Of a stretch of DNA of 64,000 nucleotides, positions 1-64,000 are shown piece by piece. A program made the translations under genes and the position numbers. Position 1 is the first letter of the stretch; each line of letters opens with the position of its first letter. The DNA comes from an uncultured Chloroflexia bacterium (lineage in GTDB: Bacteria; Chloroflexota; Limnocylindria; Limnocylindrales; CSP1-4), in the NCBI GenBank assembly GCA_963752475.1, contig CAVVYR010000008.1, forward strand, positions 96,001-160,000, written 5' to 3'. The notes beneath the pieces were generated by a model. The model worked only from the letters and a program-made list of their open reading frames with translations. It made no database searches and was not told the origin of the DNA.

Positions 1-986
1 TGGCCAAGCGTGGCATCGATGCCGAGGCCATCGACATGGGGGCTGGGCGGCCGGGCCTCGACGCGTTCGACCCCACACCGCATCTGCGGCGGATGGCGCC
101 CCGCATGGCCGAGCTCGACGAGGATGCGCGCGAACGGATCCGTGGCGGCGAGGTCCGGCTGGTCCCAGGCATGGACGACTTCCTGGCACGCTTCGGACAC
201 GTCTCGGATTCGGGGAACGACTTCTCCCACGTGCCCTGGCAGGAGGACCCCTCCCCGCTCGTGGCACTGCTCGAAGGGTTCGCCCCAGAAGGCATTGCCA
301 CAGAGTCGGCCAGGCTGCCCGAAGATCTCTCCCGCCTGGAGCGCAGCCTGTCGGCACGCACCTCGCGCTACCGGCTGGAGCGCGAGCGTGTCTCTTACAC
401 CTACACCCGCAGCTACGGCCTCTTCCGCCCCGCCGTCCTCGAGATCGCTCGTCGGCTCGTCGAGCGGGACACGCTGGACGATGCCGAGCAGGTCTTCTGC
501 CTGACGCGCGCGGAGATGGAAGCCGGACTGCTGGGGGAGCGGACGGGCCTGCGAGACCTGGCCGAGGTGCGACGGGCGGACATGGAGCGGGTGGCCGATG
601 TCGACATGCCCGAGGTCATCTTCGGCGACGAGTTCGAGCCGGCGCCTCCGGTCGATCCAGATCACCAACTGCTGGGTACCCCCAGCTCGCGCGGCGTGGC
701 CCGCGCCACGGCCCGTGTCATCCGTGGCATCGACGAGGCCGATCGGGTAGCACCCGGCGACATCGTGGTCATCCCCTATTCCGATGTCGGCTGGACGCCA
801 TTGCTGGCCAGGGCTGGCGGCATCGTGGCCGAGTCGGGTGGACTGCTGTCTCACTCGTCCATCGTCGCCCGTGAGTTGGGCATCCCCTGTGTCGTCAGCG
901 TCCCGGGCGCGATGCGCGTGCCGGACGGCTCGGCAGTGCGAGTCGACGGCTTCACCGGCGAGGTCCAGTGGGAACCGGCCGCCTGA
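1..986 (+). CDS. PEP-utilising enzyme, C-terminal part with phospho-His swivel domain (rifampicin phosphotransferase/PPDK-like); 5' end probably outside window
   Basis: Motif GGLLSHSSIVARELGIPCVV and C-terminal VRVDGFTGEV, typical of the PEP-utilizer mobile domain. Confidence 0.85.
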   Translation, partial: AKRGIDAEAIDMGAGRPGLDAFDPTPHLRRMAPRMAELDEDARERIRGGEVRLVPGMDDFLARFGHVSDSGNDFSHVPWQEDPSPLVALLEGFAPEGIATESARLPEDLSRLERSLSARTSRYRLERERVSYTYTRSYGLFRPAVLEIARRLVERDTLDDAEQVFCLTRAEMEAGLLGERTGLRDLAEVRRADMERVADVDMPEVIFGDEFEPAPPVDPDHQLLGTPSSRGVARATARVIRGIDEADRVAPGDIVVIPYSDVGWTPLLARAGGIVAESGGLLSHSSIVARELGIPCVVSVPGAMRVPDGSAVRVDGFTGEVQWEPAA

Positions 987-1023
987 GCCGTCGCCGCCCA
1001 GGACTACGCCAAGGTCCAGGTCT

Positions 1024-1821
1024 TCAGCGGCCGTCGGCCTCCAGCGCCTCGAGCATGTCGTCCTCGTCCATGTAGTCGTAGTGGACCAGGCCTCGCTTCC
1101 GCAGCCACTTGTGGACGTACCCGATGTGGTTGGACTCGAAGGCCTCGTGGAACTCCCGTGTCTCGAACTCGCCGGCGTGCTTGTGGCGAGCCATGGACAC
1201 CATCTCCGGCACCGAAGCTGCCCAGCGCACGAGGTTCACCGCCAGCGTCCAGGCTGCCAGGTCGCGCTTGCCCCGGGCCAGGAAGTAGAGCGTGAGCACG
1301 CCCGTCCAGGCGTGGGCGCCCAGCAACGGGTCACGCATCACGTAGATGCCCACGACCTGGCTGACGGCGACGCTCACCGGGACCGACGCAGGATCCAGGG
1401 CGAAGGCCGTGCCGGTCAGGATGGCCTCGGCACGACCGCCGCGGAAGCGGTGCTGCACCGGCAGCATCTGGCCCACGGCCACGGCGGTGGCCCAGACGAT
1501 GTCCTCGTGGGTGTCGGGATACGCCCGGCGCAGGACGAGCACGGGCACGACGGCCTTGCCCATGTCGAGCAGCGCCGCCGCCGCGCCGAGGGCAGGGCTG
1601 GTAGTGACCTCGACGGTCGTGGAGCCGGCGGCGTTGAAGCGGATGCGCTTGCCATCACCCCACTCCAGGTCGAAGTGGTCGGTCACCGGTTGCGTGCTGT
1701 AGCGCCGCTGGAGCAGCCGCGGCACCTGGACAGAGCCGACCGCGTAGGCCACGGCTGCCAAGGCACCGAGACGAACGTTCCTGGGTGTGATGAGCTTGGC
1801 GAAGGAAGCCATGGAGGTCAT
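1024..1821 (-). CDS. PlsY-like glycerol-3-phosphate acyltransferase family membrane protein with degenerate motifs
   Basis: LLDMGKA and GQMLPVQHRFRGGRAEA resemble PlsY DxxKG and GHxxPxxxxFxGGKGVA; hydrophobic segments; TATGGT -10 box 6 nt before the ATG at 1821. Confidence 0.7.
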   Translation of the reverse strand: MTSMASFAKLITPRNVRLGALAAVAYAVGSVQVPRLLQRRYSTQPVTDHFDLEWGDGKRIRFNAAGSTTVEVTTSPALGAAAALLDMGKAVVPVLVLRRAYPDTHEDIVWATAVAVGQMLPVQHRFRGGRAEAILTGTAFALDPASVPVSVAVSQVVGIYVMRDPLLGAHAWTGVLTLYFLARGKRDLAAWTLAVNLVRWAASVPEMVSMARHKHAGEFETREFHEAFESNHIGYVHKWLRKRGLVHYDYMDEDDMLEALEADGR

Positions 1822-1919
1822 GTCCAAACCATACAGGGCGACGGACGATCGACCGTTGGCCCGGGTCGGGCGCCCCAAGAGCGAGTACGCTGCATGGAGG
1901 AGTGAGGAGGGCCTGTCCG

Positions 1920-2810
1920 ATGAGCGATCGAATCCTGTTCGGAATCTGCATCCCGAACTTCCGTCCGGGTACGGGGCCCGATACGATGCTGGCGGCGACC
2001 CAGACGGCCGAACGGCTGGGCTGGCACTCCGCCCTGGCCACCGACCACATCCTCGTCGATGGCGCCGAGCGCGGGAAGGACTACCGGCACATCTACGAGG
2101 CCCTCACGACCGTGGCCTGGCTGGCAGGCCAGACGACCACCATCCGTCTGGGCATGAGCGTCCTCGTCGCACCGATGCGCAACGCGCTGGTGATGGCCAA
2201 GGAGCTGGCCACGATCGACGCTCTCAGCGACGGTCGGCTCATCGCCGGGATCGGCATCGGCTGGAACCGGGTCGAGTTCGAGAGCGTCGGGGAGGGCGAG
2301 CGCTTCCGCCATCGAGGCGCGTGGCTGGAGGAGACGGTCGCGATGTGGCGCCACCTCTGGTCGGGCCAGACCGGACCGTACCGTGGCCGCTTTGATGGCT
2401 GGGACGAGGGCTATTTCGGTCCCCTTCCGCCCCAAGGCGAGGAGCTGCCCATCTGGATCGGCGCCACCGCCGAGCCGGCGCTCCGCCGCACCGGTCGCAT
2501 CGCCGACGGCTACCACTCCACCCGCACCGACCCTGAGACCATGATCGAGCACCTGCGGACCGTGCGAGAAGCTGCCGATGGCGTCGGTCGCCCGATGCCC
2601 GTGGCCTCGACACGACTGTCGGTCGACTTCAGCGGGACCCGTGAGGGGACCTCGATCATGACCGGCTCGCCGGAGCAGATGGCCGCCCGCCTCCGCGCCT
2701 ACCGCGAGGCCGGCACCGACCACGTCGCGCTCGACTTCGGCGAGGTCGACCCGGACATGGCGGCCAAGGCCATCGAGCGCTTCGACCGCGAGGTCGTACC
2801 ACAGGTCTGA
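1920..2810 (+). CDS. LLM-class (luciferase-like, probably F420-dependent) oxidoreductase
   Basis: ATDHIL, TTTIRLGMSVLV, AKELATIDALSDGRLIAGIGIGW and PIWIG motifs; GAGGAGG RBS. Confidence 0.88.
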   Translation: MSDRILFGICIPNFRPGTGPDTMLAATQTAERLGWHSALATDHILVDGAERGKDYRHIYEALTTVAWLAGQTTTIRLGMSVLVAPMRNALVMAKELATIDALSDGRLIAGIGIGWNRVEFESVGEGERFRHRGAWLEETVAMWRHLWSGQTGPYRGRFDGWDEGYFGPLPPQGEELPIWIGATAEPALRRTGRIADGYHSTRTDPETMIEHLRTVREAADGVGRPMPVASTRLSVDFSGTREGTSIMTGSPEQMAARLRAYREAGTDHVALDFGEVDPDMAAKAIERFDREVVPQV

Positions 2811-2873
2811 GGCCCAAGCCGCGCCCGTGGCGGCGAGCTCCGCGCCAGCGGTCGCCGCCACGTCGCTCGTGCC

Positions 2874-2950
2874 CTCGCCGTGCTGGTCAGGCGCTCGCCA
2901 TGCTGGTCGCCGAGCCCTGCCGGTCGGGCGCTCACCATGCTGGTCAGGCG
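2874..2950. repeat. Three imperfect 20-bp direct repeats, consensus CTCRCCRTGCTGGTCAGGCG
   Basis: Copies at 2874-2893, 2894-2913 and 2931-2950 in an intergenic region. Confidence 0.6.
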
Positions 2951-3327
2951 CTCGTCGCATGGTTGGTGGTTCCCAGTTGTCCGCGTGCCCTTGTGGTCAC
3001 ACGTCGCCCGAGCCGACCCTATCGGTCAGTTCCGGCCATGCCAATGGACACCTGTCGGCCGAGTCGACGCTAGACCCACGTGGCTGGTCGCATCGCCCTT
3101 CTCGGCGGCCCTCGAGCCGTTCGGGTATGCCCAGGCATGACCAGGATCGGCGGCCGATCGTCGCGCGCTGGCTGCGGTCGTGACTACGAGCTGGTCTTGG
3201 GTCGGTGGGGACGACGGGTGTCCATGAGATCGCGCCGCGGGGCTGACCATCACCAGCCCTGGCATGTGCTGGCACCGGTTGGAAAGCCGAGCTCGGGGCC
3301 GCTCCCGAACCGCCCCGGAACGGCGAG

Positions 3328-4272
3328 CTAAGGCGTCGGCGAGGGCGACGCCGACGAGCGCCTGCGCCGGAGGCTTGGAGCGAGCTGGACCAGGAACACG
3401 CCGGCTACCGCCGCCAGCAGTCCCACGACCTGCACCGGGCCCAGCGATTCATCGAGCACGAGCCAGCCGATGATCGCGATGAGGATGACGGTAAGGTCGC
3501 CGAGCGCGCTGGCCTCGACCGCTCGCAGTGTCCGTTGGGTGTGAGTCCAGATCGTATAGGTCAGCGCCGTGTTGATCACGGCCAGCCAGCCGATGAAGAG
3601 CCAGGCTCGAAGTGCGAAGTCCGGCACACCTTCAGCGATGAGTGCGACGACCAGGAGGATGACACCGCCGAAGGCCATCGACAGCGCGGTCAGGCCCAAC
3701 GGACCCCCGAACAGACGCCTGGCGTCGATGGCCAGATAGCGCCCGAGGCTGAAGCCGACCCCAGCGACGATAGGGATGCTCATGCCCGCCAGCAGCGCGA
3801 TCGTCAGGCCTACCTCCGGCAACTCGAGACCGAAGTAGGCGACCACGCCGACGATCAGGATGCCGATGCCCAGCAGCTGGACGGGACTCGCTCGTTCATG
3901 TTCGCTGCCCATCGTCAGCATCGCGGTGACGATGGGGGCCAGGCCCATGAGCAGCCCCACGGTCGCAGCCGAGAGTTCACCGAGCGCGAGGACGAATCCG
4001 ATCTGCGCCAGGCAGAACACCAGGAGTCCGTAAAGGCCGACCCCGGTCAACGACCGTCGGCCGGCGGTCCAGACCCTTGCAGCGCGCAGACGTGGCGTGG
4101 CCACGACCAACAGGATCATCCCGGCCAGGCTGAAGCGAACGCCGGCGAAACCCAGCGGCGGCAGATCCTCGTCGGTCAGGCCGATGCGAATGAGCACCAC
4201 CGATGTGGCCCACAGGAAGGTGACGACGATGCCGAGAGCGATCGCGACACGGTGACTCGGTGCCGAGCCCAT
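3328..4272 (-). CDS. DMT/EamA family transporter
   Basis: About 10 TM helices in two EamA repeats; LWATS, LPPLGFAGVRF and GWLVLDESLG motifs. Confidence 0.88.
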   Translation of the reverse strand: MGSAPSHRVAIALGIVVTFLWATSVVLIRIGLTDEDLPPLGFAGVRFSLAGMILLVVATPRLRAARVWTAGRRSLTGVGLYGLLVFCLAQIGFVLALGELSAATVGLLMGLAPIVTAMLTMGSEHERASPVQLLGIGILIVGVVAYFGLELPEVGLTIALLAGMSIPIVAGVGFSLGRYLAIDARRLFGGPLGLTALSMAFGGVILLVVALIAEGVPDFALRAWLFIGWLAVINTALTYTIWTHTQRTLRAVEASALGDLTVILIAIIGWLVLDESLGPVQVVGLLAAVAGVFLVQLAPSLRRRRSSASPSPTP

Positions 4273-4424
4273 CACGACCCGATGCCCGCCCACTCCGACT
4301 GTCGTCCCTCCACGCCTCCACAGTAGCCGCGAGCCCCGAAGCGCGCGGCCCAACGCCACGACCCTGCGCCACTAGACTCGCTCCACCACTCAGCAGCGCG
4401 TGCCTCAGGGAGGGCTAGATCCAG

Positions 4425-6875
4425 ATGAAGTTCGGACGGTTCGATGACGAGCGGCGGGAGTACGTCATCACGCGACCGGACACGCCCCTGCCGTGGATCA
4501 ACTACCTCGGCTCGGAGGACTACCTCGGGCTCATCAGCAACACCGCCGGCGGCTACTCGTTCTACCAGGACGCCCGCCTGCGCCGCCTGACGCGCTACCG
4601 CTACAACAACGCCCCGCTCGATATCGGCGGCCGCTACGTCTACGTCCGTGACGACGACTCCGGTGACTACTGGAGCCCGTCATGGCAGCCCGTCGGGAAG
4701 GACGTCGAGGACTTCGAGTGTCGCCACGGCATGGGCTACACCGCCATCGGCTCGCGCACCGACGGCATCCGCACCGAGACGACGTACTTCGTGCCCGTCG
4801 GCCAGAACCTGGAGGTCTGGCGCACGCGCGTCACGAACGAGCGCGCGATCGCCGCCAACGTGTCGCTCTTCAGCGCGATCGAGTGGTGCCTGTGGGAGGC
4901 CAACGACGATGCCACCAACTTCCAGCGCAACTACTCGATCGGCGAGGTCGAGGTAGAGGACGGCGTCATCTTCCACAAGTCGGAGTACCGCGAGCGGCGC
5001 GACCACTTCGCCTGGTTCGCCTGCAGCGAGGAGTTGGCCGGTTTCGACACCCAGCGCAGCGACTTCCTTGGCGCCTATCGAGGCTGGGATCGTCCGCTTG
5101 CCGTGGAGGAAGGCCAGGCGCACGACTCGATCGCCCACGGCTGGCAGCCCATCGGCTCACACCACGTCCGCCTGCAGCTCGCGCCCGGTGAGACCCGCGA
5201 GGTCATCTTCGCCCTGGGCTATGCCGAGAACGAGAAGGACGCGAAGTTCGATCCGCCCGGTTCGCAGCGCATCGACAAGGCCGGTGTGCTGCCGACCATC
5301 GCGCGCTATACCGACGCCGATGCGGTGGAGCAGGCCTTCGCCGACCTGAACAGGTACTGGGATGCCCTGCTGGGCCTCATCCACGTCGAGACGCCCAACG
5401 AGCACCTCGACCGCATGGTCAACATCTGGAACGCCTACCAGTGCATGGTCACCTTCAACCTGTCTCGCTCGGCTTCGATGTTCGAATCGGGCATCGGCCG
5501 GGGCATGGGCTTCCGTGACTCCAACCAGGACCTGCTCGGCATCGTGCACCAGGTCCCGGAGCGCGCGCGGCAGCGGATCCTCGATATCAGCGCGACCCAG
5601 TTGCCCTCGGGCGGCGCCTACCACCAATACCAGCCGCTGACCAAGCGCGGCAACGATGCGGTCGGCGGCGGGTTCAACGACGACCCCTGCTGGCTCGTGC
5701 TGGGCGTAGCGGCGTACCTGCGCGAGACCGGTGACACCGCCATCCTTGACGAGCCGGTGCCCTTCGACAATGCGCCCGGCACCGAAGCTCCGCTGTACCA
5801 ACACCTCGTGCGCGCGACCGAGTACACGCTCGAGCGCCTGGGCCCGCATGGGCTACCGCTCATCGGCCGGGCCGACTGGAACGACTGCCTCAACCTCAAC
5901 TGCTTCAGCGAGACCCCTGGCGAACCCTTCCAGACGACCGAGAACAAGGAAGGCGGCGTGGCTGAGTCGGTCTTCATCGCCGCGCTCTTCACGCTCGCGG
6001 TGCAGGAGATGCGCCTCATCGCCGAGAACCGACGTGACGCGGTCTTCACCCGCCGCTGCGACCAGGCCGAGCGGGACATGGTGGCCGCGGTCGACGCCCA
6101 CGGCTGGGATGGCGCCTGGTTCCGCCGCGCCTACGACTACTTCGGGAGTGTCCTCGGCTCGGCGGAGAACGAGGAGGGCCAGATCTTCGTCGAGCCGCAA
6201 GGCATCGCGGTCATGGCCGGCATCGGCACCGACGATGGGCGTGCCCGGAAGACGCTGGCCTCTGTGCGCGAACGCCTGGCCACGCCCCACGGCATCGTCC
6301 TCCTCGACCCGCCGTTCAGCCGCTACTACCCCGAGTACGGTGAGATCAGCTCGTACCCGCCGGGCTACAAGGAGAACGGCGGCGTCTTCTGCCACACCAA
6401 CCCCTGGCTGATGCTGGCCGAGGCTGCGGTGGGCAACGGCGAGGGTGCGCTCGACTACTACCTGCGCATCAACCCCTCCGCGCGCGAGAAGATCTCGGAG
6501 ATCCACGGCACCGAGCCCTACGTCTATTGCCAGATGATCGCCGGCAAGCACGCCGCCAAGCCCGGCGAAGCCAAGAACTCATGGCTGTCGGGGACCGCGG
6601 CGTGGAACCTCGTGGCCGCCACGCAGGGCATCCTGGGCGTCCGGCCCGAGCACACCGGCTTGCGTGTGAACCCGGTGCTGCCGGCAGACTGGGACGGCTT
6701 CAGGATGACCCGCCACTTCCGCGGCACCGAGTACCGCATCTCGGTCGAGAAGGCGGTGGGCGTCACCGGTCGCGTGACCTCGCTCGAGGTCGAGGGCGAG
6801 ACGGTCCCAGGCAACATCATCCCGTTGGCCGCCGAGCCCGGCGGAGTCGTCGAGGTCCGCGCCACGGTCGAATAG
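4425..6875 (+). CDS. cbp: GH94 cellobiose phosphorylase
   Basis: 816 aa; MKFGRFDD..EYVIT..PWINYLG, GMGFRDSNQD, ADWNDCLNLNCFS and GYKENGG motifs. Confidence 0.9.
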   Translation: MKFGRFDDERREYVITRPDTPLPWINYLGSEDYLGLISNTAGGYSFYQDARLRRLTRYRYNNAPLDIGGRYVYVRDDDSGDYWSPSWQPVGKDVEDFECRHGMGYTAIGSRTDGIRTETTYFVPVGQNLEVWRTRVTNERAIAANVSLFSAIEWCLWEANDDATNFQRNYSIGEVEVEDGVIFHKSEYRERRDHFAWFACSEELAGFDTQRSDFLGAYRGWDRPLAVEEGQAHDSIAHGWQPIGSHHVRLQLAPGETREVIFALGYAENEKDAKFDPPGSQRIDKAGVLPTIARYTDADAVEQAFADLNRYWDALLGLIHVETPNEHLDRMVNIWNAYQCMVTFNLSRSASMFESGIGRGMGFRDSNQDLLGIVHQVPERARQRILDISATQLPSGGAYHQYQPLTKRGNDAVGGGFNDDPCWLVLGVAAYLRETGDTAILDEPVPFDNAPGTEAPLYQHLVRATEYTLERLGPHGLPLIGRADWNDCLNLNCFSETPGEPFQTTENKEGGVAESVFIAALFTLAVQEMRLIAENRRDAVFTRRCDQAERDMVAAVDAHGWDGAWFRRAYDYFGSVLGSAENEEGQIFVEPQGIAVMAGIGTDDGRARKTLASVRERLATPHGIVLLDPPFSRYYPEYGEISSYPPGYKENGGVFCHTNPWLMLAEAAVGNGEGALDYYLRINPSAREKISEIHGTEPYVYCQMIAGKHAAKPGEAKNSWLSGTAAWNLVAATQGILGVRPEHTGLRVNPVLPADWDGFRMTRHFRGTEYRISVEKAVGVTGRVTSLEVEGETVPGNIIPLAAEPGGVVEVRATVE

Positions 6876-6940
6876 CCTCCTTGACTCCCTCTGGGGCATC
6901 GCTTGCAGGGATCGTCGGCCACGCCACCGGTCGCGAGAGC

Positions 6941-6962
6941 GCTTCGCCGGCGCCGGCGAAGC
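6941..6962. terminator. Perfect 22-bp palindrome downstream of cbp (possible terminator or REP-like element)
   Basis: GCTTCGCCGGCGCCGGCGAAGC is its own reverse complement. Confidence 0.4.
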
Positions 6963-7065
6963 AGAGGATGACGATGCTGAGGGTTTGCACCAGACCCCCG
7001 GGTGCGTTGGCCCCACGATGCCAAGCCTGACCCCTTACCATCGGAGAGAGCAGGGAGGTCGACAC

Positions 7066-7647
7066 GTGGCGCAGAACCAGGACTGGGGCCAGCCGCCGCA
7101 GAACCAGGGCGGTTGGGGCCAGCAACAACAACAGCCACCGCAGGGCCCACCACCAGGGCAGCAGCCGCCGCAGTGGGGCACGCCGCCACCGCCGAGCGGA
7201 CCGGGCTTGGGCACCAAGCACTGCCCCTCATGTGGCTCGGTCATCGACGCCGCTGCTGCGGACTGTCCGCGCTGCGGCGTTCGCCAGTCGGATGCGGTGT
7301 ATCGGGAACCCAAGAGCCGCCCGCTCGCCATCGTGCTGGCGCTGCTGCTCGGCGGCTTTGGCATCCATCGCTTCTACGTGGGGCCGATCAGCTGGGGCGT
7401 CGCGTACCTCATCTTCTTCTGGACCGGCATCCCCGGGTTCCTGGGCTGGCTCGAGGCCATCTACTGGCTCACACGGAGCGATGTCGAATGGGCCCAGAAG
7501 TACGGCGGCCCGGTGCGCCAGTCGAACGGCTTGGCCATCGGCTGCCTATGGATCCTGGCGCTGCTGCCGCTACTCGCGATCGTGCTCGTGCTGGCCCTCG
7601 TGGTGGGCGGAGTCACGACCATCACGCTATTCGAGCTGTCGAACTGA
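7066..7647 (+). CDS. TM2/NINE domain membrane protein with Q/P-rich N-terminus and zinc ribbon
   Basis: CPSCG..CPRCG ribbon; KSRPLAIVLALLLGGFGIHRFYVG TM2 signature; GGGAGG RBS before GTG. Confidence 0.85.
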   Translation: MAQNQDWGQPPQNQGGWGQQQQQPPQGPPPGQQPPQWGTPPPPSGPGLGTKHCPSCGSVIDAAAADCPRCGVRQSDAVYREPKSRPLAIVLALLLGGFGIHRFYVGPISWGVAYLIFFWTGIPGFLGWLEAIYWLTRSDVEWAQKYGGPVRQSNGLAIGCLWILALLPLLAIVLVLALVVGGVTTITLFELSN

Positions 7648-7685
7648 GGCGATAGCCGCTGGACGCGGCCGATCCACCGGGCGGC

Positions 7686-8940
7686 TTACGCTCGGTCGCG
7701 CCACCCCTGGAGGTGCTCGCGCCCCTCGGACACAGCAGCAAGGACGCGCTCGGCCTCGCCTGAGGGCACGCTGTCCGGCCAGCACGATCGGAGCAAATCG
7801 GCGTCGTAGCCGTGGTCGGACCCACCCGCACGCAAGACGTCCAGGCCCGCGGCCACGCCCATGGCGTAGCGTGGTGTCGGCACGTCCACGGTCAGGCCCA
7901 GCCGGATGAGCCCGATGAGCCGGTCCTCCCAGCCCAGCTTGCGCCGCGGATCGCGAGCCGCCCGCTCGATGGTGTCGGCCAGGTACGGGTTCACCATGCG
8001 CTCCAGCAGGTCGTCGGCGAAGGCCTCGTAGCCGGATCCGGTGAAGAGCTCGTCAGCACCGGCCCAGCGTCGGCGAAGGGTCGCGCCGGACTCCTCGATG
8101 AAGGCCTCTCGCAGGAGCGCCATCGCACCGTCGACCTCGCGCAGGTCGGCCACCAGCGTCAGACCAAGGACGGAACCCAGGAACCCGGCCAACGCATGCG
8201 TCGCGTTGTGGCCCAGCAGCTTCGCGTCCTCGAACGGCGCGAGGTCATCCACCTCTCGCAGCACCGGCATGCCCGGGTGGAGCCGCAGATCCTGCACGGG
8301 AGACGAGGATGCGGTCGAACTCCTCGACCAGGAAGGCCGAGCCCAGCGCGGAGGTGACGCTGGCAAGGCCGTGCTGCCGCAGCTCGTCGGGGTCGGTGAT
8401 GATGCCGCTCATCTTGCCGATGACGGTGTCCACGTAGCGGGCACGCCCGGACACGAACTCCCGCTCCTCGGCCGGCACCGCCTCCAGCACGGCAGCTTCC
8501 AGCAGCTCGGCCGCGGAGCGGTGGTTCTCGGCGCAGAAGACGATCAGCGGTGTCATCCGTGTCCGGTGCCGCAGGCCCTCGGCCAGGAGACGATGCGGGC
8601 TGTTCGGACCATCGGTCTGGTAGAACGCGACGCTCGGAAGCGCTGACGTGAGCTCATCGGCCCCGGCGATGGCCTCGACCACCAGCTCGGCTTCGGCCGG
8701 GACCGTGGAATCGGACACGTTGATTGGGCCCACCTCGGCCACATCGACCCGGTCGAAGCGGGCGATGTTGACCCGGAAGTGGCCGTCATCTGCGCGTAGC
8801 CCGGCGACGAGGTCGGCACGCACGTCCACCACCAGCGGCGGGGCGTAGTCGCCCGTCCGATGCGCTTCGTAGACGAAGAGGCCCGACTGGATAGCGCCGA
8901 AGCCCAGCCCCACGAGGCGCCGAGTGCCGGTGAAGGCCAC
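7686..8940 (-). CDS. Mannitol-1-phosphate 5-dehydrogenase-like polyol-phosphate dehydrogenase, broken by a +1 frameshift near 8290
   Basis: GFGAIQSG in ORF 8245..9084; KLLGHNATHA and RDPRRKLGWEDRL in ORF 7686..8366. Confidence 0.75.
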
Positions 8941-8941
8941 C

Positions 8942-10210
8942 TCAGACGTCCGCGAGGTACTGCTGTTCGTCCTCGGCCGACCAGCGCGCGACGTCACGGA
9001 TGGCGTCGCTGCGCCGTTGCGGGTAGACGATGGCCTTGCCCTGGACGCGCCCGGCACGGGCCATCCCCAACAGCTCCGGTGCATGGTCCAGGTCGCCGAC
9101 GTGGCCGATATGCGCAGCGGGATCGATCTGGCCGGCGACCATCAACCGCAGTGTCTCGATGACGTCCCAGGGTCCACCACCCGACGAGCCGGTGATGTTG
9201 ATCTCCTGGTAGTGCACGAAGCGCTCGTCGATGCCGATGATCTCCTCGCCCGGCTTGAGGCCCGCGAAGAGATCGAGCACCCCGTAGCGCGCGAGCAGGT
9301 GCTGGACCCGCTCCATCAACGCCCCATCCGCCGCGGTGACGATGAGATCATCCGCGCCTGCACCGTCGCTGACCCGGCCGACGACCGCCGCCAGATCCTG
9401 CGTGGTCGTGTTGACCGTGACGAGCTCCACGCCGGCCGCGGCCGCCCGTTGCCCGAAGGTCTCGTGGATCCAGGCCAAACGCTCGTCGCGACGTGCGGTG
9501 GCGATGATGACGCGTGGCCGCGCGGCGATGGCCAGGTCGACATGGATGCGCCCCATCGGGCCCACGCCGATGACGACGGTGACGCCGTCGGGCTTCAGCC
9601 CGGTGGTCGCGGTCCGCGCCTGCGTGCGATCGGGCTGCGACAGATGCATGTGGTGCGCGTGCGAGCTGATGATGCAGCTGATGGGCTCGGCGATGGCCGC
9701 ATGGCCGGCTGGCAGCGTGTCATCCGGCAATGGGATCAGGCAGCCGGCCTCCAACACCTCCTCGGTGATGAGGATGTATTCGGCCAGCAGGCCGGGCAGG
9801 GAGTAGCCGACCGCGATCTTGGCCACGCCGCGACCATCGTCGTCGTACCGCTCGAGGTGATTGATGGGCGCATGGTCCACGGCCGGCTGGACGGAGCACC
9901 GCTGTCCCTCGCTCCACTCACCCGTCAGCTCGCGCCCGACCTCGACGATCGTGACCACACCCTCGTCACCGACGATGGCCGGGTGCTCGGCCGGGTCCCA
10001 GCCGTGCATCAGCGGGTGCTGGGACCCCTGGTCGACCAGCTTGTTGACCGAGGTACAGATGCCCGCAGCATCGACGCGCGCCAGCAGCTGGCGCGGTCCG
10101 GGCTGTGGCACCGAGATGGTTTGCACGGCTAACGACTCGGTCCCGACGCCCGAGAGGACGGTCGCACGCATCTCCGTCGGCAATGCCCCGACCTCCCCCG
10201 GCCGGATCAT
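8942..10210 (-). CDS. MDR-family dehydrogenase, L-sorbose-1-phosphate reductase (SorE)-like
   Basis: ICTSVNK, GDEG, AEPISC, GVGPMG and HYQEINITGSSGG motifs; no structural-Zn Cys cluster; start overlaps the pfkB-family stop. Confidence 0.75.
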   Translation of the reverse strand: MIRPGEVGALPTEMRATVLSGVGTESLAVQTISVPQPGPRQLLARVDAAGICTSVNKLVDQGSQHPLMHGWDPAEHPAIVGDEGVVTIVEVGRELTGEWSEGQRCSVQPAVDHAPINHLERYDDDGRGVAKIAVGYSLPGLLAEYILITEEVLEAGCLIPLPDDTLPAGHAAIAEPISCIISSHAHHMHLSQPDRTQARTATTGLKPDGVTVVIGVGPMGRIHVDLAIAARPRVIIATARRDERLAWIHETFGQRAAAAGVELVTVNTTTQDLAAVVGRVSDGAGADDLIVTAADGALMERVQHLLARYGVLDLFAGLKPGEEIIGIDERFVHYQEINITGSSGGGPWDVIETLRLMVAGQIDPAAHIGHVGDLDHAPELLGMARAGRVQGKAIVYPQRRSDAIRDVARWSAEDEQQYLADV

Positions 10211-11142
10211 CGGGGCGGCTCCAGCCCGGCCATGCGCCAAGCGTCGGCGGGCTCGTCCGGACCGGTGAAGGTGTCGATCGTGGTGGTGCACAGCGCACCC
10301 ATGGCTGCACCCATGCGCGCCGAGTCCTCGGCCCCGAACCCGTGGATCAGCGCCGTCAGCACGCCGCCGGTGAACGAGTCACCGGCGCCAGTCGTATCGA
10401 TCGTGTCCACCTTGAAGGCCGGGATGTGACCGACGAAGTCATCGTGGTTCACCCAGGCGCCGTTCGGGCCGTCGGTGACGACGGCGAAGCCGACACCCAG
10501 CTCACGCAGTCGGGCGGCTGCCGCCGCGGGGTCGGACAGGCCGGTGATGCCCTCAGCCTCAGGGAGGCTGGGGATGAACAGATCCGTGAATGGCATGGCC
10601 GCCAGCACGCGGCCCCACTGGGCCGTGGAGTCGTGAACCACGTCGAGGCTGGTGTGGATCCCCTTGGCCTTGGCACGCTCGAAGAGCCCGGCCAGCGGTG
10701 CCCCGTCGGGATCATCGAGCGAAGGCATGATGAGGGCGCCGCCCACGTGCAGGAAGTCACTCGTCATCAACGGCTCGATGTCCTCTGCGGTGATGTCGCC
10801 GTCAGCACCGATGTTGTGCAGCATCGTGCGCTCACCGTCCTTGTCGACGGCGACCAATGAGGTCGAGGTCGGCTTGGCCGAGGCCACGAACCGCACGTCA
10901 AGATGCGGAGCCGGCACGCTCTCACGCAGCCAGCGTCCGAAGACATCGTCACCTGCGGGGATGATCAACCGCGTCTCGATGCCCATGCCCGCGAGCACTC
11001 GACCGGTCCGCAGCGCGGGACCGCCTTCAGCGGTGGAGAACGTGTCGACCAGGCCCAACACCCCGATGGGGAGCGGGCCGGCGGCCTTGGCCAGCACGTC
11101 GAAGGTCGCGCTACCGGCACATGTGATCTGGATCTGGCTCAT
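10207..11142 (-). CDS. PfkB family carbohydrate kinase
   Basis: [10 protein letters not shown] and DTTGAGDSF signatures. Confidence 0.92.
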
Positions 11143-11346
11143 GGGTCGATGATAGGGCGCCCATGGGAACGTCTTCACGTGCGCTCGCCGGCGGTACCAA
11201 GAGGCGGTTCGTGGCAGATAGGACTAGTACTGATGGGCCCCTCCCATCTGCCCTCCACTACACCGAACATGAGCCGAGCAAGCCCACCGTACGGGACCCG
11301 AACCGATTCGCATGCACCCTCACCGGCACGTGCACGAGCTCGCGCG

Positions 11347-13947
11347 ATGACCGAACCACGCCTCTGCCCCAGCTGCCAGCGGGAGAACGCGCCCGACGCG
11401 CTGTTCTGCGTTGCCTGTGATGCGATGCTGCCGCTCGAGAGTGCGACGATGCACTCCCCGGCCAACCAGACGGGTCCGACCGAGACCGTCCTGCGCTGCC
11501 CCAACTGCCTCACGCGCAACTCCATGGACCAGGTCTACTGCTGGCGCTGCCTGCACGAACTGCACTCGACCGATGCGCTCGAGGACACTTCGCCGCGTCC
11601 GCTGACGGCGGCCTTGGCGAAGGCGTCGGACTCTGCTCCGGCCGAGCCGGCATCGTCGCCGTTCGACCCGACGCTCCAACCGGTCAGTGCCGACGAGGAT
11701 GCACCCAAGAGCTCGGAGGAGCCCGAGGTCGCACCGCCGATCGCCGCGTCGGTAGAGGTCGAGTCGGATGACCAGCCCGAGCCCTTCGTCATCCCGGCGC
11801 CCGTTGAGCGGCCGAGTGATGTGACGCTGATGCCGACGTTCACCGCTGCCTCGGCCATCGAGCGCGATCGGCACCAGCAGCGTCGCGTGCGCCTGGGAGC
11901 TGCTGCCTCGGTCGTTGCGCTGGCCGCTGTGGGAGTCTTCACGGCCGCGTTCATGTTCGGCTCGGGAGACGACAGCGCACCGCTCACGGCTGAGGCCACG
12001 GCCACGCCGCGCGTGGAGCCCACGCTCGAAGTCGTCGAGCCCGAGGGTTCGACGGTGCCAGTGGCCGCGAAGATCGATCCTGATCTGCTGACCGCCGCAG
12101 CCGAGTCCCCGACACCGGAGCCGACGCCCGAGCCGACGCCCGAGCCGACGCCCGAGCCGACACCGGAGCCGACGCCCGAGCCGACGCCCGAGCCGACGCC
12201 GGAGCCCACGCCCGAGCCGACGCCCGAGCCGACGCCCGAGCCCACGCCGGAGCCGACGCCCGAGCCGACGCCCGAGCCCACGCCGGAGCCCACGCCGGAG
12301 CCCACGCCGGAGCCGACGCCGGAGCCGACGCCCGAGCCCACGCCCGAGCCGACGCCGGAGCCGACGCCGGAGCCGACGCCGGAGCCGACGCCCGAGCCCA
12401 CGCCCGAGCCGACGCCGGAGCCCACGCCGGAGCCGACGCCGGAGCCCACGCCCGAGCCCACGCCGGAGCCGACGCCGGAGCCGACGCCCGAGCCGACGCC
12501 GGAGCCGACGCCGGAGCCCACGCCGGAGCCCACGCCGGAGCCCACGCCCGAGCCCACGCCCGAGCCGACGCCGGAGCCCACGCCCGAGCCGACGCCGGAG
12601 CCCACGCCCGAGCCGACGCCGGAGCCGACGCCGGAGCCCACGCCGGAGCCCACGCCGGAGCCCACGCCGGAGCCCACGCCCGAGCCCACGCCCGAGCCGA
12701 CACCGGAGCCCACGCCGGAGCCCACGCCGGAGCCCACGCCCGAGCCGACGCCGGAGCCGACGCCGGAGCCCACGCCGGAGCCCACGCCCGAGCCCACGCC
12801 GGAGCCCACGCCGGAGCCCACGCCCGAGCCCACGCCGGAGCCCACGCCCGAGCCCACGCCGGAGCCCACGCCCGAGCCCACGCCCGAGCCCACGCCGGAG
12901 CCCACGCCCGAGCCCACGCCGGAGCCGACGCCGGAGCCGACGCCCGAGCCCACGCCCGAGCCGACCGAAGAACCCGTCACCACGTTGGCCAACGCAGCGC
13001 TCACGTGCGAAGCAGCGCTGACCACGTCAGCCGACGTGCAGGCCGGCGTGACCGACTCGCAGCTGTGCCAGCCCACCGACGAAGCCATCGGTCAACTCAC
13101 ACTCCAGACCTTCGCCGATACCGGCGGCCTCCGCGAGGCTTGGCAAGCCGACGCTGACGCCACGGCTGACCTGACGATCGACGAGGCCATCTGTGAGAAC
13201 GCCACACCTGGCGCCGACAAGTGGGGCTACGGCAACCTCCTCTGCGGCGTCAGCAACGACGGGACTGCGCAGATCCGCTGGACCGACACCCGCAGCGACA
13301 CATTCGGCGTGGTCGAGAGCGCAACGGACGACCTGGCTGCACTGCATCAGTGGTGGCAGACCAACGCTCGCCCACTGGGACGACCTGAGCCCGGTTCGAC
13401 AAGCGACCAGAGCGACACCACGACGGCCACGCCGACATCGGCACCTGGAAGGCTCGTGCGCGTCCCGGGCAAGCCCAAGAACGCCACCTGCGCGACCTCG
13501 GTCGATCCCATCCTCGACGAGTGGGACCGGACCTGGAATATCACCACGGTCGACTTCCAGAACAAGAACGGCTACGAACGGGTCGTGATCAACCTGGAGC
13601 GCAGCGGCAAAAATCGCTCAACTACACCGACCAGGACGACCGTCAGGCGGATGACCGTGGGTAACATCCGCAACTCCCAACCCAAGGCTCCGACCCCGAC
13701 GAAGGGCAAGCTCGCCATCGTGCTCGACATCGACGGCATCAAGGACTCGCCCACGCTCTACAACTTCGAGCCCAGCAGCCTCGACTACATGCGGCAGCTC
13801 TCGATCTTCAGGAGCAACGGCGGCTATGCCGCAGTGATCACGACACCATCAGCCATCTGCTACCAAGTCCGCATCCCGGTCTGGAGCAACGCCGCCACCG
13901 GCAACGAGCGGTCAGCCGAGATCTACGTCGACCTCAAGCCTCGCTAG
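11347..13947 (+). CDS. Membrane-anchored surface protein: double zinc ribbon, TM helix, (PTPE)x71 stalk, two extracellular domains (last one AMIN-like)
   Basis: CPSC..CVAC and CPNC..CWRC ribbons; [25 protein letters not shown]; PT repeat; [10 protein letters not shown] near the C-terminus. Confidence 0.75.
12109..12960 (+). repeat. 12-bp tandem repeat x71 (CCS ACR CCS GAG) encoding PTPE
   Basis: 852 bp / 12 = 71 units; only synonymous variation between units. Confidence 0.95.
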
Positions 13948-13950
13948 CGC

Positions 13951-15459
13951 CTACAGCTGCCGGGTGATCGGCGCGACCGCCGGGTAGACCTCTCGATAGC
14001 GTTCGTACAGTTCCGAGTAGGCCGCATGGCGCTTGGCGTCGGGCTCGAATGTGCGGGTCAGCTCGAGGAACCGCTCGGCTCCTTCGGCTGCCGACGACCA
14101 CAGCCCGACACCGGCACCAGCCAGCAGCGCCGCACCGAAGGCCGCCGCCTCGGTGATACGCGGCGTGATGACGGGGATGCCCGTGATGTCCGCCTTCAGC
14201 TGCAACCACAGCTCGGAGCGCGCACCGCCGCCGATGGCTCGCAGCACATCGATGGCCACTCCCCCATCGCGCAACAGATCGAGGTTCAGCCGCAACTCGT
14301 AGGTCAGGCCCTCGAGGATGGCTTTGGCCAGGTCCGTCCGCGTCGTCGAGAAGGTGAGTCCAAGGATGGCGCCCTTCGACGCCGTGTCGAAGGTAGGCGT
14401 GCCAGCGCCCGCGAAGTGCGGCAGTACGAGCAGCCCCGTCGGATCGGCCGCCGCCCCACCCAGGATCAGGTCGTAGGCATCGTCGCCTGACTCGGTCGCT
14501 CGCGCCACTTGCGGTTCGCAGAAGCCGTCCCGGAACCAGCGCAGCGCCAGCCCGCCACTGTGGTTGAGCGCCATCGCCAGGAACAGCTCCGGCACGGTCG
14601 CGCGGTAGACGCTGATGTTCCCCTCGTACAACGGCGTCGTGACCACCGGCGACCCGAGCGCCACCTCGACCACCTCGGCCGTGCCGGTCGAGACCATCGT
14701 CAGCCCCGGCTCCGTCAGCCCCACGCCCAGCGCGCCACAGGCCTGATCGTGACCACCGGTCACGATCCCGGGTGCCGCTGACAGTCTGAGTCGTTCGGTC
14801 AGCTCGCCGCTGAGCCGGCCGACCATCGTGCCCGAGGGCACGACCTCGGCAAGACGGTCGGGCTCGAGCTCCAGGACGTCGAGGATCTCGGCCGACCAGC
14901 TCCCCGCCTCCAAGTCGAACGCCTGCGTCCGTGACGCGAGACAGGAGCTGATGGCGGGCTTGCCGGTCATGCGCGCGATGAGGAAGTCCTCGACCAGCAG
15001 GAAGCGATCGGCCGCAGCCCATACGTCCGGCTCGTGCTCGCGGATCCAGAGCAGCTTGGGCAGCGTGTTGACGGTGTGGATGGGCATGCCCGTGCGCTCG
15101 AACAGCGCCTGCGCCCCAAACCGCTCGCGCAGCCAGGCGTTCTGGGCGTCGGTGCGCGTGTCCATGCCCAGGATCGTCGGGCGCAGCGGCCGCAACGAGG
15201 CGTCGACCGGCGTCACCGCCTCGCCATGGACGGAGAGCCCGATGGCGGCCACCTCACGCACAGCAGCAGCGGCGATCGCCTCCTCCATCGACGCGAGCGC
15301 CAGATCCCAGACGGCCTCGATGTCCTGTTCCGCCCAGCTCGGATGCGGCAGGTCCACGGGATACTCTCGCGACGCTGCCGCCAGGAGCGACCCGTCCTCG
15401 TCGAAGACGACGGCCTTGCAGCCGGTAGTGCCGACGTCGAGCCCGATGAGTGAGCTCAA
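13951..15459 (-). CDS. FGGY family carbohydrate kinase (xylulokinase-like)
   Basis: IGLDVGTTGCK, GGHDQACGALG, STGT, AILEG and GGGARS motifs. Confidence 0.92.
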   Translation of the reverse strand: MSSLIGLDVGTTGCKAVVFDEDGSLLAAASREYPVDLPHPSWAEQDIEAVWDLALASMEEAIAAAAVREVAAIGLSVHGEAVTPVDASLRPLRPTILGMDTRTDAQNAWLRERFGAQALFERTGMPIHTVNTLPKLLWIREHEPDVWAAADRFLLVEDFLIARMTGKPAISSCLASRTQAFDLEAGSWSAEILDVLELEPDRLAEVVPSGTMVGRLSGELTERLRLSAAPGIVTGGHDQACGALGVGLTEPGLTMVSTGTAEVVEVALGSPVVTTPLYEGNISVYRATVPELFLAMALNHSGGLALRWFRDGFCEPQVARATESGDDAYDLILGGAAADPTGLLVLPHFAGAGTPTFDTASKGAILGLTFSTTRTDLAKAILEGLTYELRLNLDLLRDGGVAIDVLRAIGGGARSELWLQLKADITGIPVITPRITEAAAFGAALLAGAGVGLWSSAAEGAERFLELTRTFEPDAKRHAAYSELYERYREVYPAVAPITRQL

Positions 15460-16595
15460 ACCGCGACCGCTCCGTGTGCAAGCGCCGCCTGGTACATGAC
15501 CTCGATACGGTCAGGTGAGACGTCCGGCTGGATGTTGTGGGCGGCGCAGAACACGTAGCCACCGCCACGACCCAGCGTCTCGATGCTGTAGTCGACCTCG
15601 CGCCTGATCTCGTCGTGCGTCGCGGTCGGCAGCACCTGCTGCACGTCGATGCCGCCACCCCAGAAGGCCAGCTCGGAGCCGAACTGCTGCTTCATCTGCG
15701 CGATGTCCATCTTGGCCGCGCTGCGCTGGATGGGGTTGAGCGCATCGACGCCGCACTCGATGAGGTCCGGGATCAGATCGAAGACCGAGCCGCACGAGTG
15801 CATGAAGACCTTCGCGTCGGTCTTGGAGTGGATGAAATCGTAGAGCTCCTTGAGGTACGGCTTGACGTCCTTGCGGAACATCTCAGGCGCTGTCCAGGTG
15901 GCCTTCTGCGTGCCCAGGTCGTCTCCCTGGGCCACCACCTGCACGTACGGTTCCACCTGCTGCAGGAAGAGGTCCCACAGCTGGATATCCGTCTGGGTGA
16001 TCTTGTCGAGGATGGCGTGGGCCATGTCACGGTTCCAGTAGAGGTCCATGCAGAACTGCTCATAGCCGCGCATGAAGCAGGCGCCCTCGAACGGACCCAG
16101 GCACATGATGTCGGCCACGACGGCGTAGTCGGTCTCCTCGTACAGCCGCTTCGCGTCCTCGCGCACTCCGGCCACTCGGCCGGGGTCGTACGGATCGGGC
16201 CACTGCACCGAATCGAGGTCGCTGGGTCGCTCCAGATCGGCAAAGGGCCGTTCGACCACGTCGTAGTAGAACGAGGCCTTCTGCCAGGTCAGGTCGTACT
16301 CGTCGACGAAGCGGTCGCCGGGCAACTCCCTGGTCTCGAAGGCCCAGGGGCCCTTGAGGTACACGGCCCGAGCGTCCACGTCGTAGCGCTGGAGCAGGTC
16401 CCCGCGCGGGTAGACGGTGTCCATCTGGCGGTGGGAGATGTCGGGCTCGGGATCGGGCGGCAGGCCCAGGTGCTCGAGCAGGTTCTGATAGGCGATGCGG
16501 GTGGCTGTCGTGACGATGGTCGAACCGAGGTCGATCGGCACCCGATCGGTCTGCTGATGGTTCAGCGCAGCCACGACACGCTCTCGGTGATTCAC
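15456..16595 (-). CDS. Uroporphyrinogen decarboxylase / MtaA-CmuA methyltransferase superfamily protein
   Basis: RERVVAALNH..DRVPIDLG, GDDLG, FMHSCG, FWGGGID and HNIQPDV motifs. Confidence 0.85.
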   Translation of the reverse strand: MNHRERVVAALNHQQTDRVPIDLGSTIVTTATRIAYQNLLEHLGLPPDPEPDISHRQMDTVYPRGDLLQRYDVDARAVYLKGPWAFETRELPGDRFVDEYDLTWQKASFYYDVVERPFADLERPSDLDSVQWPDPYDPGRVAGVREDAKRLYEETDYAVVADIMCLGPFEGACFMRGYEQFCMDLYWNRDMAHAILDKITQTDIQLWDLFLQQVEPYVQVVAQGDDLGTQKATWTAPEMFRKDVKPYLKELYDFIHSKTDAKVFMHSCGSVFDLIPDLIECGVDALNPIQRSAAKMDIAQMKQQFGSELAFWGGGIDVQQVLPTATHDEIRREVDYSIETLGRGGGYVFCAAHNIQPDVSPDRIEVMYQAALAHGAVAV

Positions 16596-16646
16596 GTCAC
16601 TCCTCCTCGAGTGCTCGCTTTCCCTCTCGACCCGCCCGCGCCGCCG

Positions 16647-17666
16647 TTAGGACGGTGCGGGCGCGGGTTTCGCTTCTGGTGGGCCCGAATCCCCCTTGTC
16701 GACGCGGATGTTGCGACGCTCCAGGCGGGTGATGAGGCGCATGCGCTGGGCGTCCACGAGGACCGCGAAGAAGATGACCGCCGCTGCGACCATGTCCTGC
16801 AGATAGATGTCGATCTGCAGGTAGACCAGGCCGGTATTGATCATCTGCACCAGCAGTACGCCGATGACGGTGCCGGGGAAGACCGCGCCCACGCCACCGA
16901 AGAGGCTGGTACCGCCGAGCACGGCGGCGGCGATGGCCCGGAACTCGGTACCCTCGCCGATACCAGCGCTCACGCTGCCCTGCTGGCTCATGGCGATGAC
17001 GCCGGCCAACGAGGCACAGAAGCCGCTGATGACGTAGACCGAGCCGGTCAGGCGGATGACGTTGAGACCGGCCTTCTTGGCCGCCTCGAGGTCGTTGCCC
17101 ATGGCGTAGATCTGGCGGCCCATGGCCGTGTAGCGCAGGAAGACCACGGCCACCGCCACGACCACGGCGAAGACCCAGATCGGAACCGGGATGCCCAGGA
17201 AGTCCACGTTGGCGTAGTTCATCTCCGGCGGCAGGATGAACTGGCGCGATTCGGTCAGCAGCAGGCCGATGCCACGCCCGACGGTGAGGGTAGCGAGGGT
17301 GGCCACGAATGGCACCAGGCCAACCTTGGCGATGAGGAAGGCGTTGACGAAGCCCCAGGCGGTGCCGGCCACGATGCCGCAGGGGATGGCGATGAAGTGC
17401 GAGACGTCCTGCTGCAGCAGGGTGCCGATGACGGCCGCGGTGATGTACATCGTGGCACCGACCGAGAGGTCGATACCACCAGTCAGCAGCACCACCGTCA
17501 TGCCCACCGCCAGCAGGCCTACGAAGGCCGCCGACTCGGTGATGTTGGAGAGGTTGCCCAGCGACAGGAATCGCTCGTCGAGCACACTCAGCAACACGAA
17601 CACGACGACGAACAAGATCGCCGGGAAGTTGCGCAGGATCGGCATGGTGAAGCGGTTGCTGGTCAT
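16647..17666 (-). CDS. Monosaccharide ABC transporter permease (RbsC-like)
   Basis: GGIDLSVG, PFVATL, GRQIYAMGND and IAAAVLGGTSLFGG motifs. Confidence 0.92.
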   Translation of the reverse strand: MTSNRFTMPILRNFPAILFVVVFVLLSVLDERFLSLGNLSNITESAAFVGLLAVGMTVVLLTGGIDLSVGATMYITAAVIGTLLQQDVSHFIAIPCGIVAGTAWGFVNAFLIAKVGLVPFVATLATLTVGRGIGLLLTESRQFILPPEMNYANVDFLGIPVPIWVFAVVVAVAVVFLRYTAMGRQIYAMGNDLEAAKKAGLNVIRLTGSVYVISGFCASLAGVIAMSQQGSVSAGIGEGTEFRAIAAAVLGGTSLFGGVGAVFPGTVIGVLLVQMINTGLVYLQIDIYLQDMVAAAVIFFAVLVDAQRMRLITRLERRNIRVDKGDSGPPEAKPAPAPS

Positions 17667-19174
17667 GCCACCTGCTCCCTGAAGGCCGTGCGCAGGATGG
17701 CCTCCTGGTCGAAGTCGGCCCTGTCGAACGCGCCCAGGACCTCACCCTGGCCCATCACCAGGATGCGGTCACACATGCCCGTCAACTCCTCGATCTCCGA
17801 CGAGATGAAGAGCACTGCCGTACCCCTTGCCGCGATCTGGTCGATGATCTCGTAGATCTCGTACTTGGCACCCACGTCGACGCCACGGGTGGGCTCGTCG
17901 ATGATGAGGATGGAAGGCTCGGTCATGAGCCACTTGCCCAGGACCACCTTCTGCTGGTTGCCGCCCGAGAGGCCCTTGGCCTCGTTGCGGAAGGCGTCGT
18001 TGACCTTGATCGAGAGGACCTCGACGGTCTCCTTGACGGCCTTGGCCACCTGGCTCGTTTTGATGCGCTTGACCCAGCGGCTCGTGTACTCGGGCAGGGC
18101 CGCGAGGGACAGGTTGTCGGAGACCATGGCCTCCATCATCAGGCCCTCCTCGCGCCGGTTCTCGGTCACGAAGGCCATCCCGCCGCGGATGTTCGAGCCG
18201 GGGGACAACTGCTTGACGGGCTGGCCGTCGATCAGCACCTCGCCCTCGTCGAAATCCTCCAGGCCGAAGATGATCTGGGCCAGCTCCGAGCGACCCGAGC
18301 CCATGAGGCCGAAGACGCCCAGGACCTCGCCCTTGTGCAGCTGAAGGTCGATCTGGTGGCTGATGCCGGCCTTGGACAGGTTCCGGACCTCCAGCATGAG
18401 GTCCTCGGTCGGCGGAGCCGAGCGCTCGGGATAGAGGTTCTCGATGTCGCGGCCGACCATCGAGCTGATCATGCGGTCGACGGTGAACTCGTCCTTGGGG
18501 CCGTGGGTCACGAGGCTGCCGTCGCGCAGGACGGCGATGGCGTCGGAGATCCGCATGACGTCGCCGAGGATGTGACTGATGTAGATGATCGTCTTGCCGT
18601 CGTCGTGGAGCCGGCCGATGAGCTCGAAGAGTCGCTCGGTCTCACGCGCGGTCAGTGACGTCGTGGGCTCATCGAAGATGATGATGCCCGCGTCCATGGA
18701 GAGCGCCTTGGCCACCTCCACCAGCTGTCGCTCGCCCGGAGTCAGGCGCTCCACGCGCATATCTGGCGAGACCTCGAGATCCACCTGGCCAAGGAACTCG
18801 CGGGCCCGGTTGCTGAGGTCTCGTCGATTGAGCAGGGGCAGGCCGCCAGTGGTCGGGAAGTCGTTGATGAAGAAGTTCTCGGCGATGGTCAGGTTGGTGA
18901 AGAGGTTCAGCTCCTGGTGGATGAAGGCGATGCCGGCCTCGTCGGCGACCTTGGGGTCGTGTGGCCGGTAGGCCTCGCCGTTGAGCAGCATCTGCCCCGA
19001 CGTGGGCGGCACCACCCCGCCGAGGATGTTCATCAGCGTCGACTTGCCGGCCCCGTTCTCGCCCACCAGGCCGACCGTCGTGCCTCGCTCGATGTCCAGG
19101 TCGATGGCCTTGAGCACCGGCACGCCGAAGAACGACTTGTGGATGTCCTTGAACTGCAGGATCAGATCACTCAT
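17663..19174 (-). CDS. Monosaccharide ABC transporter ATP-binding protein (RbsA-like, two NBDs)
   Basis: GENGAGKST, FDEPT, LSGGNQQK and DEPTRGVDVGAK motifs. Confidence 0.95.
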   Translation of the reverse strand: MSDLILQFKDIHKSFFGVPVLKAIDLDIERGTTVGLVGENGAGKSTLMNILGGVVPPTSGQMLLNGEAYRPHDPKVADEAGIAFIHQELNLFTNLTIAENFFINDFPTTGGLPLLNRRDLSNRAREFLGQVDLEVSPDMRVERLTPGERQLVEVAKALSMDAGIIIFDEPTTSLTARETERLFELIGRLHDDGKTIIYISHILGDVMRISDAIAVLRDGSLVTHGPKDEFTVDRMISSMVGRDIENLYPERSAPPTEDLMLEVRNLSKAGISHQIDLQLHKGEVLGVFGLMGSGRSELAQIIFGLEDFDEGEVLIDGQPVKQLSPGSNIRGGMAFVTENRREEGLMMEAMVSDNLSLAALPEYTSRWVKRIKTSQVAKAVKETVEVLSIKVNDAFRNEAKGLSGGNQQKVVLGKWLMTEPSILIIDEPTRGVDVGAKYEIYEIIDQIAARGTAVLFISSEIEELTGMCDRILVMGQGEVLGAFDRADFDQEAILRTAFREQVA

Positions 19175-19183
19175 GGTCGCCCC

Positions 19184-20278
19184 CTACACCTGCTGCAGCG
19201 CAAGGCGCCGGCGCACGACATCGAGCAGTGCAGCCAGCAGGATGACCGAGCCCTTGACGATGCCGATGTAGAAGTACGGCACGTTGAGCAGAGATAGCGC
19301 GTTGTTCAGCAAGATCAGGAAGACGACGCCGAAGAAGGTCCACATGATCTTGCCGCGACCACCGGCCAGGCTGGTGCCGCCGATGACGACCGCGGCGATG
19401 ATGTCGAGCAACAGCGTCTCGCCCATGGTCGGGCGGCCCTGCTCGACCCGGGCCGTGTAGATGACCGAGGCCGCAGCCGCGCAGAAGCTGCTGAACATGT
19501 AAGTGGCGACGATCACCTTCTTGACCGGCACGCCCGAGACGACGGCCGCACGCGGGTTGTTGCCGATGCCGTAGAGCCAGCGTCCGAATAACCCGCGGCT
19601 CAGCACGTAGTGCGCCACGACGGCGATGCTGATGGCGATGACCATGGCGATCGAGAAGAACGTGAAATCGTCGTTGAAGAACGCGAACTCCTCGCCGATG
19701 GCGCTGAAGGCGTCGGGCAGGTCGATGATGTTCTCGCTCTTGGTCAGGTAGATCGCGAGCGCGGCCACGAACATCGAGGTCACCAACGTGACCATGAACG
19801 GTGGGATCCGCGCGAAGGCGACGGCACTGCCGTTGAAGGCGCCGATGAGCAGGCCCACCAGGAGCATGGCGATGATGGCCACGGGGATGCCGATGACGGT
19901 ATCGCTGAGGATGGCTCCGTCCTCGAAGAGCATGGTCCCGAGGAGCGGGCTGCGCCTGAAGACGATGGGGTTCGCGGACTCCGCGATGAAGGCCGCGCCG
20001 ACGACGCTGGTCAGCGAGACGACCGCACCCTGCGAGAGGTCGATGCCGGCGATGATGAGCACGAAGGTCTGCCCTACCGCCAGCACCAGCAGCGGCCACA
20101 TATTGGAGAGCAGGTTGCCGATGTTGTAGGGCGTGGCCACGGTCGGTGAGACCAGGTACAGCCCGACGAACATGGCGATGCAGAGATAGAGGATCAGGAA
20201 CTCCGACATCAGGACGCGCTTGCTGAACGCGACAGCGCGATCGAGTGCGGAGTCCTGTGTCGGTGCTGCGGCCGTCAT
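19184..20278 (-). CDS. Monosaccharide ABC transporter permease
   Basis: AGIDLSQG, PPFMVTL and IAAVVIGGTSLAGG motifs. Confidence 0.92.
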   Translation of the reverse strand: MTAAAPTQDSALDRAVAFSKRVLMSEFLILYLCIAMFVGLYLVSPTVATPYNIGNLLSNMWPLLVLAVGQTFVLIIAGIDLSQGAVVSLTSVVGAAFIAESANPIVFRRSPLLGTMLFEDGAILSDTVIGIPVAIIAMLLVGLLIGAFNGSAVAFARIPPFMVTLVTSMFVAALAIYLTKSENIIDLPDAFSAIGEEFAFFNDDFTFFSIAMVIAISIAVVAHYVLSRGLFGRWLYGIGNNPRAAVVSGVPVKKVIVATYMFSSFCAAAASVIYTARVEQGRPTMGETLLLDIIAAVVIGGTSLAGGRGKIMWTFFGVVFLILLNNALSLLNVPYFYIGIVKGSVILLAALLDVVRRRLALQQV

Positions 20279-20414
20279 CCGTCGCGGCCTCTGCCGGTGG
20301 TCATCGCCTGGCTCATCGCGTCCTGTGTGAGGTGGTGGAAGTGGCGGGCCCCGTCAAGCGAGGCCCGCGGCGCGGAGGAGCGGATCGGCTCCGCCCCTCC
20401 CCGTCATGGATCGA

Positions 20415-21428
20415 CTACGGGTTGTAGTCGGGATCGGCCAGCAGGATGCAGCCCCACATGTCCATCTCACGCTCGGCCAGGTTTCCGGCCGTAAGCGCGA
20501 AGCCCGGATCGGGGATCCACTCGTCAGGCTGCGTGTTGCCTTCCTCGATGGCCTTGAGGAGCGCGTCGAGCATGACCTCGGCCTCGAAGTACAGGTTCTG
20601 CACGCCGGTGCTGTCGACGTAGCCTTCCTTGATCTGGCGGCAGGCGTTGACGTCGCCGTCGAGGCCGGCCATCAGCACGTGGTTGGGATCGTCACGCGTG
20701 ACCCACTTGCCCAACTTCTCGAACTCGGTCGCGATGGTGGGGAAGAGGAAGTCGGACGAAGTGAACAGGAAGTCCACGTCGGGGTTGGCAGCCAACGCGG
20801 CCTGCAGGCCGGCCTGGGCGGTGGCGGCGTCCCAGTTGGTGGCGACCTCGATGGGCTCGCCGAAGAACTCGGGGTCGGAGTCGACGACGTCGTAGAAGCC
20901 CTGGTAGCGCCCGACGGCGTTGGGGTCTCCGAGGTCACCGACCATGATGAGCGGCGTCACGGACTCCTTGCCCATCTCCATGGCGACCTCGTAGATGTAC
21001 TGCACGGCGTCGCGGGCGATGGTCTGGTTGTCCGCCTGGACCACGATGGCGTTGCCATCTTCGCTCTGCGGCGGGCGGTTGAAGATGCCGATGGGGATGT
21101 CGGCCGCGTTGGCCTCTTCGATCAGCGTGAGGGCGATCGAGCCATCCTTGGGGATGACGAAGATGCCGTCCACGCCCTGGGCGATGCAGTCACGCTGCAG
21201 CTCGAGCTGCACGTTGGCATCGGGGCTGTACTTCGTGATGACGTTGTGGCCCTGGTCCGCAAGCGTCTCGGTCATGGCCCTGTGACCGGCCAGCCAGAAC
21301 TCGGTCTCGAGGTCCTCGTGGATGAAGCAGATGTCGAGCGCCTCGCTGTCCTGGGCCACGACGGGCACCGCGGACAGGGCGAGCGTTGCGACGGCGGCGA
21401 GCCCGATGGCTCCCTTGAGATTGCGCAT
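20415..21428 (-). CDS. Sugar ABC transporter substrate-binding protein (RbsB-like)
   Basis: Signal peptide; TEFW, IAQGVDGI, ANAADIPI and GLDG motifs; directly upstream of the permeases. Confidence 0.88.
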   Translation of the reverse strand: MRNLKGAIGLAAVATLALSAVPVVAQDSEALDICFIHEDLETEFWLAGHRAMTETLADQGHNVITKYSPDANVQLELQRDCIAQGVDGIFVIPKDGSIALTLIEEANAADIPIGIFNRPPQSEDGNAIVVQADNQTIARDAVQYIYEVAMEMGKESVTPLIMVGDLGDPNAVGRYQGFYDVVDSDPEFFGEPIEVATNWDAATAQAGLQAALAANPDVDFLFTSSDFLFPTIATEFEKLGKWVTRDDPNHVLMAGLDGDVNACRQIKEGYVDSTGVQNLYFEAEVMLDALLKAIEEGNTQPDEWIPDPGFALTAGNLAEREMDMWGCILLADPDYNP

Positions 21429-21505
21429 TCCTGATGTCTCCTCCAGATCAGTGATGTAGACGTCTACTGACTCTCCCTTTGCGCCTTCAGCACCTCCTGT
21501 CTTCG

Positions 21506-22918
21506 CTACTCATGTCGGAAGACCTCCCAGTCGAGGTAGTTCTCGAGCGCCTCGGCCACGGCGTCCGCGGTGTGCGCGGGGCTCATGGCGCAGTGGTGCT
21601 CGAACCCGACCTTGCAGATGAGCTTCAGCAGCGGCTGGAAGTTGGGGATCTCCACGACCGCCCGAGAACCGAAGGTGTCGAGCGGATCGTCGAGGAACTG
21701 GCCCTCAGCCACATATGCCTTGCACTTGCCGTTGATGTCATCGGTGCTGATGCGCGCGATGGTCAGTGGCGCTGCCGGTGCGCGGCCGTTGATCGCGCCG
21801 TAGACGTTGTCGTTGCCGAGCGTGGTGCCCAGCACGTCCGCGATCTGGATCTCAGCCTCGCCTTCGGGGTAGAAGTTGAGCGGCCAGTTGCCGCAGTGGA
21901 AGAGGACACACTTGTCAGGGTCCTCGCCATAGTTGTTGTTGAGATCGACGATGGCGGCCGGCTGCTCGGCAGCCAGCTGCAACGCATACATCGAGGCCAG
22001 CCCGGTGATGTCCGTCTCGCAGGCCGACGGCATGAGCTTGTTGCTCATGATGCTCATGAGCGTGCACACGTTGACGCCGTAGTTCTCCTGCAGGCTGGAC
22101 CAGCACTGCATGGCCGTGGCGTTGAGGTCGTTGTCCGCCATCCAGTCGTCCACGACCACACCCAGCTTGGCCATCTTCACGAGCTTCTCCGGCGGCACCG
22201 TGGGATGAGGCATGTGAGCCCGGATCTCGTCCAGCTTGACCTTGGTCTTGGCATCGTCGTCAGAGAGGCGGTTGGCGTTGCCGAAGACCTCACTGAAGTC
22301 GATGACGCTGACGGCGATGCCGCTGGCTTCGAGCAGCTTCTCGCTATAGCGCACGGTCTTGAAGGCATCAGGCCGGGTGCCGATGGCGCCCAGGCGCGCG
22401 TGCTTCATGCCGTTGGCGACCTTGCACACGCGGACGAACTTGTCGAGATCGGCGCGGAAGGCGTCGGACTGCACCGGCACCGTGTGGTTCTCGGTGAGCG
22501 AGTAGTTGAAGCCGTACTGACGCAGGTCGCTGGAGACGGAGATCTTGCCGCAGAAGGCGTCACGGCGGCGGTCGAGCGTGAAGGCCGTGACGTCGTCGGG
22601 GTAGGCCTGCAGCAGGATGGGCACATCCAGGCCGGACAGGCGCATCGTGTCCGCTACTCCCTTCTCGTCGCCGAAGTTCGGCAACACGACCAGGACGCCC
22701 TCGATGTCCTTGCGTCGCTGATCGAAGAGGTCAGCACAGATCTGCGCCTCCCGCCAGGTCTCCACGCCACCGAGCTTGGTGGCCTGGGCATCGAGGATGA
22801 CTGCCTCGAGATCCATCTCCCCGAACAGGGAGAGCACGTCTGCGCGGGCTTCGGTGACAAGGGCGTCGGGGAAGAAGTCGCGGTTTCCGACGATGACTCC
22901 CAGTGTGGCTCGTGCCAT
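21506..22918 (-). CDS. L-fucose/L-arabinose isomerase family protein
   Basis: LPNFGDE, RRDAFCGK, QCWSS, PSACETD, FHCG and GFEHH motifs. Confidence 0.88.
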   Translation of the reverse strand: MARATLGVIVGNRDFFPDALVTEARADVLSLFGEMDLEAVILDAQATKLGGVETWREAQICADLFDQRRKDIEGVLVVLPNFGDEKGVADTMRLSGLDVPILLQAYPDDVTAFTLDRRRDAFCGKISVSSDLRQYGFNYSLTENHTVPVQSDAFRADLDKFVRVCKVANGMKHARLGAIGTRPDAFKTVRYSEKLLEASGIAVSVIDFSEVFGNANRLSDDDAKTKVKLDEIRAHMPHPTVPPEKLVKMAKLGVVVDDWMADNDLNATAMQCWSSLQENYGVNVCTLMSIMSNKLMPSACETDITGLASMYALQLAAEQPAAIVDLNNNYGEDPDKCVLFHCGNWPLNFYPEGEAEIQIADVLGTTLGNDNVYGAINGRAPAAPLTIARISTDDINGKCKAYVAEGQFLDDPLDTFGSRAVVEIPNFQPLLKLICKVGFEHHCAMSPAHTADAVAEALENYLDWEVFRHE

Positions 22919-22942
22919 GTCCTTCTCCTCCTTGACTCTCTG

Positions 22943-24289
22943 TCAGTCGGTTGCCAGCTGGTCGATGGCAGACAGCAACTCAGGCTCGGCGATCGATCCG
23001 TCCGACCACTGGTCCTGCAGTTGCCGCAGGCTGTACACGGTGGACGGCCTGATCTCGACGTCGGTGGTGGTGATGGGCGTGTCCATGGTCACCGGACGGA
23101 TCACCTTTGCGCCGTTCGCGAGGCCGATGGGCAGCAGTCCCTCGTCACGTGCGGTCTGGTACGTGTCGATCAGGCTGTAGTAGGCGGTGCCACCGATGGC
23201 GTCGAGCGTGTCTCCAGGGACCAGGTCGCGCTTGGCGACGGCGAAGACCTCCGAGGCCAGTCGGTCCAGCGGGACCATGTTCGACTGGCGACGGATGGCC
23301 AGCATCGCGCAGGTCAACGGGACTTCGATGCTGCACAGGTGGAAGGGGCGGAAGAGCGTGTAGTAGGGCCCGTCGCCCATGTCGCGCAGGACCATCGCCT
23401 CACGCAGGCGCGGGTGATCGGTGTGCACGATGAGGAAGACGCCAGGGGCGACCGCCCCGATGCCGTAGTCGACGACGCCCATCTGACCCAGCACGCCGCC
23501 ATCCTCGGTCAGGCGGAAGACCTCGTGGAGGTGGTCGCGGTCGGTCTCCGGGCCGTGCATGCCGCGGATGTCGGGGATCAGGCCGGTGGCGTTCGACACC
23601 GCGGCCATCTCGATCATCGTCTTGGAGCCGTCCACGAACTCGACCAGCATGTTGGGCGAGAGTCCACGTCGGGCGGCCTCGGCCTGGACCGCCGGGTCGG
23701 CCGGCGTGGAGTGGCGGTCGAGCGGGTTGTTCTTGCCCTTGCCTGCGGCCACGATGGTGAAGCCCATCGACTGGGCCAGGTCATAGAGCTCCATGCAGGC
23801 GGCCGGCTCGTCACCCGCGGCGAGCGCGTAGAGCACGCCCTTCTGCACCGCGTACCAGTGCAGCAGTGGGCCTACGGTGATGTCGGTCTCGACGTTCATC
23901 ATGGCCAGGTCCTGGCCGCTCCGCGCCGAGAGCAGGGCGGCGCGGGTGCCCACCTCGGGCACGCCGGTCGACTCGAGCATGACGTCGATCGAGCGCATGG
24001 CCGTGACCACGCGGTAGTCGGGCACGGCCACGTACTTGCCGGCCTCGACCGCGGCGTCGGCCTCTGCCGCGGTCTCGGCGGTCACGACCTCACCCTCGAC
24101 CTGGCCGATACGGTAGGCGTCACGCGCCCGTTCGATGTCAAGGTCCGCGGTGACGACCACGCGCAAGCCCTGCATCTCCTGGGCCGTGGCCACGACGTCA
24201 GTGCCCATCTGGCCGGCACCCACGAGCCCGACGCGGACGGGTCTGCCCTCTGCCTCACGCTGCTGCAGCTCTGCGTTCAGTCCGATCAT
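22943..24289 (-). CDS. DRL/DXR-II-like NAD(P)H oxidoreductase with C-terminal SAF domain (paralog 1)
   Basis: VGLVGAGQMG, MMNVETD, AGDEP, GKGKNN, MLVEFVDGSKTMIEMAA, GMHGP and RPFHL match the Brucella abortus DRL pattern as I recall it. Confidence 0.85.
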   Translation of the reverse strand: MIGLNAELQQREAEGRPVRVGLVGAGQMGTDVVATAQEMQGLRVVVTADLDIERARDAYRIGQVEGEVVTAETAAEADAAVEAGKYVAVPDYRVVTAMRSIDVMLESTGVPEVGTRAALLSARSGQDLAMMNVETDITVGPLLHWYAVQKGVLYALAAGDEPAACMELYDLAQSMGFTIVAAGKGKNNPLDRHSTPADPAVQAEAARRGLSPNMLVEFVDGSKTMIEMAAVSNATGLIPDIRGMHGPETDRDHLHEVFRLTEDGGVLGQMGVVDYGIGAVAPGVFLIVHTDHPRLREAMVLRDMGDGPYYTLFRPFHLCSIEVPLTCAMLAIRRQSNMVPLDRLASEVFAVAKRDLVPGDTLDAIGGTAYYSLIDTYQTARDEGLLPIGLANGAKVIRPVTMDTPITTTDVEIRPSTVYSLRQLQDQWSDGSIAEPELLSAIDQLATD

Positions 24290-24290
24290 G

Positions 24291-25346
24291 TCAGGCCAGT
24301 CCTTCCTGTCCGATCTCGACCATGACCTTGAGCGCCTCCCCTGCCGCGACCGTGCGGAAGACCTGCTCGGCCTGGTCGAGGGGGAAGCTGTGGGTGATGA
24401 TCGCGTCGGGGTCGATCTGGCCCCGCTCCAGCAGCTGCAACGCTTGTCGGTGGTAGTCGGGGTGGTAGCTGAAGGAGCCGATGACGCGGATCTCGTCGTA
24501 GTGGATCCGATTGGCGTGGAGCTCGGTCATGGGCGCGGCCTTGGGCAGGCCACCGAAGAGGACCACAGCGCCCTTCTTGCGCACCGCGTCGACGGCCTGC
24601 TGATGGGTCGCGGCGACGGGGTTGGCACAGATGGCGCTGTCCGCCCCAAGCCCGCCGGTGAACGCCTTGGTCTCCGCCACCACGTCCTGGCTGAACGGGT
24701 CCAGCACGAGATCGGGCTTGAACGGCGCGGCCATCTCGCGGCGCAGCTCGTTAGGTTCGCTAAGGATGACGCGCGCACCCCGGAGGTGAGCGATGGCGGT
24801 ATGCAGGCAACCGATGGGTCCGGCACCCATGACCAGCACGGTGTCGCCCAGCTTGGTGCCGATGTCCTGGTGGCAGGCCTGGACGGAGCTGAGCGGCTCG
24901 CCCAGCGCGCCCTGTGCCCAGCTCAGCGAAGCGGGCATCTTGTGGATGGTGCCGCCCGCGAGCGCGTGCGCCGGTAGCAGGCAGTACTCGGCCAGCCCGC
25001 CCATGAAGCCGGGCGTGATGCCGATCATGGTCATGTCGTCGCAGAGGTTGTAGAGCCCCACGCTGCAGTACCAGCACTTCAGGCAGTGAACGTCTGGCGC
25101 TACGGCAAGGTGATCGCCCACGGCGTAGTCGGTGACCTGGGCGCCGACCTCCGCGACCTCACCGGCGAACTCGTGGCCGGGGACGGTGATGCCGCCTCCC
25201 ACGGGGCCTTCCTTGTAGCGGCGCAGGTCGGAACCACAGACGCCACAGGCACGCACGCGCAGCAGCACGCCGTCCTCGGGGGGTTCCGGGACGGGCACGT
25301 CGACCAGCTCGATGGTCTCGGGGCCGGTCAGCTGAGCGGCTTTCAC
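24291..25346 (-). CDS. Zn-dependent polyol dehydrogenase (sorbitol/L-iditol 2-dehydrogenase-like)
   Basis: CGSD, GHE, CLKCWYC..NLC and GAGPIG motifs. Confidence 0.9.
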   Translation of the reverse strand: MKAAQLTGPETIELVDVPVPEPPEDGVLLRVRACGVCGSDLRRYKEGPVGGGITVPGHEFAGEVAEVGAQVTDYAVGDHLAVAPDVHCLKCWYCSVGLYNLCDDMTMIGITPGFMGGLAEYCLLPAHALAGGTIHKMPASLSWAQGALGEPLSSVQACHQDIGTKLGDTVLVMGAGPIGCLHTAIAHLRGARVILSEPNELRREMAAPFKPDLVLDPFSQDVVAETKAFTGGLGADSAICANPVAATHQQAVDAVRKKGAVVLFGGLPKAAPMTELHANRIHYDEIRVIGSFSYHPDYHRQALQLLERGQIDPDAIITHSFPLDQAEQVFRTVAAGEALKVMVEIGQEGLA

Positions 25347-25951
25347 TTGGCGTCGTTCTCCTTGATCTTGTGGCCGACGGCACCGCCGGGATGGGTCTCA
25401 CCGAAGTCGTCGATGGTGTAGCCGCGGACCTCGAGGAGCGCCACGCAGATGGCGTCACAGAGCGCGGAGTTGAAGAGCGAGCTGCCGGTGGCGACCATGC
25501 CGAAGGGATCGACGCCCTCGGGTGCGGTCACGTGCAGCACGACGTCGGCCAACTGACCCAGGCTGGACCCGGGCTGCTCCGTGATGGCCACGACCATGGC
25601 GCCGCGCTTCCTGGCGATGCCGGCGAGGAAGATGACCTCTGTCGTCTCGCCACCCTTCGACAGGCCGACCCAGACATCGCCCTCGGCCACGGCACCGGCC
25701 GCGCCGTGCTGGCTGTCACCGGGGTGCAGGAAGAGCGCAGGGGTGCCGACGCAGGAGAGCAGGTGGGCGAAGCGCAACGCCACCGCGTGCGAGGTGCCCG
25801 AGCCGGAAACGAGGACCTTACCCTCGCACTCGAGCATGGCCTGCACGACGGCCTCGAAGCTATCGTCGAGCTGCTCGGCGACCGAGGCCACGGCCGCGCT
25901 CTCGCGCTCGATGACCTCGACACCCAATCGGCGGATCGCAGCGGCGTCCAT
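25343..25951 (-). CDS. SIS-domain sugar-phosphate isomerase (KdsD/GutQ-like, no CBS pair)
   Basis: VSGSGTS, FLHPGDSQHG, LSKGGETTE and HPGGAVG motifs. Confidence 0.82.
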   Translation of the reverse strand: MDAAAIRRLGVEVIERESAAVASVAEQLDDSFEAVVQAMLECEGKVLVSGSGTSHAVALRFAHLLSCVGTPALFLHPGDSQHGAAGAVAEGDVWVGLSKGGETTEVIFLAGIARKRGAMVVAITEQPGSSLGQLADVVLHVTAPEGVDPFGMVATGSSLFNSALCDAICVALLEVRGYTIDDFGETHPGGAVGHKIKENDAK

Positions 25952-26913
25952 CACACGTTCTCCAGCAACTTCTCGGCGGTGACCGAGTCGGTGATGAGCA
26001 CGTTGATGAGCTGTCCCGCGAGCGCGGCGCGGATCGCCGCGACCTTCTGCGGACCGCCCGACACGCCCACGACCTTGGGCACCCTCTTGATCTGCTCCAG
26101 GGTCAGGCCGATGATGCGCTCGTTGATCTCGGACTCGAGGCATTCGCCGTTGCTGTCGTAGTAACGCAAGGCGATGTCGCCGACCGTGCCCTTGCGCAGC
26201 AGGTCGTCGAGTTCGGCGCGGGTGATGATCGAACCGTCGCGCATCGTTACCGAGTCGGTGGTGGGAGCGCCGATGCCGACGAAGGCGATGTCGAGGTCGT
26301 CGAAGGCCTCGAACGCCCGCCTGACGTGTACGTCGTCGAGGAGCGCCTCTCGTGTGCGCTGGTCGGCCACGATGCCCGGCACCGGCAACAGCGTGAGCCG
26401 GCACTCGAGCGCGCGGGCCATTCCCCGGCACAGCTCGGTGGCGTGGACCTCCGCGTCTGGCTGGCCGATGCCACCGATGATCTGCACCACCTCCGCGTTG
26501 GGGAAGCGGTGTGTAGACATGCTCGTGACCATGTAGCGCAAGGTGTCGCCCCAGCACATGCCGATGGTGCTGCGGGCCGAGACGACCCGGCCCACGTAGC
26601 CCGCGGCGGCCCTGCCGACGGCCCGGCTGACGTGGCCCTGCGAGTCACCGGGCTGGGCGCCCACGACCACGGCCTCCTGCAGCCCGAAACGGCGCTGCAG
26701 CTCGCTCTCCATGTCAAGGAAGAGATCGTCCGGCTCGACGACGGTGATCTGGACCACGCCCTGCTCGCGTGCCTGCGCCATGAGCCGGGACACCTTCGAG
26801 CGTGAGAGCCCAAGGCGATCGGTGATGGCGTCCTGGTTCAGCCCGTCCTCGTAGTAGAAACGGGCGACCTTGACCAGCAAGCGCAGCTCCTCGTTCGTCG
26901 ACTTCGATGCCAT
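25951..26913 (-). CDS. SorC/DeoR(CggR) family sugar-binding transcriptional regulator
   Basis: VARFYYEDGLNQDAI..LGLSRSKVSRL HTH; WGDTL, AFVGIG and INVLITD motifs. Confidence 0.92.
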   Translation of the reverse strand: MASKSTNEELRLLVKVARFYYEDGLNQDAITDRLGLSRSKVSRLMAQAREQGVVQITVVEPDDLFLDMESELQRRFGLQEAVVVGAQPGDSQGHVSRAVGRAAAGYVGRVVSARSTIGMCWGDTLRYMVTSMSTHRFPNAEVVQIIGGIGQPDAEVHATELCRGMARALECRLTLLPVPGIVADQRTREALLDDVHVRRAFEAFDDLDIAFVGIGAPTTDSVTMRDGSIITRAELDDLLRKGTVGDIALRYYDSNGECLESEINERIIGLTLEQIKRVPKVVGVSGGPQKVAAIRAALAGQLINVLITDSVTAEKLLENV

Positions 26914-26918
26914 CACTC

Positions 26919-26983
26919 TGAGAGAATTCCCACACGTGAGAATATTCTCAGGGAGGCTAGCACGCGAGCGGAAGCGGAGTCAA
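26919..26983 (-). promoter_or_regulatory. Sigma70-type promoter TTGACT-N18-TAGCCT with two tandem palindromic operators
   Basis: -35 at 26978-26983, -10 at 26954-26959; perfect palindrome TGAGAATATTCTCA at 26937-26950; imperfect TGAGAGAATTCCCACA at 26919-26934. Confidence 0.75.
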
Positions 26984-27017
26984 CCGATTCCGCAAACGAA
27001 TGCATGAACGCTGATCC

Positions 27018-27938
27018 CTACCAACCAGCGCCCGGGATGGCATAGCCATTGGGGTACTCGGGGCTGAGCTGCCAGGCAGCGATCCGCTCGGCCAGCTTGA
27101 GCACCGCGATCCCGTCCTCGGCAGAGCGGTCCGAAGAGGGCACCATGGGCGCGCTCTCGATGGTGCAGTAGCCCTCGTAGCCGGTCTTGAGGAAGGCGCG
27201 CATGACCGCCGTCCAGTCGGTCTTGCCGTAGCCGGGCGTGAGCGAGTTGGAGTCACGGAAGTGCCCGTGCCAGAGGTAGGGCTGCGCATCCATGACCGCC
27301 TCGTACGAGCCCAGCTCCTCGAGGTTGACGTGGAAGAAGTCGAGCTGGATGCCGATGTTGTCGCGACCGGTGAGCTCGATGACGCGCTTGTGGTTGGAGG
27401 CGGTGTTGACGAACTTGCCCATCTCCAGGTGGTTCGTGGCCTCGAAGACGAGTCTCATGTCGCGGGTCTTGGCATGGTCGCTCATGGCGCGCAGCGACTC
27501 GACAGCCACGGCCGTGGCGTCGTCGACGTTCTCCGCGGTGATGGGCGCGTGGACGGCCGTGGCCAGCGTCACGGACTTGGCGCCCAGCTCGGCGGCGAAG
27601 TCGATGGACTCCACCGTCTCGCTCACGGCCAGTGCGGCAGTCTTGGGCTCGGTCAGCGTCTTGTAGTCAGGGGAGAAGGGGTCCCACATCTCACCCCAGC
27701 ACTCGTTGACGTTGGAGACGTCCAGCCCGAAGTCGGCCTTGAGCTGCTTGTGCGTGGCGAGGTAGTCCTCCATCGAGACGCCCATGCCGTAGCGGCCCTT
27801 GGGCGGGCAGACCTCGATGGCGTCGTAGCCACAGCGGCTGAGCCGTTCGTAGGTCACCTCCGGGTGCAGGTAGGCCTCCTCCTGTCCGAATGTCAGCTGG
27901 AAGTAGCTGTACTTCTGCGGTGCGAAGTCTGTGGACAC
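27018..27938 (-). CDS. TIM-barrel sugar isomerase/epimerase (D-psicose/D-tagatose 3-epimerase-like)
   Basis: FEATNHLE, LDFFHVNLEE, HFRDSN..PGYG and TIES metal-site pattern. Confidence 0.85.
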   Translation of the reverse strand: MSTDFAPQKYSYFQLTFGQEEAYLHPEVTYERLSRCGYDAIEVCPPKGRYGMGVSMEDYLATHKQLKADFGLDVSNVNECWGEMWDPFSPDYKTLTEPKTAALAVSETVESIDFAAELGAKSVTLATAVHAPITAENVDDATAVAVESLRAMSDHAKTRDMRLVFEATNHLEMGKFVNTASNHKRVIELTGRDNIGIQLDFFHVNLEELGSYEAVMDAQPYLWHGHFRDSNSLTPGYGKTDWTAVMRAFLKTGYEGYCTIESAPMVPSSDRSAEDGIAVLKLAERIAAWQLSPEYPNGYAIPGAGW

Positions 27939-27971
27939 TGGTTCCCCTCCTCCTCGTTGCCCTTGGCTCGT

Positions 27972-28517
27972 TCAGTCCTCGGGCGGGTAGACCTTCTCCG
28001 GTGGGTGGCGGCGCGCCGGCCGCTGGATGAGCTCGATGGTCACGCCGTACACCGCTTCGGTATCGATGTAGGCGTAGTGGCCGTCGCCGTCGGGCCCGAA
28101 GCCGGAACCGTCCATGATCATCCGGAAGCCGGCGGCCTCGGCCTGGGCCAGGGCCTCGCTCATGTCGTCGACGAGCACACCCAGATGCTGGACGCCGAAG
28201 CCGTGCTCCTTGACGAAGTCGGCGTAGACCGTGGGGCCCTCGACCATCTCGATGAACTCCACACGCATGGACCCGAAGTAGGACAACGCCACGCGCATGC
28301 GGTATTCGCAGGGCTGGCCGTAGTACGACATCCGCTGGCACAGGCCAGTGCCGTAGGTGTAGAAGTGCCAGCCACCGATGCCGAAGGCGCGGTGGTACAT
28401 CTCGACCGTCTTGTCGAGGTCCTCGACCACGAAGGCGATCTGGGCGATGCCATCGTCGAGGAACGGCAGTGGCGCCTCTGGCTTGGAGCGCAGCTCGGGT
28501 GTGTCGGCGGCGCTCAT
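27972..28517 (-). CDS. VOC family protein (methylmalonyl-CoA epimerase/glyoxalase-like)
   Basis: IAQIAFVVEDL, VEFIE, GVQHLG and TIELI motifs. Confidence 0.85.
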   Translation of the reverse strand: MSAADTPELRSKPEAPLPFLDDGIAQIAFVVEDLDKTVEMYHRAFGIGGWHFYTYGTGLCQRMSYYGQPCEYRMRVALSYFGSMRVEFIEMVEGPTVYADFVKEHGFGVQHLGVLVDDMSEALAQAEAAGFRMIMDGSGFGPDGDGHYAYIDTEAVYGVTIELIQRPARRHPPEKVYPPED

Positions 28518-29800
28518 GCGTAGAGGGCGTCCTGCAGGCGCCGGAGTCGGGCGACGAAGGTCGATTCATCGACCGTGACGTCCTCGTCGGTGATGGTCGC
28601 GCCCTTGGCGATGGGCCGCTTGACGACGGCGTTCGCGCCGATCCCGATGGGCACGGCGCCGGCGGTTCGCGCCTCCTGGTAGGTCATCAGCACCCCGTAC
28701 CAGTCGGGCCCGCCGATGCCCTCGAGGGTGGCCCCGGGCTCGAGGTCCCGCTTGGCCGTGCACACGACCTCGCTGTGCATCTGCTCGGGCGTGACCGTGA
28801 CCTCGTCGAGCAGCACGGCTTCGGCCACCGACTGCGGCGTCTCGAGGTCGCACAGGTGGTAGGGCCGGAAGTGCAGGTAGTAGGGCCCGTCCGCGTAGGT
28901 GATGAACTTCATCTCCTTGCGGATGCGCTTGTCGTACGAACGCACCACGGCGAAGACACCGGGTGCGATGGGGCCGGTGGAGTAGTCCACGCAGCCGGCC
29001 TTCGAGAGGATGCCGCCATCGGCCTCGGGGATGAAGGTGCTGACCAGGTCGTCGTGCTCGATGAAGGGCCCGTGCATGCCCGGGACGTCCGGCACGAGGC
29101 CGGTCGCGTTGGACACCGCGGCCATCTCCACCATCGTCTTGGTGCCGTCCTTGAAGGCGCTCAGCATCTTGGGGTTCATGCCCTTGCTCGCGGCCTCCGC
29201 GACACAGGCTTCGGGGGTGGCGGCAAGATCGATGGTGTTGTTCTTGCCCTTGCCCAGGGTCACGACCTCGAAGCCCATGAGCAGCGCCTGCTCCCAGAGC
29301 ATCTTGAGCACGCCGGGCTCGTCGCCCGAGGCCACGGTGTAGACCGAGCCCATCTGGCGCGCGAGACGGTCGAGATAGACGCCGATGGTGATGTCGGTCT
29401 CGACGTTCATCATGATCACGGGCACCCGATTCATGATCGCGTCATGGGCCACGCGAGCACCGACGTCCGGCACGCCGGTGACCTCGACGATGGCCTCCAG
29501 GCCCTCGAGTCGCGGCATCGCAAGCGCATCGGGTGTGACCATCGCGCGGCCGGCGCGGATGCCGTCCTCGACCGCGCCCAGGTCCTCGGCCACCTCGATG
29601 TCCCCGGCCTCGCGACCCATGTCAGCGAAGGTGGTCAGGCCGCGCTGCGGATCGAGGTCGGCGATGGCCGCGACGCGCATGCCCTCGATGTTGTTGATGG
29701 CGTGCGCCAGGCCCGAGCCCATCTGGCCGCAGCCAACGATGCCGATGCGGATGGGATCGCCGTCGGCTTCGCGTTGCCTGAGCTTGCTAACGAGCTCCAC
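28514..29800 (-). CDS. DRL/DXR-II-like NAD(P)H oxidoreductase with SAF domain (paralog 2)
   Basis: IGIVGCGQMG, MMNVETD, SGDEP, GKGKNN, FKDGTKTMVEMAA and RPYHL motifs; CAGGAG RBS before GTG. Confidence 0.85.
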   Translation of the reverse strand: MELVSKLRQREADGDPIRIGIVGCGQMGSGLAHAINNIEGMRVAAIADLDPQRGLTTFADMGREAGDIEVAEDLGAVEDGIRAGRAMVTPDALAMPRLEGLEAIVEVTGVPDVGARVAHDAIMNRVPVIMMNVETDITIGVYLDRLARQMGSVYTVASGDEPGVLKMLWEQALLMGFEVVTLGKGKNNTIDLAATPEACVAEAASKGMNPKMLSAFKDGTKTMVEMAAVSNATGLVPDVPGMHGPFIEHDDLVSTFIPEADGGILSKAGCVDYSTGPIAPGVFAVVRSYDKRIRKEMKFITYADGPYYLHFRPYHLCDLETPQSVAEAVLLDEVTVTPEQMHSEVVCTAKRDLEPGATLEGIGGPDWYGVLMTYQEARTAGAVPIGIGANAVVKRPIAKGATITDEDVTVDESTFVARLRRLQDALYA

Positions 29801-29816
29801 GTCTAACTCCTGTCTG

Positions 29817-31376
29817 TCATGCCGACTGTCTCGCGCGCAGGCGGGCCAGCTCGACGAAGTCCCCCTTGAGGTCCTGGTAGACCTGCTTGAAGAGGGCGAA
29901 CCGTTCCATGTACGCCGCGTGGGCCTCGGGGTCAGGCTCCATGGGCTCGATCGTGGTGGCCCAACCCTTGGCCACCGAGAAGTCGGGGAAGACGCCCGTC
30001 GCGACACCGGCCAGGATGGCGTCGCCGTAGGGCGCGCCGGTACGGCGCTCGAGCAGGACCGTGCCCACGTCGAAGACGTCGGTGATGATCCGCCGCCAGA
30101 GCAGGGACTTGGCGCCACCCTCGTTGAGCACGAGCGGGTAGTTCACCGTCAGGCCGGCAGCGCTGAGGGTCTCGAACGAGTGGTAGAGCGCGAAGGCCAC
30201 GCCCTCCATGGCCGCGCGGACGACGTGGCCCTTGCTGTGGTTGAGCGACAGGCCGAAGATGACGCCACGGGCGTTGACGTCCCAGATGGGCGTGCGTTCG
30301 CCCATGAGATAGGGCAGGAACAGCAGCCCGTCAGCGCCCGCCGGCACCGCCGCGGCCTGCTGGTTGAGCACGTCGTAGACGTCAGGCCCACCGGCCGCCT
30401 CCTGCTCCAGCTCGAGGGCGCTGAACTCGTCGCGCAGGTAGCGCAGCGTCTGACCGCCAGTGGTCGTGGTCGGCACCGTGATGTACGTGTCGTGCGAGTC
30501 GACGGTGTAGGGGAAGTTGATCGAGGCCGCGCCCGACTCGCTGAAGAGGAATTCTCGTGAGCGGTGGATGATGCCGAAGTTGCCGGCCGTACCCAGGTTC
30601 ATCTGGATGTCGCCGGGCTCGATGGCACCGCCCTGCATCCAACCGGCGTTGCAGTCGACCTGTCCGCCCGCGACCGGTGTGCCCGAGGCCAGGCCGCATT
30701 CAGCGGCGGCGGCACCGGTGATCTCGCCGATGACGTCCTCGCAGCGGCAGAGCTCGGGCATCAGCGCCGGATCGAGGCCCATCTCCTCGAGCAGGTCGGT
30801 ATCGAAGCGCTGGTCGAGGATGTCGTAGACACCGAAGAACGGCGCCGCGCTGTAGTGCGCGGTCGAACGGCCGGTGAGCTTGAAGTTGATGAAGCCGTCG
30901 ATGGTCAGGACCTTGGCCACGGTCGCGAAACGCTCCGGGTGGTGGTTCCGCTCCCAGAGCAGGTTCATCACCGCGGGGTGATCCTCGAGGCGGTTGGCGG
31001 TGATCCTGAAGATGCGCTCGGCGCCGATGTTCTCGGTGACCCAGGCGACCTCTTCGGTGGCCCGGCGGTCCATGAGGTTGTATGCACGCGGCAGCGGCTC
31101 CCCGTCACCATCGACGAGGACGACCGAGGGGAGCGCGGAGGAGGTGGCCACGCCCCGGATCTCGGCCGGGTCCACACCGGTGTCGGTGAGGACCTTTCGA
31201 ACCATGCGGCAGAAGGCTTCCCAGTAGCGGGGCGCATCATGCTCGGACCAACCCGAACGCTCGGTGTGGATCGGGTACTCCTCGTAGGCGTACCCGAGCT
31301 GCTCGCCCGACGAGTCGATGAGTGCGATCTTGGCACCGCCGGTGCCGTAGTCCGCGCCCAGCAGATAGTCAGCCAT
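29817..31376 (-). CDS. FGGY family carbohydrate kinase
   Basis: [30 protein letters not shown] and GGAKS motifs. Confidence 0.92.
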
Positions 31377-31391
31377 TCGTGACAGTCATCG

Positions 31392-31459
31392 TGTGAGAAT
31401 TCTCTCGCTCTTGAGAAATTTCTCATACGACGCTAGCATGCTGCTCGGGTCCGAGTCAA
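31392..31459 (-). promoter_or_regulatory. Sigma70-type promoter TTGACT-N18-TAGCGT with two tandem palindromic operators
   Basis: -35 at 31454-31459, -10 at 31430-31435; perfect palindrome TGAGAAATTTCTCA at 31412-31425; TGTGAGAATTCTCTCG at 31392-31407. Confidence 0.75.
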
Positions 31460-31613
31460 CGGCTCGGACGCACAAACCCTCGTCGTGCGCGGCGGTTCAG
31501 GGCTCGCTCGGTGGCTACTGACGGGTCGCCTGGCCGTGGCGTTCGCTACGAGAAGTCGTTGACACGGGCGTGCTCGATCGCCGCCCAGTGCCATCCGGGA
31601 AAGGATGATCCAC

Positions 31614-32177
31614 ATGAAGACCGCCAAGGACAAGCATGTCGTGATGGCCGCCGACTTCGCCGGCTATCCGCTGCAGCAAGCTGTCAAGGAGTACCTCCAG
31701 AACAACGGCTGGACCGTCGAGGACCTCACTCCGGTGAAGGACGAGATCCCCATGTTCCACCGCGTCGGATTCATGCTCGGCGCGAAGATCGCCGAGAAGG
31801 AGTACGAGAAGGGCCTCCTCTTCTGCGGCACCGGCATGGGCATCCACCTCGCCGCGGCCAAGGTGCCGCACGTGCACGCCGCCGTCTGCGAAAGCGTGCG
31901 CGCGGCCAAGCGCTGCGCCACCGGCAACAAGTGCAACGTCATGGCCATGGGCGCGCTGTGGATCGCACCGAACCTGGGCTTCGCCATGGCCGACGCCTTC
32001 CTCCAGGGTGAGTTCTGCGAGGGCTACGAGGACTGGGAAGGCTTCTACGAGTGGCACGAGATCGGCTACCAGGAGATCGACAACTTCGACTACGAGGCCT
32101 TCAAGGCGAGTGGCTTCAAGATCGTCGATGAGCCGCGCGTCGAAATGGCCCCCTGGCCCAAGGACCTGCCCTACTAG
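31614..32177 (+). CDS. RpiB/LacA/LacB family sugar-phosphate isomerase
   Basis: AADFAG, FCGTGMG and NKCNVMAMGA motifs. Confidence 0.85.
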   Translation: MKTAKDKHVVMAADFAGYPLQQAVKEYLQNNGWTVEDLTPVKDEIPMFHRVGFMLGAKIAEKEYEKGLLFCGTGMGIHLAAAKVPHVHAAVCESVRAAKRCATGNKCNVMAMGALWIAPNLGFAMADAFLQGEFCEGYEDWEGFYEWHEIGYQEIDNFDYEAFKASGFKIVDEPRVEMAPWPKDLPY

Positions 32178-32227
32178 CGTTCCCATGGACGACGGAGCTC
32201 GCGGCCTGCGACGAAGCCGCTAGCGGA

Positions 32228-32253
32228 GCGGGGCGTCTCGCATGACGCCCCGC
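32228..32253 (+). terminator. GC-rich hairpin after the rpiB-like gene
   Basis: GCGGGGCGTC-6 nt-GACGCCCCGC. Confidence 0.45.
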
Positions 32254-32367
32254 GACGACTCGACCGCGCAGGGGCGCGCCGCAGTCGAACCAAAGGCGCT
32301 TCGACCCGCCCGCCCGGATCCATCGGCCTCATCGTCAGGCGCGGGCGTGCCCCACACTGCACAGACC

Positions 32368-33258
32368 ATGACGGACGCCACCCCCGGACTACCCTCCCCC
32401 ACCAAGCCCACACCGCAGGTCGACCTCGATCCGCTGATGCCGGCCGCGACCGCGGCCAAGGCAGAGGACATCGGCGTCAAGAAGGCCAACATGGCCGCCG
32501 GCCCGATGTTCCTGCTGGCGGTGCTGGCGGGCGCCTTCATCGCCCTCGCCGCGGCCTTCTCCACCACGGTCATCGCCGGTGCCGGCGAGTTCCTCCCCTT
32601 CGGCGTCATCAAGCTCATCGCCGGCATCACCTTCAGCCTGGGGCTCATCCTCGTCGTACTCGGCGGCGCAGAGCTGTTCACGGGGAACAACCTCATCGCC
32701 GTCGCCTGGGCCTCACGCCACATCACGTCCGTGGCTGTGCTGCGCAACTGGACCATCGTCTGGGTCGGCAACCTGGTGGGCGCGCTGGCCACGGCGGTGC
32801 TCATCGTGGTCGCGGGGCAATACGAGTTCGGGGGCGGGGTCGTGGGCCAGGCGGCACTCGAGATCGCTGCCGGCAAGGTCGCACTCGACCCACTGCGGGC
32901 GTTCACCCTGGCCATCCTCTGCAACGGCCTCGTCTGCCTGGCCGTGTGGCTGACCTACTCCGCGCGCACGACGATCGACAAGGTCGTGGTCATCGTCCCG
33001 CCGGTGGCGGCGTTCGTGGCCATGGGCTTCGAGCACTCGGTCGCGAACATGTACTTCATCCCCGTGGCCATCCTGGTCCGGCTGGTGGCACCGGAGACCT
33101 TCTGGATGGACATCGACAGTTCGGCCGAAGCCTACGCCGCGGTCGACATCGCCGGCTTCGTGGGCAATATCACGCCGGTCACGCTGGGCAACATCGTCGG
33201 CGGCACCATCCTCGTCGGAGCCGTCTACTGGATGGCCCACCTCCGCGACATCCGCTAG
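32368..33258 (+). CDS. focA: Formate/nitrite transporter
   Basis: LAGAFIA, GAELFTGN, GNLVG, LCNGLVCLAVW and GFEHSVANM motifs. Confidence 0.9.
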   Translation: MTDATPGLPSPTKPTPQVDLDPLMPAATAAKAEDIGVKKANMAAGPMFLLAVLAGAFIALAAAFSTTVIAGAGEFLPFGVIKLIAGITFSLGLILVVLGGAELFTGNNLIAVAWASRHITSVAVLRNWTIVWVGNLVGALATAVLIVVAGQYEFGGGVVGQAALEIAAGKVALDPLRAFTLAILCNGLVCLAVWLTYSARTTIDKVVVIVPPVAAFVAMGFEHSVANMYFIPVAILVRLVAPETFWMDIDSSAEAYAAVDIAGFVGNITPVTLGNIVGGTILVGAVYWMAHLRDIR

Positions 33259-33588
33259 CGGCCATCGACCGGCTCAGTGCGTCCGGTGACGAGCAAGCTC
33301 GGCACTGCCGGGTGGTCGGATCGGCACTTCCAGTGTTCCAGGAAGCCCTCGGTGCCCTCAACCGAGTCCCGCAGAAAGTGGAACAGCGCTGCAACCCGCT
33401 TTCGCCGCCGCCTCATCCTCCCGAGACTAGGTGGACGCTCGAGCAGTTCTCGGGAGGCTTCTCGAGCGTCAGGCCATCCGTAGGGCACTGGATTGTGCCG
33501 TGGAGCGTCAGCGAGTGTCCGGGGGCTGGATCGACGCTTGTCCGGGTCCGTTCGGAGCGCCTCGAGCGTCAACCTAGTCTCGAGGGGA

Positions 33589-33763
33589 TGGCTGGGCCCG
33601 GCAGCCTGAGCCGATCAGCTCACCTCGAGGGGAGCGGCAGCCTCGGCCTGGGCCCGGCAGCCTGAGCCGCTGGCTGCGCCCGGCAGCCTAGCCGCTGGCT
33701 GGGCCCGGCAGCCTGAGCCGCTCAGCCCACCTCGAGGGGAGCCGCGGCTTCGGCCTGGGCCCG
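33589..33763. repeat. 68-bp imperfect direct repeat duplicating the MFS gene 3' end, plus ~25-bp GGCTGGGCCCGGCAGCCTGAGCCG units
   Basis: Copies at 33589-33656 and 33696-33763, 5 mismatches. Confidence 0.8.
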
Positions 33764-35011
33764 TTCCTCAGGGCTGATGGACTCCCGGTCGGCGTCACGC
33801 TCCCAGACCGCGTCCGACCAGCGGGTGAGTGCGTAGGCAGCCAGCCCGACGATCACCGCAGCCACGGCCATGGGTGTGATCGAGCCGTCGTAGCGCGCAT
33901 CGATGGCGGCACCGATGGCTGCACCGAAGAGCGTCGTGGTGGCGCCGATGACTGCCGCAGCGGTGCCGGCCACCCGGCCCATCGGGATCATCGCCGCCGA
34001 GTTCAGGTTGGGCGACGACCAGGCGTGCATCAACAGGATCGAGACGATGCCCACGATGTACAAGCCCAGCGGCGGCTGCCCGTCGAACAGGACCGCGAGG
34101 CCCGCGAAGACGAGCGACGTCAGAACCAGCCCCGTGGTCGCGTATCGCAGCAACCGACGTAGCCCGAACCAGTCGATCAGCCGCGTGTTGAACAGCGTCG
34201 CGGCCCCGTACGCCAGCGCCAATCCACCGAAGATCAGAGGGAACCAGTCGGCCAGGTCGTACATGTCACTGATGATCAACTGGCTCGTGGCCAGGTAGGA
34301 GGCAAAGAAGCCGAAGATCGCCGTCTGGGCCAGGGTCAGACCCATGGTGAAGCGGCTGCTGACCACGTAACGACCAGCACCGACGAGCTTGCCGACGTCG
34401 AGCGGGATCCGCCGCTCCACCGGTAGCGATTCAGGCAAGCGCAGAGACCAGGCCGCGACCGACGCACCGGCGATGGCGATGAAGGCGAAGACCCAGCGCC
34501 AGTCGCCGACGAGGAGGACCATCGAGCCCAGCGTTGGCGCGAGCATCGGTACGATGATGAAGACGGCCATGATGTAGCTGAGCGTCTTGGCCATGGCGTC
34601 GCCCTTGTAGCGGTCACGGATCGCACCCATGGTGATGACGCGTACGCCGGCGGCACCCAGGCCGGCCACGAAGCGCAACACCAACAGGAACTCGAGCGAA
34701 GGCGACAGCGCTCCGCCGACCGCGGCCACGACGTAGACCACGAGCCCCGCATAGAGGATCGGCTTGCGCCCGAGCGCGTCTGCCAAAGGACCCCACACCA
34801 GCTGACCGAGGCCGATGCCGATGAAGAAGACGGTCACGATGAGCGCGACCGAGTTTGAGTCGGCTGCCAGCCCGAAGTCGGCGCGGATGTCGCCGAAGGC
34901 GGGCAGCATCATGTCGATGGCCAGGGCGGTGAGGGCCATGAGCATGGAGATGAGCGCGATGAACTCGCGTCGACCCATGTGGGCCTCGAGGTCGTCGGGA
35001 GAGGTGGTCAA
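33722..35011 (-). CDS. Bcr/CflA family MFS multidrug efflux transporter
   Basis: LAIDMMLPAF, GPLADALGRKP, IRDRY and LPESL motifs; about 12 TM helices. Confidence 0.9.
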   Translation of the reverse strand: MTTSPDDLEAHMGRREFIALISMLMALTALAIDMMLPAFGDIRADFGLAADSNSVALIVTVFFIGIGLGQLVWGPLADALGRKPILYAGLVVYVVAAVGGALSPSLEFLLVLRFVAGLGAAGVRVITMGAIRDRYKGDAMAKTLSYIMAVFIIVPMLAPTLGSMVLLVGDWRWVFAFIAIAGASVAAWSLRLPESLPVERRIPLDVGKLVGAGRYVVSSRFTMGLTLAQTAIFGFFASYLATSQLIISDMYDLADWFPLIFGGLALAYGAATLFNTRLIDWFGLRRLLRYATTGLVLTSLVFAGLAVLFDGQPPLGLYIVGIVSILLMHAWSSPNLNSAAMIPMGRVAGTAAAVIGATTTLFGAAIGAAIDARYDGSITPMAVAAVIVGLAAYALTRWSDAVWERDADRESISPEERAQAEAAAPLEVG

Positions 35012-35297
35012 CAGGAGCTCCGGGAGTCAGCGCGCAGGGCGTAGAGCGATCGCACGCGCCTTGAGGTCAGTGTGTCAGGGCCTCGGCCGAATAGTCCGTG
35101 CCGGTCGGGCCGGAATCGTGGGCCTGACGACTCGCGCTAGCTGTACTGCCCACAGATCCGGCTGACGGTCTCGCTGGACGCCCGCGAGAGAATCTGACGT
35201 AGGCGGGAGGCGTCGACGCGCCGGCTGACCGTGGCTGCGTCGACCGCGCAGCGCCACCGACGGACCCGGTCCGCGAACCAGAAGGGGGGCTGGCACC

Positions 35298-35717
35298 ATG
35301 CGCACGTCGATACCGGTCCGGGCAGCCCTCTCGGTCACCGTCCCGCTCGTGGCCGGCGTCGTCTTCGTCGCTTGGGCCCTCGTCGCGACCCTGGGTGGCG
35401 TCCCGGGCTGTGCTGGCGTTCCGTACGAGGACGGGGTCGACTCATGGGCGGCCGTGGGCGTGTCGACGGCGCTGCTGTACTGCGCCATCGGTGCGGCCAT
35501 CCTCGCCGTACGTCTCGCGGGTTGGCTTGCCCTCTTGGCGACGGCGCTGACGGTGCTCGCTGTGGCGCTCGGTGCACAGTTCGGCTTCGCCGTCGGCATG
35601 TTCGTGGCCGAGTGCGAGTGGGACGAGGGCCCAGCGTTGACGCTCAGCCTGTTCGCTACACCCAGCGCGCTGTTCGGCTATGCCATCGGCTGGGTCCTGC
35701 GCCGGGCCCAGGTCTGA
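35298..35717 (+). CDS. Hypothetical membrane protein (about 4 TM)
   Basis: Hydrophobic ORF with GC-rich third positions filling the gap. Confidence 0.55.
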   Translation: MRTSIPVRAALSVTVPLVAGVVFVAWALVATLGGVPGCAGVPYEDGVDSWAAVGVSTALLYCAIGAAILAVRLAGWLALLATALTVLAVALGAQFGFAVGMFVAECEWDEGPALTLSLFATPSALFGYAIGWVLRRAQV

Positions 35718-35738
35718 CCATGCGAGCGTCAGCGGGGC

Positions 35739-36470
35739 CTAAGACGAGGACTCGTCCCCCAGGTCCAGCGGCGTGCCCACAGAACGACGCGCCGTCCGCG
35801 CCACGCGCAGGAAGTTGGTCACATGTGACAACGGCGAGATGTGCGAGCCAGCGTCCTCGTAGATGGTGGGGATCGGAACCCAGTCGATGTCGAGGCCAGC
35901 GCGAATGGCGTCGGTGATCATCTCGACCTCGAACTCGAAGCCGTCCTCCGCCGACCGCAGCAGGTGCGGCAGGAGCGGCCTGGCGATGAGCCGATAGCCC
36001 GACTGGTTGTCGGCGATGTGGCGACCCACGGCCCAGCTGAACGTCTGTGTGCCCAGGTTGTTGGCCACCCGCCGCGAAAGCGGCATCTGGCTGAAGTCGC
36101 GCCGGCCGATGATCAGCGGCGCGCCCCGCTCACGCCAGGCTGCGAGGAAGTCGGGCGCACAGGCTGGGTCGTGCTGTCCGTCGGCATCCAGCGTCAAGAC
36201 CGCCGTGGCGCCGTCTTCCAGCGCGTGTCTGAACCCACGGCGAAGCGCCGCACCCTTGCCCTGGTTGGGCTCCTGTCGCAGCACCTCCGCGCCGGCGGCT
36301 TCGGCCACGGCTGAAGTGTCGTCGGTGGACCCGTCATCGACGACCAGCACGGGCAGATGCTCGGCCGTGGCGCGCACGACGCTGTCGAGGGTCGGCGCTG
36401 CCTGATAGGCCGGGATGACCGCGACGACATCGGACGACATCCCGGGATCGTCGATGGACTCGCTGCTCAC
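35739..36470 (-). CDS. GT2 family glycosyltransferase (DPM synthase-like)
   Basis: VIPAY, VVDDGSTD, NQGKG, DADGQH and DNQSGYR motifs; TACGAT -10 box 6 nt before the GTG. Confidence 0.9.
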   Translation of the reverse strand: MSSESIDDPGMSSDVVAVIPAYQAAPTLDSVVRATAEHLPVLVVDDGSTDDTSAVAEAAGAEVLRQEPNQGKGAALRRGFRHALEDGATAVLTLDADGQHDPACAPDFLAAWRERGAPLIIGRRDFSQMPLSRRVANNLGTQTFSWAVGRHIADNQSGYRLIARPLLPHLLRSAEDGFEFEVEMITDAIRAGLDIDWVPIPTIYEDAGSHISPLSHVTNFLRVARTARRSVGTPLDLGDESSS

Positions 36471-36501
36471 GAGCCCATCGTAGGGCGTCAGGTCCTGCCC
36501 G

Positions 36502-38229
36502 TTAGTCGATCATGATCGCGTCGGGCCCCGGCACGCCGGAAGCGGTCGTGGTGTACGTGGCCGGCAGGCGGCGGTTCAGCGCGAACTCGCGCATGGCCGT
36601 GGCGCCCGAAAGGTTGTGGACGTCCTCGAAGCCATTCTGCTTGAGGATGCGCGTGGCCACATACGAACGCAGACCGGAGCGGCAGGCCACGACCGTGGGC
36701 AGACTCGGGTCGAGCTCGTCGAGGCGGTCGCGCAGCTTATCGAGCGGGATGTTGATGATGTCGTCACAGTCGGCCAGCGGCAGCGCTTCGACCTCCGCCG
36801 CTGAGCGCACGTCCACCGTCTGGTATGGACAGAGGTCGATATCCGGCTGCACCACCGGGGCCAAACCATCGAGGTGGTTCTGCGCCGCGAAGGCGGCCAT
36901 GTGCACCGGGTCCTTGGCCGAGCCGAAGGGCGGTGCGTAGGCCAGGTCCAACGCCACGATGTCGTGGACGGTGCCACCGAAGTGCATGACGGTGGAGATC
37001 ACGTCGAGCCGCTTGTCGACGCCTTCGCCACCGCTGGCCTGGGCACCAAGGACCTTGCCCGTGCCCTCCTCGAAGACGAGCTTGACGATCATGGCCTGGG
37101 CGCCGGGGTAGTAGCCCGCGTGGTTGTTGGCGATGACATGCGTCGCTACGGCGTCGTAGCCCGCGTCCTTCGCTGCCTTCAGCGAGAGACCGGTCATGCC
37201 GGCCGAGGTGCCGAAGACACGCACGATGCTGGTACCCCACGCCGCGGGCGCCTTGCGTGACTCACCAGTCGCGGCGTGCTCACCCGCCAGGCGGCCAGTG
37301 CGGTTGGCGGGACCGGCCAGCGCCACGCGCATCTTGGCGCCGGTGGGGCCGTAGGTGTACTCGGCCGCGTCGCCGACCGCATAGATGTCGGGATCGCTGG
37401 TGCGCATGAACTCGTCAGTGCCGATGCCACGGCTCTGGCCGAGCTCGATGCCAGCCGCCTCCGCCAGCGCGACGTTGGGTCGCACGCCGATGGCCAGGAG
37501 GACGAGGTCTGCCGGCAGGCGGGTGCCATCAGCGAGCACGGCCGCGGTAGCGCGCCCGCCCTGCTCCTCGATGGAGGCGATGCCATTGCCCAATTCCAGA
37601 TCGACGCCGTTGAACTCGAGCTGTCGGTGCAGCGGCTCGACCATCTCCGGGTCGTGCATCGGCAACACCTGTGGCTGCATCTCGACCAGTGCCACCTCCA
37701 GGCCCTTGCGCCGGAACTGTTCGGCCGTCTCCAGGCCCACGTAGCCACCTCCGACGACGACCGCACGCTGGGCCTCGGGCATGGCTTCCGCGATGCGGTC
37801 GGTGTCCTCGAGGTTGCGCAGCGTGAAGACGCCCTCGGCATCCGCGCCGGGGATCGGCGGTACGAGGGGATCGGCGCCGGGGGCGAGGATGAGCTTGTCG
37901 TACGCCATCTCGTACGAGTCGTCCGCGTCAAGGTCCTTGACCGTGATGGACTTCGCTTCGCGGTCGATGCCGGTGACCTCGTGGCGCGTACGCACCTCGA
38001 TGTCGAACCTGCGCTTGAAGAGCGAGGGCTTGGCGATGAGCAGGGCGTCGCGGTCCGTGATCTCGCCTCCGAGGTAGTACGGCAGGCCGCAGTTGGCGAA
38101 GGACACGTACGAGTCACGCTCGAAGATGATGATGCGAGCGTTCTCGTTCATGCGCCGCGCGCGGGCGGCGGCGGACGCACCGCCGGCGACACCGCCGACG
38201 ATGAGGATGGTGGGGGCATTCTCGGGCAC
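36502..38229 (-). CDS. CoA-disulfide/persulfide reductase with C-terminal rhodanese domain
   Basis: GGVAGG, SFANCGLPY, GGGYVG, IYAVGD and LAYAPPF motifs; rhodanese VDVR..CRSGLRS. Confidence 0.9.
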   Translation of the reverse strand: MPENAPTILIVGGVAGGASAAARARRMNENARIIIFERDSYVSFANCGLPYYLGGEITDRDALLIAKPSLFKRRFDIEVRTRHEVTGIDREAKSITVKDLDADDSYEMAYDKLILAPGADPLVPPIPGADAEGVFTLRNLEDTDRIAEAMPEAQRAVVVGGGYVGLETAEQFRRKGLEVALVEMQPQVLPMHDPEMVEPLHRQLEFNGVDLELGNGIASIEEQGGRATAAVLADGTRLPADLVLLAIGVRPNVALAEAAGIELGQSRGIGTDEFMRTSDPDIYAVGDAAEYTYGPTGAKMRVALAGPANRTGRLAGEHAATGESRKAPAAWGTSIVRVFGTSAGMTGLSLKAAKDAGYDAVATHVIANNHAGYYPGAQAMIVKLVFEEGTGKVLGAQASGGEGVDKRLDVISTVMHFGGTVHDIVALDLAYAPPFGSAKDPVHMAAFAAQNHLDGLAPVVQPDIDLCPYQTVDVRSAAEVEALPLADCDDIINIPLDKLRDRLDELDPSLPTVVACRSGLRSYVATRILKQNGFEDVHNLSGATAMREFALNRRLPATYTTTASGVPGPDAIMID

Positions 38230-38466
38230 GTCGATCTCCGATCGAGGGAAAGGGCTGCGTTTCACCTCCGATGATACTCAGTCTCAGCGAAGTCCCCACC
38301 GGCCGCGGGTCGCACATCCGTGGGCCATGCGGACCCTCGAGCGTTCGGAGCCCTCCGGTGATCAAACAGGCCGATCACGACGCCGAACACATTCGATTGG
38401 ACTGTCGTTCCGCCGTGGTCTAGCGTGAACAGCGCCCGATCCCATCCCAGGTGGACCTTTGACCTC

Positions 38467-39300
38467 ATGACCGAACCCGCGGCAGACGCTGCCGCTGTCG
38501 CCCGCCGTGTCCTCGAGCACGGCCACCCATTCCCGCTCAAGCGTGATGTAGCCGGGGTCTTCGATTCCCTCATCGGCAGCCTCTTCCCGCAGCTCGCGAC
38601 GCAGGCCGCCCGAGACGTGGACGACCTGGCCCAGCGCATCAACGAGGCCTGCGGCCGGTTCGGCGCCATCGCCGAACCACTGGCGGCCCGGCCGGCCGGC
38701 GAGCTCGAGGCGGAGTTGCTCGCGGCCCTGCCCGAGGTCCACGAGCGCGGTCTCGAGGACGCAGCCGCCATCCTTGCGGGTGATCCGGCAGCGGAGTCGC
38801 TGGACGAGGTCATCGCGGCCTACCCGGGCTTCCTTGCCATCGCCGCCCATCGGCTGGCGCACGCTGCAGACCTGCTCGATGTGCCCATCGTGCCGCGCCT
38901 CATGGCCGAGCTCGCACACTCGCGCTCCGGCGTCGACATCCATCCATCTGCGACCATCGGGCGCTCGTTCTGCATCGACCACGCCACCGGCATCGTCATC
39001 GGCGAGACCGCGGTCATCGGCGACCACGTGAAGCTCTACCAGGGCGTCACGCTGGGGGCGCTGTCGGTATCGAAGGACAAGGCCGGCACCAAACGCCATC
39101 CCACCATCGGCGACCGGGTCGTCATCTATGCCAACGCCACCGTGCTCGGCGGTGAGACGGTCATCGGCGCCGACAGCGTCGTTGGCGGCAACGTCTTCCT
39201 CACTCGCAGCGTGCCCCCGGGCTCGCTCGTCTACCAGACCGCGGACTATCGAGTTCGCCAGCACGGCGATCGCTTCGACGAGTTCGACCACGTCATCTAG
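38467..39300 (+). CDS. cysE: Serine O-acetyltransferase
   Basis: GDPAAES, GVDIHPSATIG, IDHATGIVIGET, YQGVTLG and KRHPTIG motifs. Confidence 0.92.
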   Translation: MTEPAADAAAVARRVLEHGHPFPLKRDVAGVFDSLIGSLFPQLATQAARDVDDLAQRINEACGRFGAIAEPLAARPAGELEAELLAALPEVHERGLEDAAAILAGDPAAESLDEVIAAYPGFLAIAAHRLAHAADLLDVPIVPRLMAELAHSRSGVDIHPSATIGRSFCIDHATGIVIGETAVIGDHVKLYQGVTLGALSVSKDKAGTKRHPTIGDRVVIYANATVLGGETVIGADSVVGGNVFLTRSVPPGSLVYQTADYRVRQHGDRFDEFDHVI

Positions 39301-39312
39301 CAGGAGGCATCC

Positions 39313-40230
39313 GTGCGCTACGACTCCATCCTCGAGACCATCGGCAACACGCCTCACGTGCGCGTCAACCAGCTGTTCGACGATGGCATCGAGGTCTGGT
39401 CCAAGCTCGAGCGAGCCAACCCAGGCGGCAGCATCAAGGACCGCATCGCGCTGTCGATGATCGAGGACGCCGAGCGAAGGGGCGTGCTCAAGTCGGACAC
39501 CGTGGTCATCGAGCCGACATCGGGCAACACCGGCGTGGGCCTGGCCATGGTCTGCGCGGTCAGGGGCTATCGGCTCATCCTGGTCATGCCCGACTCGTTC
39601 TCGATCGAGCGACGCAAGGTCATGATCGGCTACGGCGCCGAACTGGAATTGACTCCGCGCGAGCTTGGCATCAAGGGTTCGATGGCTCGGGCCGACGAGA
39701 TCGCAGCTGACCTGCCCGACGCCTGGATCCCCTCGCAGTTCGCCAATCCCGCCAACCCCGAGGTACACCGGCGCACGACCGCGGAGGAGATCGCGGCCGA
39801 TTTCCCCGAGGGCCTCGACTACATCGTCACCGGCGTCGGCACCGGCGGTCACATCACCGGCTGCGCAGAGGTGCTCAAGGAGCGCTGGCCATCGCTCAAG
39901 GTCTACGCCGTAGAACCGACCCTGTCGCCGGTACTCTCGGGCGGCGAGCACACGCCGCATCCGATCCAGGGCATCGGCGCCGGCTTCATCCCGGACGTCG
40001 CTCGGCCCGAGCTCTTCGATGGCATCGTGCAGGTCGCGCCTGAGGACGCGATGGAGTACGCGCGTCGCTCGGCACAGCAGGAGGGGGTGCTCATCGGCAT
40101 CTCTTCGGGCGCTTCGCTGGCGGCCGTGGCGCAGCTGCGTTCACAGATCCCCGATGGCTCGCGCGTGCTGGCCTTCGACTACGACAGCGGCGAGCGCTAC
40201 CTCTCGGTCGAGGCACTCTGGGCCGACTGA
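39313..40230 (+). CDS. cysK: Cysteine synthase A
   Basis: [35 protein letters not shown] and DSGERYLS motifs. Confidence 0.95.
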
Positions 40231-40311
40231 CCCGTGCCGCGGTGAGTTGCGGCATCATTCGTCGACACTCACGGCCAGGTCGGGGATCAGCAAGGGGAGC
40301 GAACGCGCTCA

Positions 40312-40899
40312 GTGGACGTCACCACCGTCATCAGCTTCTACGGCGTGCTCGCGCTCGTGGGCATCGTCATCCTGGCCTGGTTCGGGGTCATGCGCCTGGC
40401 CTCGTTCTTCGCCGATAGCATCGACGACGGCTTCGCCGCGGTCCGCACACGCCTGACGCCCTTCGCGCTCACAGCCGCCTGGGGCGTGGCCCTGCTGGCC
40501 GCGGCTGGCAGCCTCTACTTCAGCGAGGTCGCGAACTACACGCCCTGCACGCTGTGCTGGTATCAGCGCATCGCGATGTACCCACTGGTGCTCATCCTGG
40601 GTATCGCCATCTTCCGGCGCGACATCGGCGTCCGCATCTACGCTATCCCGCTGGCCGTGGTCGGCGCGATCATCTCGACCTACCACTGGCTCCTCGAACG
40701 CATCCCCGAACTCGACTACGGCGCTTGCTCAGCGGGCGTCCCCTGCACCCAGAAGTGGTTCGAGGAGTTCGGCTTCATCACGCTGCCGTTCCTGGCGCTC
40801 ATCGTGTTCCTGCTGATCATCACGTTCCTGCTGATCCCTGCCCTGCGCCAGACCGACGAGGACGAGGATCTCGACGAGGATGCGTCAGAGCGCGACTAG
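40312..40899 (+). CDS. dsbB: Disulfide bond formation protein B (BdbC-like)
   Basis: SLYFSEV..PCTLCWYQRIAMYP and a second Cys pair CSAGVPC. Confidence 0.9.
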   Translation: MDVTTVISFYGVLALVGIVILAWFGVMRLASFFADSIDDGFAAVRTRLTPFALTAAWGVALLAAAGSLYFSEVANYTPCTLCWYQRIAMYPLVLILGIAIFRRDIGVRIYAIPLAVVGAIISTYHWLLERIPELDYGACSAGVPCTQKWFEEFGFITLPFLALIVFLLIITFLLIPALRQTDEDEDLDEDASERD

Positions 40900-41102
40900 C
40901 CGGGTGACCCAGCAACGGGCGGTCGTCACCGCGATGTAGAGGCGGCGGCGTCGGATCGGAACGTGCCGTATGGCTCTGTGATGTCTCAGCGTCGATGACA
41001 CACTCGACAGTGAGATAACCGTCCAAGTGGGGTCCCGATGAACTGCCACGAGCGCGCGCATGCCGTGGTCGACCGACTCGACATCGCGTTCTGTCGCTAG
41101 CG

Positions 41103-42191
41103 ATGCGCAAGCTGCTGCTCAAGCTCGAGGATTTCCGCCTGCTACCGGTGTTCGTAGCGGTGAGCATGGCCGTAGGCATCGCCATCGGCAACATCCTCAG
41201 CATCTCCGATTTCGAGCTGACTCCGCCGATCGACGCGCTCAAGTCGATGGCCGGCGGAACGTTCGACCCCAGCGTGCCCGCACTCATCTCGCTCGGTGTG
41301 CCACTGGGCCTCTTCGCGATGATGTACCCGGCGATGACCAACGTGCGCCTGACCGAGGTGGGCCAGGCGTTCCGCTCACCACGGCAGCTGGGCGTGGTCA
41401 TGATCCTCAACTACCTGATCGCACCCTTCTTCATGCTGCTGCTGGCCAACCTCTTCGTGGGCGATCCCGAGTTGCGCACCGGGCTCATCCTCTACGGGCT
41501 CGCACCGTGCATCGCGATGGTCATCGTGTTCACGTACCTTGCGCGCGGCAACACGGCCATGGCCCTCGTCTTCGTAGCCCTCAATTCAGTCATCCAGATG
41601 GCGCTCATCCCTGTCTATGCACAGCTGCTCATCGGGGATGTGAACTTCGACGTCTGGGTCGTGTTCGAGAGTGTCCTGTTGTACCTGGGCCTTCCGCTCC
41701 TAGCCGGCGTGCTGACTCGCCAAGTCGTGGTGAGGCGCCGAGGGGAAGTGGCGATGGAGTCACTCAAGCCTTACCTCAACGGCCTGTCCATCGTGGGCCT
41801 GCTGTTCACGCTCATCGTGATGTTCGCGCTCAAGGGCGACCTCATCCTCGAGCAGCCGTTCATCGTGGTCGAGATGGCCGTCCCGATGACCATCTTCTTC
41901 GTGGCCATGTTCTTCGTGGCGCTCTACATCGGCTCGCGCCTGCACTTCCCCTACGGTGACGGCGTGGCGGTTGCCTTCAACTCGACTGGGCGCGACTTCG
42001 AGATCGCCATCGCCATCGCCATCACGGCGTTCAGCCCGACGGTCGCGCTGGCCACCGTCGTGGGTCCACTCATCGAGGTGCCGATCATGCTTGCGCTCGT
42101 CTGGTCGGCCATGCGCCTTCGGCCGCGCTGGTTCCCCGGCGAGGACGACCTCTCACCCGAACCGCTCACCGAGCAACTGGTCGCCGACTGA
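41103..42191 (+). CDS. acr3: Acr3 family arsenite efflux transporter
   Basis: MMYPAM, GLAPCIAMV, DFEIAIAIA and VGPLIEVP motifs. Confidence 0.9.
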   Translation: MRKLLLKLEDFRLLPVFVAVSMAVGIAIGNILSISDFELTPPIDALKSMAGGTFDPSVPALISLGVPLGLFAMMYPAMTNVRLTEVGQAFRSPRQLGVVMILNYLIAPFFMLLLANLFVGDPELRTGLILYGLAPCIAMVIVFTYLARGNTAMALVFVALNSVIQMALIPVYAQLLIGDVNFDVWVVFESVLLYLGLPLLAGVLTRQVVVRRRGEVAMESLKPYLNGLSIVGLLFTLIVMFALKGDLILEQPFIVVEMAVPMTIFFVAMFFVALYIGSRLHFPYGDGVAVAFNSTGRDFEIAIAIAITAFSPTVALATVVGPLIEVPIMLALVWSAMRLRPRWFPGEDDLSPEPLTEQLVAD

Positions 42192-42343
42192 CCACTAGGA
42201 GGCGCTCCGAAGGGTTCGAGAGCGGAGCGAGCCCACCCTCGACACACTCGGGTCCAGCGTCCGCGAGAAAGCCTGCGGTGCCTGCCATTCAGCGCCAACT
42301 GGTTGCCCGGGCGGGCATGAGCCGAGCGTGGTCTAATGCGCCG

Positions 42344-43631
42344 ATGCATCTGCTCAGACGACGACTCATCGGTGCCGCGGTCCTCGCTGCGCTTGCCAGC
42401 CTCGCGGTCGCTACCGTGGCCCTCGGCCAGGACAGCGAGGTCGTCATCATCAAGGACAAGCTCGCGCCCAAGCGGCTGGAGGTGTCAGCCGGCACCGTCG
42501 TCACTTGGCGAAACCAGGACGATGATCGCCATCGGATGCGCTCACGTCAGGGACCCGTGGAATTCGACTCGGGCAACCTGGAGCCTGGCGAGCACTTCAG
42601 CGTGACCTTCGTGGTCTCCGGCGAGTATCCCTACATCGACGAACGCAACGACGAAGACCGCGCCTACTTCGGCACCATCGTCGTGAGCGACGATCGATCA
42701 GCAGGCGGTCCGCCCTCGACGGAGGCGATCGTCACGCTCATCGACGAGTCATTCCAGCCGCCAGCGCTGGAGGTCGCCGTCGGAGCTGTCGTCACCTGGG
42801 AGAACATCGACGGTGATGACGATCACACCGTCACCGCTGACGACGGCGCCTTCAACAGTGGCGTCATGCCCGTCGGCACGGCCTTCGAGCACAGCTTCGA
42901 CGCACCGGGCACCTACCCCTACTTCTGCGCTATCCATCCAGAGATGGTGGGCACGATCACGGTCGTCGGCGAGGCTCCGGCCCAGACCCAGGATGTCGCG
43001 GCTCGAGTCGCCGGCCACGCCATCGACAGCGGTCACTGACGACAGTGCCGACCCCGTCGATGGACCGGTCACCGGGCCGGTCGAGGCCTCCGTCGTCGAC
43101 CTCACGTTCCAGCCCCCCATCATCGAGATCGATGCCGGCGCCAGTGTCACCTGGACCAACGAGGACAGCGTCCCCCACACCGTTACCGCACGGACGGAGG
43201 ACTTCAACTCCGGGGTCATGCAACAGGGCGCTACCTTCAGCCAGACGTTCGATGAGCCTGGCACCTTCGACTACTTCTGCGCCATCCATCCGTCGATGAG
43301 CGGGACGGTCGTGGTCAGCGAGCCCGCAGCCGTCGACGATGCGGTTGACGAAGCCGGCGACACCGCAGCTGAGCCTGTGAGCGCGGCGACGGTCGCTGTC
43401 GTCGACGTGGCCTTCCAGCCGCAGGCCATCGAGATTCCCGTTGGCGCGACCGTGGACTGGACCAACGAGGACCCCTTCGCCCACACCGTGACCGCCAGCG
43501 ACGGCGCCTTCGATTCCGGGAACATGGCTGGCGGGCAGACCTTCAGCCAGACGTTCGACGAGCCTGGCACCTTCGACTACTTCTGCGCCATCCATCCGTC
43601 GATGACCGGAACGATCACCGTCAGCGGCTAG
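42344..43631 (+). CDS. Secreted four-domain cupredoxin (plastocyanin/amicyanin-like), broken by a +1 frameshift near 43000
   Basis: Signal peptide; three HTVT...YFCAIHPxMxG type-1 Cu sites and one degenerate domain; spans ORFs 42278..43039 and 42813..43631. Confidence 0.8.
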
Positions 43632-43881
43632 TCATTCGGTCGAACTGGCCACCGTTCGGCTCGAACGAGGAGGCCAGCTTGGCGAGCGCCTCGATCGGAT
43701 CGTCGGCGCGCGCCTTACGCTCGACCGAGTCTGGTCCGACCGCCACAGCCATCCAATCGTCCGAGCGCTGATCGGGGCTCAGGCCAGTCGATGCGCAGCG
43801 TAGACCCTCCAGTGTCCAACCACTCGGCAGGCGTGCCTGGGTCTCGGCCCAGGCGACCGAGAGGTCGTCGCTATCCGTCAT
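43621..43881 (-). CDS. Small hypothetical protein
   Basis: 86-aa ORF directly after the response regulator; GAGGAG upstream. Confidence 0.55.
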   Translation of the reverse strand: MTDSDDLSVAWAETQARLPSGWTLEGLRCASTGLSPDQRSDDWMAVAVGPDSVERKARADDPIEALAKLASSFEPNGGQFDRMTSR

Positions 43882-44524
43882 CTTCACTCCTCTGCGGTGG
43901 GCCCTCCCGGGCCACGAGCAGCGCCGCCTCGACGCGGCTGCGGACCTGCAGCTTGCCGAGGATGTTGGTCATGTAGTGCTTGATGGTCTTCTCCGCGAGA
44001 CCCAGCCGCTCGCCGACCTCCTGGTTGCTCAGACCCTCGGCCACGAGCTCCAGCACCTCCCGCTCCCGCTCGGTCAGCTCGTCATAGGGAGACGTGCGCG
44101 GTTCCCGCATCTCGCGCAGCATGCCCCACGCGAGCGCCGGCGCGACGTAGACCTCGCCGGCATGGACCGAGCGGATGACACCTGCCAACTCACTGGCGCC
44201 GGCACCCTTGAGGACGTACCCGGACGCTCCGGCCTTCATCGCGGCCAGGAGGTCATCCTCGTCCTCGGACACGGTGAGCATCACGATTCGCGTGGCTGGA
44301 CAGGCCACCGCGATACGCTGCGCGGTCTCGAGTCCGCCTCCGGGCATGTTGATGTCAAGGATCATCACGTCCGGCAGCTCGACCCTCGCGAGCACCAGTG
44401 CCGCTGACCCGTCGGCGGCATCGCCCACGACCTCGATGCCGTCCTCTTCGCGCAGGGACATCACCACACCGGCGCGGAACATGGGATGGTCGTCCGCGAC
44501 GGCGACGCGGATGGTGTCGGTCAT
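43871..44524 (-). CDS. NarL/LuxR family response regulator
   Basis: ADDHPMFR, LDINMP and GYVLK receiver motifs; LTEREREVL..GLSNQEV..TIKHY HTH. Confidence 0.95.
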   Translation of the reverse strand: MTDTIRVAVADDHPMFRAGVVMSLREEDGIEVVGDAADGSAALVLARVELPDVMILDINMPGGGLETAQRIAVACPATRIVMLTVSEDEDDLLAAMKAGASGYVLKGAGASELAGVIRSVHAGEVYVAPALAWGMLREMREPRTSPYDELTEREREVLELVAEGLSNQEVGERLGLAEKTIKHYMTNILGKLQVRSRVEAALLVAREGPPQRSEDDG

Positions 44525-46022
44525 GGCTCGATCCCACCGTTGTGTACCGGCCACCATACGTGGAGCTCGGTGCCCGTTCCAGGGGTCGACGCGATCGCGA
44601 ACGTGCCACCAAGGACCTCGGCCTGCTCGCGGATGCCGGCGAGGCCCAGGCCCTCATTCGAGGCGAGGATGGACGGATCGAACCCCGAGCCTGCATCGCG
44701 CACGACGAGCAGCACCCCGGCCCGGCCCGACCGCCCGGGACCCGAGGCGCCGCGAAGCTCGACGTCCACGACATCGACTCCGCCGTGTCGGGTGGCGTTC
44801 GAGAGGGACTCCTGCATGGCACGGAACAGGGCGATCCTGACGGGGAGCGGCACATCGGACGGCAGGTCGTGGGCATCGAGCTGGACGTTGGTGCCACTGC
44901 GGCGTTCATGGTCCTCGACGGCGCGTTCGGCGACCTCCGCGATCGTCATCGAGGCCAGCTCGGGCAATCGCAGGCCCGCGGCGACAGCGCGCATGTCGGT
45001 CATCGCCTCCTGCAGCACCTTCTCGACCTCCAGCGATCTCGGCAGCGCTCGGCGAGTCTCCGTGCTCGGCCCGCTTCTGCAGTCGGTCGAGCCGCAGCAT
45101 CGCAAGAGAGAGCATCTGGGCGGGCCCGTCGTGGAGATCGCTGCTGACCCGGCGCATGGAGCGCTCGTTGAGCGTCGTCGTGCGCTCGGCCGCGGAGTGC
45201 ACTCGCTCGTTCAGCTCCGCGTTCTCCTCGAGCAGGTCGGTGAGCTCATCGACCTGGCGCGAGAGCGCCACCTCCTGGCGCTGGATGGTGTCGCTGCCAC
45301 GTTTGACCACCCGCCACAGGAGCAGGCCGGCGAGGACGATGGCCAGCGTGACCAACCCCCACGCGGTCAGGCGGGCCTGCGCGACCTGGTCGTCGATGTC
45401 CTTGGGCGGCAGATAGAACTCCGCGACGGCGATGATGTCCTCCGTGCCACGCTCGCGGACCGGGATATACATCTCGAGCAGGCGGTCCCAGTACTGCCGC
45501 TCCCACTCGTTCTCTTCGCCGGAGAGATCATCCATCTCGGTCACGACCTCACCAGCCCAGGCTTCTGCGAGGTGTCCCTCGACCGGAAAGCGCTGACCGA
45601 TGAGCTTGGAGTACGGGCTGTAGATGACCTCGCCATCACGCGACCACAGTCGCAGCGAGCGGACTCGATCGGAGAGCGCGCTCGATGCGAGATGACCGTC
45701 GAGCGTCTCGATCTCCTCGGGTGTGAGCTTGCCGCCGCCGGAGAGCGAGGCGACGCTGGGCTCGATGATCGACTCGACGTAGAGCGCCGTCACCGAGGCG
45801 GTGCGGTCGACGATGCTCCGCTCGAGCTGATCGCCGATCCAGACGACCCACGGCCAGCCCGGCCACGAGCAGGATGGCGAGGTTGGCCAGCAGGAAACGC
45901 TGGGCAAGCGACAGCCGGTCCAGCCATCCTGGCGTGCGTCGCCCGGTCCGATCCGAACCCGGCTCACGCGGGTCCGTTGGCGCAGGGGGAATGGCCGGAT
46001 CGGCGTCGACGGTCGGGGGCAT
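44521..46022 (-). CDS. NarX/HisKA_3-type sensor histidine kinase, broken by two +1 frameshifts (~45847 and ~45031)
   Basis: Two TMs; DLHDGPAQ H-box, QESLSNATRH, RDAGSGF and GLGL motifs spread over three overlapping ORFs. Confidence 0.85.
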
Positions 46023-46057
46023 CGCCCGAATGGTAGGGGCAGATGCCGGTCAGGGCA

Positions 46058-46073
46058 TCGGACCAAGGTCCGA
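46058..46073. promoter_or_regulatory. Putative response-regulator box TCGGACCAAGGTCCGA
   Basis: Near-perfect palindrome between divergent genes; 15/16 identical to 48776-48791. Confidence 0.6.
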
Positions 46074-46180
46074 ATCACTTCCCGACTGCGGCCCATTCCC
46101 GCCTCACCCCCGCAGCGGGACCATGCCTGCACACCCGCACGCAATGAAGCGAAGGGTCATCGTATGGAGTCAACATCGCA

Positions 46181-46588
46181 ATGCGAAGGATCGCCGTGGG
46201 CCGTGCCACGGCCCTCATCACCAGCGTGCTGGTCGCGACGACGCTCATGGCGGCACCCATGACCGCGAGCGCCAAGGATGGCGACGTCATCCGGCGTGGC
46301 GAGTGCACCGCTCGCTCGGACTGGAAGCTCAAGCTGAGCCCGGAGAACGGCCGCATCGAAGTCGAGTTCGAGGTCGACCAGAACCGCAATGGGCAGAAGT
46401 GGAACATCCGCATGAAGCGCAACGGCAAGGTGTTCTGGCGTGGTACCAGACGCACACAGCCACCGAGCGGCTCGTTCGAAGTCCGTCGCCTCACGCGCAA
46501 CGGCGCCGGCGCCGAGAGGATCGTCGTCCGCGCCCGAAACCCGCGAACCGGCGAGGTCTGTCGCGGCACGGCCAAGTTCCGGGGGTAG
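46181..46588 (+). CDS. Secreted basic hypothetical protein
   Basis: Signal peptide ending ASA; WKLKLSPENGRIEVEFEVD beta-rich body; two Cys. Confidence 0.7.
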   Translation: MRRIAVGRATALITSVLVATTLMAAPMTASAKDGDVIRRGECTARSDWKLKLSPENGRIEVEFEVDQNRNGQKWNIRMKRNGKVFWRGTRRTQPPSGSFEVRRLTRNGAGAERIVVRARNPRTGEVCRGTAKFRG

Positions 46589-46620
46589 AAACGAACACGG
46601 GGGCCAACGAGGAGACACCA

Positions 46621-47451
46621 ATGACTGACATCACGACCCACCGACGCACGTTCACCACCATGAGCCTGGCCGGAGCGATCGCGCTCACCGCCGCGCTCGC
46701 TGCACCAGCCGTGGCCACCACCCACGAAGGCGAGCTCCACGTGGAGACGGCCACCGATGATCTCGGCACCTACCTGGTCGATGCCGAGGGCATGACCTTG
46801 TACTACTTCACCAGGGACGTCACCCCAGGTCTGAGCGTCTGCTTCGGGGGCTGTCTCGAGGCTTGGCCCCCGCTCTTGCTGGGAGACGGCGAGGAGCTCG
46901 CAGCGGGTGACGGCGTGAGCGGCACTCTAGGTGCCGTGCCGCGGACCGACGACGGCTCGATGCACGTCACCTATCGTGGCCGGCCGCTCTACTACTGGCA
47001 GGGCGACACTGCCCCGGGCGAGACCACGGGCGAGGGCGTCGGAGAGGTCTGGTTCGTAGCGCAGGAGGACGGCTCGATGCCGGAGAACCCACCGGCGCTG
47101 ACGATCGAGTCCGAGACGACCGACCTGGGCACGTTCCTGGTCGGCCAGGACGGCTTGACCACGTACTACTTCGAGGCCGACACCACGCCGGGGGTCAGCG
47201 TGTGCGAAGGCGATTGCCTCGTGGCCTGGCCCCCGGTCACGGTCCCGCCCGGCAACACCGTCGCTACGGGCGAAGGCGTCACCGGCGTGCTCGGGCTCAT
47301 CACCGGCACCGACGGCTCCACGCAGGTCACCTACGACGGCCGGCCGTTGTACTACTGGCAGGGCGACACCGAGGCCGGCCAGACCACCGGCCACGGCGTG
47401 AACGACATCTGGTGGGTCGCTGATGTGAGCGGATCCCTCCCGGCACGATAG
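46621..47451 (+). CDS. Secreted repeat protein with Yx(F/W)xxD motifs (Lipoprotein_15/COG4315), duplicated unit
   Basis: GMTLYYFTRD..CFGGCLEAWPP..VTYRGRPLYYWQGD unit occurs twice. Confidence 0.85.
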   Translation: MTDITTHRRTFTTMSLAGAIALTAALAAPAVATTHEGELHVETATDDLGTYLVDAEGMTLYYFTRDVTPGLSVCFGGCLEAWPPLLLGDGEELAAGDGVSGTLGAVPRTDDGSMHVTYRGRPLYYWQGDTAPGETTGEGVGEVWFVAQEDGSMPENPPALTIESETTDLGTFLVGQDGLTTYYFEADTTPGVSVCEGDCLVAWPPVTVPPGNTVATGEGVTGVLGLITGTDGSTQVTYDGRPLYYWQGDTEAGQTTGHGVNDIWWVADVSGSLPAR

Positions 47452-47471
47452 CGATCGAGCCACTCCCCTCG

Positions 47472-47507
47472 GCGACACCGGCCCTCGATGCCCAGGGCCG
47501 GTGTCGC
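47472..47507 (+). terminator. 14-bp stem hairpin after the COG4315 gene
   Basis: GCGACACCGGCCCT-8 nt-AGGGCCGGTGTCGC followed by pyrimidines. Confidence 0.6.
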
Positions 47508-47610
47508 GCTTCCTCCCGTACGGATGTATCCATCCGGCGCCTGCATCCGTAGTAGGGAGTGGAGGCGGCCGAGAACCGAAGCGTCGCCTAAGACCCAAGG
47601 AGTAAGCACC

Positions 47611-47877
47611 ATGACCATCAACACCGAGAAGCCGAACTGGTTCGCTGCAAGCTGGTTCGGCCAGTGCATGTCGTCCACGCGGGGCCGGATCGGCCGCATG
47701 GTCGGTGGCATCGCCCTCATCGCCATCGGGCTGTTCGCCCTCGGAGGAGCAGCCGGCATCGTCCTCGCGGCTGTCGGTCTCGTGCCCCTGCTCGCCGGCG
47801 CGTTCGACGTTTGCATCTTCAGTGCGCTCTTCGGCGGCCCGCTCCGCGGCTCCGATGTCCGCTCCTGCGCCCGCTAG
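47611..47877 (+). CDS. DUF2892/YgaP-like membrane protein
   Basis: GRIGRMVGG..VGLVPLLAGAFDVC pattern; AAGGAG RBS. Confidence 0.8.
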   Translation: MTINTEKPNWFAASWFGQCMSSTRGRIGRMVGGIALIAIGLFALGGAAGIVLAAVGLVPLLAGAFDVCIFSALFGGPLRGSDVRSCAR

Positions 47878-47886
47878 CGACGAACC

Positions 47887-48733
47887 GTGGTCGATACGAA
47901 GGCCTTGACGGCCTCCCGGCGGAGGGTCACGGACCGAGCCTGATCCCGTCCGGGCTCAGTCCCTCGCTCCTGAGCCCGACTTCGCGACTCGGCTGTCTGG
48001 TGAGCTACCACGGCTGACCAAGCTGGCATTGCGTTTGGCGCAAGATCCCGCGCGGGCCGAGGACCTTGTCCAGGAGACTGCGCTCCGAGCCTGGTCGAAG
48101 CAGGACCTGCTTCGGTCCGGAGCACCCATCGGACCATGGCTCAATCGCATCCTGGTCAACCTCGCCATCGACCGATCCCGTGCTCGGCGAGACGAAGTCG
48201 ACCTCGCTGACGTCGAGGATCGTTGGCGGGATGACGACTACACCGTGGACCCGGCTCAGGTCATGGCCCGTGCCGAGCAACGCGAAGACCTCGAGGATGC
48301 GCTCGCACGCTTGCCGGTCGGCTATCGCACCGTCGTGGTGTTGCATGACGCGGCCGGGATGACCACGCCTGCCATCGCCGACGCGCTCGACATCGGGCTG
48401 CCGGCTGCCAAACAGCGCCTACGCCGCGGAAGGATGATGCTGGTGAGTGCTCTCGCAGAGGATGATCCCAAGCGTGTTGCCAGTCTCGCCCAGCCGATGC
48501 GTTGCTGGAAGGCTCGCAGCCAGATCTCGGCCTACCTCGACGATGAGCTGCCGAACGAGGGTCGACGAGCCATCGAGGGTCACCTCGCCGAGTGCCCGAC
48601 CTGCCCTCCACTCTATGCCGGCCTCGTCAGCCTGCAGGAGACACTCGGAGAGCTGCGCGACACCGACAGGGTCGTCCCGAGCGAGATCGCGGCGCGGATC
48701 ACGGAGACCCTCGAGAGGCTGAAGGCCTCCTGA
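47887..48733 (+). CDS. ECF sigma factor fused to a C-terminal zf-HC2 (ZAS) domain; probable +1 frameshift near 47930
   Basis: AEDLVQETALRAW, WLNRILVN and region-4 HTH; C-x25-HLAECPTC; region-2-like sequence extends upstream of TTG 48029 with no in-frame start. Confidence 0.8.
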
Positions 48734-48775
48734 CGGGTGATGGCAGCAGACACTCCAGCGTTGGCGGACCCGGGT

Positions 48776-48791
48776 TCGGACCTAGGTCCGA
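48776..48791. promoter_or_regulatory. Perfect 16-bp palindrome TCGGACCTAGGTCCGA, putative response-regulator box
   Basis: Self-complementary; matches 46058-46073. Confidence 0.6.
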
Positions 48792-48949
48792 TGGCTCCGC
48801 CAGACGTTCGCCCATTCCGCGCCGTGGCAGTGGCGAATATGTTCACGGCCACCGAAGAGTTGGTGCTGGTCGGACCGGCCATCAGGCATCCACAGCCCGT
48901 GGCTGTGTCACTCGCGATCATCAAGCCGTCAAGGACACAAGGAGATCCC

Positions 48950-49580
48950 GTGAAGCAGACCAGATTGGGCCGCGTGGTGGCCATCGCGGCGACCGCGTCG
49001 TTGTTAGCATCGATGGCAGCCGCATCCGTGGCGGCCCCCACGTTCGCGGCCAAGAAGACCTGTGCCGGCCGCGCCGCGACCATCGTCGGTACGGCGCTAA
49101 GCGAAACCATCGTCGGTACGCCGCGCCGCGACGTGATCGTGGCCCGTGGCGGCAATGACGTCATCCGTGGTCGCGGAGGCAACGACATCGTGTGCGGTGG
49201 GCCCGGAAACGACAAGCTGGTGGGCGCGCGCGGCGCTGACCGGCTCTTCGGTGGGCCCGGAAACGACCGCATCTTCGGCGGAAGCGGAAAGGACATCTGC
49301 CGGCAGGGCTCGGGCCGCGGCGTCAGGGTGCGTTGTGAGCTGCCGCGTTCCGTCGCTGCCTCGCCAAGCCCCTCGCCTGCGCCCGACGCGACGGCTGCCC
49401 CATCGGCCAGCCCCTCGGCCTCGCCATCGGCCAGCCCCTCGGCCTAGCCAAGCGGCCTCGCCATCGGCCAGCCCCTCCGCCTCGCCATCGGCCAGCCCCT
49501 CGGCCTCGCCATCGGCCAGCCCCTCGGCTTCGCCATCGGCCAGCCCCTCGGCCGCGCCAAGCGCCTCGCCAGAGTCGTAG
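48950..49580 (+). CDS. Secreted hemolysin-type (GGxGxD) Ca-binding repeat protein with SPSA tail; in-frame stop at 49447 and +1 shift within the tail
   Basis: Signal peptide; CAGRAATIVGT; GGPGND repeats; SPSA repeats continue in another frame to 49580. Confidence 0.75.
49399..49570 (+). repeat. Tandem 24-bp (2x12) repeat TCGCCATCGGCCAGCCCCTCGGCC encoding SPSASPSA
   Basis: Directly visible; interrupted at 49445-49455. Confidence 0.8.
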
Positions 49581-49594
49581 ACGGGCCCGGCTCC

Positions 49595-50168
49595 TTAGAG
49601 CAAGCCAAGGCCCTGCGCGACCAGGGCTACACCGAAGATGGCGAAGGCTCCGGCGGCGAGGAGCTTGATCGAGCGCTCCGGCAGTCGCGTGCCGATCGCC
49701 GCTCCGATGGCTACTGCGATGGCGTTGGCAGCGACCATCCCCGACGTCGATCCCAGCCATACGCCAAGCGGCTCCTCGGTGGTGGCGAGGGTCATGGCTG
49801 CGAGCATGGTCTTGTCTCCGAACTCGGCGAGGAAGAACGCGGCGCCGATCGCCAACAACGCCCGACCGCCGGAGCGCCGCTCGTAGTCGGTGAGCGTCCT
49901 CATCGGACCCGTCACCCTGCATCGTCCACGCCGCGAAGCCGAGGAAGACGATGCCTGCCGTGACCTGGATCAGCTCGGTCGGGAGTGCCATCGCGATGGT
50001 GGTGCCGACGATGACCGAGCCGGCGTTCAGGAGCACCGTGGCCCCGGTGATGGCCACGAGCACGGTGGCGGCACGGTATCGAGTGGCGAAGGCCAACGAC
50101 ATCAACTGGCTTTTGTCGCCCATCTCGGCGAGGAAGATGACTACGAAAGAGAGGACGAATGCTTCCAT
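49595..50168 (-). CDS. TMEM165/GDT1 (UPF0016) Mn/Ca transporter, broken by a +1 frameshift near 49900
   Basis: Two ExGDK(S/T) motifs, AEMGDKSQ and AEFGDKTM, in different frames. Confidence 0.85.
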
Positions 50169-50185
50169 GACGGGCCGAGGTGCTG

Positions 50186-51130
50186 CTACCCGGCCGTGAC
50201 CGCCTCCACGACAGCGGTCGCGATCGCGATGTCCTGCACCGCCACGCCGGTGGAGTCGAAGACCGTGATCTGCCCGCCGGACGTGCGCCCGACGGCCTCC
50301 CCTGCCAGCACGCGACCCAGCTCCACCGCCTTCTCGAACTCGATGGCTCCGGCAGCCACGGCACGCGAGATCTCACCGCGCGAACGGCACTGCTCCAGGC
50401 TGTCGGCCACGACCACGTCGGCCAGCGCCAGCACGTCGGCGCCGAGCTCCTGCTTCTCGGCCGTGTCGGAGCCGATGGCGGTGATGTGGGTGCCCGGCCG
50501 AACCTGGGCCGCCGCGAGCAGCGGCTCGGTCGCGGATGTCGTGGTCACGATGAGCCGCGCGGTGGCCGCCACCTCGGCAGGCGACTCGGCCGCCCTCACC
50601 TCCCAGCCGGACGCGGCCATCGACGCACGGTAAGCCTCGAGCCGCTGACGGTCCCGGCCCCAGGCCACGACCTCGCGGGTCTCGAACAGCGGCGCCAGCT
50701 GCATCAGCTGCAGGCGCGCCTGCACACCCGTTCCGAGGACCCCGATGCGCTCCACCTCTGGTGGCGCCAGCAGCCGTGCCGCCACGGCCCCGGCCGCAGC
50801 GGTGCGCACGTCGGTCAGATGGCCCTCGTCGAGCAGCACCGCCTCCGGCTCGCCGGTGTCCTGGCGGAAGACGAGCATCAGACCGTTGCTCGAGGCCAGG
50901 CCCAGCGACGGATTCTCGTAGAAGCCGCTCGCGACCTTGATGACGTAGTAGTCGTCGCCCGTGACGGCGCCATACTTGATGTGGACCTCGCCCTTCTCGA
51001 GCAGCAGCTCGCCCACCGGCGGCACGATCGCCCGGCCGGCCGAGTAGCCCCGGAAGGCCTCTTCGGTGAGCGGCAGCAGATCCAGGCCGGCGAGGACCGC
51101 TTCGATGCGGGCGCGTTCGACGATGCGCAT
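50186..51130 (-). CDS. Ornithine cyclodeaminase/mu-crystallin family protein
   Basis: LTDVRTAAAG, GTGVQA, HITAIGSD and FDSTGVAVQD motifs. Confidence 0.92.
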   Translation of the reverse strand: MRIVERARIEAVLAGLDLLPLTEEAFRGYSAGRAIVPPVGELLLEKGEVHIKYGAVTGDDYYVIKVASGFYENPSLGLASSNGLMLVFRQDTGEPEAVLLDEGHLTDVRTAAAGAVAARLLAPPEVERIGVLGTGVQARLQLMQLAPLFETREVVAWGRDRQRLEAYRASMAASGWEVRAAESPAEVAATARLIVTTTSATEPLLAAAQVRPGTHITAIGSDTAEKQELGADVLALADVVVADSLEQCRSRGEISRAVAAGAIEFEKAVELGRVLAGEAVGRTSGGQITVFDSTGVAVQDIAIATAVVEAVTAG

Positions 51131-52101
51131 CAGCCCAGGATCACCCGCAGCTTCTCGACACCGACATTGCCGCCGCAGAGGATGACCGCGGTCGTCCCTG
51201 TGGTCGGGCTTGCATGCGCCTTGGCCGCGGCGTAGGCCATGGCGGCCGAGCCCTCGACCAGCAGATGCTCGACCTCGATGAGCTCAAGGAAGGCCGCCCG
51301 GATGTCGTCCTCCTCCACGGTCACGAAGTCGTCGAGCAGCTCCGCGAGGAGGCCGAAGGTGATGGCGTCGGGCTCGACGCCGCCGGCGGTGCCATCGCTG
51401 AGCGTGGGATCGGAGGGCATGTCGAGGATCTCGCCGGCCCGCAGCGAGTGGTACATCACCGCCGAGTTCGCCGGTGAGCAGCCGATGACCCGAACCGAGG
51501 GCGACTGCGCCTTGATGATCCCGGCGACGCCGCTCGAGAGGCCACCGCCACCCACCGCCACGAAGACGGCCGAGAGGTCCGGGACCTGTTCGAGGAGCTC
51601 CAGGCCGAGCGTGCCCTGCCCTCCGATGACCGCCGGATCGTTGTAGGGCGAGACGAACGTGAGGCTGCGCTCCTCGGCTGCGCGCCTGGCGCCGAGCTCG
51701 CTCTCGACCGAATCGGTGCCCCGGACCTCGATGCGTCCGCCGAGCCGCTCGATGGCGGCGAGCTTGGAGGGGTTGGCGTTGTCGGGCACGACGACGATCG
51801 GAGCTACGCCCACGATGCTGCCGGCATAGGCGACGGCGGCCCCGTGGTTGCCGGTAGAGGCAGTGATGACGCCACGCTCCAGCTCCTCGGGGGTCAGCGA
51901 GAGGACCTTGCTGACGGCCCCACGCGCCTTGAAGGAGCCCGTGTGCTGGACGTTCTCGCACTTGAGCACGACGTCCGAGCCGACCGCGGAGCTCAGCCCG
52001 ATCGAGGGCACGGCAGGCGTCGTCAGCAGGTACGGCCGCGCCCGCTCCTCGGCGGCATGGACCTGAGCGGCGACGTCGATGGAGCGAGGGGTGTCATCCA
52101 C
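51130..52101 (-). CDS. PLP-dependent threonine/serine dehydratase
   Basis: KCENVQHTGSFKARGA, STGNHG, VGGGGL and CGGN motifs. Confidence 0.92.
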   Translation of the reverse strand: MDDTPRSIDVAAQVHAAEERARPYLLTTPAVPSIGLSSAVGSDVVLKCENVQHTGSFKARGAVSKVLSLTPEELERGVITASTGNHGAAVAYAGSIVGVAPIVVVPDNANPSKLAAIERLGGRIEVRGTDSVESELGARRAAEERSLTFVSPYNDPAVIGGQGTLGLELLEQVPDLSAVFVAVGGGGLSSGVAGIIKAQSPSVRVIGCSPANSAVMYHSLRAGEILDMPSDPTLSDGTAGGVEPDAITFGLLAELLDDFVTVEEDDIRAAFLELIEVEHLLVEGSAAMAYAAAKAHASPTTGTTAVILCGGNVGVEKLRVILG

Positions 52102-52105
52102 CTTG

Positions 52106-53077
52106 TCAGTCTATGGCGATGGGCGTGGGCTCGGCAGCTCGTCGAACCGTTCCGGGCGGGACGCCCATGATCCGCTTGAAGGCCCGCGCGAAGGCCGCCT
52201 CCGAGCGATAGCCCAGCTGACCCGCCAGCTCGGCTACCGTCGTGCCATCGCGCTGGAGCAGGTCGTTGGCCACGTACATGCGCCAACGCGTGACGTACGA
52301 CATGACCGGTTCGCCCACGAGCTCGCTGAACTTGGCCGCGAAGGCCGAGCGTGACATGGCCAGCTCGTGTGCCAGCGAGGCCACGCTCCACTCGCGCGCC
52401 GGATCCTCGTGGATGAGCGCGAGCGCGTGACCCACCTGTGGGTGCTGGAGCGCTCCCAGCCATCCGGTCTGAGCCGCCGGATCGGCCTCGATCCAGGCAC
52501 GTACGGCCTGGATGACGAGGACATCGGCGAGCCGGGTGATGACGGCCTCGCCGCCGGGCTGCAGTTCCTCCGCCTCGGCCGCCATCAGGCGGATGACTCC
52601 GTACATCCGGTCGAGGCGCGGCGACTCGGCGGACTGCAGGTGGATCGTGCGCGGCATCGAGGCCACCAACTCCCGGCCGGCCGGATGATCGAAGCGCACG
52701 GCGCCGCAGAGCAGCATCGTGGGCGTCCCGCCGCCGCCGTAGCGCAGGATCTCGTAGCGGTCGCTGACCAGCTCCCGCTCAAGGTCGAGGATGAAGGGTG
52801 TTTCGGCCCCGGGCTCGCTGTCGAGCCGGTGGCCCTCGCCGTGGGGCACGAGCGCGAAGTCGCCCGCGTCCAGCACGGTGACCTCGCCCTCATCCCCGAG
52901 GACCCGCGCGCGCCCACGCAGGACGACGTGGAACCAGAGGTACGCAGGCATCGCGGGCAGGGTCATGCCCCACGGCTCGGTCAACTCGGAGCGGCAGTAG
53001 AAGGCGCCGCTCATGCGCAGGAAGTGCAGGGCCTGCCCAAGCGGGTCGGACGGCGGGAAGGGGTCGAAGGCGGTCAT
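52106..53077 (-). CDS. AraC family regulator with cupin domain
   Basis: MSRSAFAAKF and LGYRSEAAFARAFKR HTH motifs. Confidence 0.92.
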   Translation of the reverse strand: MTAFDPFPPSDPLGQALHFLRMSGAFYCRSELTEPWGMTLPAMPAYLWFHVVLRGRARVLGDEGEVTVLDAGDFALVPHGEGHRLDSEPGAETPFILDLERELVSDRYEILRYGGGGTPTMLLCGAVRFDHPAGRELVASMPRTIHLQSAESPRLDRMYGVIRLMAAEAEELQPGGEAVITRLADVLVIQAVRAWIEADPAAQTGWLGALQHPQVGHALALIHEDPAREWSVASLAHELAMSRSAFAAKFSELVGEPVMSYVTRWRMYVANDLLQRDGTTVAELAGQLGYRSEAAFARAFKRIMGVPPGTVRRAAEPTPIAID

Positions 53078-53215
53078 GGGCACAGTCTCCATGGCGCATG
53101 CCGGTTCGTCCACTGATGCTGGACGTTCGAGCATGACCAGCGGCGGTACGGGCATTCACAGTCCAGCCATTGTGGCTGACGCTAGCGCTATCAACCCTTT
53201 GCATGGAGGTGCGAG

Positions 53216-54064
53216 ATGCACACCCACCCCGATTCCACCCTCGTCCTGGGGGCCACCGGCAAGACCGGTCGACGCATCGTCGAGCGGCTGACCGAGATGG
53301 GCCTGCCCGTCCGCGCTGGCTCCCGCACCGGCACGCCCCCCTTCGAGTGGCACGATCGCTCCACCTGGAGCCCCGTGCTCGAGGGCGTCTCGCGTGCCTA
53401 CATTTCCTACTACCCCGACATCGCGGCCCCGGGAGCCGTGGAGACCGTGAGCGCGTTCGCCCAGCAGGCCGTGGGCTCCGGTGTCAAGCGGCTGGTACTG
53501 CTGGCCGGTCGAGGCGAGGCCGAGGCCGAGCGTGCCGAGCAGGCCGTGCGCGACACAGGCGCCGACCTGACCGTGGTGCGCGCGACCTGGTTCGCCCAGA
53601 ACTTCAGCGAAGGCTTCATGCGCGACGGCATCATGTCCGGTGTGCTGGCCTTGCCCGCCGGCGAAACGCCCGAGCCCTTCGTCGACGCCGATGACATCGC
53701 CGATGTGGCCGTGGCCGCGCTGACCGACGAGGCGCACATCGGCCAGCTGTACGAGCTCACTGGTCCGCGCTCGCTGACGTTCGCGCAGGCCGTGGCCGAG
53801 ATCGCCCGGGCCAGCGGCCGTGACGTGCGCTACCTGCCGATCAGCCTCGACGAGTACACCGAGGAGATGGCTCGCCTGGGCGTCCCATCCGAGGTCATCG
53901 AACTCACTGCCTTCCTCTTCGACGAAGTCCTCGACGGACGCAACTCGAAGACCGTCGACGGCGTCCAGCGTGCCCTCGGCCGGCCGGCCCGTGACTTCGG
54001 CGAGTACGCCCGTGACGCGGCCGCTGCCGGCGCCTGGGCTGTGAACGGGAAGGTGGCCGCCTGA
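53216..54064 (+). CDS. NmrA-like NAD(P)H-binding protein
   Basis: LGATGKTG, WFAQNF, FVDADDIA and YELTGP motifs. Confidence 0.9.
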   Translation: MHTHPDSTLVLGATGKTGRRIVERLTEMGLPVRAGSRTGTPPFEWHDRSTWSPVLEGVSRAYISYYPDIAAPGAVETVSAFAQQAVGSGVKRLVLLAGRGEAEAERAEQAVRDTGADLTVVRATWFAQNFSEGFMRDGIMSGVLALPAGETPEPFVDADDIADVAVAALTDEAHIGQLYELTGPRSLTFAQAVAEIARASGRDVRYLPISLDEYTEEMARLGVPSEVIELTAFLFDEVLDGRNSKTVDGVQRALGRPARDFGEYARDAAAAGAWAVNGKVAA

Positions 54065-54543
54065 TGGACCTCGACCTCGGACTCGTTCTCACGATCGTCG
54101 CCATCGTGGGGGCCGGCCTCAACGCCGGCGTCTACTTCACCTTCTCTACCTTCACCATGGCCGGCCTGCGACGGCTGCCCCCGAGCGAAGGCGCGGCGGC
54201 CATGCAGGCCATCAACCTCGAAGCACCGACCCGCGGCTTCATGACCATCTTCTTCGGTACGGCGCTCGTCAGCCTCGGCCTGGCAGCCGCGGCCTTCGTG
54301 AACTTCGACCCGCCCGCGTCGAGCATGATCATCGCCGGCGCAGGCGCCTACCTCGCGACCATCGTCATCACGGGCATCTACAACGTGCCCTTGAACGACC
54401 GCCTCGAGGGCGTCCCCGCGAGGAGCGCGGAGGGCGTGACCATGTGGACCGACTACCAGGTCCGCTGGACTCGCGGCAACCACGTGCGCCTGCTGGCCAG
54501 TTCGGCCTCGGCCATCCTACTCACGCTGAGCCTGCTCGTGTGA
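54064..54543 (+). CDS. DUF1772/anthrone oxygenase family membrane protein
   Basis: [22 protein letters not shown] and WTRGNHVR motifs. Confidence 0.88.
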
Positions 54544-54688
54544 GACCGTCCGAGCCGACCGCGGCGTGGGCGGCAGTGGCGACCTTCAGGCAGCGCACCC
54601 GTGTCCCTCTCGGCCGTGCCGGGTGTCGTTGTGTCAGGCTGCGAGACACGACGTCGGGTCGCGATCCACGATGCCCAGGAGACCAGCC

Positions 54689-56320
54689 ATGAACCAGACC
54701 CCACCGCTCAGGGAACGCGCCGCATGGCGCGCGCTCGGGGCTCACCACGACGACATCGCCGGCACCAGCCTGCGCGAGCTCTTCGACACCGACCCCGACC
54801 GCGGTGAGCGGCTCACGGCCGAGGCCGCCGGGCTGTACCTGGACTACTCCAAGAACCAGGTCACCGACGAGACGATGGACCTGCTCGTGGTCCTGGCCGA
54901 GGAGGTCGGGCTGCGCTCGCGCATCGAGGCCATGTTCAGCGGCGAGCGCATCAACGTGACCGAAGACCGCGCCGTCCTGCATACGGCCCTGCGGGCCCCG
55001 CGCGACGCGGACGTCCGCGTGGATGGTGAGAACGTGGTGCCGGAGGTGCACGAGGTCCTCGACCGCATGGCTGGCTTCGCCACCGAGGTGCGCGAGGGCT
55101 CCTGGCTGGGCCACACCGGCAAGCCCATCCGCAACATCGTCAACATCGGCATCGGCGGCTCCGACCTGGGCCCGGTCATGGCCTACGAGGCCCTGCGCCA
55201 CTACGCGACCCGCGACCTGACCTTCCGCTTCGTCTCCAACGTGGACGGCACAGACATCGCGGAGGCCACCCGCGACCTGGACCCCGCCGAGACGCTCTTC
55301 ATCGTCGCGTCGAAGACGTTCACCACGCTCGAGACGATCCGCAACGCCCGCTCGGCGCGAGAGTGGCTGCTCGAAGGCCTGGGCGATCCTGCAGCGGTCG
55401 CCCGACACTTCGTGGCCGTCTCCACGAACGCCGGGGAAGTGGCCGAGTTCGGCATCGACACGGCCAACATGTTCGGCTTCTGGGACTGGGTCGGCGGACG
55501 CTACTCGATGGACTCGGCCATCGGACTCTCGACGATGATCGCCCTGGGGCCCGACGGCTTCGGTGAGCTCCTGGCCGGCTTCCGCGAGATGGACGAGCAC
55601 TTCCGCAGCGCGCCTGTCGAGCGCAACATGCCAGCGCTGCTGGGCCTGCTCAGCGTGTGGCAGACCAACTTCCGCGGTGTGGAGACACTGGCCGTTCTCC
55701 CCTACGACCAGTACCTCAAGCGCTTCCCGGCCTACCTCCAGCAGCTGACCATGGAGTCCAACGGCAAGTCGGTCACCCTCGACGGCCGTGGTGTGGACTA
55801 CCAGACGGGGCCCATCTACTGGGGCGAGCCCGGCACCAACGGCCAGCACTCGTTCTACCAGCTGATCCACCAGGGTACGCGGGCGGTGGCGGTCGACTTC
55901 ATCGCCTTCAGCGAGTCACTGAATCCCATCGCCGACCATCACGACCTGCTCAACGCCAACGTCTTCGCCCAGGCCGAGGCACTCGCCTTCGGCAAGACCG
56001 CAGAGCAGGTGCGCGCCGAGGGCACGACCGAAGCACTCGTGCCGCATCGCACGTTCGAGGGCGACCGCCCGTCCAACACCATCCTCGCCGGGCGCCTGAC
56101 GCCGGCGGTGTTGGGGCAGCTGGTCGCGCTCTACGAGCACGCAGTGTTCACGCAGGGCGTGATCTGGGACATCGGCTCGTTCGACCAGTGGGGCGTAGAG
56201 CTGGGCAAGGTCCTGGCCAGGAAGGTCGCGGCCGAGCTGATGGCCGAGGCTGAGCCGGTACTCGAACACGACTCCTCCACCAACGCTCTCATCCGACGCT
56301 ACCGCAGCCAGCGGCGCTAG
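54689..56320 (+). CDS. pgi: Glucose-6-phosphate isomerase
   Basis: [37 protein letters not shown] and [10 protein letters not shown] motifs. Confidence 0.97.
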
Positions 56321-56379
56321 GAAGACCGGGTCGACCGTCACCTCGATGACGGTCCGAAGCTGGGACCGGTCATGATCCG

Positions 56380-57204
56380 ATGGTCACGTTGGTTGCCGAC
56401 GAGCCCAGCCGAATACTCGGCCTCGTGGACGAAGAGCTCATGCAACTGGATCTGGCCACGGCCGAGGCACGACGCCTCGCGACCGCTTCCCTCGATGCGC
56501 TACGCGGCCCGCAGGAGGCGCTGCGTAGGGCGGCCTCCGATCACATCGCGTCGGTGGCCGAACGACGACTCGATGCCTCCCGCCGAGCGTCGGTCGAGGT
56601 CATGGCCCGCCTGAGCGACGACGAGCTGGCTGAGCTCCATCTGTGGACCCAGGAGCAGATCGCCGAGACCCGCGAGATGGTCGAGGAGGGCATCGAGGGG
56701 TGCGACTTCTGGATCCCCGAGGTCCCTGGCATGAGCTCCTCGGACGTCTCGGCCTACAGCAGCGGGCTGGTGCCTCGACCCCGGGACAGCCGAACCGGCA
56801 TCCCGCAATCGCTCGTTCAGCTCTTCGATGAGTCGCTGGCGCCCTTCCGACGAGGTCTGGCCGCAGTCGGCCTGGCGCTTATCCCCAAGGACGCCGAGCC
56901 GAGCGTGGAGATCGCGCTGGTGCGGGCGTGGCGCACCTATCGCGATGCCGCCGTCGTTTGCGTGTCCCGCTGGGCCGACGTCGATGAGCACTACCACGCG
57001 AGCGCCGAGCGTTTCCAGGAGATGCGCTGGGAGCTTGCCGGCGAGATCGACCCTGAGACCGTCCGGGCGCAGCAGGAGGCCGAGGACGACGAGGGCCACG
57101 ATCGCGCGCCCTCACTCGCGGACGAGGCGGACGCCGCCGCGCACGCACCGCCCGAGGCGATCTCGCTCCCGGACTCCGAGACGCTGGTGCCGGCCTCCGG
57201 CTAG
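56380..57204 (+). CDS. Hypothetical acidic, helical protein
   Basis: 274-aa ORF with coding-like codon use filling the gap between pgi and the aminotransferase. Confidence 0.6.
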   Translation: MVTLVADEPSRILGLVDEELMQLDLATAEARRLATASLDALRGPQEALRRAASDHIASVAERRLDASRRASVEVMARLSDDELAELHLWTQEQIAETREMVEEGIEGCDFWIPEVPGMSSSDVSAYSSGLVPRPRDSRTGIPQSLVQLFDESLAPFRRGLAAVGLALIPKDAEPSVEIALVRAWRTYRDAAVVCVSRWADVDEHYHASAERFQEMRWELAGEIDPETVRAQQEAEDDEGHDRAPSLADEADAAAHAPPEAISLPDSETLVPASG

Positions 57205-58325
57205 GAGCGGAGCCTCTTCACCGAGTCGCCGAGGCGAGCCAGCCCGTCGAGCAGCTCGGGCTCCGGCACCGCGAAGCTCAGGCGGATGTGCTTGTCCACG
57301 CCGAAGTGGTCGCCGGGCACGATGAGCAGGCCCGACTCGTCGCGCAGCTGCTCCATCCACTCGGTCGAGTTGATGCCGAGGTCGTACCGCAGGAACGTGA
57401 TGGCGGCCGCATCCGGCGGGGTCCCGGTGAGGACGCCATCCTGCTCGCTGAGCCACTCCCCGAGGAGGCCATAGCCACCCTTGAGCAGCATTCGCGTTCG
57501 GGCCAGGATCTGTGGTCGCACCGTCGGCGAGAGGGCCGTTCGCGTGAGCTCATCGGAGAGCATCGAGAGGGCGATGGTCGTGTACTCGTGGCGCCGCCAC
57601 ATGTCCGCGACGGCGTCGGCCGGCCCGACCGTCCAGCCCACGCGCAGGCCTGGCAGCCCGTAGGCCTTGCTCATCGAACCCTGCGCCAGCACCTTGTCGT
57701 AGCGGCCGAAGAACGATGGCGTCTCGTCCTTCTCACGCTCGGCACCGCGATAGACCTCATCGGCCAGCAGCCAGGCCCCGACCCGCTCCGCGGCAGCCAC
57801 GACCGCGTCCATCTCGGCCGTGCTCATGATCCGCCCGGTGGGGTTGTTGGGGTTGACCACGGCGATCATCTTGGTCTGTGCCGTGACCGCTTCCTCGAGG
57901 GCAGCCGTGTCCAGGGCCCAATCCTTGTCGACCTCGAGGTGGACCTCCTTGACGCGGCAGCCGCGGTTCACGGCCACGCCCCAGATCTGCATGTAGTTGG
58001 GCATCACCAGCACGATCTCGTCACCGGGCTCGAGGAACGTGTTGACCGCGAGGTAGTTGGCCTCGGCAGCACCGATGGTGACCAGGACATCGTCCCTGGT
58101 GGCGCCGTCGTAGAGCGCGGCGATGTTCTCGCGCAGCTCGGGCGTGCCGTTGGCCTGCGGGTAGGACTGGCCGATGTCAGCGAGATCGTTGGGCTCGCGG
58201 CCGTCCATGGCCAGGAGCTCGCCCAGCGTCATCGGGTGCACGCCGCTCTCCGAGAGGTTGACGTCGACGACGTTCTCCCACTCGGACATCATCTGTTCCA
58301 TCACGAACGGCTGGAAGTCGGGCAT
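57201..58325 (-). CDS. Class I/II PLP-dependent aminotransferase
   Basis: NPNNPTG, DEVY and SMSKAYGLPGLRVGW motifs. Confidence 0.92.
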   Translation of the reverse strand: MPDFQPFVMEQMMSEWENVVDVNLSESGVHPMTLGELLAMDGREPNDLADIGQSYPQANGTPELRENIAALYDGATRDDVLVTIGAAEANYLAVNTFLEPGDEIVLVMPNYMQIWGVAVNRGCRVKEVHLEVDKDWALDTAALEEAVTAQTKMIAVVNPNNPTGRIMSTAEMDAVVAAAERVGAWLLADEVYRGAEREKDETPSFFGRYDKVLAQGSMSKAYGLPGLRVGWTVGPADAVADMWRRHEYTTIALSMLSDELTRTALSPTVRPQILARTRMLLKGGYGLLGEWLSEQDGVLTGTPPDAAAITFLRYDLGINSTEWMEQLRDESGLLIVPGDHFGVDKHIRLSFAVPEPELLDGLARLGDSVKRLRS

Positions 58326-58453
58326 GGCGGGCTCCTGGACGGCGGGCGGTACCCAGCCAGTCTAGGGCTCGGCCGAGACGGACGGTTCTGCCCCCAGGGT
58401 GAACGCGAACCCTAGCCGGTCGGGTTCGGTTCCCACGATCCTCGCGGACAGCG

Positions 58454-58897
58454 TCAGACAGCCGAGAGCGGGTCGATGACCTCGAGGAAGCCGAAGCGGT
58501 GGAAGTCGGCGTCGTTGGTGACGATGCGTCGGATGCCGTGCTCGCGCATGAGGATGGCCGTATGCGCGTCGTGGAAGACGCTGCCCTTCAGGGTTGGTGT
58601 CTCTGCGATGACAGCCCTGGCGATTGCGCAGTGGCGGTCTGTCTCGGTGAGGACCGACAGACCTGGCGTCGTCAGCAGACTCTCCACGAAGCCCCACGCC
58701 TCGCGGCTGCTCCATGGGTTCTCGAAGACACGCGGATGCGTGATGACGCGTGCGAACTCGTAGCAGATACCCCACGTCAGGAACCAGGGCTCCCGGCTCG
58801 TACGCCACTCCGCGAGCCGACGGGCACAGGCTTGATGCTGGGGAACGTCCTCGTTCGCCGCGTAGAGCAACACGTTCGTGTCGGCGACGAACATCAC
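58454..58897 (-). CDS. vapC: VapC PIN-domain toxin
   Basis: DTNVLLYA, YEF, HDAH and TNDADF acidic PIN residues. Confidence 0.9.
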   Translation of the reverse strand: MMFVADTNVLLYAANEDVPQHQACARRLAEWRTSREPWFLTWGICYEFARVITHPRVFENPWSSREAWGFVESLLTTPGLSVLTETDRHCAIARAVIAETPTLKGSVFHDAHTAILMREHGIRRIVTNDADFHRFGFLEVIDPLSAV

Positions 58898-59121
58898 TCC
58901 TCGTCGAAGACCCGGTAGAGCGCTTCGCGATCGGACACATCGACGAGCTCGCGACCGCCGTGGAACGTGGGCAGAGGCGTGGGCTTTGGCTCATACGGCT
59001 CCGGCTCGAGCATGCGACGAAGGGCAGCCTCGACGAGCTCCGACATGGTCGTGCCGCGACGCGCGGCCTCAGCCTTGACCTGGCGCATGACGTGCTCGTC
59101 GATATTCAGCGTGGTCTTCAT
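58894..59121 (-). CDS. vapB: RHH antitoxin (VapB-like)
   Basis: MKTTLNIDE..KAEAARRGTTMSELVEAALR; overlaps the vapC start. Confidence 0.85.
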   Translation of the reverse strand: MKTTLNIDEHVMRQVKAEAARRGTTMSELVEAALRRMLEPEPYEPKPTPLPTFHGGRELVDVSDREALYRVFDEE

Positions 59122-59128
59122 ACGGGAG

Positions 59129-59147
59129 ACCATATCGCCTGTATGGT
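59129..59147. promoter_or_regulatory. Inverted repeat ACCATA-N7-TATGGT overlapping the vapBC -10 box (autorepression operator)
   Basis: Directly visible; the minus-strand TATGGT lies 7 nt before the vapB ATG. Confidence 0.6.
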
Positions 59148-59288
59148 TCTACGGCAAGAAAGCGCCCAAGCCGGCGGGGCTCGCGCAGCGCGGACCGCGC
59201 ACAGGGCGGACCAGCCCGTGTGGATCACACGCAGCGGGATCTATCGGGCTACGTTGGAGCTTGCCACCACTGCAGTAGCCTGAGCTAC

Positions 59289-59714
59289 ATGAATGCCCTC
59301 AGCCCCGAAGCGCTGCAGCACTGCATCGACAGCGCCCAGACGATCGCGATGTCGACGACCAACCCCAACGGCACGATCCACACGGTCCCCGTCTGGTACG
59401 GCCACGACGGCGAGGCTTTCTGGGTCATCACGGGCACGAACCAGCGCAAGACGAAGAACCTGCGGCTCGACCCGCGGGTGAGCCTGATGCTGCTGGTCGA
59501 GCAGGTCGGTGAACGACCCACCGAGATCGCGCTCGTCTATGGACGAGCCACCGTCCACGAGCTGCCGGCTGAGGAGCTGCGAACCAAGGCACAGTGGGCC
59601 TGGACCCGCTACGGCGAGGACGTCGCCCTCGAGTATTCGCAGGCCCTGCCCGATGAGGGCTACTGCGCACTCGAGATCAGGCCCGACAGGATCCTTGGCT
59701 GGCACCCGGGCTGA
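59289..59714 (+). CDS. Pyridoxamine 5'-phosphate oxidase-like (PPOX class, probably F420-dependent) protein
   Basis: STTNPNG..PVWY and KTKNLRLDPRVSL motifs. Confidence 0.82.
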   Translation: MNALSPEALQHCIDSAQTIAMSTTNPNGTIHTVPVWYGHDGEAFWVITGTNQRKTKNLRLDPRVSLMLLVEQVGERPTEIALVYGRATVHELPAEELRTKAQWAWTRYGEDVALEYSQALPDEGYCALEIRPDRILGWHPG

Positions 59715-59732
59715 GGTGCTGACGCCTGGGGG

Positions 59733-60482
59733 CTACTGGGCGAGCGGGGCGACACAGGCCTCGACCGCGGTGGTGACATCGACCACCCACGTGTCACCCA
59801 GCTCTAGCTCTGGATGGGTGACCCCCAGCTCGTAGACGAGAGAGCTGTCGGGCCCTTGGATCAGACGAGCCAGGTCGGCGTGGTGGTTGCTGGGCTTGAC
59901 GACCCCGTCACCGCCCACGTAGATGTACTGCCGCACGAGGTAGGCCGATCCATCGGAATAGTCAGCCACGGCCACCGTGCAGGCTTCCGGGTCCTGCTCG
60001 CACCACGGCTGCTGCTCGGCGACCCGCTGGCCAAGGTCTCCGAACAACGCCTGGGCCTGGTGTCGGTCGGCGATGCTGGTGACCTTCAGGTTGGCACGGA
60101 TGGTGCCGCTGAGATCTACTGAGACGTGGGTGGTCTGCCAGTCACAGACCAGGCCCCCATCAGCCTCGTATTCGACTCCGGAGGGCCACGTCTTCGACAC
60201 GTAGATGTCGTTGCGCGCGCTGGACGAGTCATCCAGCAGCGGGATGTCCACGCCGACACAGGCACAGTCGTCCACCGTGAAGGTATGGGTCGCTCCTGTC
60301 GGGTCCGGCTCCGCGGCAGGCGCTGGTGTGGCTGGGGCCGGGGGGATGTACGTGAACTCCTCCAGCTCGATGTTCGGAAGCGCTTCGAGGTAGTTCGCAA
60401 CCTCGACCCAAGGGGGGTCACAGGCTACGGCGGTGACAAGAAGCGAACCTGACAACATGGACGATGCGACGAGACGCCGCAT
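59733..60482 (-). CDS. Hypothetical Cys-rich lipoprotein
   Basis: MRR plus hydrophobic signal with lipobox AVAC; six further Cys; GAGGAGAGG upstream. Confidence 0.6.
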   Translation of the reverse strand: MRRLVASSMLSGSLLVTAVACDPPWVEVANYLEALPNIELEEFTYIPPAPATPAPAAEPDPTGATHTFTVDDCACVGVDIPLLDDSSSARNDIYVSKTWPSGVEYEADGGLVCDWQTTHVSVDLSGTIRANLKVTSIADRHQAQALFGDLGQRVAEQQPWCEQDPEACTVAVADYSDGSAYLVRQYIYVGGDGVVKPSNHHADLARLIQGPDSSLVYELGVTHPELELGDTWVVDVTTAVEACVAPLAQ

Positions 60483-60699
60483 TGTTCCCCCCATCGAACC
60501 TCTCCTCCTGGGTCGTCCGATCCCTAGCAGCTGCGTCGAGCGTAGTCCCCTCGGTTTCCATCTGCCCCGCGAAGTCGTCGGCCGGTACGCGGGTGACGTG
60601 GCCCAGTTCAGGTCGACCGCCAACCTCACCCCAGCCGATGAGGACTCGCAGGACGTGAAGCTGCGACCGGCTCCGCGACGCGGGCCTAGACTCGCGGCG

Positions 60700-61701
60700 A
60701 TGCCGATCTACCAGCAGGCCGAGCGCCCACGTCCGGACGACGACTTCGAGCCGGGCACGTTGCGCCACCTCACGCCAGGCGTGCGCGGGCGACTGCTCGA
60801 CCCTCGCCGGACACCGGTCTCGGTGGCCGCGGTTCGGGTGGCCACGGGCTTCGTCGACATCCGTATCGAGGGCTTCGAGGATGCCGGCGCCATCTGGGAG
60901 ATCCCGCTCGAACAGGCCGGCCACTTCCAGTTCGAGCCCGAAGGGCCAGGCGCGACCGACGCTGAAGTCGCCGAGATGGAGGCCGCCATCGAGCGGCTCT
61001 CCGGACGGTTGGCTATCGAGGCTGAGCCCGAAGACCAAGGGCGGACCGAGGCGCGCATCGCCGAGCGACAGGCCGAAGCCGCAGGCTGGCTGGAAAGCCA
61101 CTCGCGCTTCCTGGCCGAAGGGCGAGCCCTGCCCCACCCGTCGACACGCCGCGGTGATCCGGTGCTGGCCGCCGACCTCGAGGCCTGGATGCGCGAGCGG
61201 GAGCTGTGGGACCTCGAGGTTGCGCTCACCCGCGTCTTCGTCAGCAACCCCGGATCGGGCGAGGTCGTGAAGGGCCACCGCATCGTGCTCGCCGAGCTCG
61301 GCCTCGCTGACTACACCGGCGGGGTCGTGCGAAGTCCGACCACGTTCGAAGGCCGCTGGTCGCGTGAACGCCGCTCCGAGCACATCGTGGCGCGGCTCGC
61401 CTTCGTGCGTTCGCTCTTGGGCCGCCTCGGCCTGCGTGAGGTGACCGTCTGGCGGGGCGTGTCGCTCGAGGGCCGCCTCGAACCGCGGCCCGGGCGCACG
61501 TTCGTCTCCACCACGTTCGCAGAGGAAGTGGCGCGAGATCACTTCGAGAGCGGCGAGCCCGAGTGGACGCACGTGCTGGTCCGCCAGGAGCTGCCGAACG
61601 AGCGGTTGTTCATGACCTACCACGAGACCGCGGCCATGAACGGCATCTTCCTCGAGGCGGAAGCGGTGTTACTCGCTTGTGTCCACGACGGTTGGCCCTA
61701 G
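60700..61701 (+). CDS. Hypothetical protein with C-terminal R-S-ExE ADP-ribosyltransferase-like motifs
   Basis: VTVWRG, FVSTT and LEAEAVLL in ART order; TAGACT -10 box 7 nt before the ATG. Confidence 0.6.
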   Translation: MPIYQQAERPRPDDDFEPGTLRHLTPGVRGRLLDPRRTPVSVAAVRVATGFVDIRIEGFEDAGAIWEIPLEQAGHFQFEPEGPGATDAEVAEMEAAIERLSGRLAIEAEPEDQGRTEARIAERQAEAAGWLESHSRFLAEGRALPHPSTRRGDPVLAADLEAWMRERELWDLEVALTRVFVSNPGSGEVVKGHRIVLAELGLADYTGGVVRSPTTFEGRWSRERRSEHIVARLAFVRSLLGRLGLREVTVWRGVSLEGRLEPRPGRTFVSTTFAEEVARDHFESGEPEWTHVLVRQELPNERLFMTYHETAAMNGIFLEAEAVLLACVHDGWP

Positions 61702-61710
61702 ACTCGGACC

Positions 61711-62367
61711 ATGAACGCAGAGCGAGACCTGGCCACCATCGAGTACGAGGCCTGGCGCATCATCGAGCTTGGCCGCCAGACGCCCGATCGTGAGGTGCCG
61801 CAGTACCCGACCTGGTCGCTCACGGATCTGGTCGTGCACGTGGCGCGCGTGCACGGACGGACCGCGACCATCTGCCGGGACCTGCCTCAGGAACGGATCT
61901 CGCGCCCACGCCTGCCCGATGGGGTCGACCCGTTCGAGTGGGCTTCCCTGCAGCTCTCGGACATGCTCGAGGAGCTGGCGGACGCCGACCCGGCTGCGGA
62001 GGTGTGGACCTATGTCGACGATCCCGCACTCGGCTTCTGGATCCGACGCATGGTCATCGAGACGGGCCTCCACCGCTGGGACGCACAGGGCGCCGCTGGT
62101 GAGGCTGAGCCGCTGCTCGATCGGGTCGCGAGGCACGGCCTGAACGAGTTCGACCAGCTCTACCTGCCACGTCTGGGCGAGGTGCAGCCGGTCCTGCTGC
62201 ATGCCATCAACCTGGAGCGCAGTTGGCGAATGGGCGACGGCGAGCCGACGGCTGTGGTCGAGGACACGGCATCGAACCTGTTCCTGCGGCTGATGTCTCG
62301 ACCGGGAGCCTCATTGCCAGACGACTGGGAGACCGCGGTCGATGCCCTCGCGCCGCCCCCGAACTAG
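61711..62367 (+). CDS. MDMPI/DinB-like maleylpyruvate isomerase family protein
   Basis: VPQYPTWSLTDLVVHV..VH and RRMVIETGLHRWD motifs. Confidence 0.85.
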   Translation: MNAERDLATIEYEAWRIIELGRQTPDREVPQYPTWSLTDLVVHVARVHGRTATICRDLPQERISRPRLPDGVDPFEWASLQLSDMLEELADADPAAEVWTYVDDPALGFWIRRMVIETGLHRWDAQGAAGEAEPLLDRVARHGLNEFDQLYLPRLGEVQPVLLHAINLERSWRMGDGEPTAVVEDTASNLFLRLMSRPGASLPDDWETAVDALAPPPN

Positions 62368-62379
62368 GCTGGTCCAACG

Positions 62380-63798
62380 ATGCGTCGCAGCCCGCAGCTG
62401 CTGACATATCCCGACTCGCTCGGCGGCACCATCGCGGACGTCACACGCCTGCTGCGTGGCCCGCTCGCCGGGGCCTTCGCCGGTGTCCACATCCTGCCGC
62501 CGTTCCCCTCCTCGGGCGACCGGGGCTTCGCGCCTATCGACTACCGCCGCATCGAGCCGCGGTTCGGCAGCTGGGACGACATCGCCGATCTCGGTCGCGA
62601 CCACGACGTCCTGCTCGACCTCATGGTCAACCACGTGTCCCGCAGGTCGGCCGAGTTCACCGACTTCCTGCGGCACGGTCGGGCGTCCGAGCACGCGGAC
62701 CTGTTCATCACCCTCGACAAGATCTGGCCTGACGGTGATCCGCCGGCCGACGACGTCGCGCGCATCTTCCTGCGCAAGCCGGACGATCCATTCTCGACCT
62801 TCGACATCGGGGACACCGGCGAGACCGAGACCATCTGGACCACGTTCGGCTTCGGAGGGCGGGTCGAACAGATCGATCTCGACCTCACCTCGGAGGCCAC
62901 CCGCCGGCTCATCGATGGTTGGTTCGAGTGGTTCGCGGGCCACGGCGTGGCCATCGTCCGGCTCGATGCGGTCGGCTACGTGGTCAAGAAGCCCGGCACC
63001 AGCTGTTTCATGGTCGAGCCCGAGATCTACGAGGCCCTCGACTGGCTCGTCAGCGCGGCGGCCGAGCACGACCTCGTGGTCCTGCCCGAGATCCACGATG
63101 TCTACGAGACACATCGGAAGCTGAGCGCGCGCGGCTATTGGACCTACGACTTCGTGCTGCCGGGCCTCCTGCTCCATTCGTTCAGGGCGCGCGACGCGAG
63201 CCGTCTGGCCGAGCACCTGGCCGACTCGCCCCATCGGCAGTTCACCACGCTCGACTGCCATGACGGGATCCCCGTGCGACCCGATCTCGAGGGCATCCTG
63301 AGCCACGAGGAGATGTCAGACCTGGCCGATGACCTCGTGGCCAAGGGCGGCAACGTCAACCGCATCCTCGGTGACCCCGGTGACGGTCCCGACGTGCATC
63401 AGCTCAACTGCACCTACTACTCCGCGCTCGGCGAGGACGACGAGCGCTACCTCGCGGCGCGGGCCATCCAGCTCTTCGCGCGCGGTGTGCCCCAGCTCTA
63501 CTACGTGGGCCTGCTGGCTGGCGCCAACGACCTCGAGACCGCCGAGCGCACCGGCGAGGGTCGAGCCGTCAACCGCCACGACTACACCACTCGGGAGATC
63601 GAGTCGGCCCTGGAGCGTCCGGTGGTGCAGCGGCTGCTCGAGCTCGTGCGCCTGCGCCACGAGCACCCCGCGTTCGAGGGTGAGCTCGAGGTCACCGACG
63701 AAGGTCAGGGCCTGCTTCGGATGACCCGGATCCATGGCCGGCTCGGCATCGAGCTGACGGTCGACCTCGCTACTGGCGAGCACGAGATCACGACCTAG
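62380..63798 (+). CDS. gtfA: GH13_18 sucrose phosphorylase family enzyme, probably sucrose-6F-phosphate phosphorylase
   Basis: LLTYPDSLGG, HILPPF, RLDAVGY, LPEIH, LDCHDGIP and DVHQLNCTYYSAL motifs. Confidence 0.88.
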   Translation: MRRSPQLLTYPDSLGGTIADVTRLLRGPLAGAFAGVHILPPFPSSGDRGFAPIDYRRIEPRFGSWDDIADLGRDHDVLLDLMVNHVSRRSAEFTDFLRHGRASEHADLFITLDKIWPDGDPPADDVARIFLRKPDDPFSTFDIGDTGETETIWTTFGFGGRVEQIDLDLTSEATRRLIDGWFEWFAGHGVAIVRLDAVGYVVKKPGTSCFMVEPEIYEALDWLVSAAAEHDLVVLPEIHDVYETHRKLSARGYWTYDFVLPGLLLHSFRARDASRLAEHLADSPHRQFTTLDCHDGIPVRPDLEGILSHEEMSDLADDLVAKGGNVNRILGDPGDGPDVHQLNCTYYSALGEDDERYLAARAIQLFARGVPQLYYVGLLAGANDLETAERTGEGRAVNRHDYTTREIESALERPVVQRLLELVRLRHEHPAFEGELEVTDEGQGLLRMTRIHGRLGIELTVDLATGEHEITT

Positions 63799-64000
63799 GC
63801 GCGAAGGCGGTCGAGCCCCCGCGTGGTGATCAGCCGCGCATCGTGCGTGATGCCGGCGGCGTCGTAGCCGGGCAGGGCCTCGACCCAGCGTAGCCCCTCG
63901 CGGCCCATCGCGAACGCGGCCGTGGCATAGGCGTCGGCACGCGCGAGGTCAGGGCCGGCGACGGTGACGGTCAGCAGCTCGTCGGCGGCCTGACCCGTCT
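63795..64000 (-). CDS. apbE: FAD:protein FMN transferase, C-terminal part (5' end outside window)
   Basis: Manual translation gives ...TVTVAGPDLARADAYATAAFAMG...GLDRLRA*. Confidence 0.8.
   Translation of the reverse strand, partial: TGQAADELLTVTVAGPDLARADAYATAAFAMGREGLRWVEALPGYDAAGITHDARLITTRGLDRLRA

Follow-up and report, generated by a model that had tools for sequence, protein, structure and literature searches.

The DNA analysed here, a stretch of 64,000 nucleotides (the window) from a Chloroflexota genome, carries 15 genes on one strand (13951-31376), together with a divergent RpiB gene, which we read, at a probability of roughly 55%, as a SorC-controlled cluster for the import and breakdown of a branched-chain plant sugar. 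This sugar is most likely D-apiose, entering the cell in its free form. The cluster contains two DRL/DXR-II paralogs, two FGGY kinases, a ribose-type ABC importer, a Zn polyol/ketose dehydrogenase, four isomerase- or epimerase-type proteins, a VOC protein and a SorC regulator (Table 1). DXR-II has hitherto been known only from the synthesis of isoprenoid precursors; related clusters in other phyla have apiosidase-like genes as neighbours, which points to an undescribed digestion of the branched plant sugar apiose. A catabolic role, as proposed in the original prediction, is supported by the comparative evidence.

Table 1. Genes of the cluster from FGGY_B onwards, with the divergent RpiB gene last (domain matches from Pfam).
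Gene product	Positions	Strand	Length (aa)	Domain matches
FGGY_B, FGGY-family sugar/polyol kinase	29817-31376	-	519	FGGY_N 1.6e-44, FGGY_C 7.4e-23
DRL2, DXR-II/DRL-family NAD(P) oxidoreductase	28514-29800	-	428	PF21135 7e-59, partial SAF 3.1e-4
VOC/glyoxalase-fold protein	27972-28517	-	181	Glyoxalase_4 5.4e-18
Xylose-isomerase-like TIM barrel (AP_endonuc_2)	27018-27938	-		PF01261 4.8e-30
SorC-family sugar-binding transcription regulator	25951-26916	-	321	Sugar-bind PF04198 1.9e-70, N-terminal HTH
SIS phosphosugar isomerase, single domain	25343-25951	-	202	SIS 9.9e-19
Zn-dependent medium-chain dehydrogenase (Zn-ADH), polyol/ketose-reductase type	24291-25346	-	351	ADH_N, ADH_zinc_N
DRL1, DXR-II/DRL-family NAD(P) oxidoreductase	22943-24289	-	448	PF21135 1.7e-63, SAF 1.5e-5
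L-fucose/L-arabinose-isomerase-superfamily protein (FucI-like)	21506-22918	-	470	Fucose_iso_C 2.5e-28
Periplasmic sugar-binding protein, ribose-binding-protein type	20415-21428	-	337	Peripla_BP_4 9.4e-37
Importer permease	19184-20278	-		BPD_transp_2 1.7e-34
ATP-binding part of importer (ATPase)	17663-19174	-		ABC_tran 4.7e-54
Second importer permease	16647-17666	-		BPD_transp_2 3.9e-39
URO-D/MtaA-like protein	15456-16595	-	379	URO-D 9.2e-31
FGGY_A, xylulokinase-like FGGY kinase	13951-15459	-	502	FGGY_N 1.9e-57, FGGY_C 4.5e-34
RpiB/LacAB-family sugar-phosphate isomerase	31605-32177	+	190	LacAB_rpiB 3.8e-30

Pfam domains confirmed the predicted importer, the four isomerases or epimerases, the polyol dehydrogenase, the VOC protein and the SorC regulator. 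FGGY_B opens the gene string 16 nt upstream of DRL2 and is separated from the divergent RpiB gene by a spacer of 228 nt. Both DRL genes are tightly packed in same-strand operons, with spacings of 1-24 nt or overlapping stops; 1 nt separates the end of the Zn-ADH gene from the beginning of DRL1, and the VOC gene has a 4-nt overlap with the DRL2 stop. Each DRL had been placed in an operon with its own kinase; FGGY_B adjoins DRL2, whereas the neighbour of DRL1 is the FucI-like isomerase and not a kinase. FGGY_A, the kinase of DRL1, closes the gene string at its far end and directly adjoins DRL in many relatives. The importer genes follow the order common to other loci (binding protein, permease, ATPase, permease); an open reading frame at 16597-17745 was rejected as spurious, the true gene being the second permease in a different frame. 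Outside the cluster, 32242-33258 encodes a formate/nitrite-type transporter.

The predicted identity of the two paralogs is borne out by Pfam and by an alignment (A1) in which the motifs GDEP, GKGKNN, KTMxEM and RPxHL are invariant, although the SAF domain of DRL2 is partial. DRL1 matches the Brucella DRL structure 3UPL (E 2.5e-113) and DRL2 matches 3UPY (E 2.1e-92); the two are 44% identical to each other, and DRL1 carries a C-terminal extension of ~20 residues. The equivalents of K191, K193, T229, H250 and R320 do not vary among the 97 ingroup sequences, DRL1 and DRL2 included. In the sections of PMC3847144 used here, K191, K193 and T229 anchor fosmidomycin or the substrate in DXR-II, and H250 and R320 are described as DXR-II-specific or functionally important. 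Two DLO-like relatives deviate at K193 and T229, and also at E168, N194 and N195, three positions that go without mention in those sections.

In a quick-search tree, whose outgroup consists of only two long-branched sequences, both DRLs fall with DXR-II and not with the DLO-like relatives, inside an ingroup that contains the NGR234 and Listeria proteins; these two (on the 2013 list) are the only experimentally verified DXR-II included by name, and the tree contains no sequence named as DLO1. DRL1 belongs to a 52-row clade (SH-aLRT 99%), and its orthologs, at 65-90% identity, occur in Chloroflexota, Planctomycetota, Verrucomicrobiota and Bacteroidota. DRL2 is placed in a Chloroflexota clade of 14 rows, which groups with the PTS-linked DRLs of Listeria and Ligilactobacillus; by this tree, DRL2 is an old and separate lineage. 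The comparative evidence supports DRL1 and DRL2 as true DXR-II-type proteins, and the invariance of DXR-II substrate-binding residues in 97 proteins from several phyla argues for a conserved and demanding chemistry.

As predicted, no MEP-pathway gene lies in the window. Ordinary dxs, dxr-I, ispG and ispH are present on other contigs of the same genome, with dxr-I adjoining ispG, and therefore neither DRL is the sole DXR, a possibility that the original prediction had raised. By this gene content, neither DRL would serve as the housekeeping DXR of the cell. DXR-I was also found in four of five other module-carrying genomes.

The survey of genome neighbourhoods that had been suggested covered 80 related loci, 51 of them with a flank of at least 4 kb on both sides. 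A module of SIS, Zn-ADH, DRL and FGGY_A is kept together in 48 of the 51 well-flanked loci and is spread over at least seven phyla. SIS homologs occur in 73/80 loci, Zn-ADH lies immediately upstream of DRL in 72/80, and FGGY_A, present in 49/51 well-flanked loci and often immediately after DRL, is the kinase that co-travels with DRL1. The FucI-like protein is found in 42/51 well-flanked loci and the SorC regulator in 42/80 loci. In Planctomycetota the gene string consists solely of the importer, an apiosidase-like gene, SIS, Zn-ADH, DRL and FGGY. The unit of FGGY_B, DRL2, VOC and TIM barrel is an add-on restricted to Chloroflexota: homologs of FGGY_B are seen in 21/80 loci, those of the VOC protein in 15/80 (adjoining DRL2 wherever a locus carries it) and those of the TIM barrel in only 3/80. 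The URO-D/MtaA-like gene between the importer and FGGY_A is likewise lineage-specific (12/80 loci), and its protein gives weak MtaA/CmuA matches under the NCBIfam cut-off. Other loci contain Rpe (5 loci), RpiB homologs within the module (L059 and L069) or class II aldolases (~9 loci). In L022 and L030, acetoin-dehydrogenase-like E1 genes are found ~9 kb away from the module, a hint that a methyl ketone such as DXP may be the product of some modules.

FGGY_A reaches 343 bits and FGGY_B 290 bits against NCBIfam XylB, both below the cut-off of 380, and FGGY_A matches the xylulokinase structure 2ITM (4.9e-61). The SIS protein resembles the catalytic domain of KdsD/GutQ, with an NCBIfam KdsD score of 143 bits over profile positions 13-202 (under the cut-off) and PDB matches to 3FXA (1.9e-36) and to the arabinose-5-P isomerase 2XHZ (5.6e-27). 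The top PDB match of Zn-ADH, 4EJ6, is a zinc dehydrogenase without a given name; the nearest solved relatives of Zn-ADH also include threonine dehydrogenases, the ketose reductase 1E3J, sorbitol dehydrogenase and L-arabinitol 4-dehydrogenase, and these ketose-reductase and polyol-dehydrogenase relatives, beside the threonine dehydrogenases, speak for the apiose reading. The FucI-like protein, which has no match among PDB sequences, is a candidate aldose-ketose isomerase acting on a free sugar. The TIM barrel is a candidate ketose or ketose-phosphate epimerase/isomerase, its NCBIfam matches to IolO epimerase and psicose 3-epimerase being weak and all under the cut-off.

Of the substrates originally suggested, hamamelose found no support and methylerythritol better fits the Rhizobiales loci described below; apiose or apiitol gained support from apiosidase-like neighbours. 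A gene for a PF13204 apiosidase-like hydrolase is present in 15 of the 80 loci, inside the conserved module or at most ~10 kb from it and in several phyla; at the other 65 loci none was found within reach. All 10 members tested with Pfam carry PF13204, in two different architectures, and the best PDB match is 8T9W, named 'Apiosidase'. In four Planctomycetota loci the gene is flanked by the importer and SIS and shares their strand, in three of five genomes checked it is the sole PF13204 gene, and one Bacillota locus has an extra oligosaccharide importer and a second glycoside hydrolase. Such neighbours of the same module in several phyla give independent support for an apiose/apiitol-type substrate. 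No PF13204 gene is present in the window's own genome (88.8% complete), so the apiose link is here borrowed from orthologous modules; moreover, since few PF13204 members have been characterised, the target of some of these hydrolases may be a sugar other than apiose. For the binding protein (model pLDDT 88.8), 4RY0 (R. etli RHE_PF00037) is the top fold match, with ribose binders scoring just as high, which counts against the apiose reading. Its orthologs in Planctomycetota (48-57% identity) share an operon with the apiosidase-like gene.

A D-apiose route through DRL, which would be an undescribed pathway, is our best reading of these comparisons. Its core would be the four co-travelling enzymes, the SIS isomerase, the Zn ketose-reductase/polyol dehydrogenase, DRL1 and the xylulokinase-like FGGY kinase. 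Apiose would be converted to its ketose form by the FucI-like isomerase, acting on the free sugar, or by the SIS enzyme after phosphorylation; the Zn enzyme would then reduce it to apiitol, and the kinase would phosphorylate apiitol to a 2-C-hydroxymethyl analogue of methylerythritol 4-phosphate. DRL1 would run the DXR reaction in reverse, oxidizing the branch hydroxymethyl to the aldehyde with NAD(P)+. Retro-aldol and aldol steps would then rearrange the skeleton to give a linear pentulose phosphate destined for the pentose phosphate pathway, and one reduction would cancel one oxidation. Such a product agrees with the presence of RpiB here and of Rpe, Tkt and Fsa in relatives. The role of DRL is also argued by elimination, as it is the only member of the Planctomycetota string from a family known for carbon-skeleton rearrangement. 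With both reductase and kinase working on the free sugar, however, the SIS enzyme would have no necessary role, which counts against this reading. With the kinase first, the phosphate would sit on a branch carbon, a poorer fit to the DXR-II phosphate site, and a pentulose 1-phosphate would result, an alternative that the class II aldolases would fit. The DRL2 unit probably handles a related branched polyol, or the other phosphate isomer, and then probably epimerises its product.

DXR-II genes of other bacteria have different neighbours. In Rhizobiales, DXR-II has a kinase or polyol PTS on one side and an acetoin-dehydrogenase-like complex on the other: a PfkB kinase, DXR-II and then E1, E2 and E3 follow one another in Agrobacterium and NGR234, and DXR-II precedes E1 and E2 in Aminobacter. 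In Listeria, Ligilactobacillus and Terrarubrum, DRL comes after a glucitol-type PTS in operons with GutM, and fsa and tkt lie downstream of the Ligilactobacillus operon. A polyol kinase or PTS directly before DXR-II suggests a polyol phosphate as the putative DRL substrate in these bacteria.

We consider it unlikely that the cluster serves an ordinary linear pentose or pentitol (arabinose, arabitol, xylitol or ribitol type) or a tetritol, with the DRLs as plain polyol-phosphate dehydrogenases and DXR as a side activity of some family members. Much of the gene content would suit this role, namely the xylulokinase-like kinase, the FucI-like isomerase, the sorbitol-dehydrogenase-like enzyme, the KdsD-like isomerase, RpiB and, in relatives, Rpe, and ribose binders make up most of the nearest fold matches of the binding protein. 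The Listeria DRL takes the place of the sorbitol-6-phosphate dehydrogenase encoded in the E. coli glucitol operon. The combination of SorC, FGGY kinase, TIM barrel and RpiB is likewise reminiscent of the erythritol genes. Against this role, Pfam found no EryB-type dehydrogenase among the proteins of the cluster. Known routes for such linear sugars require no DRL and no second redox enzyme, whereas DRL is the fixed centre in 48/51 loci; nor do they account for the apiosidase neighbours or for DXR-II substrate residues that stay invariant in 97 proteins from several phyla.

Rather doubtful, in our view, is the salvage or degradation of 2-C-methyl-D-erythritol or 1-deoxy-D-xylulose, in which the kinase would yield MEP or DXP, the DRLs would interconvert them, as verified DXR-II enzymes do, and the product would enter isoprenoids or breakdown. 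FGGY_A is xylulokinase-like, and E. coli xylulokinase phosphorylates deoxyxylulose; the substrate-anchoring residues of DXR-II are fully retained; and the acetoin-dehydrogenase-like complex of Rhizobiales could cleave DXP to acetyl-CoA and glyceraldehyde 3-phosphate, while L022 and L030 have E1 homologs close to the module. Conversion of DXP to MEP is the sole demonstrated activity of the family in the cited sections of PMC3847144. However, the window and most module loci lack a 2-oxoacid-dehydrogenase-like complex or other evident means of DXP disposal, a 15-gene inducible cluster is hardly needed for salvage where dxs and dxr-I exist, and the apiosidase-like hydrolases, the aldose isomerase and the ketose reductase are left unexplained. 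It is very improbable that one DRL serves isoprenoid synthesis as a functional back-up or fosmidomycin-tolerant DXR and lies in a sugar cluster by chance. While DXR-II complements dxr mutants, many bacteria have both types and lower fosmidomycin sensitivity has been suggested as a possible advantage (PMC3847144, same sections), both DRL genes are packed inside same-strand catabolic operons, the same neighbours recur across phyla, and dxs, dxr-I, ispG and ispH are not near them.

Several known systems come close to the proposed apiose route. Old work on Aerobacter aerogenes reportedly described an apiose-induced apiose 1-reductase (EC 1.1.1.114) that converts apiose to apiitol; we know of no gene assigned to it and of no onward pathway. 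Its reaction matches the proposed first redox step, although the Zn enzyme here looks ketose-reductase-like rather than aldose-reductase-like. Glucitol (gut/srl) operons, which include the arabinose-5-phosphate-isomerase paralog GutQ, share a SorC/SrlR-type regulator, a polyol-phosphate dehydrogenase step and a KdsD-like SIS isomerase whose purpose is unclear; here, an ABC importer and an FGGY kinase serve uptake in place of a PTS, and DRL replaces the short-chain sorbitol-6-phosphate dehydrogenase. The transketolase route for D-apiose, consisting of an isomerase, an apulose kinase and a split transketolase, likewise starts with an aldose-ketose isomerase and a kinase, and reaches central sugar phosphates without net oxidation. 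The module described here has no transketolase; in its place, a reduction and then oxidoisomerisation by DRL would resolve the branch.

A similar chemistry is that of ApnO, the D-apionate oxidoisomerase, which in the sections of PMC13753588 used here couples NAD-dependent oxidation to migration of the hydroxymethyl-bearing carbon, thereby turning the branched apiose skeleton into a linear one, as proposed for DRL. ApnO clusters also have a binding-protein importer alongside; however, the ketol-acid-reductoisomerase-like fold of ApnO is unrelated to that of DRL, and its substrate is the sugar acid apionate. Three oxidative D-apiose routes are attributed there to Carter 2018. By Pfam, the present cluster contains no lactonase, DUF1537-kinase or RuBisCO-like domain protein, and DUF1537 is missing in four of five genomes checked. 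DXR-II itself, as in Brucella DRL, has the same Pfam catalytic and SAF domains, ~45-50% identity (by eye) over the full-length alignment and substrate- or inhibitor-anchoring residues identical to those of DRL1 and DRL2. Its described role is the biosynthetic conversion of DXP to MEP, whereas DRL1, extended at its C-terminus, and DRL2 belong to a sugar-import and catabolic cluster in a DXR-I-bearing genome, where the proposed reaction would be oxidative and would act on a branch hydroxymethyl instead of a methyl group.

The gene cluster is found in a window of 68% G+C on contig 8 of a 4.25 Mb genome (38 contigs, 88.8% complete). It consists of a minus-strand run of fifteen genes, from 31376 down to 13951, with spacings ranging from 4-nt overlaps to 136 nt; the Pfam assignments are listed below in transcription order. 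The gene list of the original prediction is confirmed, with two minor exceptions: Pfam identifies the neighbour of DRL1 as an isomerase rather than a kinase, and an ORF at 16597-17745 is a frame artefact lying over the real second permease.

Features of the window, with features of other contigs and related loci (L0xx) referred to in the text
Order	Feature	Coordinates	Strand	Remarks
1	FGGY_B	29817-31376	-	FGGY kinase beside DRL2
2	DRL2	28514-29800	-	DXR-II/DRL family
3	VOC protein			
4	TIM barrel			AP_endonuc_2
5	SorC regulator			
6	SIS isomerase			single-domain
7	Zn-ADH			Zn medium-chain dehydrogenase
8	DRL1	22943-24289	-	DXR-II/DRL family
9	FucI-like isomerase			FucI_C-like
10	Binding protein			
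11	Permease			
12	ABC ATPase			
13	Second permease	16647-17666	-	
14	URO-D/MtaA-like protein	15456-16595	-	between importer and FGGY_A
15	FGGY_A	13951-15459	-	FGGY kinase going with DRL1
	RpiB			divergent from FGGY_B
	Formate/nitrite-family transporter	32242-33258	+	RpiB-side flank
	MFS transporter	33722-35011	-	RpiB-side flank
	1014-aa ORF	10903-13947	+	double zinc ribbon, proline-rich acidic repeat region
	RNA-library contig	24178-24456		crosses Zn-ADH/DRL1 junction, 0 differences
	RNA-library contig	25030-25415		crosses SIS/Zn-ADH junction, 2 differences
	Canonical DXR-I	C7:566388		contig 7, adjoining ispG
	Tandem binding-protein fusions	L009:14079-16061; L026:5507-7825; L055:11504-13576		two units, 661-773 aa
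	M24/creatinase-like ORF	L027:16406-17668		representative
	MttB-family methyltransferase gene	L023:15158-16615		also in L027, L058
	E1-alpha homologs	L022:9879 onward; L030:19132-21000		Pelolinea-like; L030 also has E1-beta

None of the ten cluster proteins scanned against NCBIfam reached an equivalog cut-off, and the FucI-like protein had no match among PDB sequences. Among named solved proteins, the Zn-dehydrogenase is closest to threonine dehydrogenases, the ketose reductase 1E3J and the dehydrogenases of sorbitol and L-arabinitol. The SIS enzyme resembles the arabinose-5-phosphate isomerase domain. For the binding protein, the single-sequence structure model was poor (pLDDT 49.8) and the alignment-based model good; the fold comparison gave no indication of the ligand, with 4RY0 and several ribose binders scoring alike. 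The Rhizobium etli protein of 4RY0 was reportedly also solved with apiose (5IBQ). Contigs from RNA libraries (three runs, three studies), a kind of library that may contain DNA, share 99-100% identity with parts of the cluster, and the two that cross gene junctions come from different studies. Such contigs cannot prove transcripts, and give only a hint that the cluster genes are expressed in nature. The URO-D/MtaA-like protein has homologs in 12 of the best 80 of 478 related loci, and a methylated or carboxylated sugar might be its substrate. On the FGGY_A side, where the 1014-aa ORF lies, the 12-14 kb bin has the top G+C of the window (0.729) and a strong AT skew (0.454).

Both DRL proteins match the PF21135 catalytic domain over the whole 164-position profile (E-values 1.7e-63 for DRL1 and 7e-59 for DRL2). 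The SAF domain is above cut-off in DRL1 (1.5e-5), and barely past it in DRL2, as a stretch of only 22 residues (3.1e-4); both proteins align with the C-terminal domain of the solved DXR-II 3UPL/3UPY to about residue 434, in end-to-end alignments of 2.5e-113 (DRL1) and 2.1e-92 (DRL2). The two paralogs share 44% identity. Carretero-Paulet et al. 2013 (PMC3847144) give K191, K193 and T229 as anchors of fosmidomycin or substrate, and G121, T229, H250 and R320 as the residues that separate DXR-II from the inactive families DLO1 and DLO2. All six positions are kept in both DRLs. In an alignment of 99 family members (97 ingroup sequences and two DLO-like plasmid proteins), K191, K193, T229, H250 and R320 are invariant in the whole ingroup and G121 is present in 95 of the 97. 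Six further positions chosen from motifs, and not named in that survey (E168, N194, N195, K228, E232 and H323), are also invariant across the ingroup; the two DLO-like proteins deviate at E168, K193, N194, N195 and T229.

A quick maximum-likelihood search, rooted on the two DLO-like proteins, placed both DRLs in the 97-row ingroup together with the proteins of Sinorhizobium fredii NGR234 and Listeria, with a 96% SH-aLRT split from an outgroup that consists of two long-branched DLO-like rows and contains no DLO1. Branching among the ingroup clades is unresolved in this tree. The clades are an alphaproteobacterial one (Terrarubrum, Aminobacter, NGR234); one of 17 rows in which the Listeria and Ligilactobacillus DRLs join a 14-row DRL2 clade; one of 24 rows from Bacillota, Spirochaetota, Verrucomicrobiota, Synergistota, Calditrichota and Anaeromyxobacter; and the 52-row DRL1 clade of Chloroflexota, Planctomycetota, Verrucomicrobiota and Bacteroidota. 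The Chloroflexota sequence L055 sits on a long branch outside all four. Since NGR234 and Listeria are both in the 2013 DXR-II list (PMC3847144), both paralogs are by sequence probably members of DXR-II rather than of the DLO families.

The original prediction had named as a counter-case that one DRL might be the sole housekeeping DXR. The genome rules this out: contig 7 carries a canonical DXR-I, the ordinary isoprenoid reductoisomerase, beside ispG, and contig 14 carries dxs and ispH. None of dxs, DXR-I, ispG and ispH is inside the window, and the only two PF21135 genes of this 88.8% complete genome are both in it. DXR-I is also present in four of five other module-carrying genomes checked. 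The DRLs very probably serve sugar catabolism and not isoprenoid synthesis.

One genome per prokaryote species was scanned, which yielded 478 relatives, and the window proteins were placed on the best 80 loci by tblastn. Among these 80, SIS is found in 73, Zn-ADH in 74 (directly upstream of DRL in 72) and FGGY_A in 67, followed by the FucI-like isomerase (56), SorC (42) and the binding protein (41). In the subset of 51 loci where DRL has flanks of 4 kb or more on both sides, SIS, Zn-ADH and FGGY_A are all present in 48, the exceptions being L019, L065 and L070. Carriers of the full set fall in seven named phyla. DRL2 homologs are confined to Chloroflexota (14 of the best 80 loci), where they occur with VOC homologs (15 of 80), and in L024 and L042 the DRL2 unit is directly joined to the DRL1 unit. 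The TIM barrel is seen in only 3 of the 80. The binding protein of L009, L026 and L055 consists of two such units fused in tandem.

ORFs of the same 80 loci without homology to the window were clustered, and cluster representatives were scanned with Pfam. The clusters that recur are those of an M24/creatinase-like protein, seen in 17 loci, of an RpiR regulator, seen in 16, and of a protein with PF13204, the 'Apiosidase-like catalytic domain', seen in 15. PF13204 was confirmed in all ten members scanned from the last cluster (E 3.6e-18 to 1.9e-120); of the other five, three share 80-93% identity with one of these ten and two are partial sequences where a locus ends. Two architectures occur, one combining DUF5060 with the apiosidase domain, the other this domain with Collagen_bind_2, and the closest solved relative is 8T9W (deposited as 'Apiosidase'), then 4QFU, then 3KZS/5MSY. 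In four Planctomycetota loci the gene is on the strand of its neighbours and separates SIS from the last importer gene. It is immediately upstream of SIS in the Bacillota loci L077 and L073, and within the importer genes in L026. The genomes of L077, L073 and L026 (2.9 to 5.6 Mb) have one PF13204 gene each; the other two of the five genomes checked have 7 and 9 matches. L077 also encodes two oligosaccharide-type permeases, another glycoside hydrolase and an NAD epimerase. No PF13204 gene was found in the window's own genome (88.8% complete), so that this organism would import free sugar released by others. In Anaerolineae and Bacillota, MttB-family and M24/creatinase-like genes recur close to the module, perhaps as an operon of their own beside it.

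The original prediction of a catabolic pathway that runs DXR chemistry in reverse on a branched sugar is the best explanation of the present evidence from sequence and gene context, with D-apiose as the leading substrate. We assign a probability of about 0.55 to apiose breakdown by such a rearrangement, a reading built wholly from that evidence. D-apiose would be imported by the ABC importer. Judging from its solved relatives, the most likely reaction of the Zn enzyme is the interconversion of a 2-ketose with a polyol, and an aldose-ketose isomerase is therefore needed beforehand; candidates for that step are the FucI-like protein, with free apiose as its substrate, and the SIS enzyme, which would then follow the kinase. 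Reduction would then give apiitol or apiitol phosphate. Apiitol 1-phosphate corresponds to MEP (the DXR product) with a hydroxymethyl replacing the methyl group, and in the reverse DXR reaction the branch hydroxymethyl would be oxidised and the skeleton rearranged to xylulose 5-phosphate or ribulose 5-phosphate. In the Planctomycetota string the only enzymes are the hydrolase, SIS, Zn-ADH, DRL and kinase; as no other one comes from a family known to break or move C-C bonds, DRL is the sole candidate for resolving the branch.

If the kinase instead acts on apiose itself, the phosphate would be on a branch carbon and the same chemistry would give a pentulose 1-phosphate, which can be split into DHAP and glycolaldehyde. 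The class II aldolases of about nine loci would suit this variant. An end point in the pentose phosphates, as in the route through apiitol 1-phosphate, fits the presence of RpiB in the window and in two of the loci, of Rpe in five, and of fsa with tkt in Ligilactobacillus (best 80 of 478 loci and extra records). The DRL2 unit, with its own kinase, VOC protein and TIM barrel, might speculatively handle a related branched polyol or the other phosphate isomer, followed by a correction of stereochemistry; the TIM-barrel family includes ketose and ketose-phosphate 3-epimerases.

DRL genes are also found in other contexts. On the Agrobacterium plasmid (L084) and NGR234 pNGR234b (L089), genes for SorC, for an ABC importer and for a PfkB kinase lead up to DRL, which is followed by the E1-alpha, E1-beta, E2 and E3 genes of a 2-oxoacid-dehydrogenase type complex, with LipA added in the Agrobacterium record, the sole annotated one of the pair. 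E2 is annotated as acetoin dehydrogenase E2 in two related records. Altogether, DXR-II is followed by E1-alpha, E1-beta and E2 in four Rhizobiales records (the above two, L087 from Aminobacter and L088 from Terrarubrum), with E3 in two; in three of the four, either a PfkB kinase with an ABC importer precedes DXR-II or a glucitol-type PTS faces it. The latter is seen on the Terrarubrum plasmid, where the PTS, with GutM, PtsP and SorC, faces DRL, E1-alpha, E1-beta and E2. In Listeria monocytogenes (L085) SorC, DRL, GutM and glucitol-type PTS IIA/IIB/IIC form one string, which recurs on a Ligilactobacillus salivarius plasmid (L086) followed by fsa and tkt. The position of DRL in these strings is that of sorbitol-6-phosphate dehydrogenase in the E. 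coli operon. Wherever uptake yields a polyol phosphate the next gene is DRL, which fits a polyol phosphate, as MEP is, as the DRL substrate. The more distant DLO-like proteins have TRAP transporters as neighbours.

Taken together, the Rhizobiales genes would make up a complete breakdown route for 2-C-methyl-D-erythritol. The kinase or the glucitol-type PTS would convert this polyol into MEP, DRL would turn MEP into DXP, and the acetoin-dehydrogenase-like complex would cleave the methyl ketol DXP to give acetyl-CoA and glyceraldehyde 3-phosphate. A sorbitol PTS reportedly brings methylerythritol into Salmonella. Two Pelolinea-like loci also encode, some 9 kb downstream from their DRL1-type module, homologs of the DRL-linked Agrobacterium E1-alpha (48-49% identity), and one of them (L030) has an E1-beta homolog as well (52% identity).

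A broader and more tentative reading joins these contexts. The DXR-II family would at its root consist of catabolic branched-polyol-phosphate oxidoisomerases; the branch linked to SIS, Zn-dehydrogenase and FGGY kinase, and often to an apiosidase, would be a fifth D-apiose route (apiitol phosphate to pentulose phosphate), the Rhizobiales branch would break down plant 2-C-methyl-D-erythritol, and the isoprenoid role in bacteria that lost DXR-I would be a later borrowing. In print DXR-II is seen as an alternative isoprenoid enzyme, and its persistence beside DXR-I is called unexplained in the 2013 survey (PMC3847144). A catabolic family would account for the many bacteria in which a seemingly redundant DXR persists alongside the first, a simple answer to this puzzle. 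If the catabolic reading is right, there would also be a second enzyme family, unrelated to that of ApnO (below), that straightens branched sugars, and a further widespread breakdown route for the pectin sugar D-apiose in sediment, soil and gut anaerobes. At least five gene families that are unnamed by NCBIfam in a great number of genomes would gain names, and a long-standing orphan enzyme activity would gain a candidate gene. That activity is apiose 1-reductase (EC 1.1.1.114) from apiose-grown Aerobacter, to which, to our knowledge, neither a gene nor an onward route has been assigned.

A 2026 paper (PMC13753588) counts four known bacterial routes for D-apiose and D-apionate, one by transketolase and three oxidative via ApnO, with no further route characterised since 2018, and presents ApnO as the only enzyme of the reductoisomerase kind acting in catabolism. 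As its fold is described there as KARI-like, ApnO is ruled out as a relative of the DRLs. A 2026 preprint on RG-II reports growth on apiose by fungi that lack the enzymes known from bacteria, and routes of a still unknown kind are thus to be expected. A literature search mainly of freely accessible papers found neither a catabolic role for DXR-II/DRL nor an apiitol route. Unlike the oxidative and transketolase routes, the window cluster and the recurring neighbour clusters scanned by Pfam have no apionolactonase, DUF1537 kinase, RuBisCO-like or split-transketolase domains; DUF1537 (PF07005) occurs in one of five genomes checked. The erythritol/threitol gene set comprises an EryB-type FAD-dependent polyol-phosphate dehydrogenase, a kinase, a TIM-barrel racemase, RpiB and a SorC regulator. 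While Pfam found no EryB-type dehydrogenase among the window cluster proteins, the cluster has the kinase, TIM barrel, RpiB and SorC in common with these routes.
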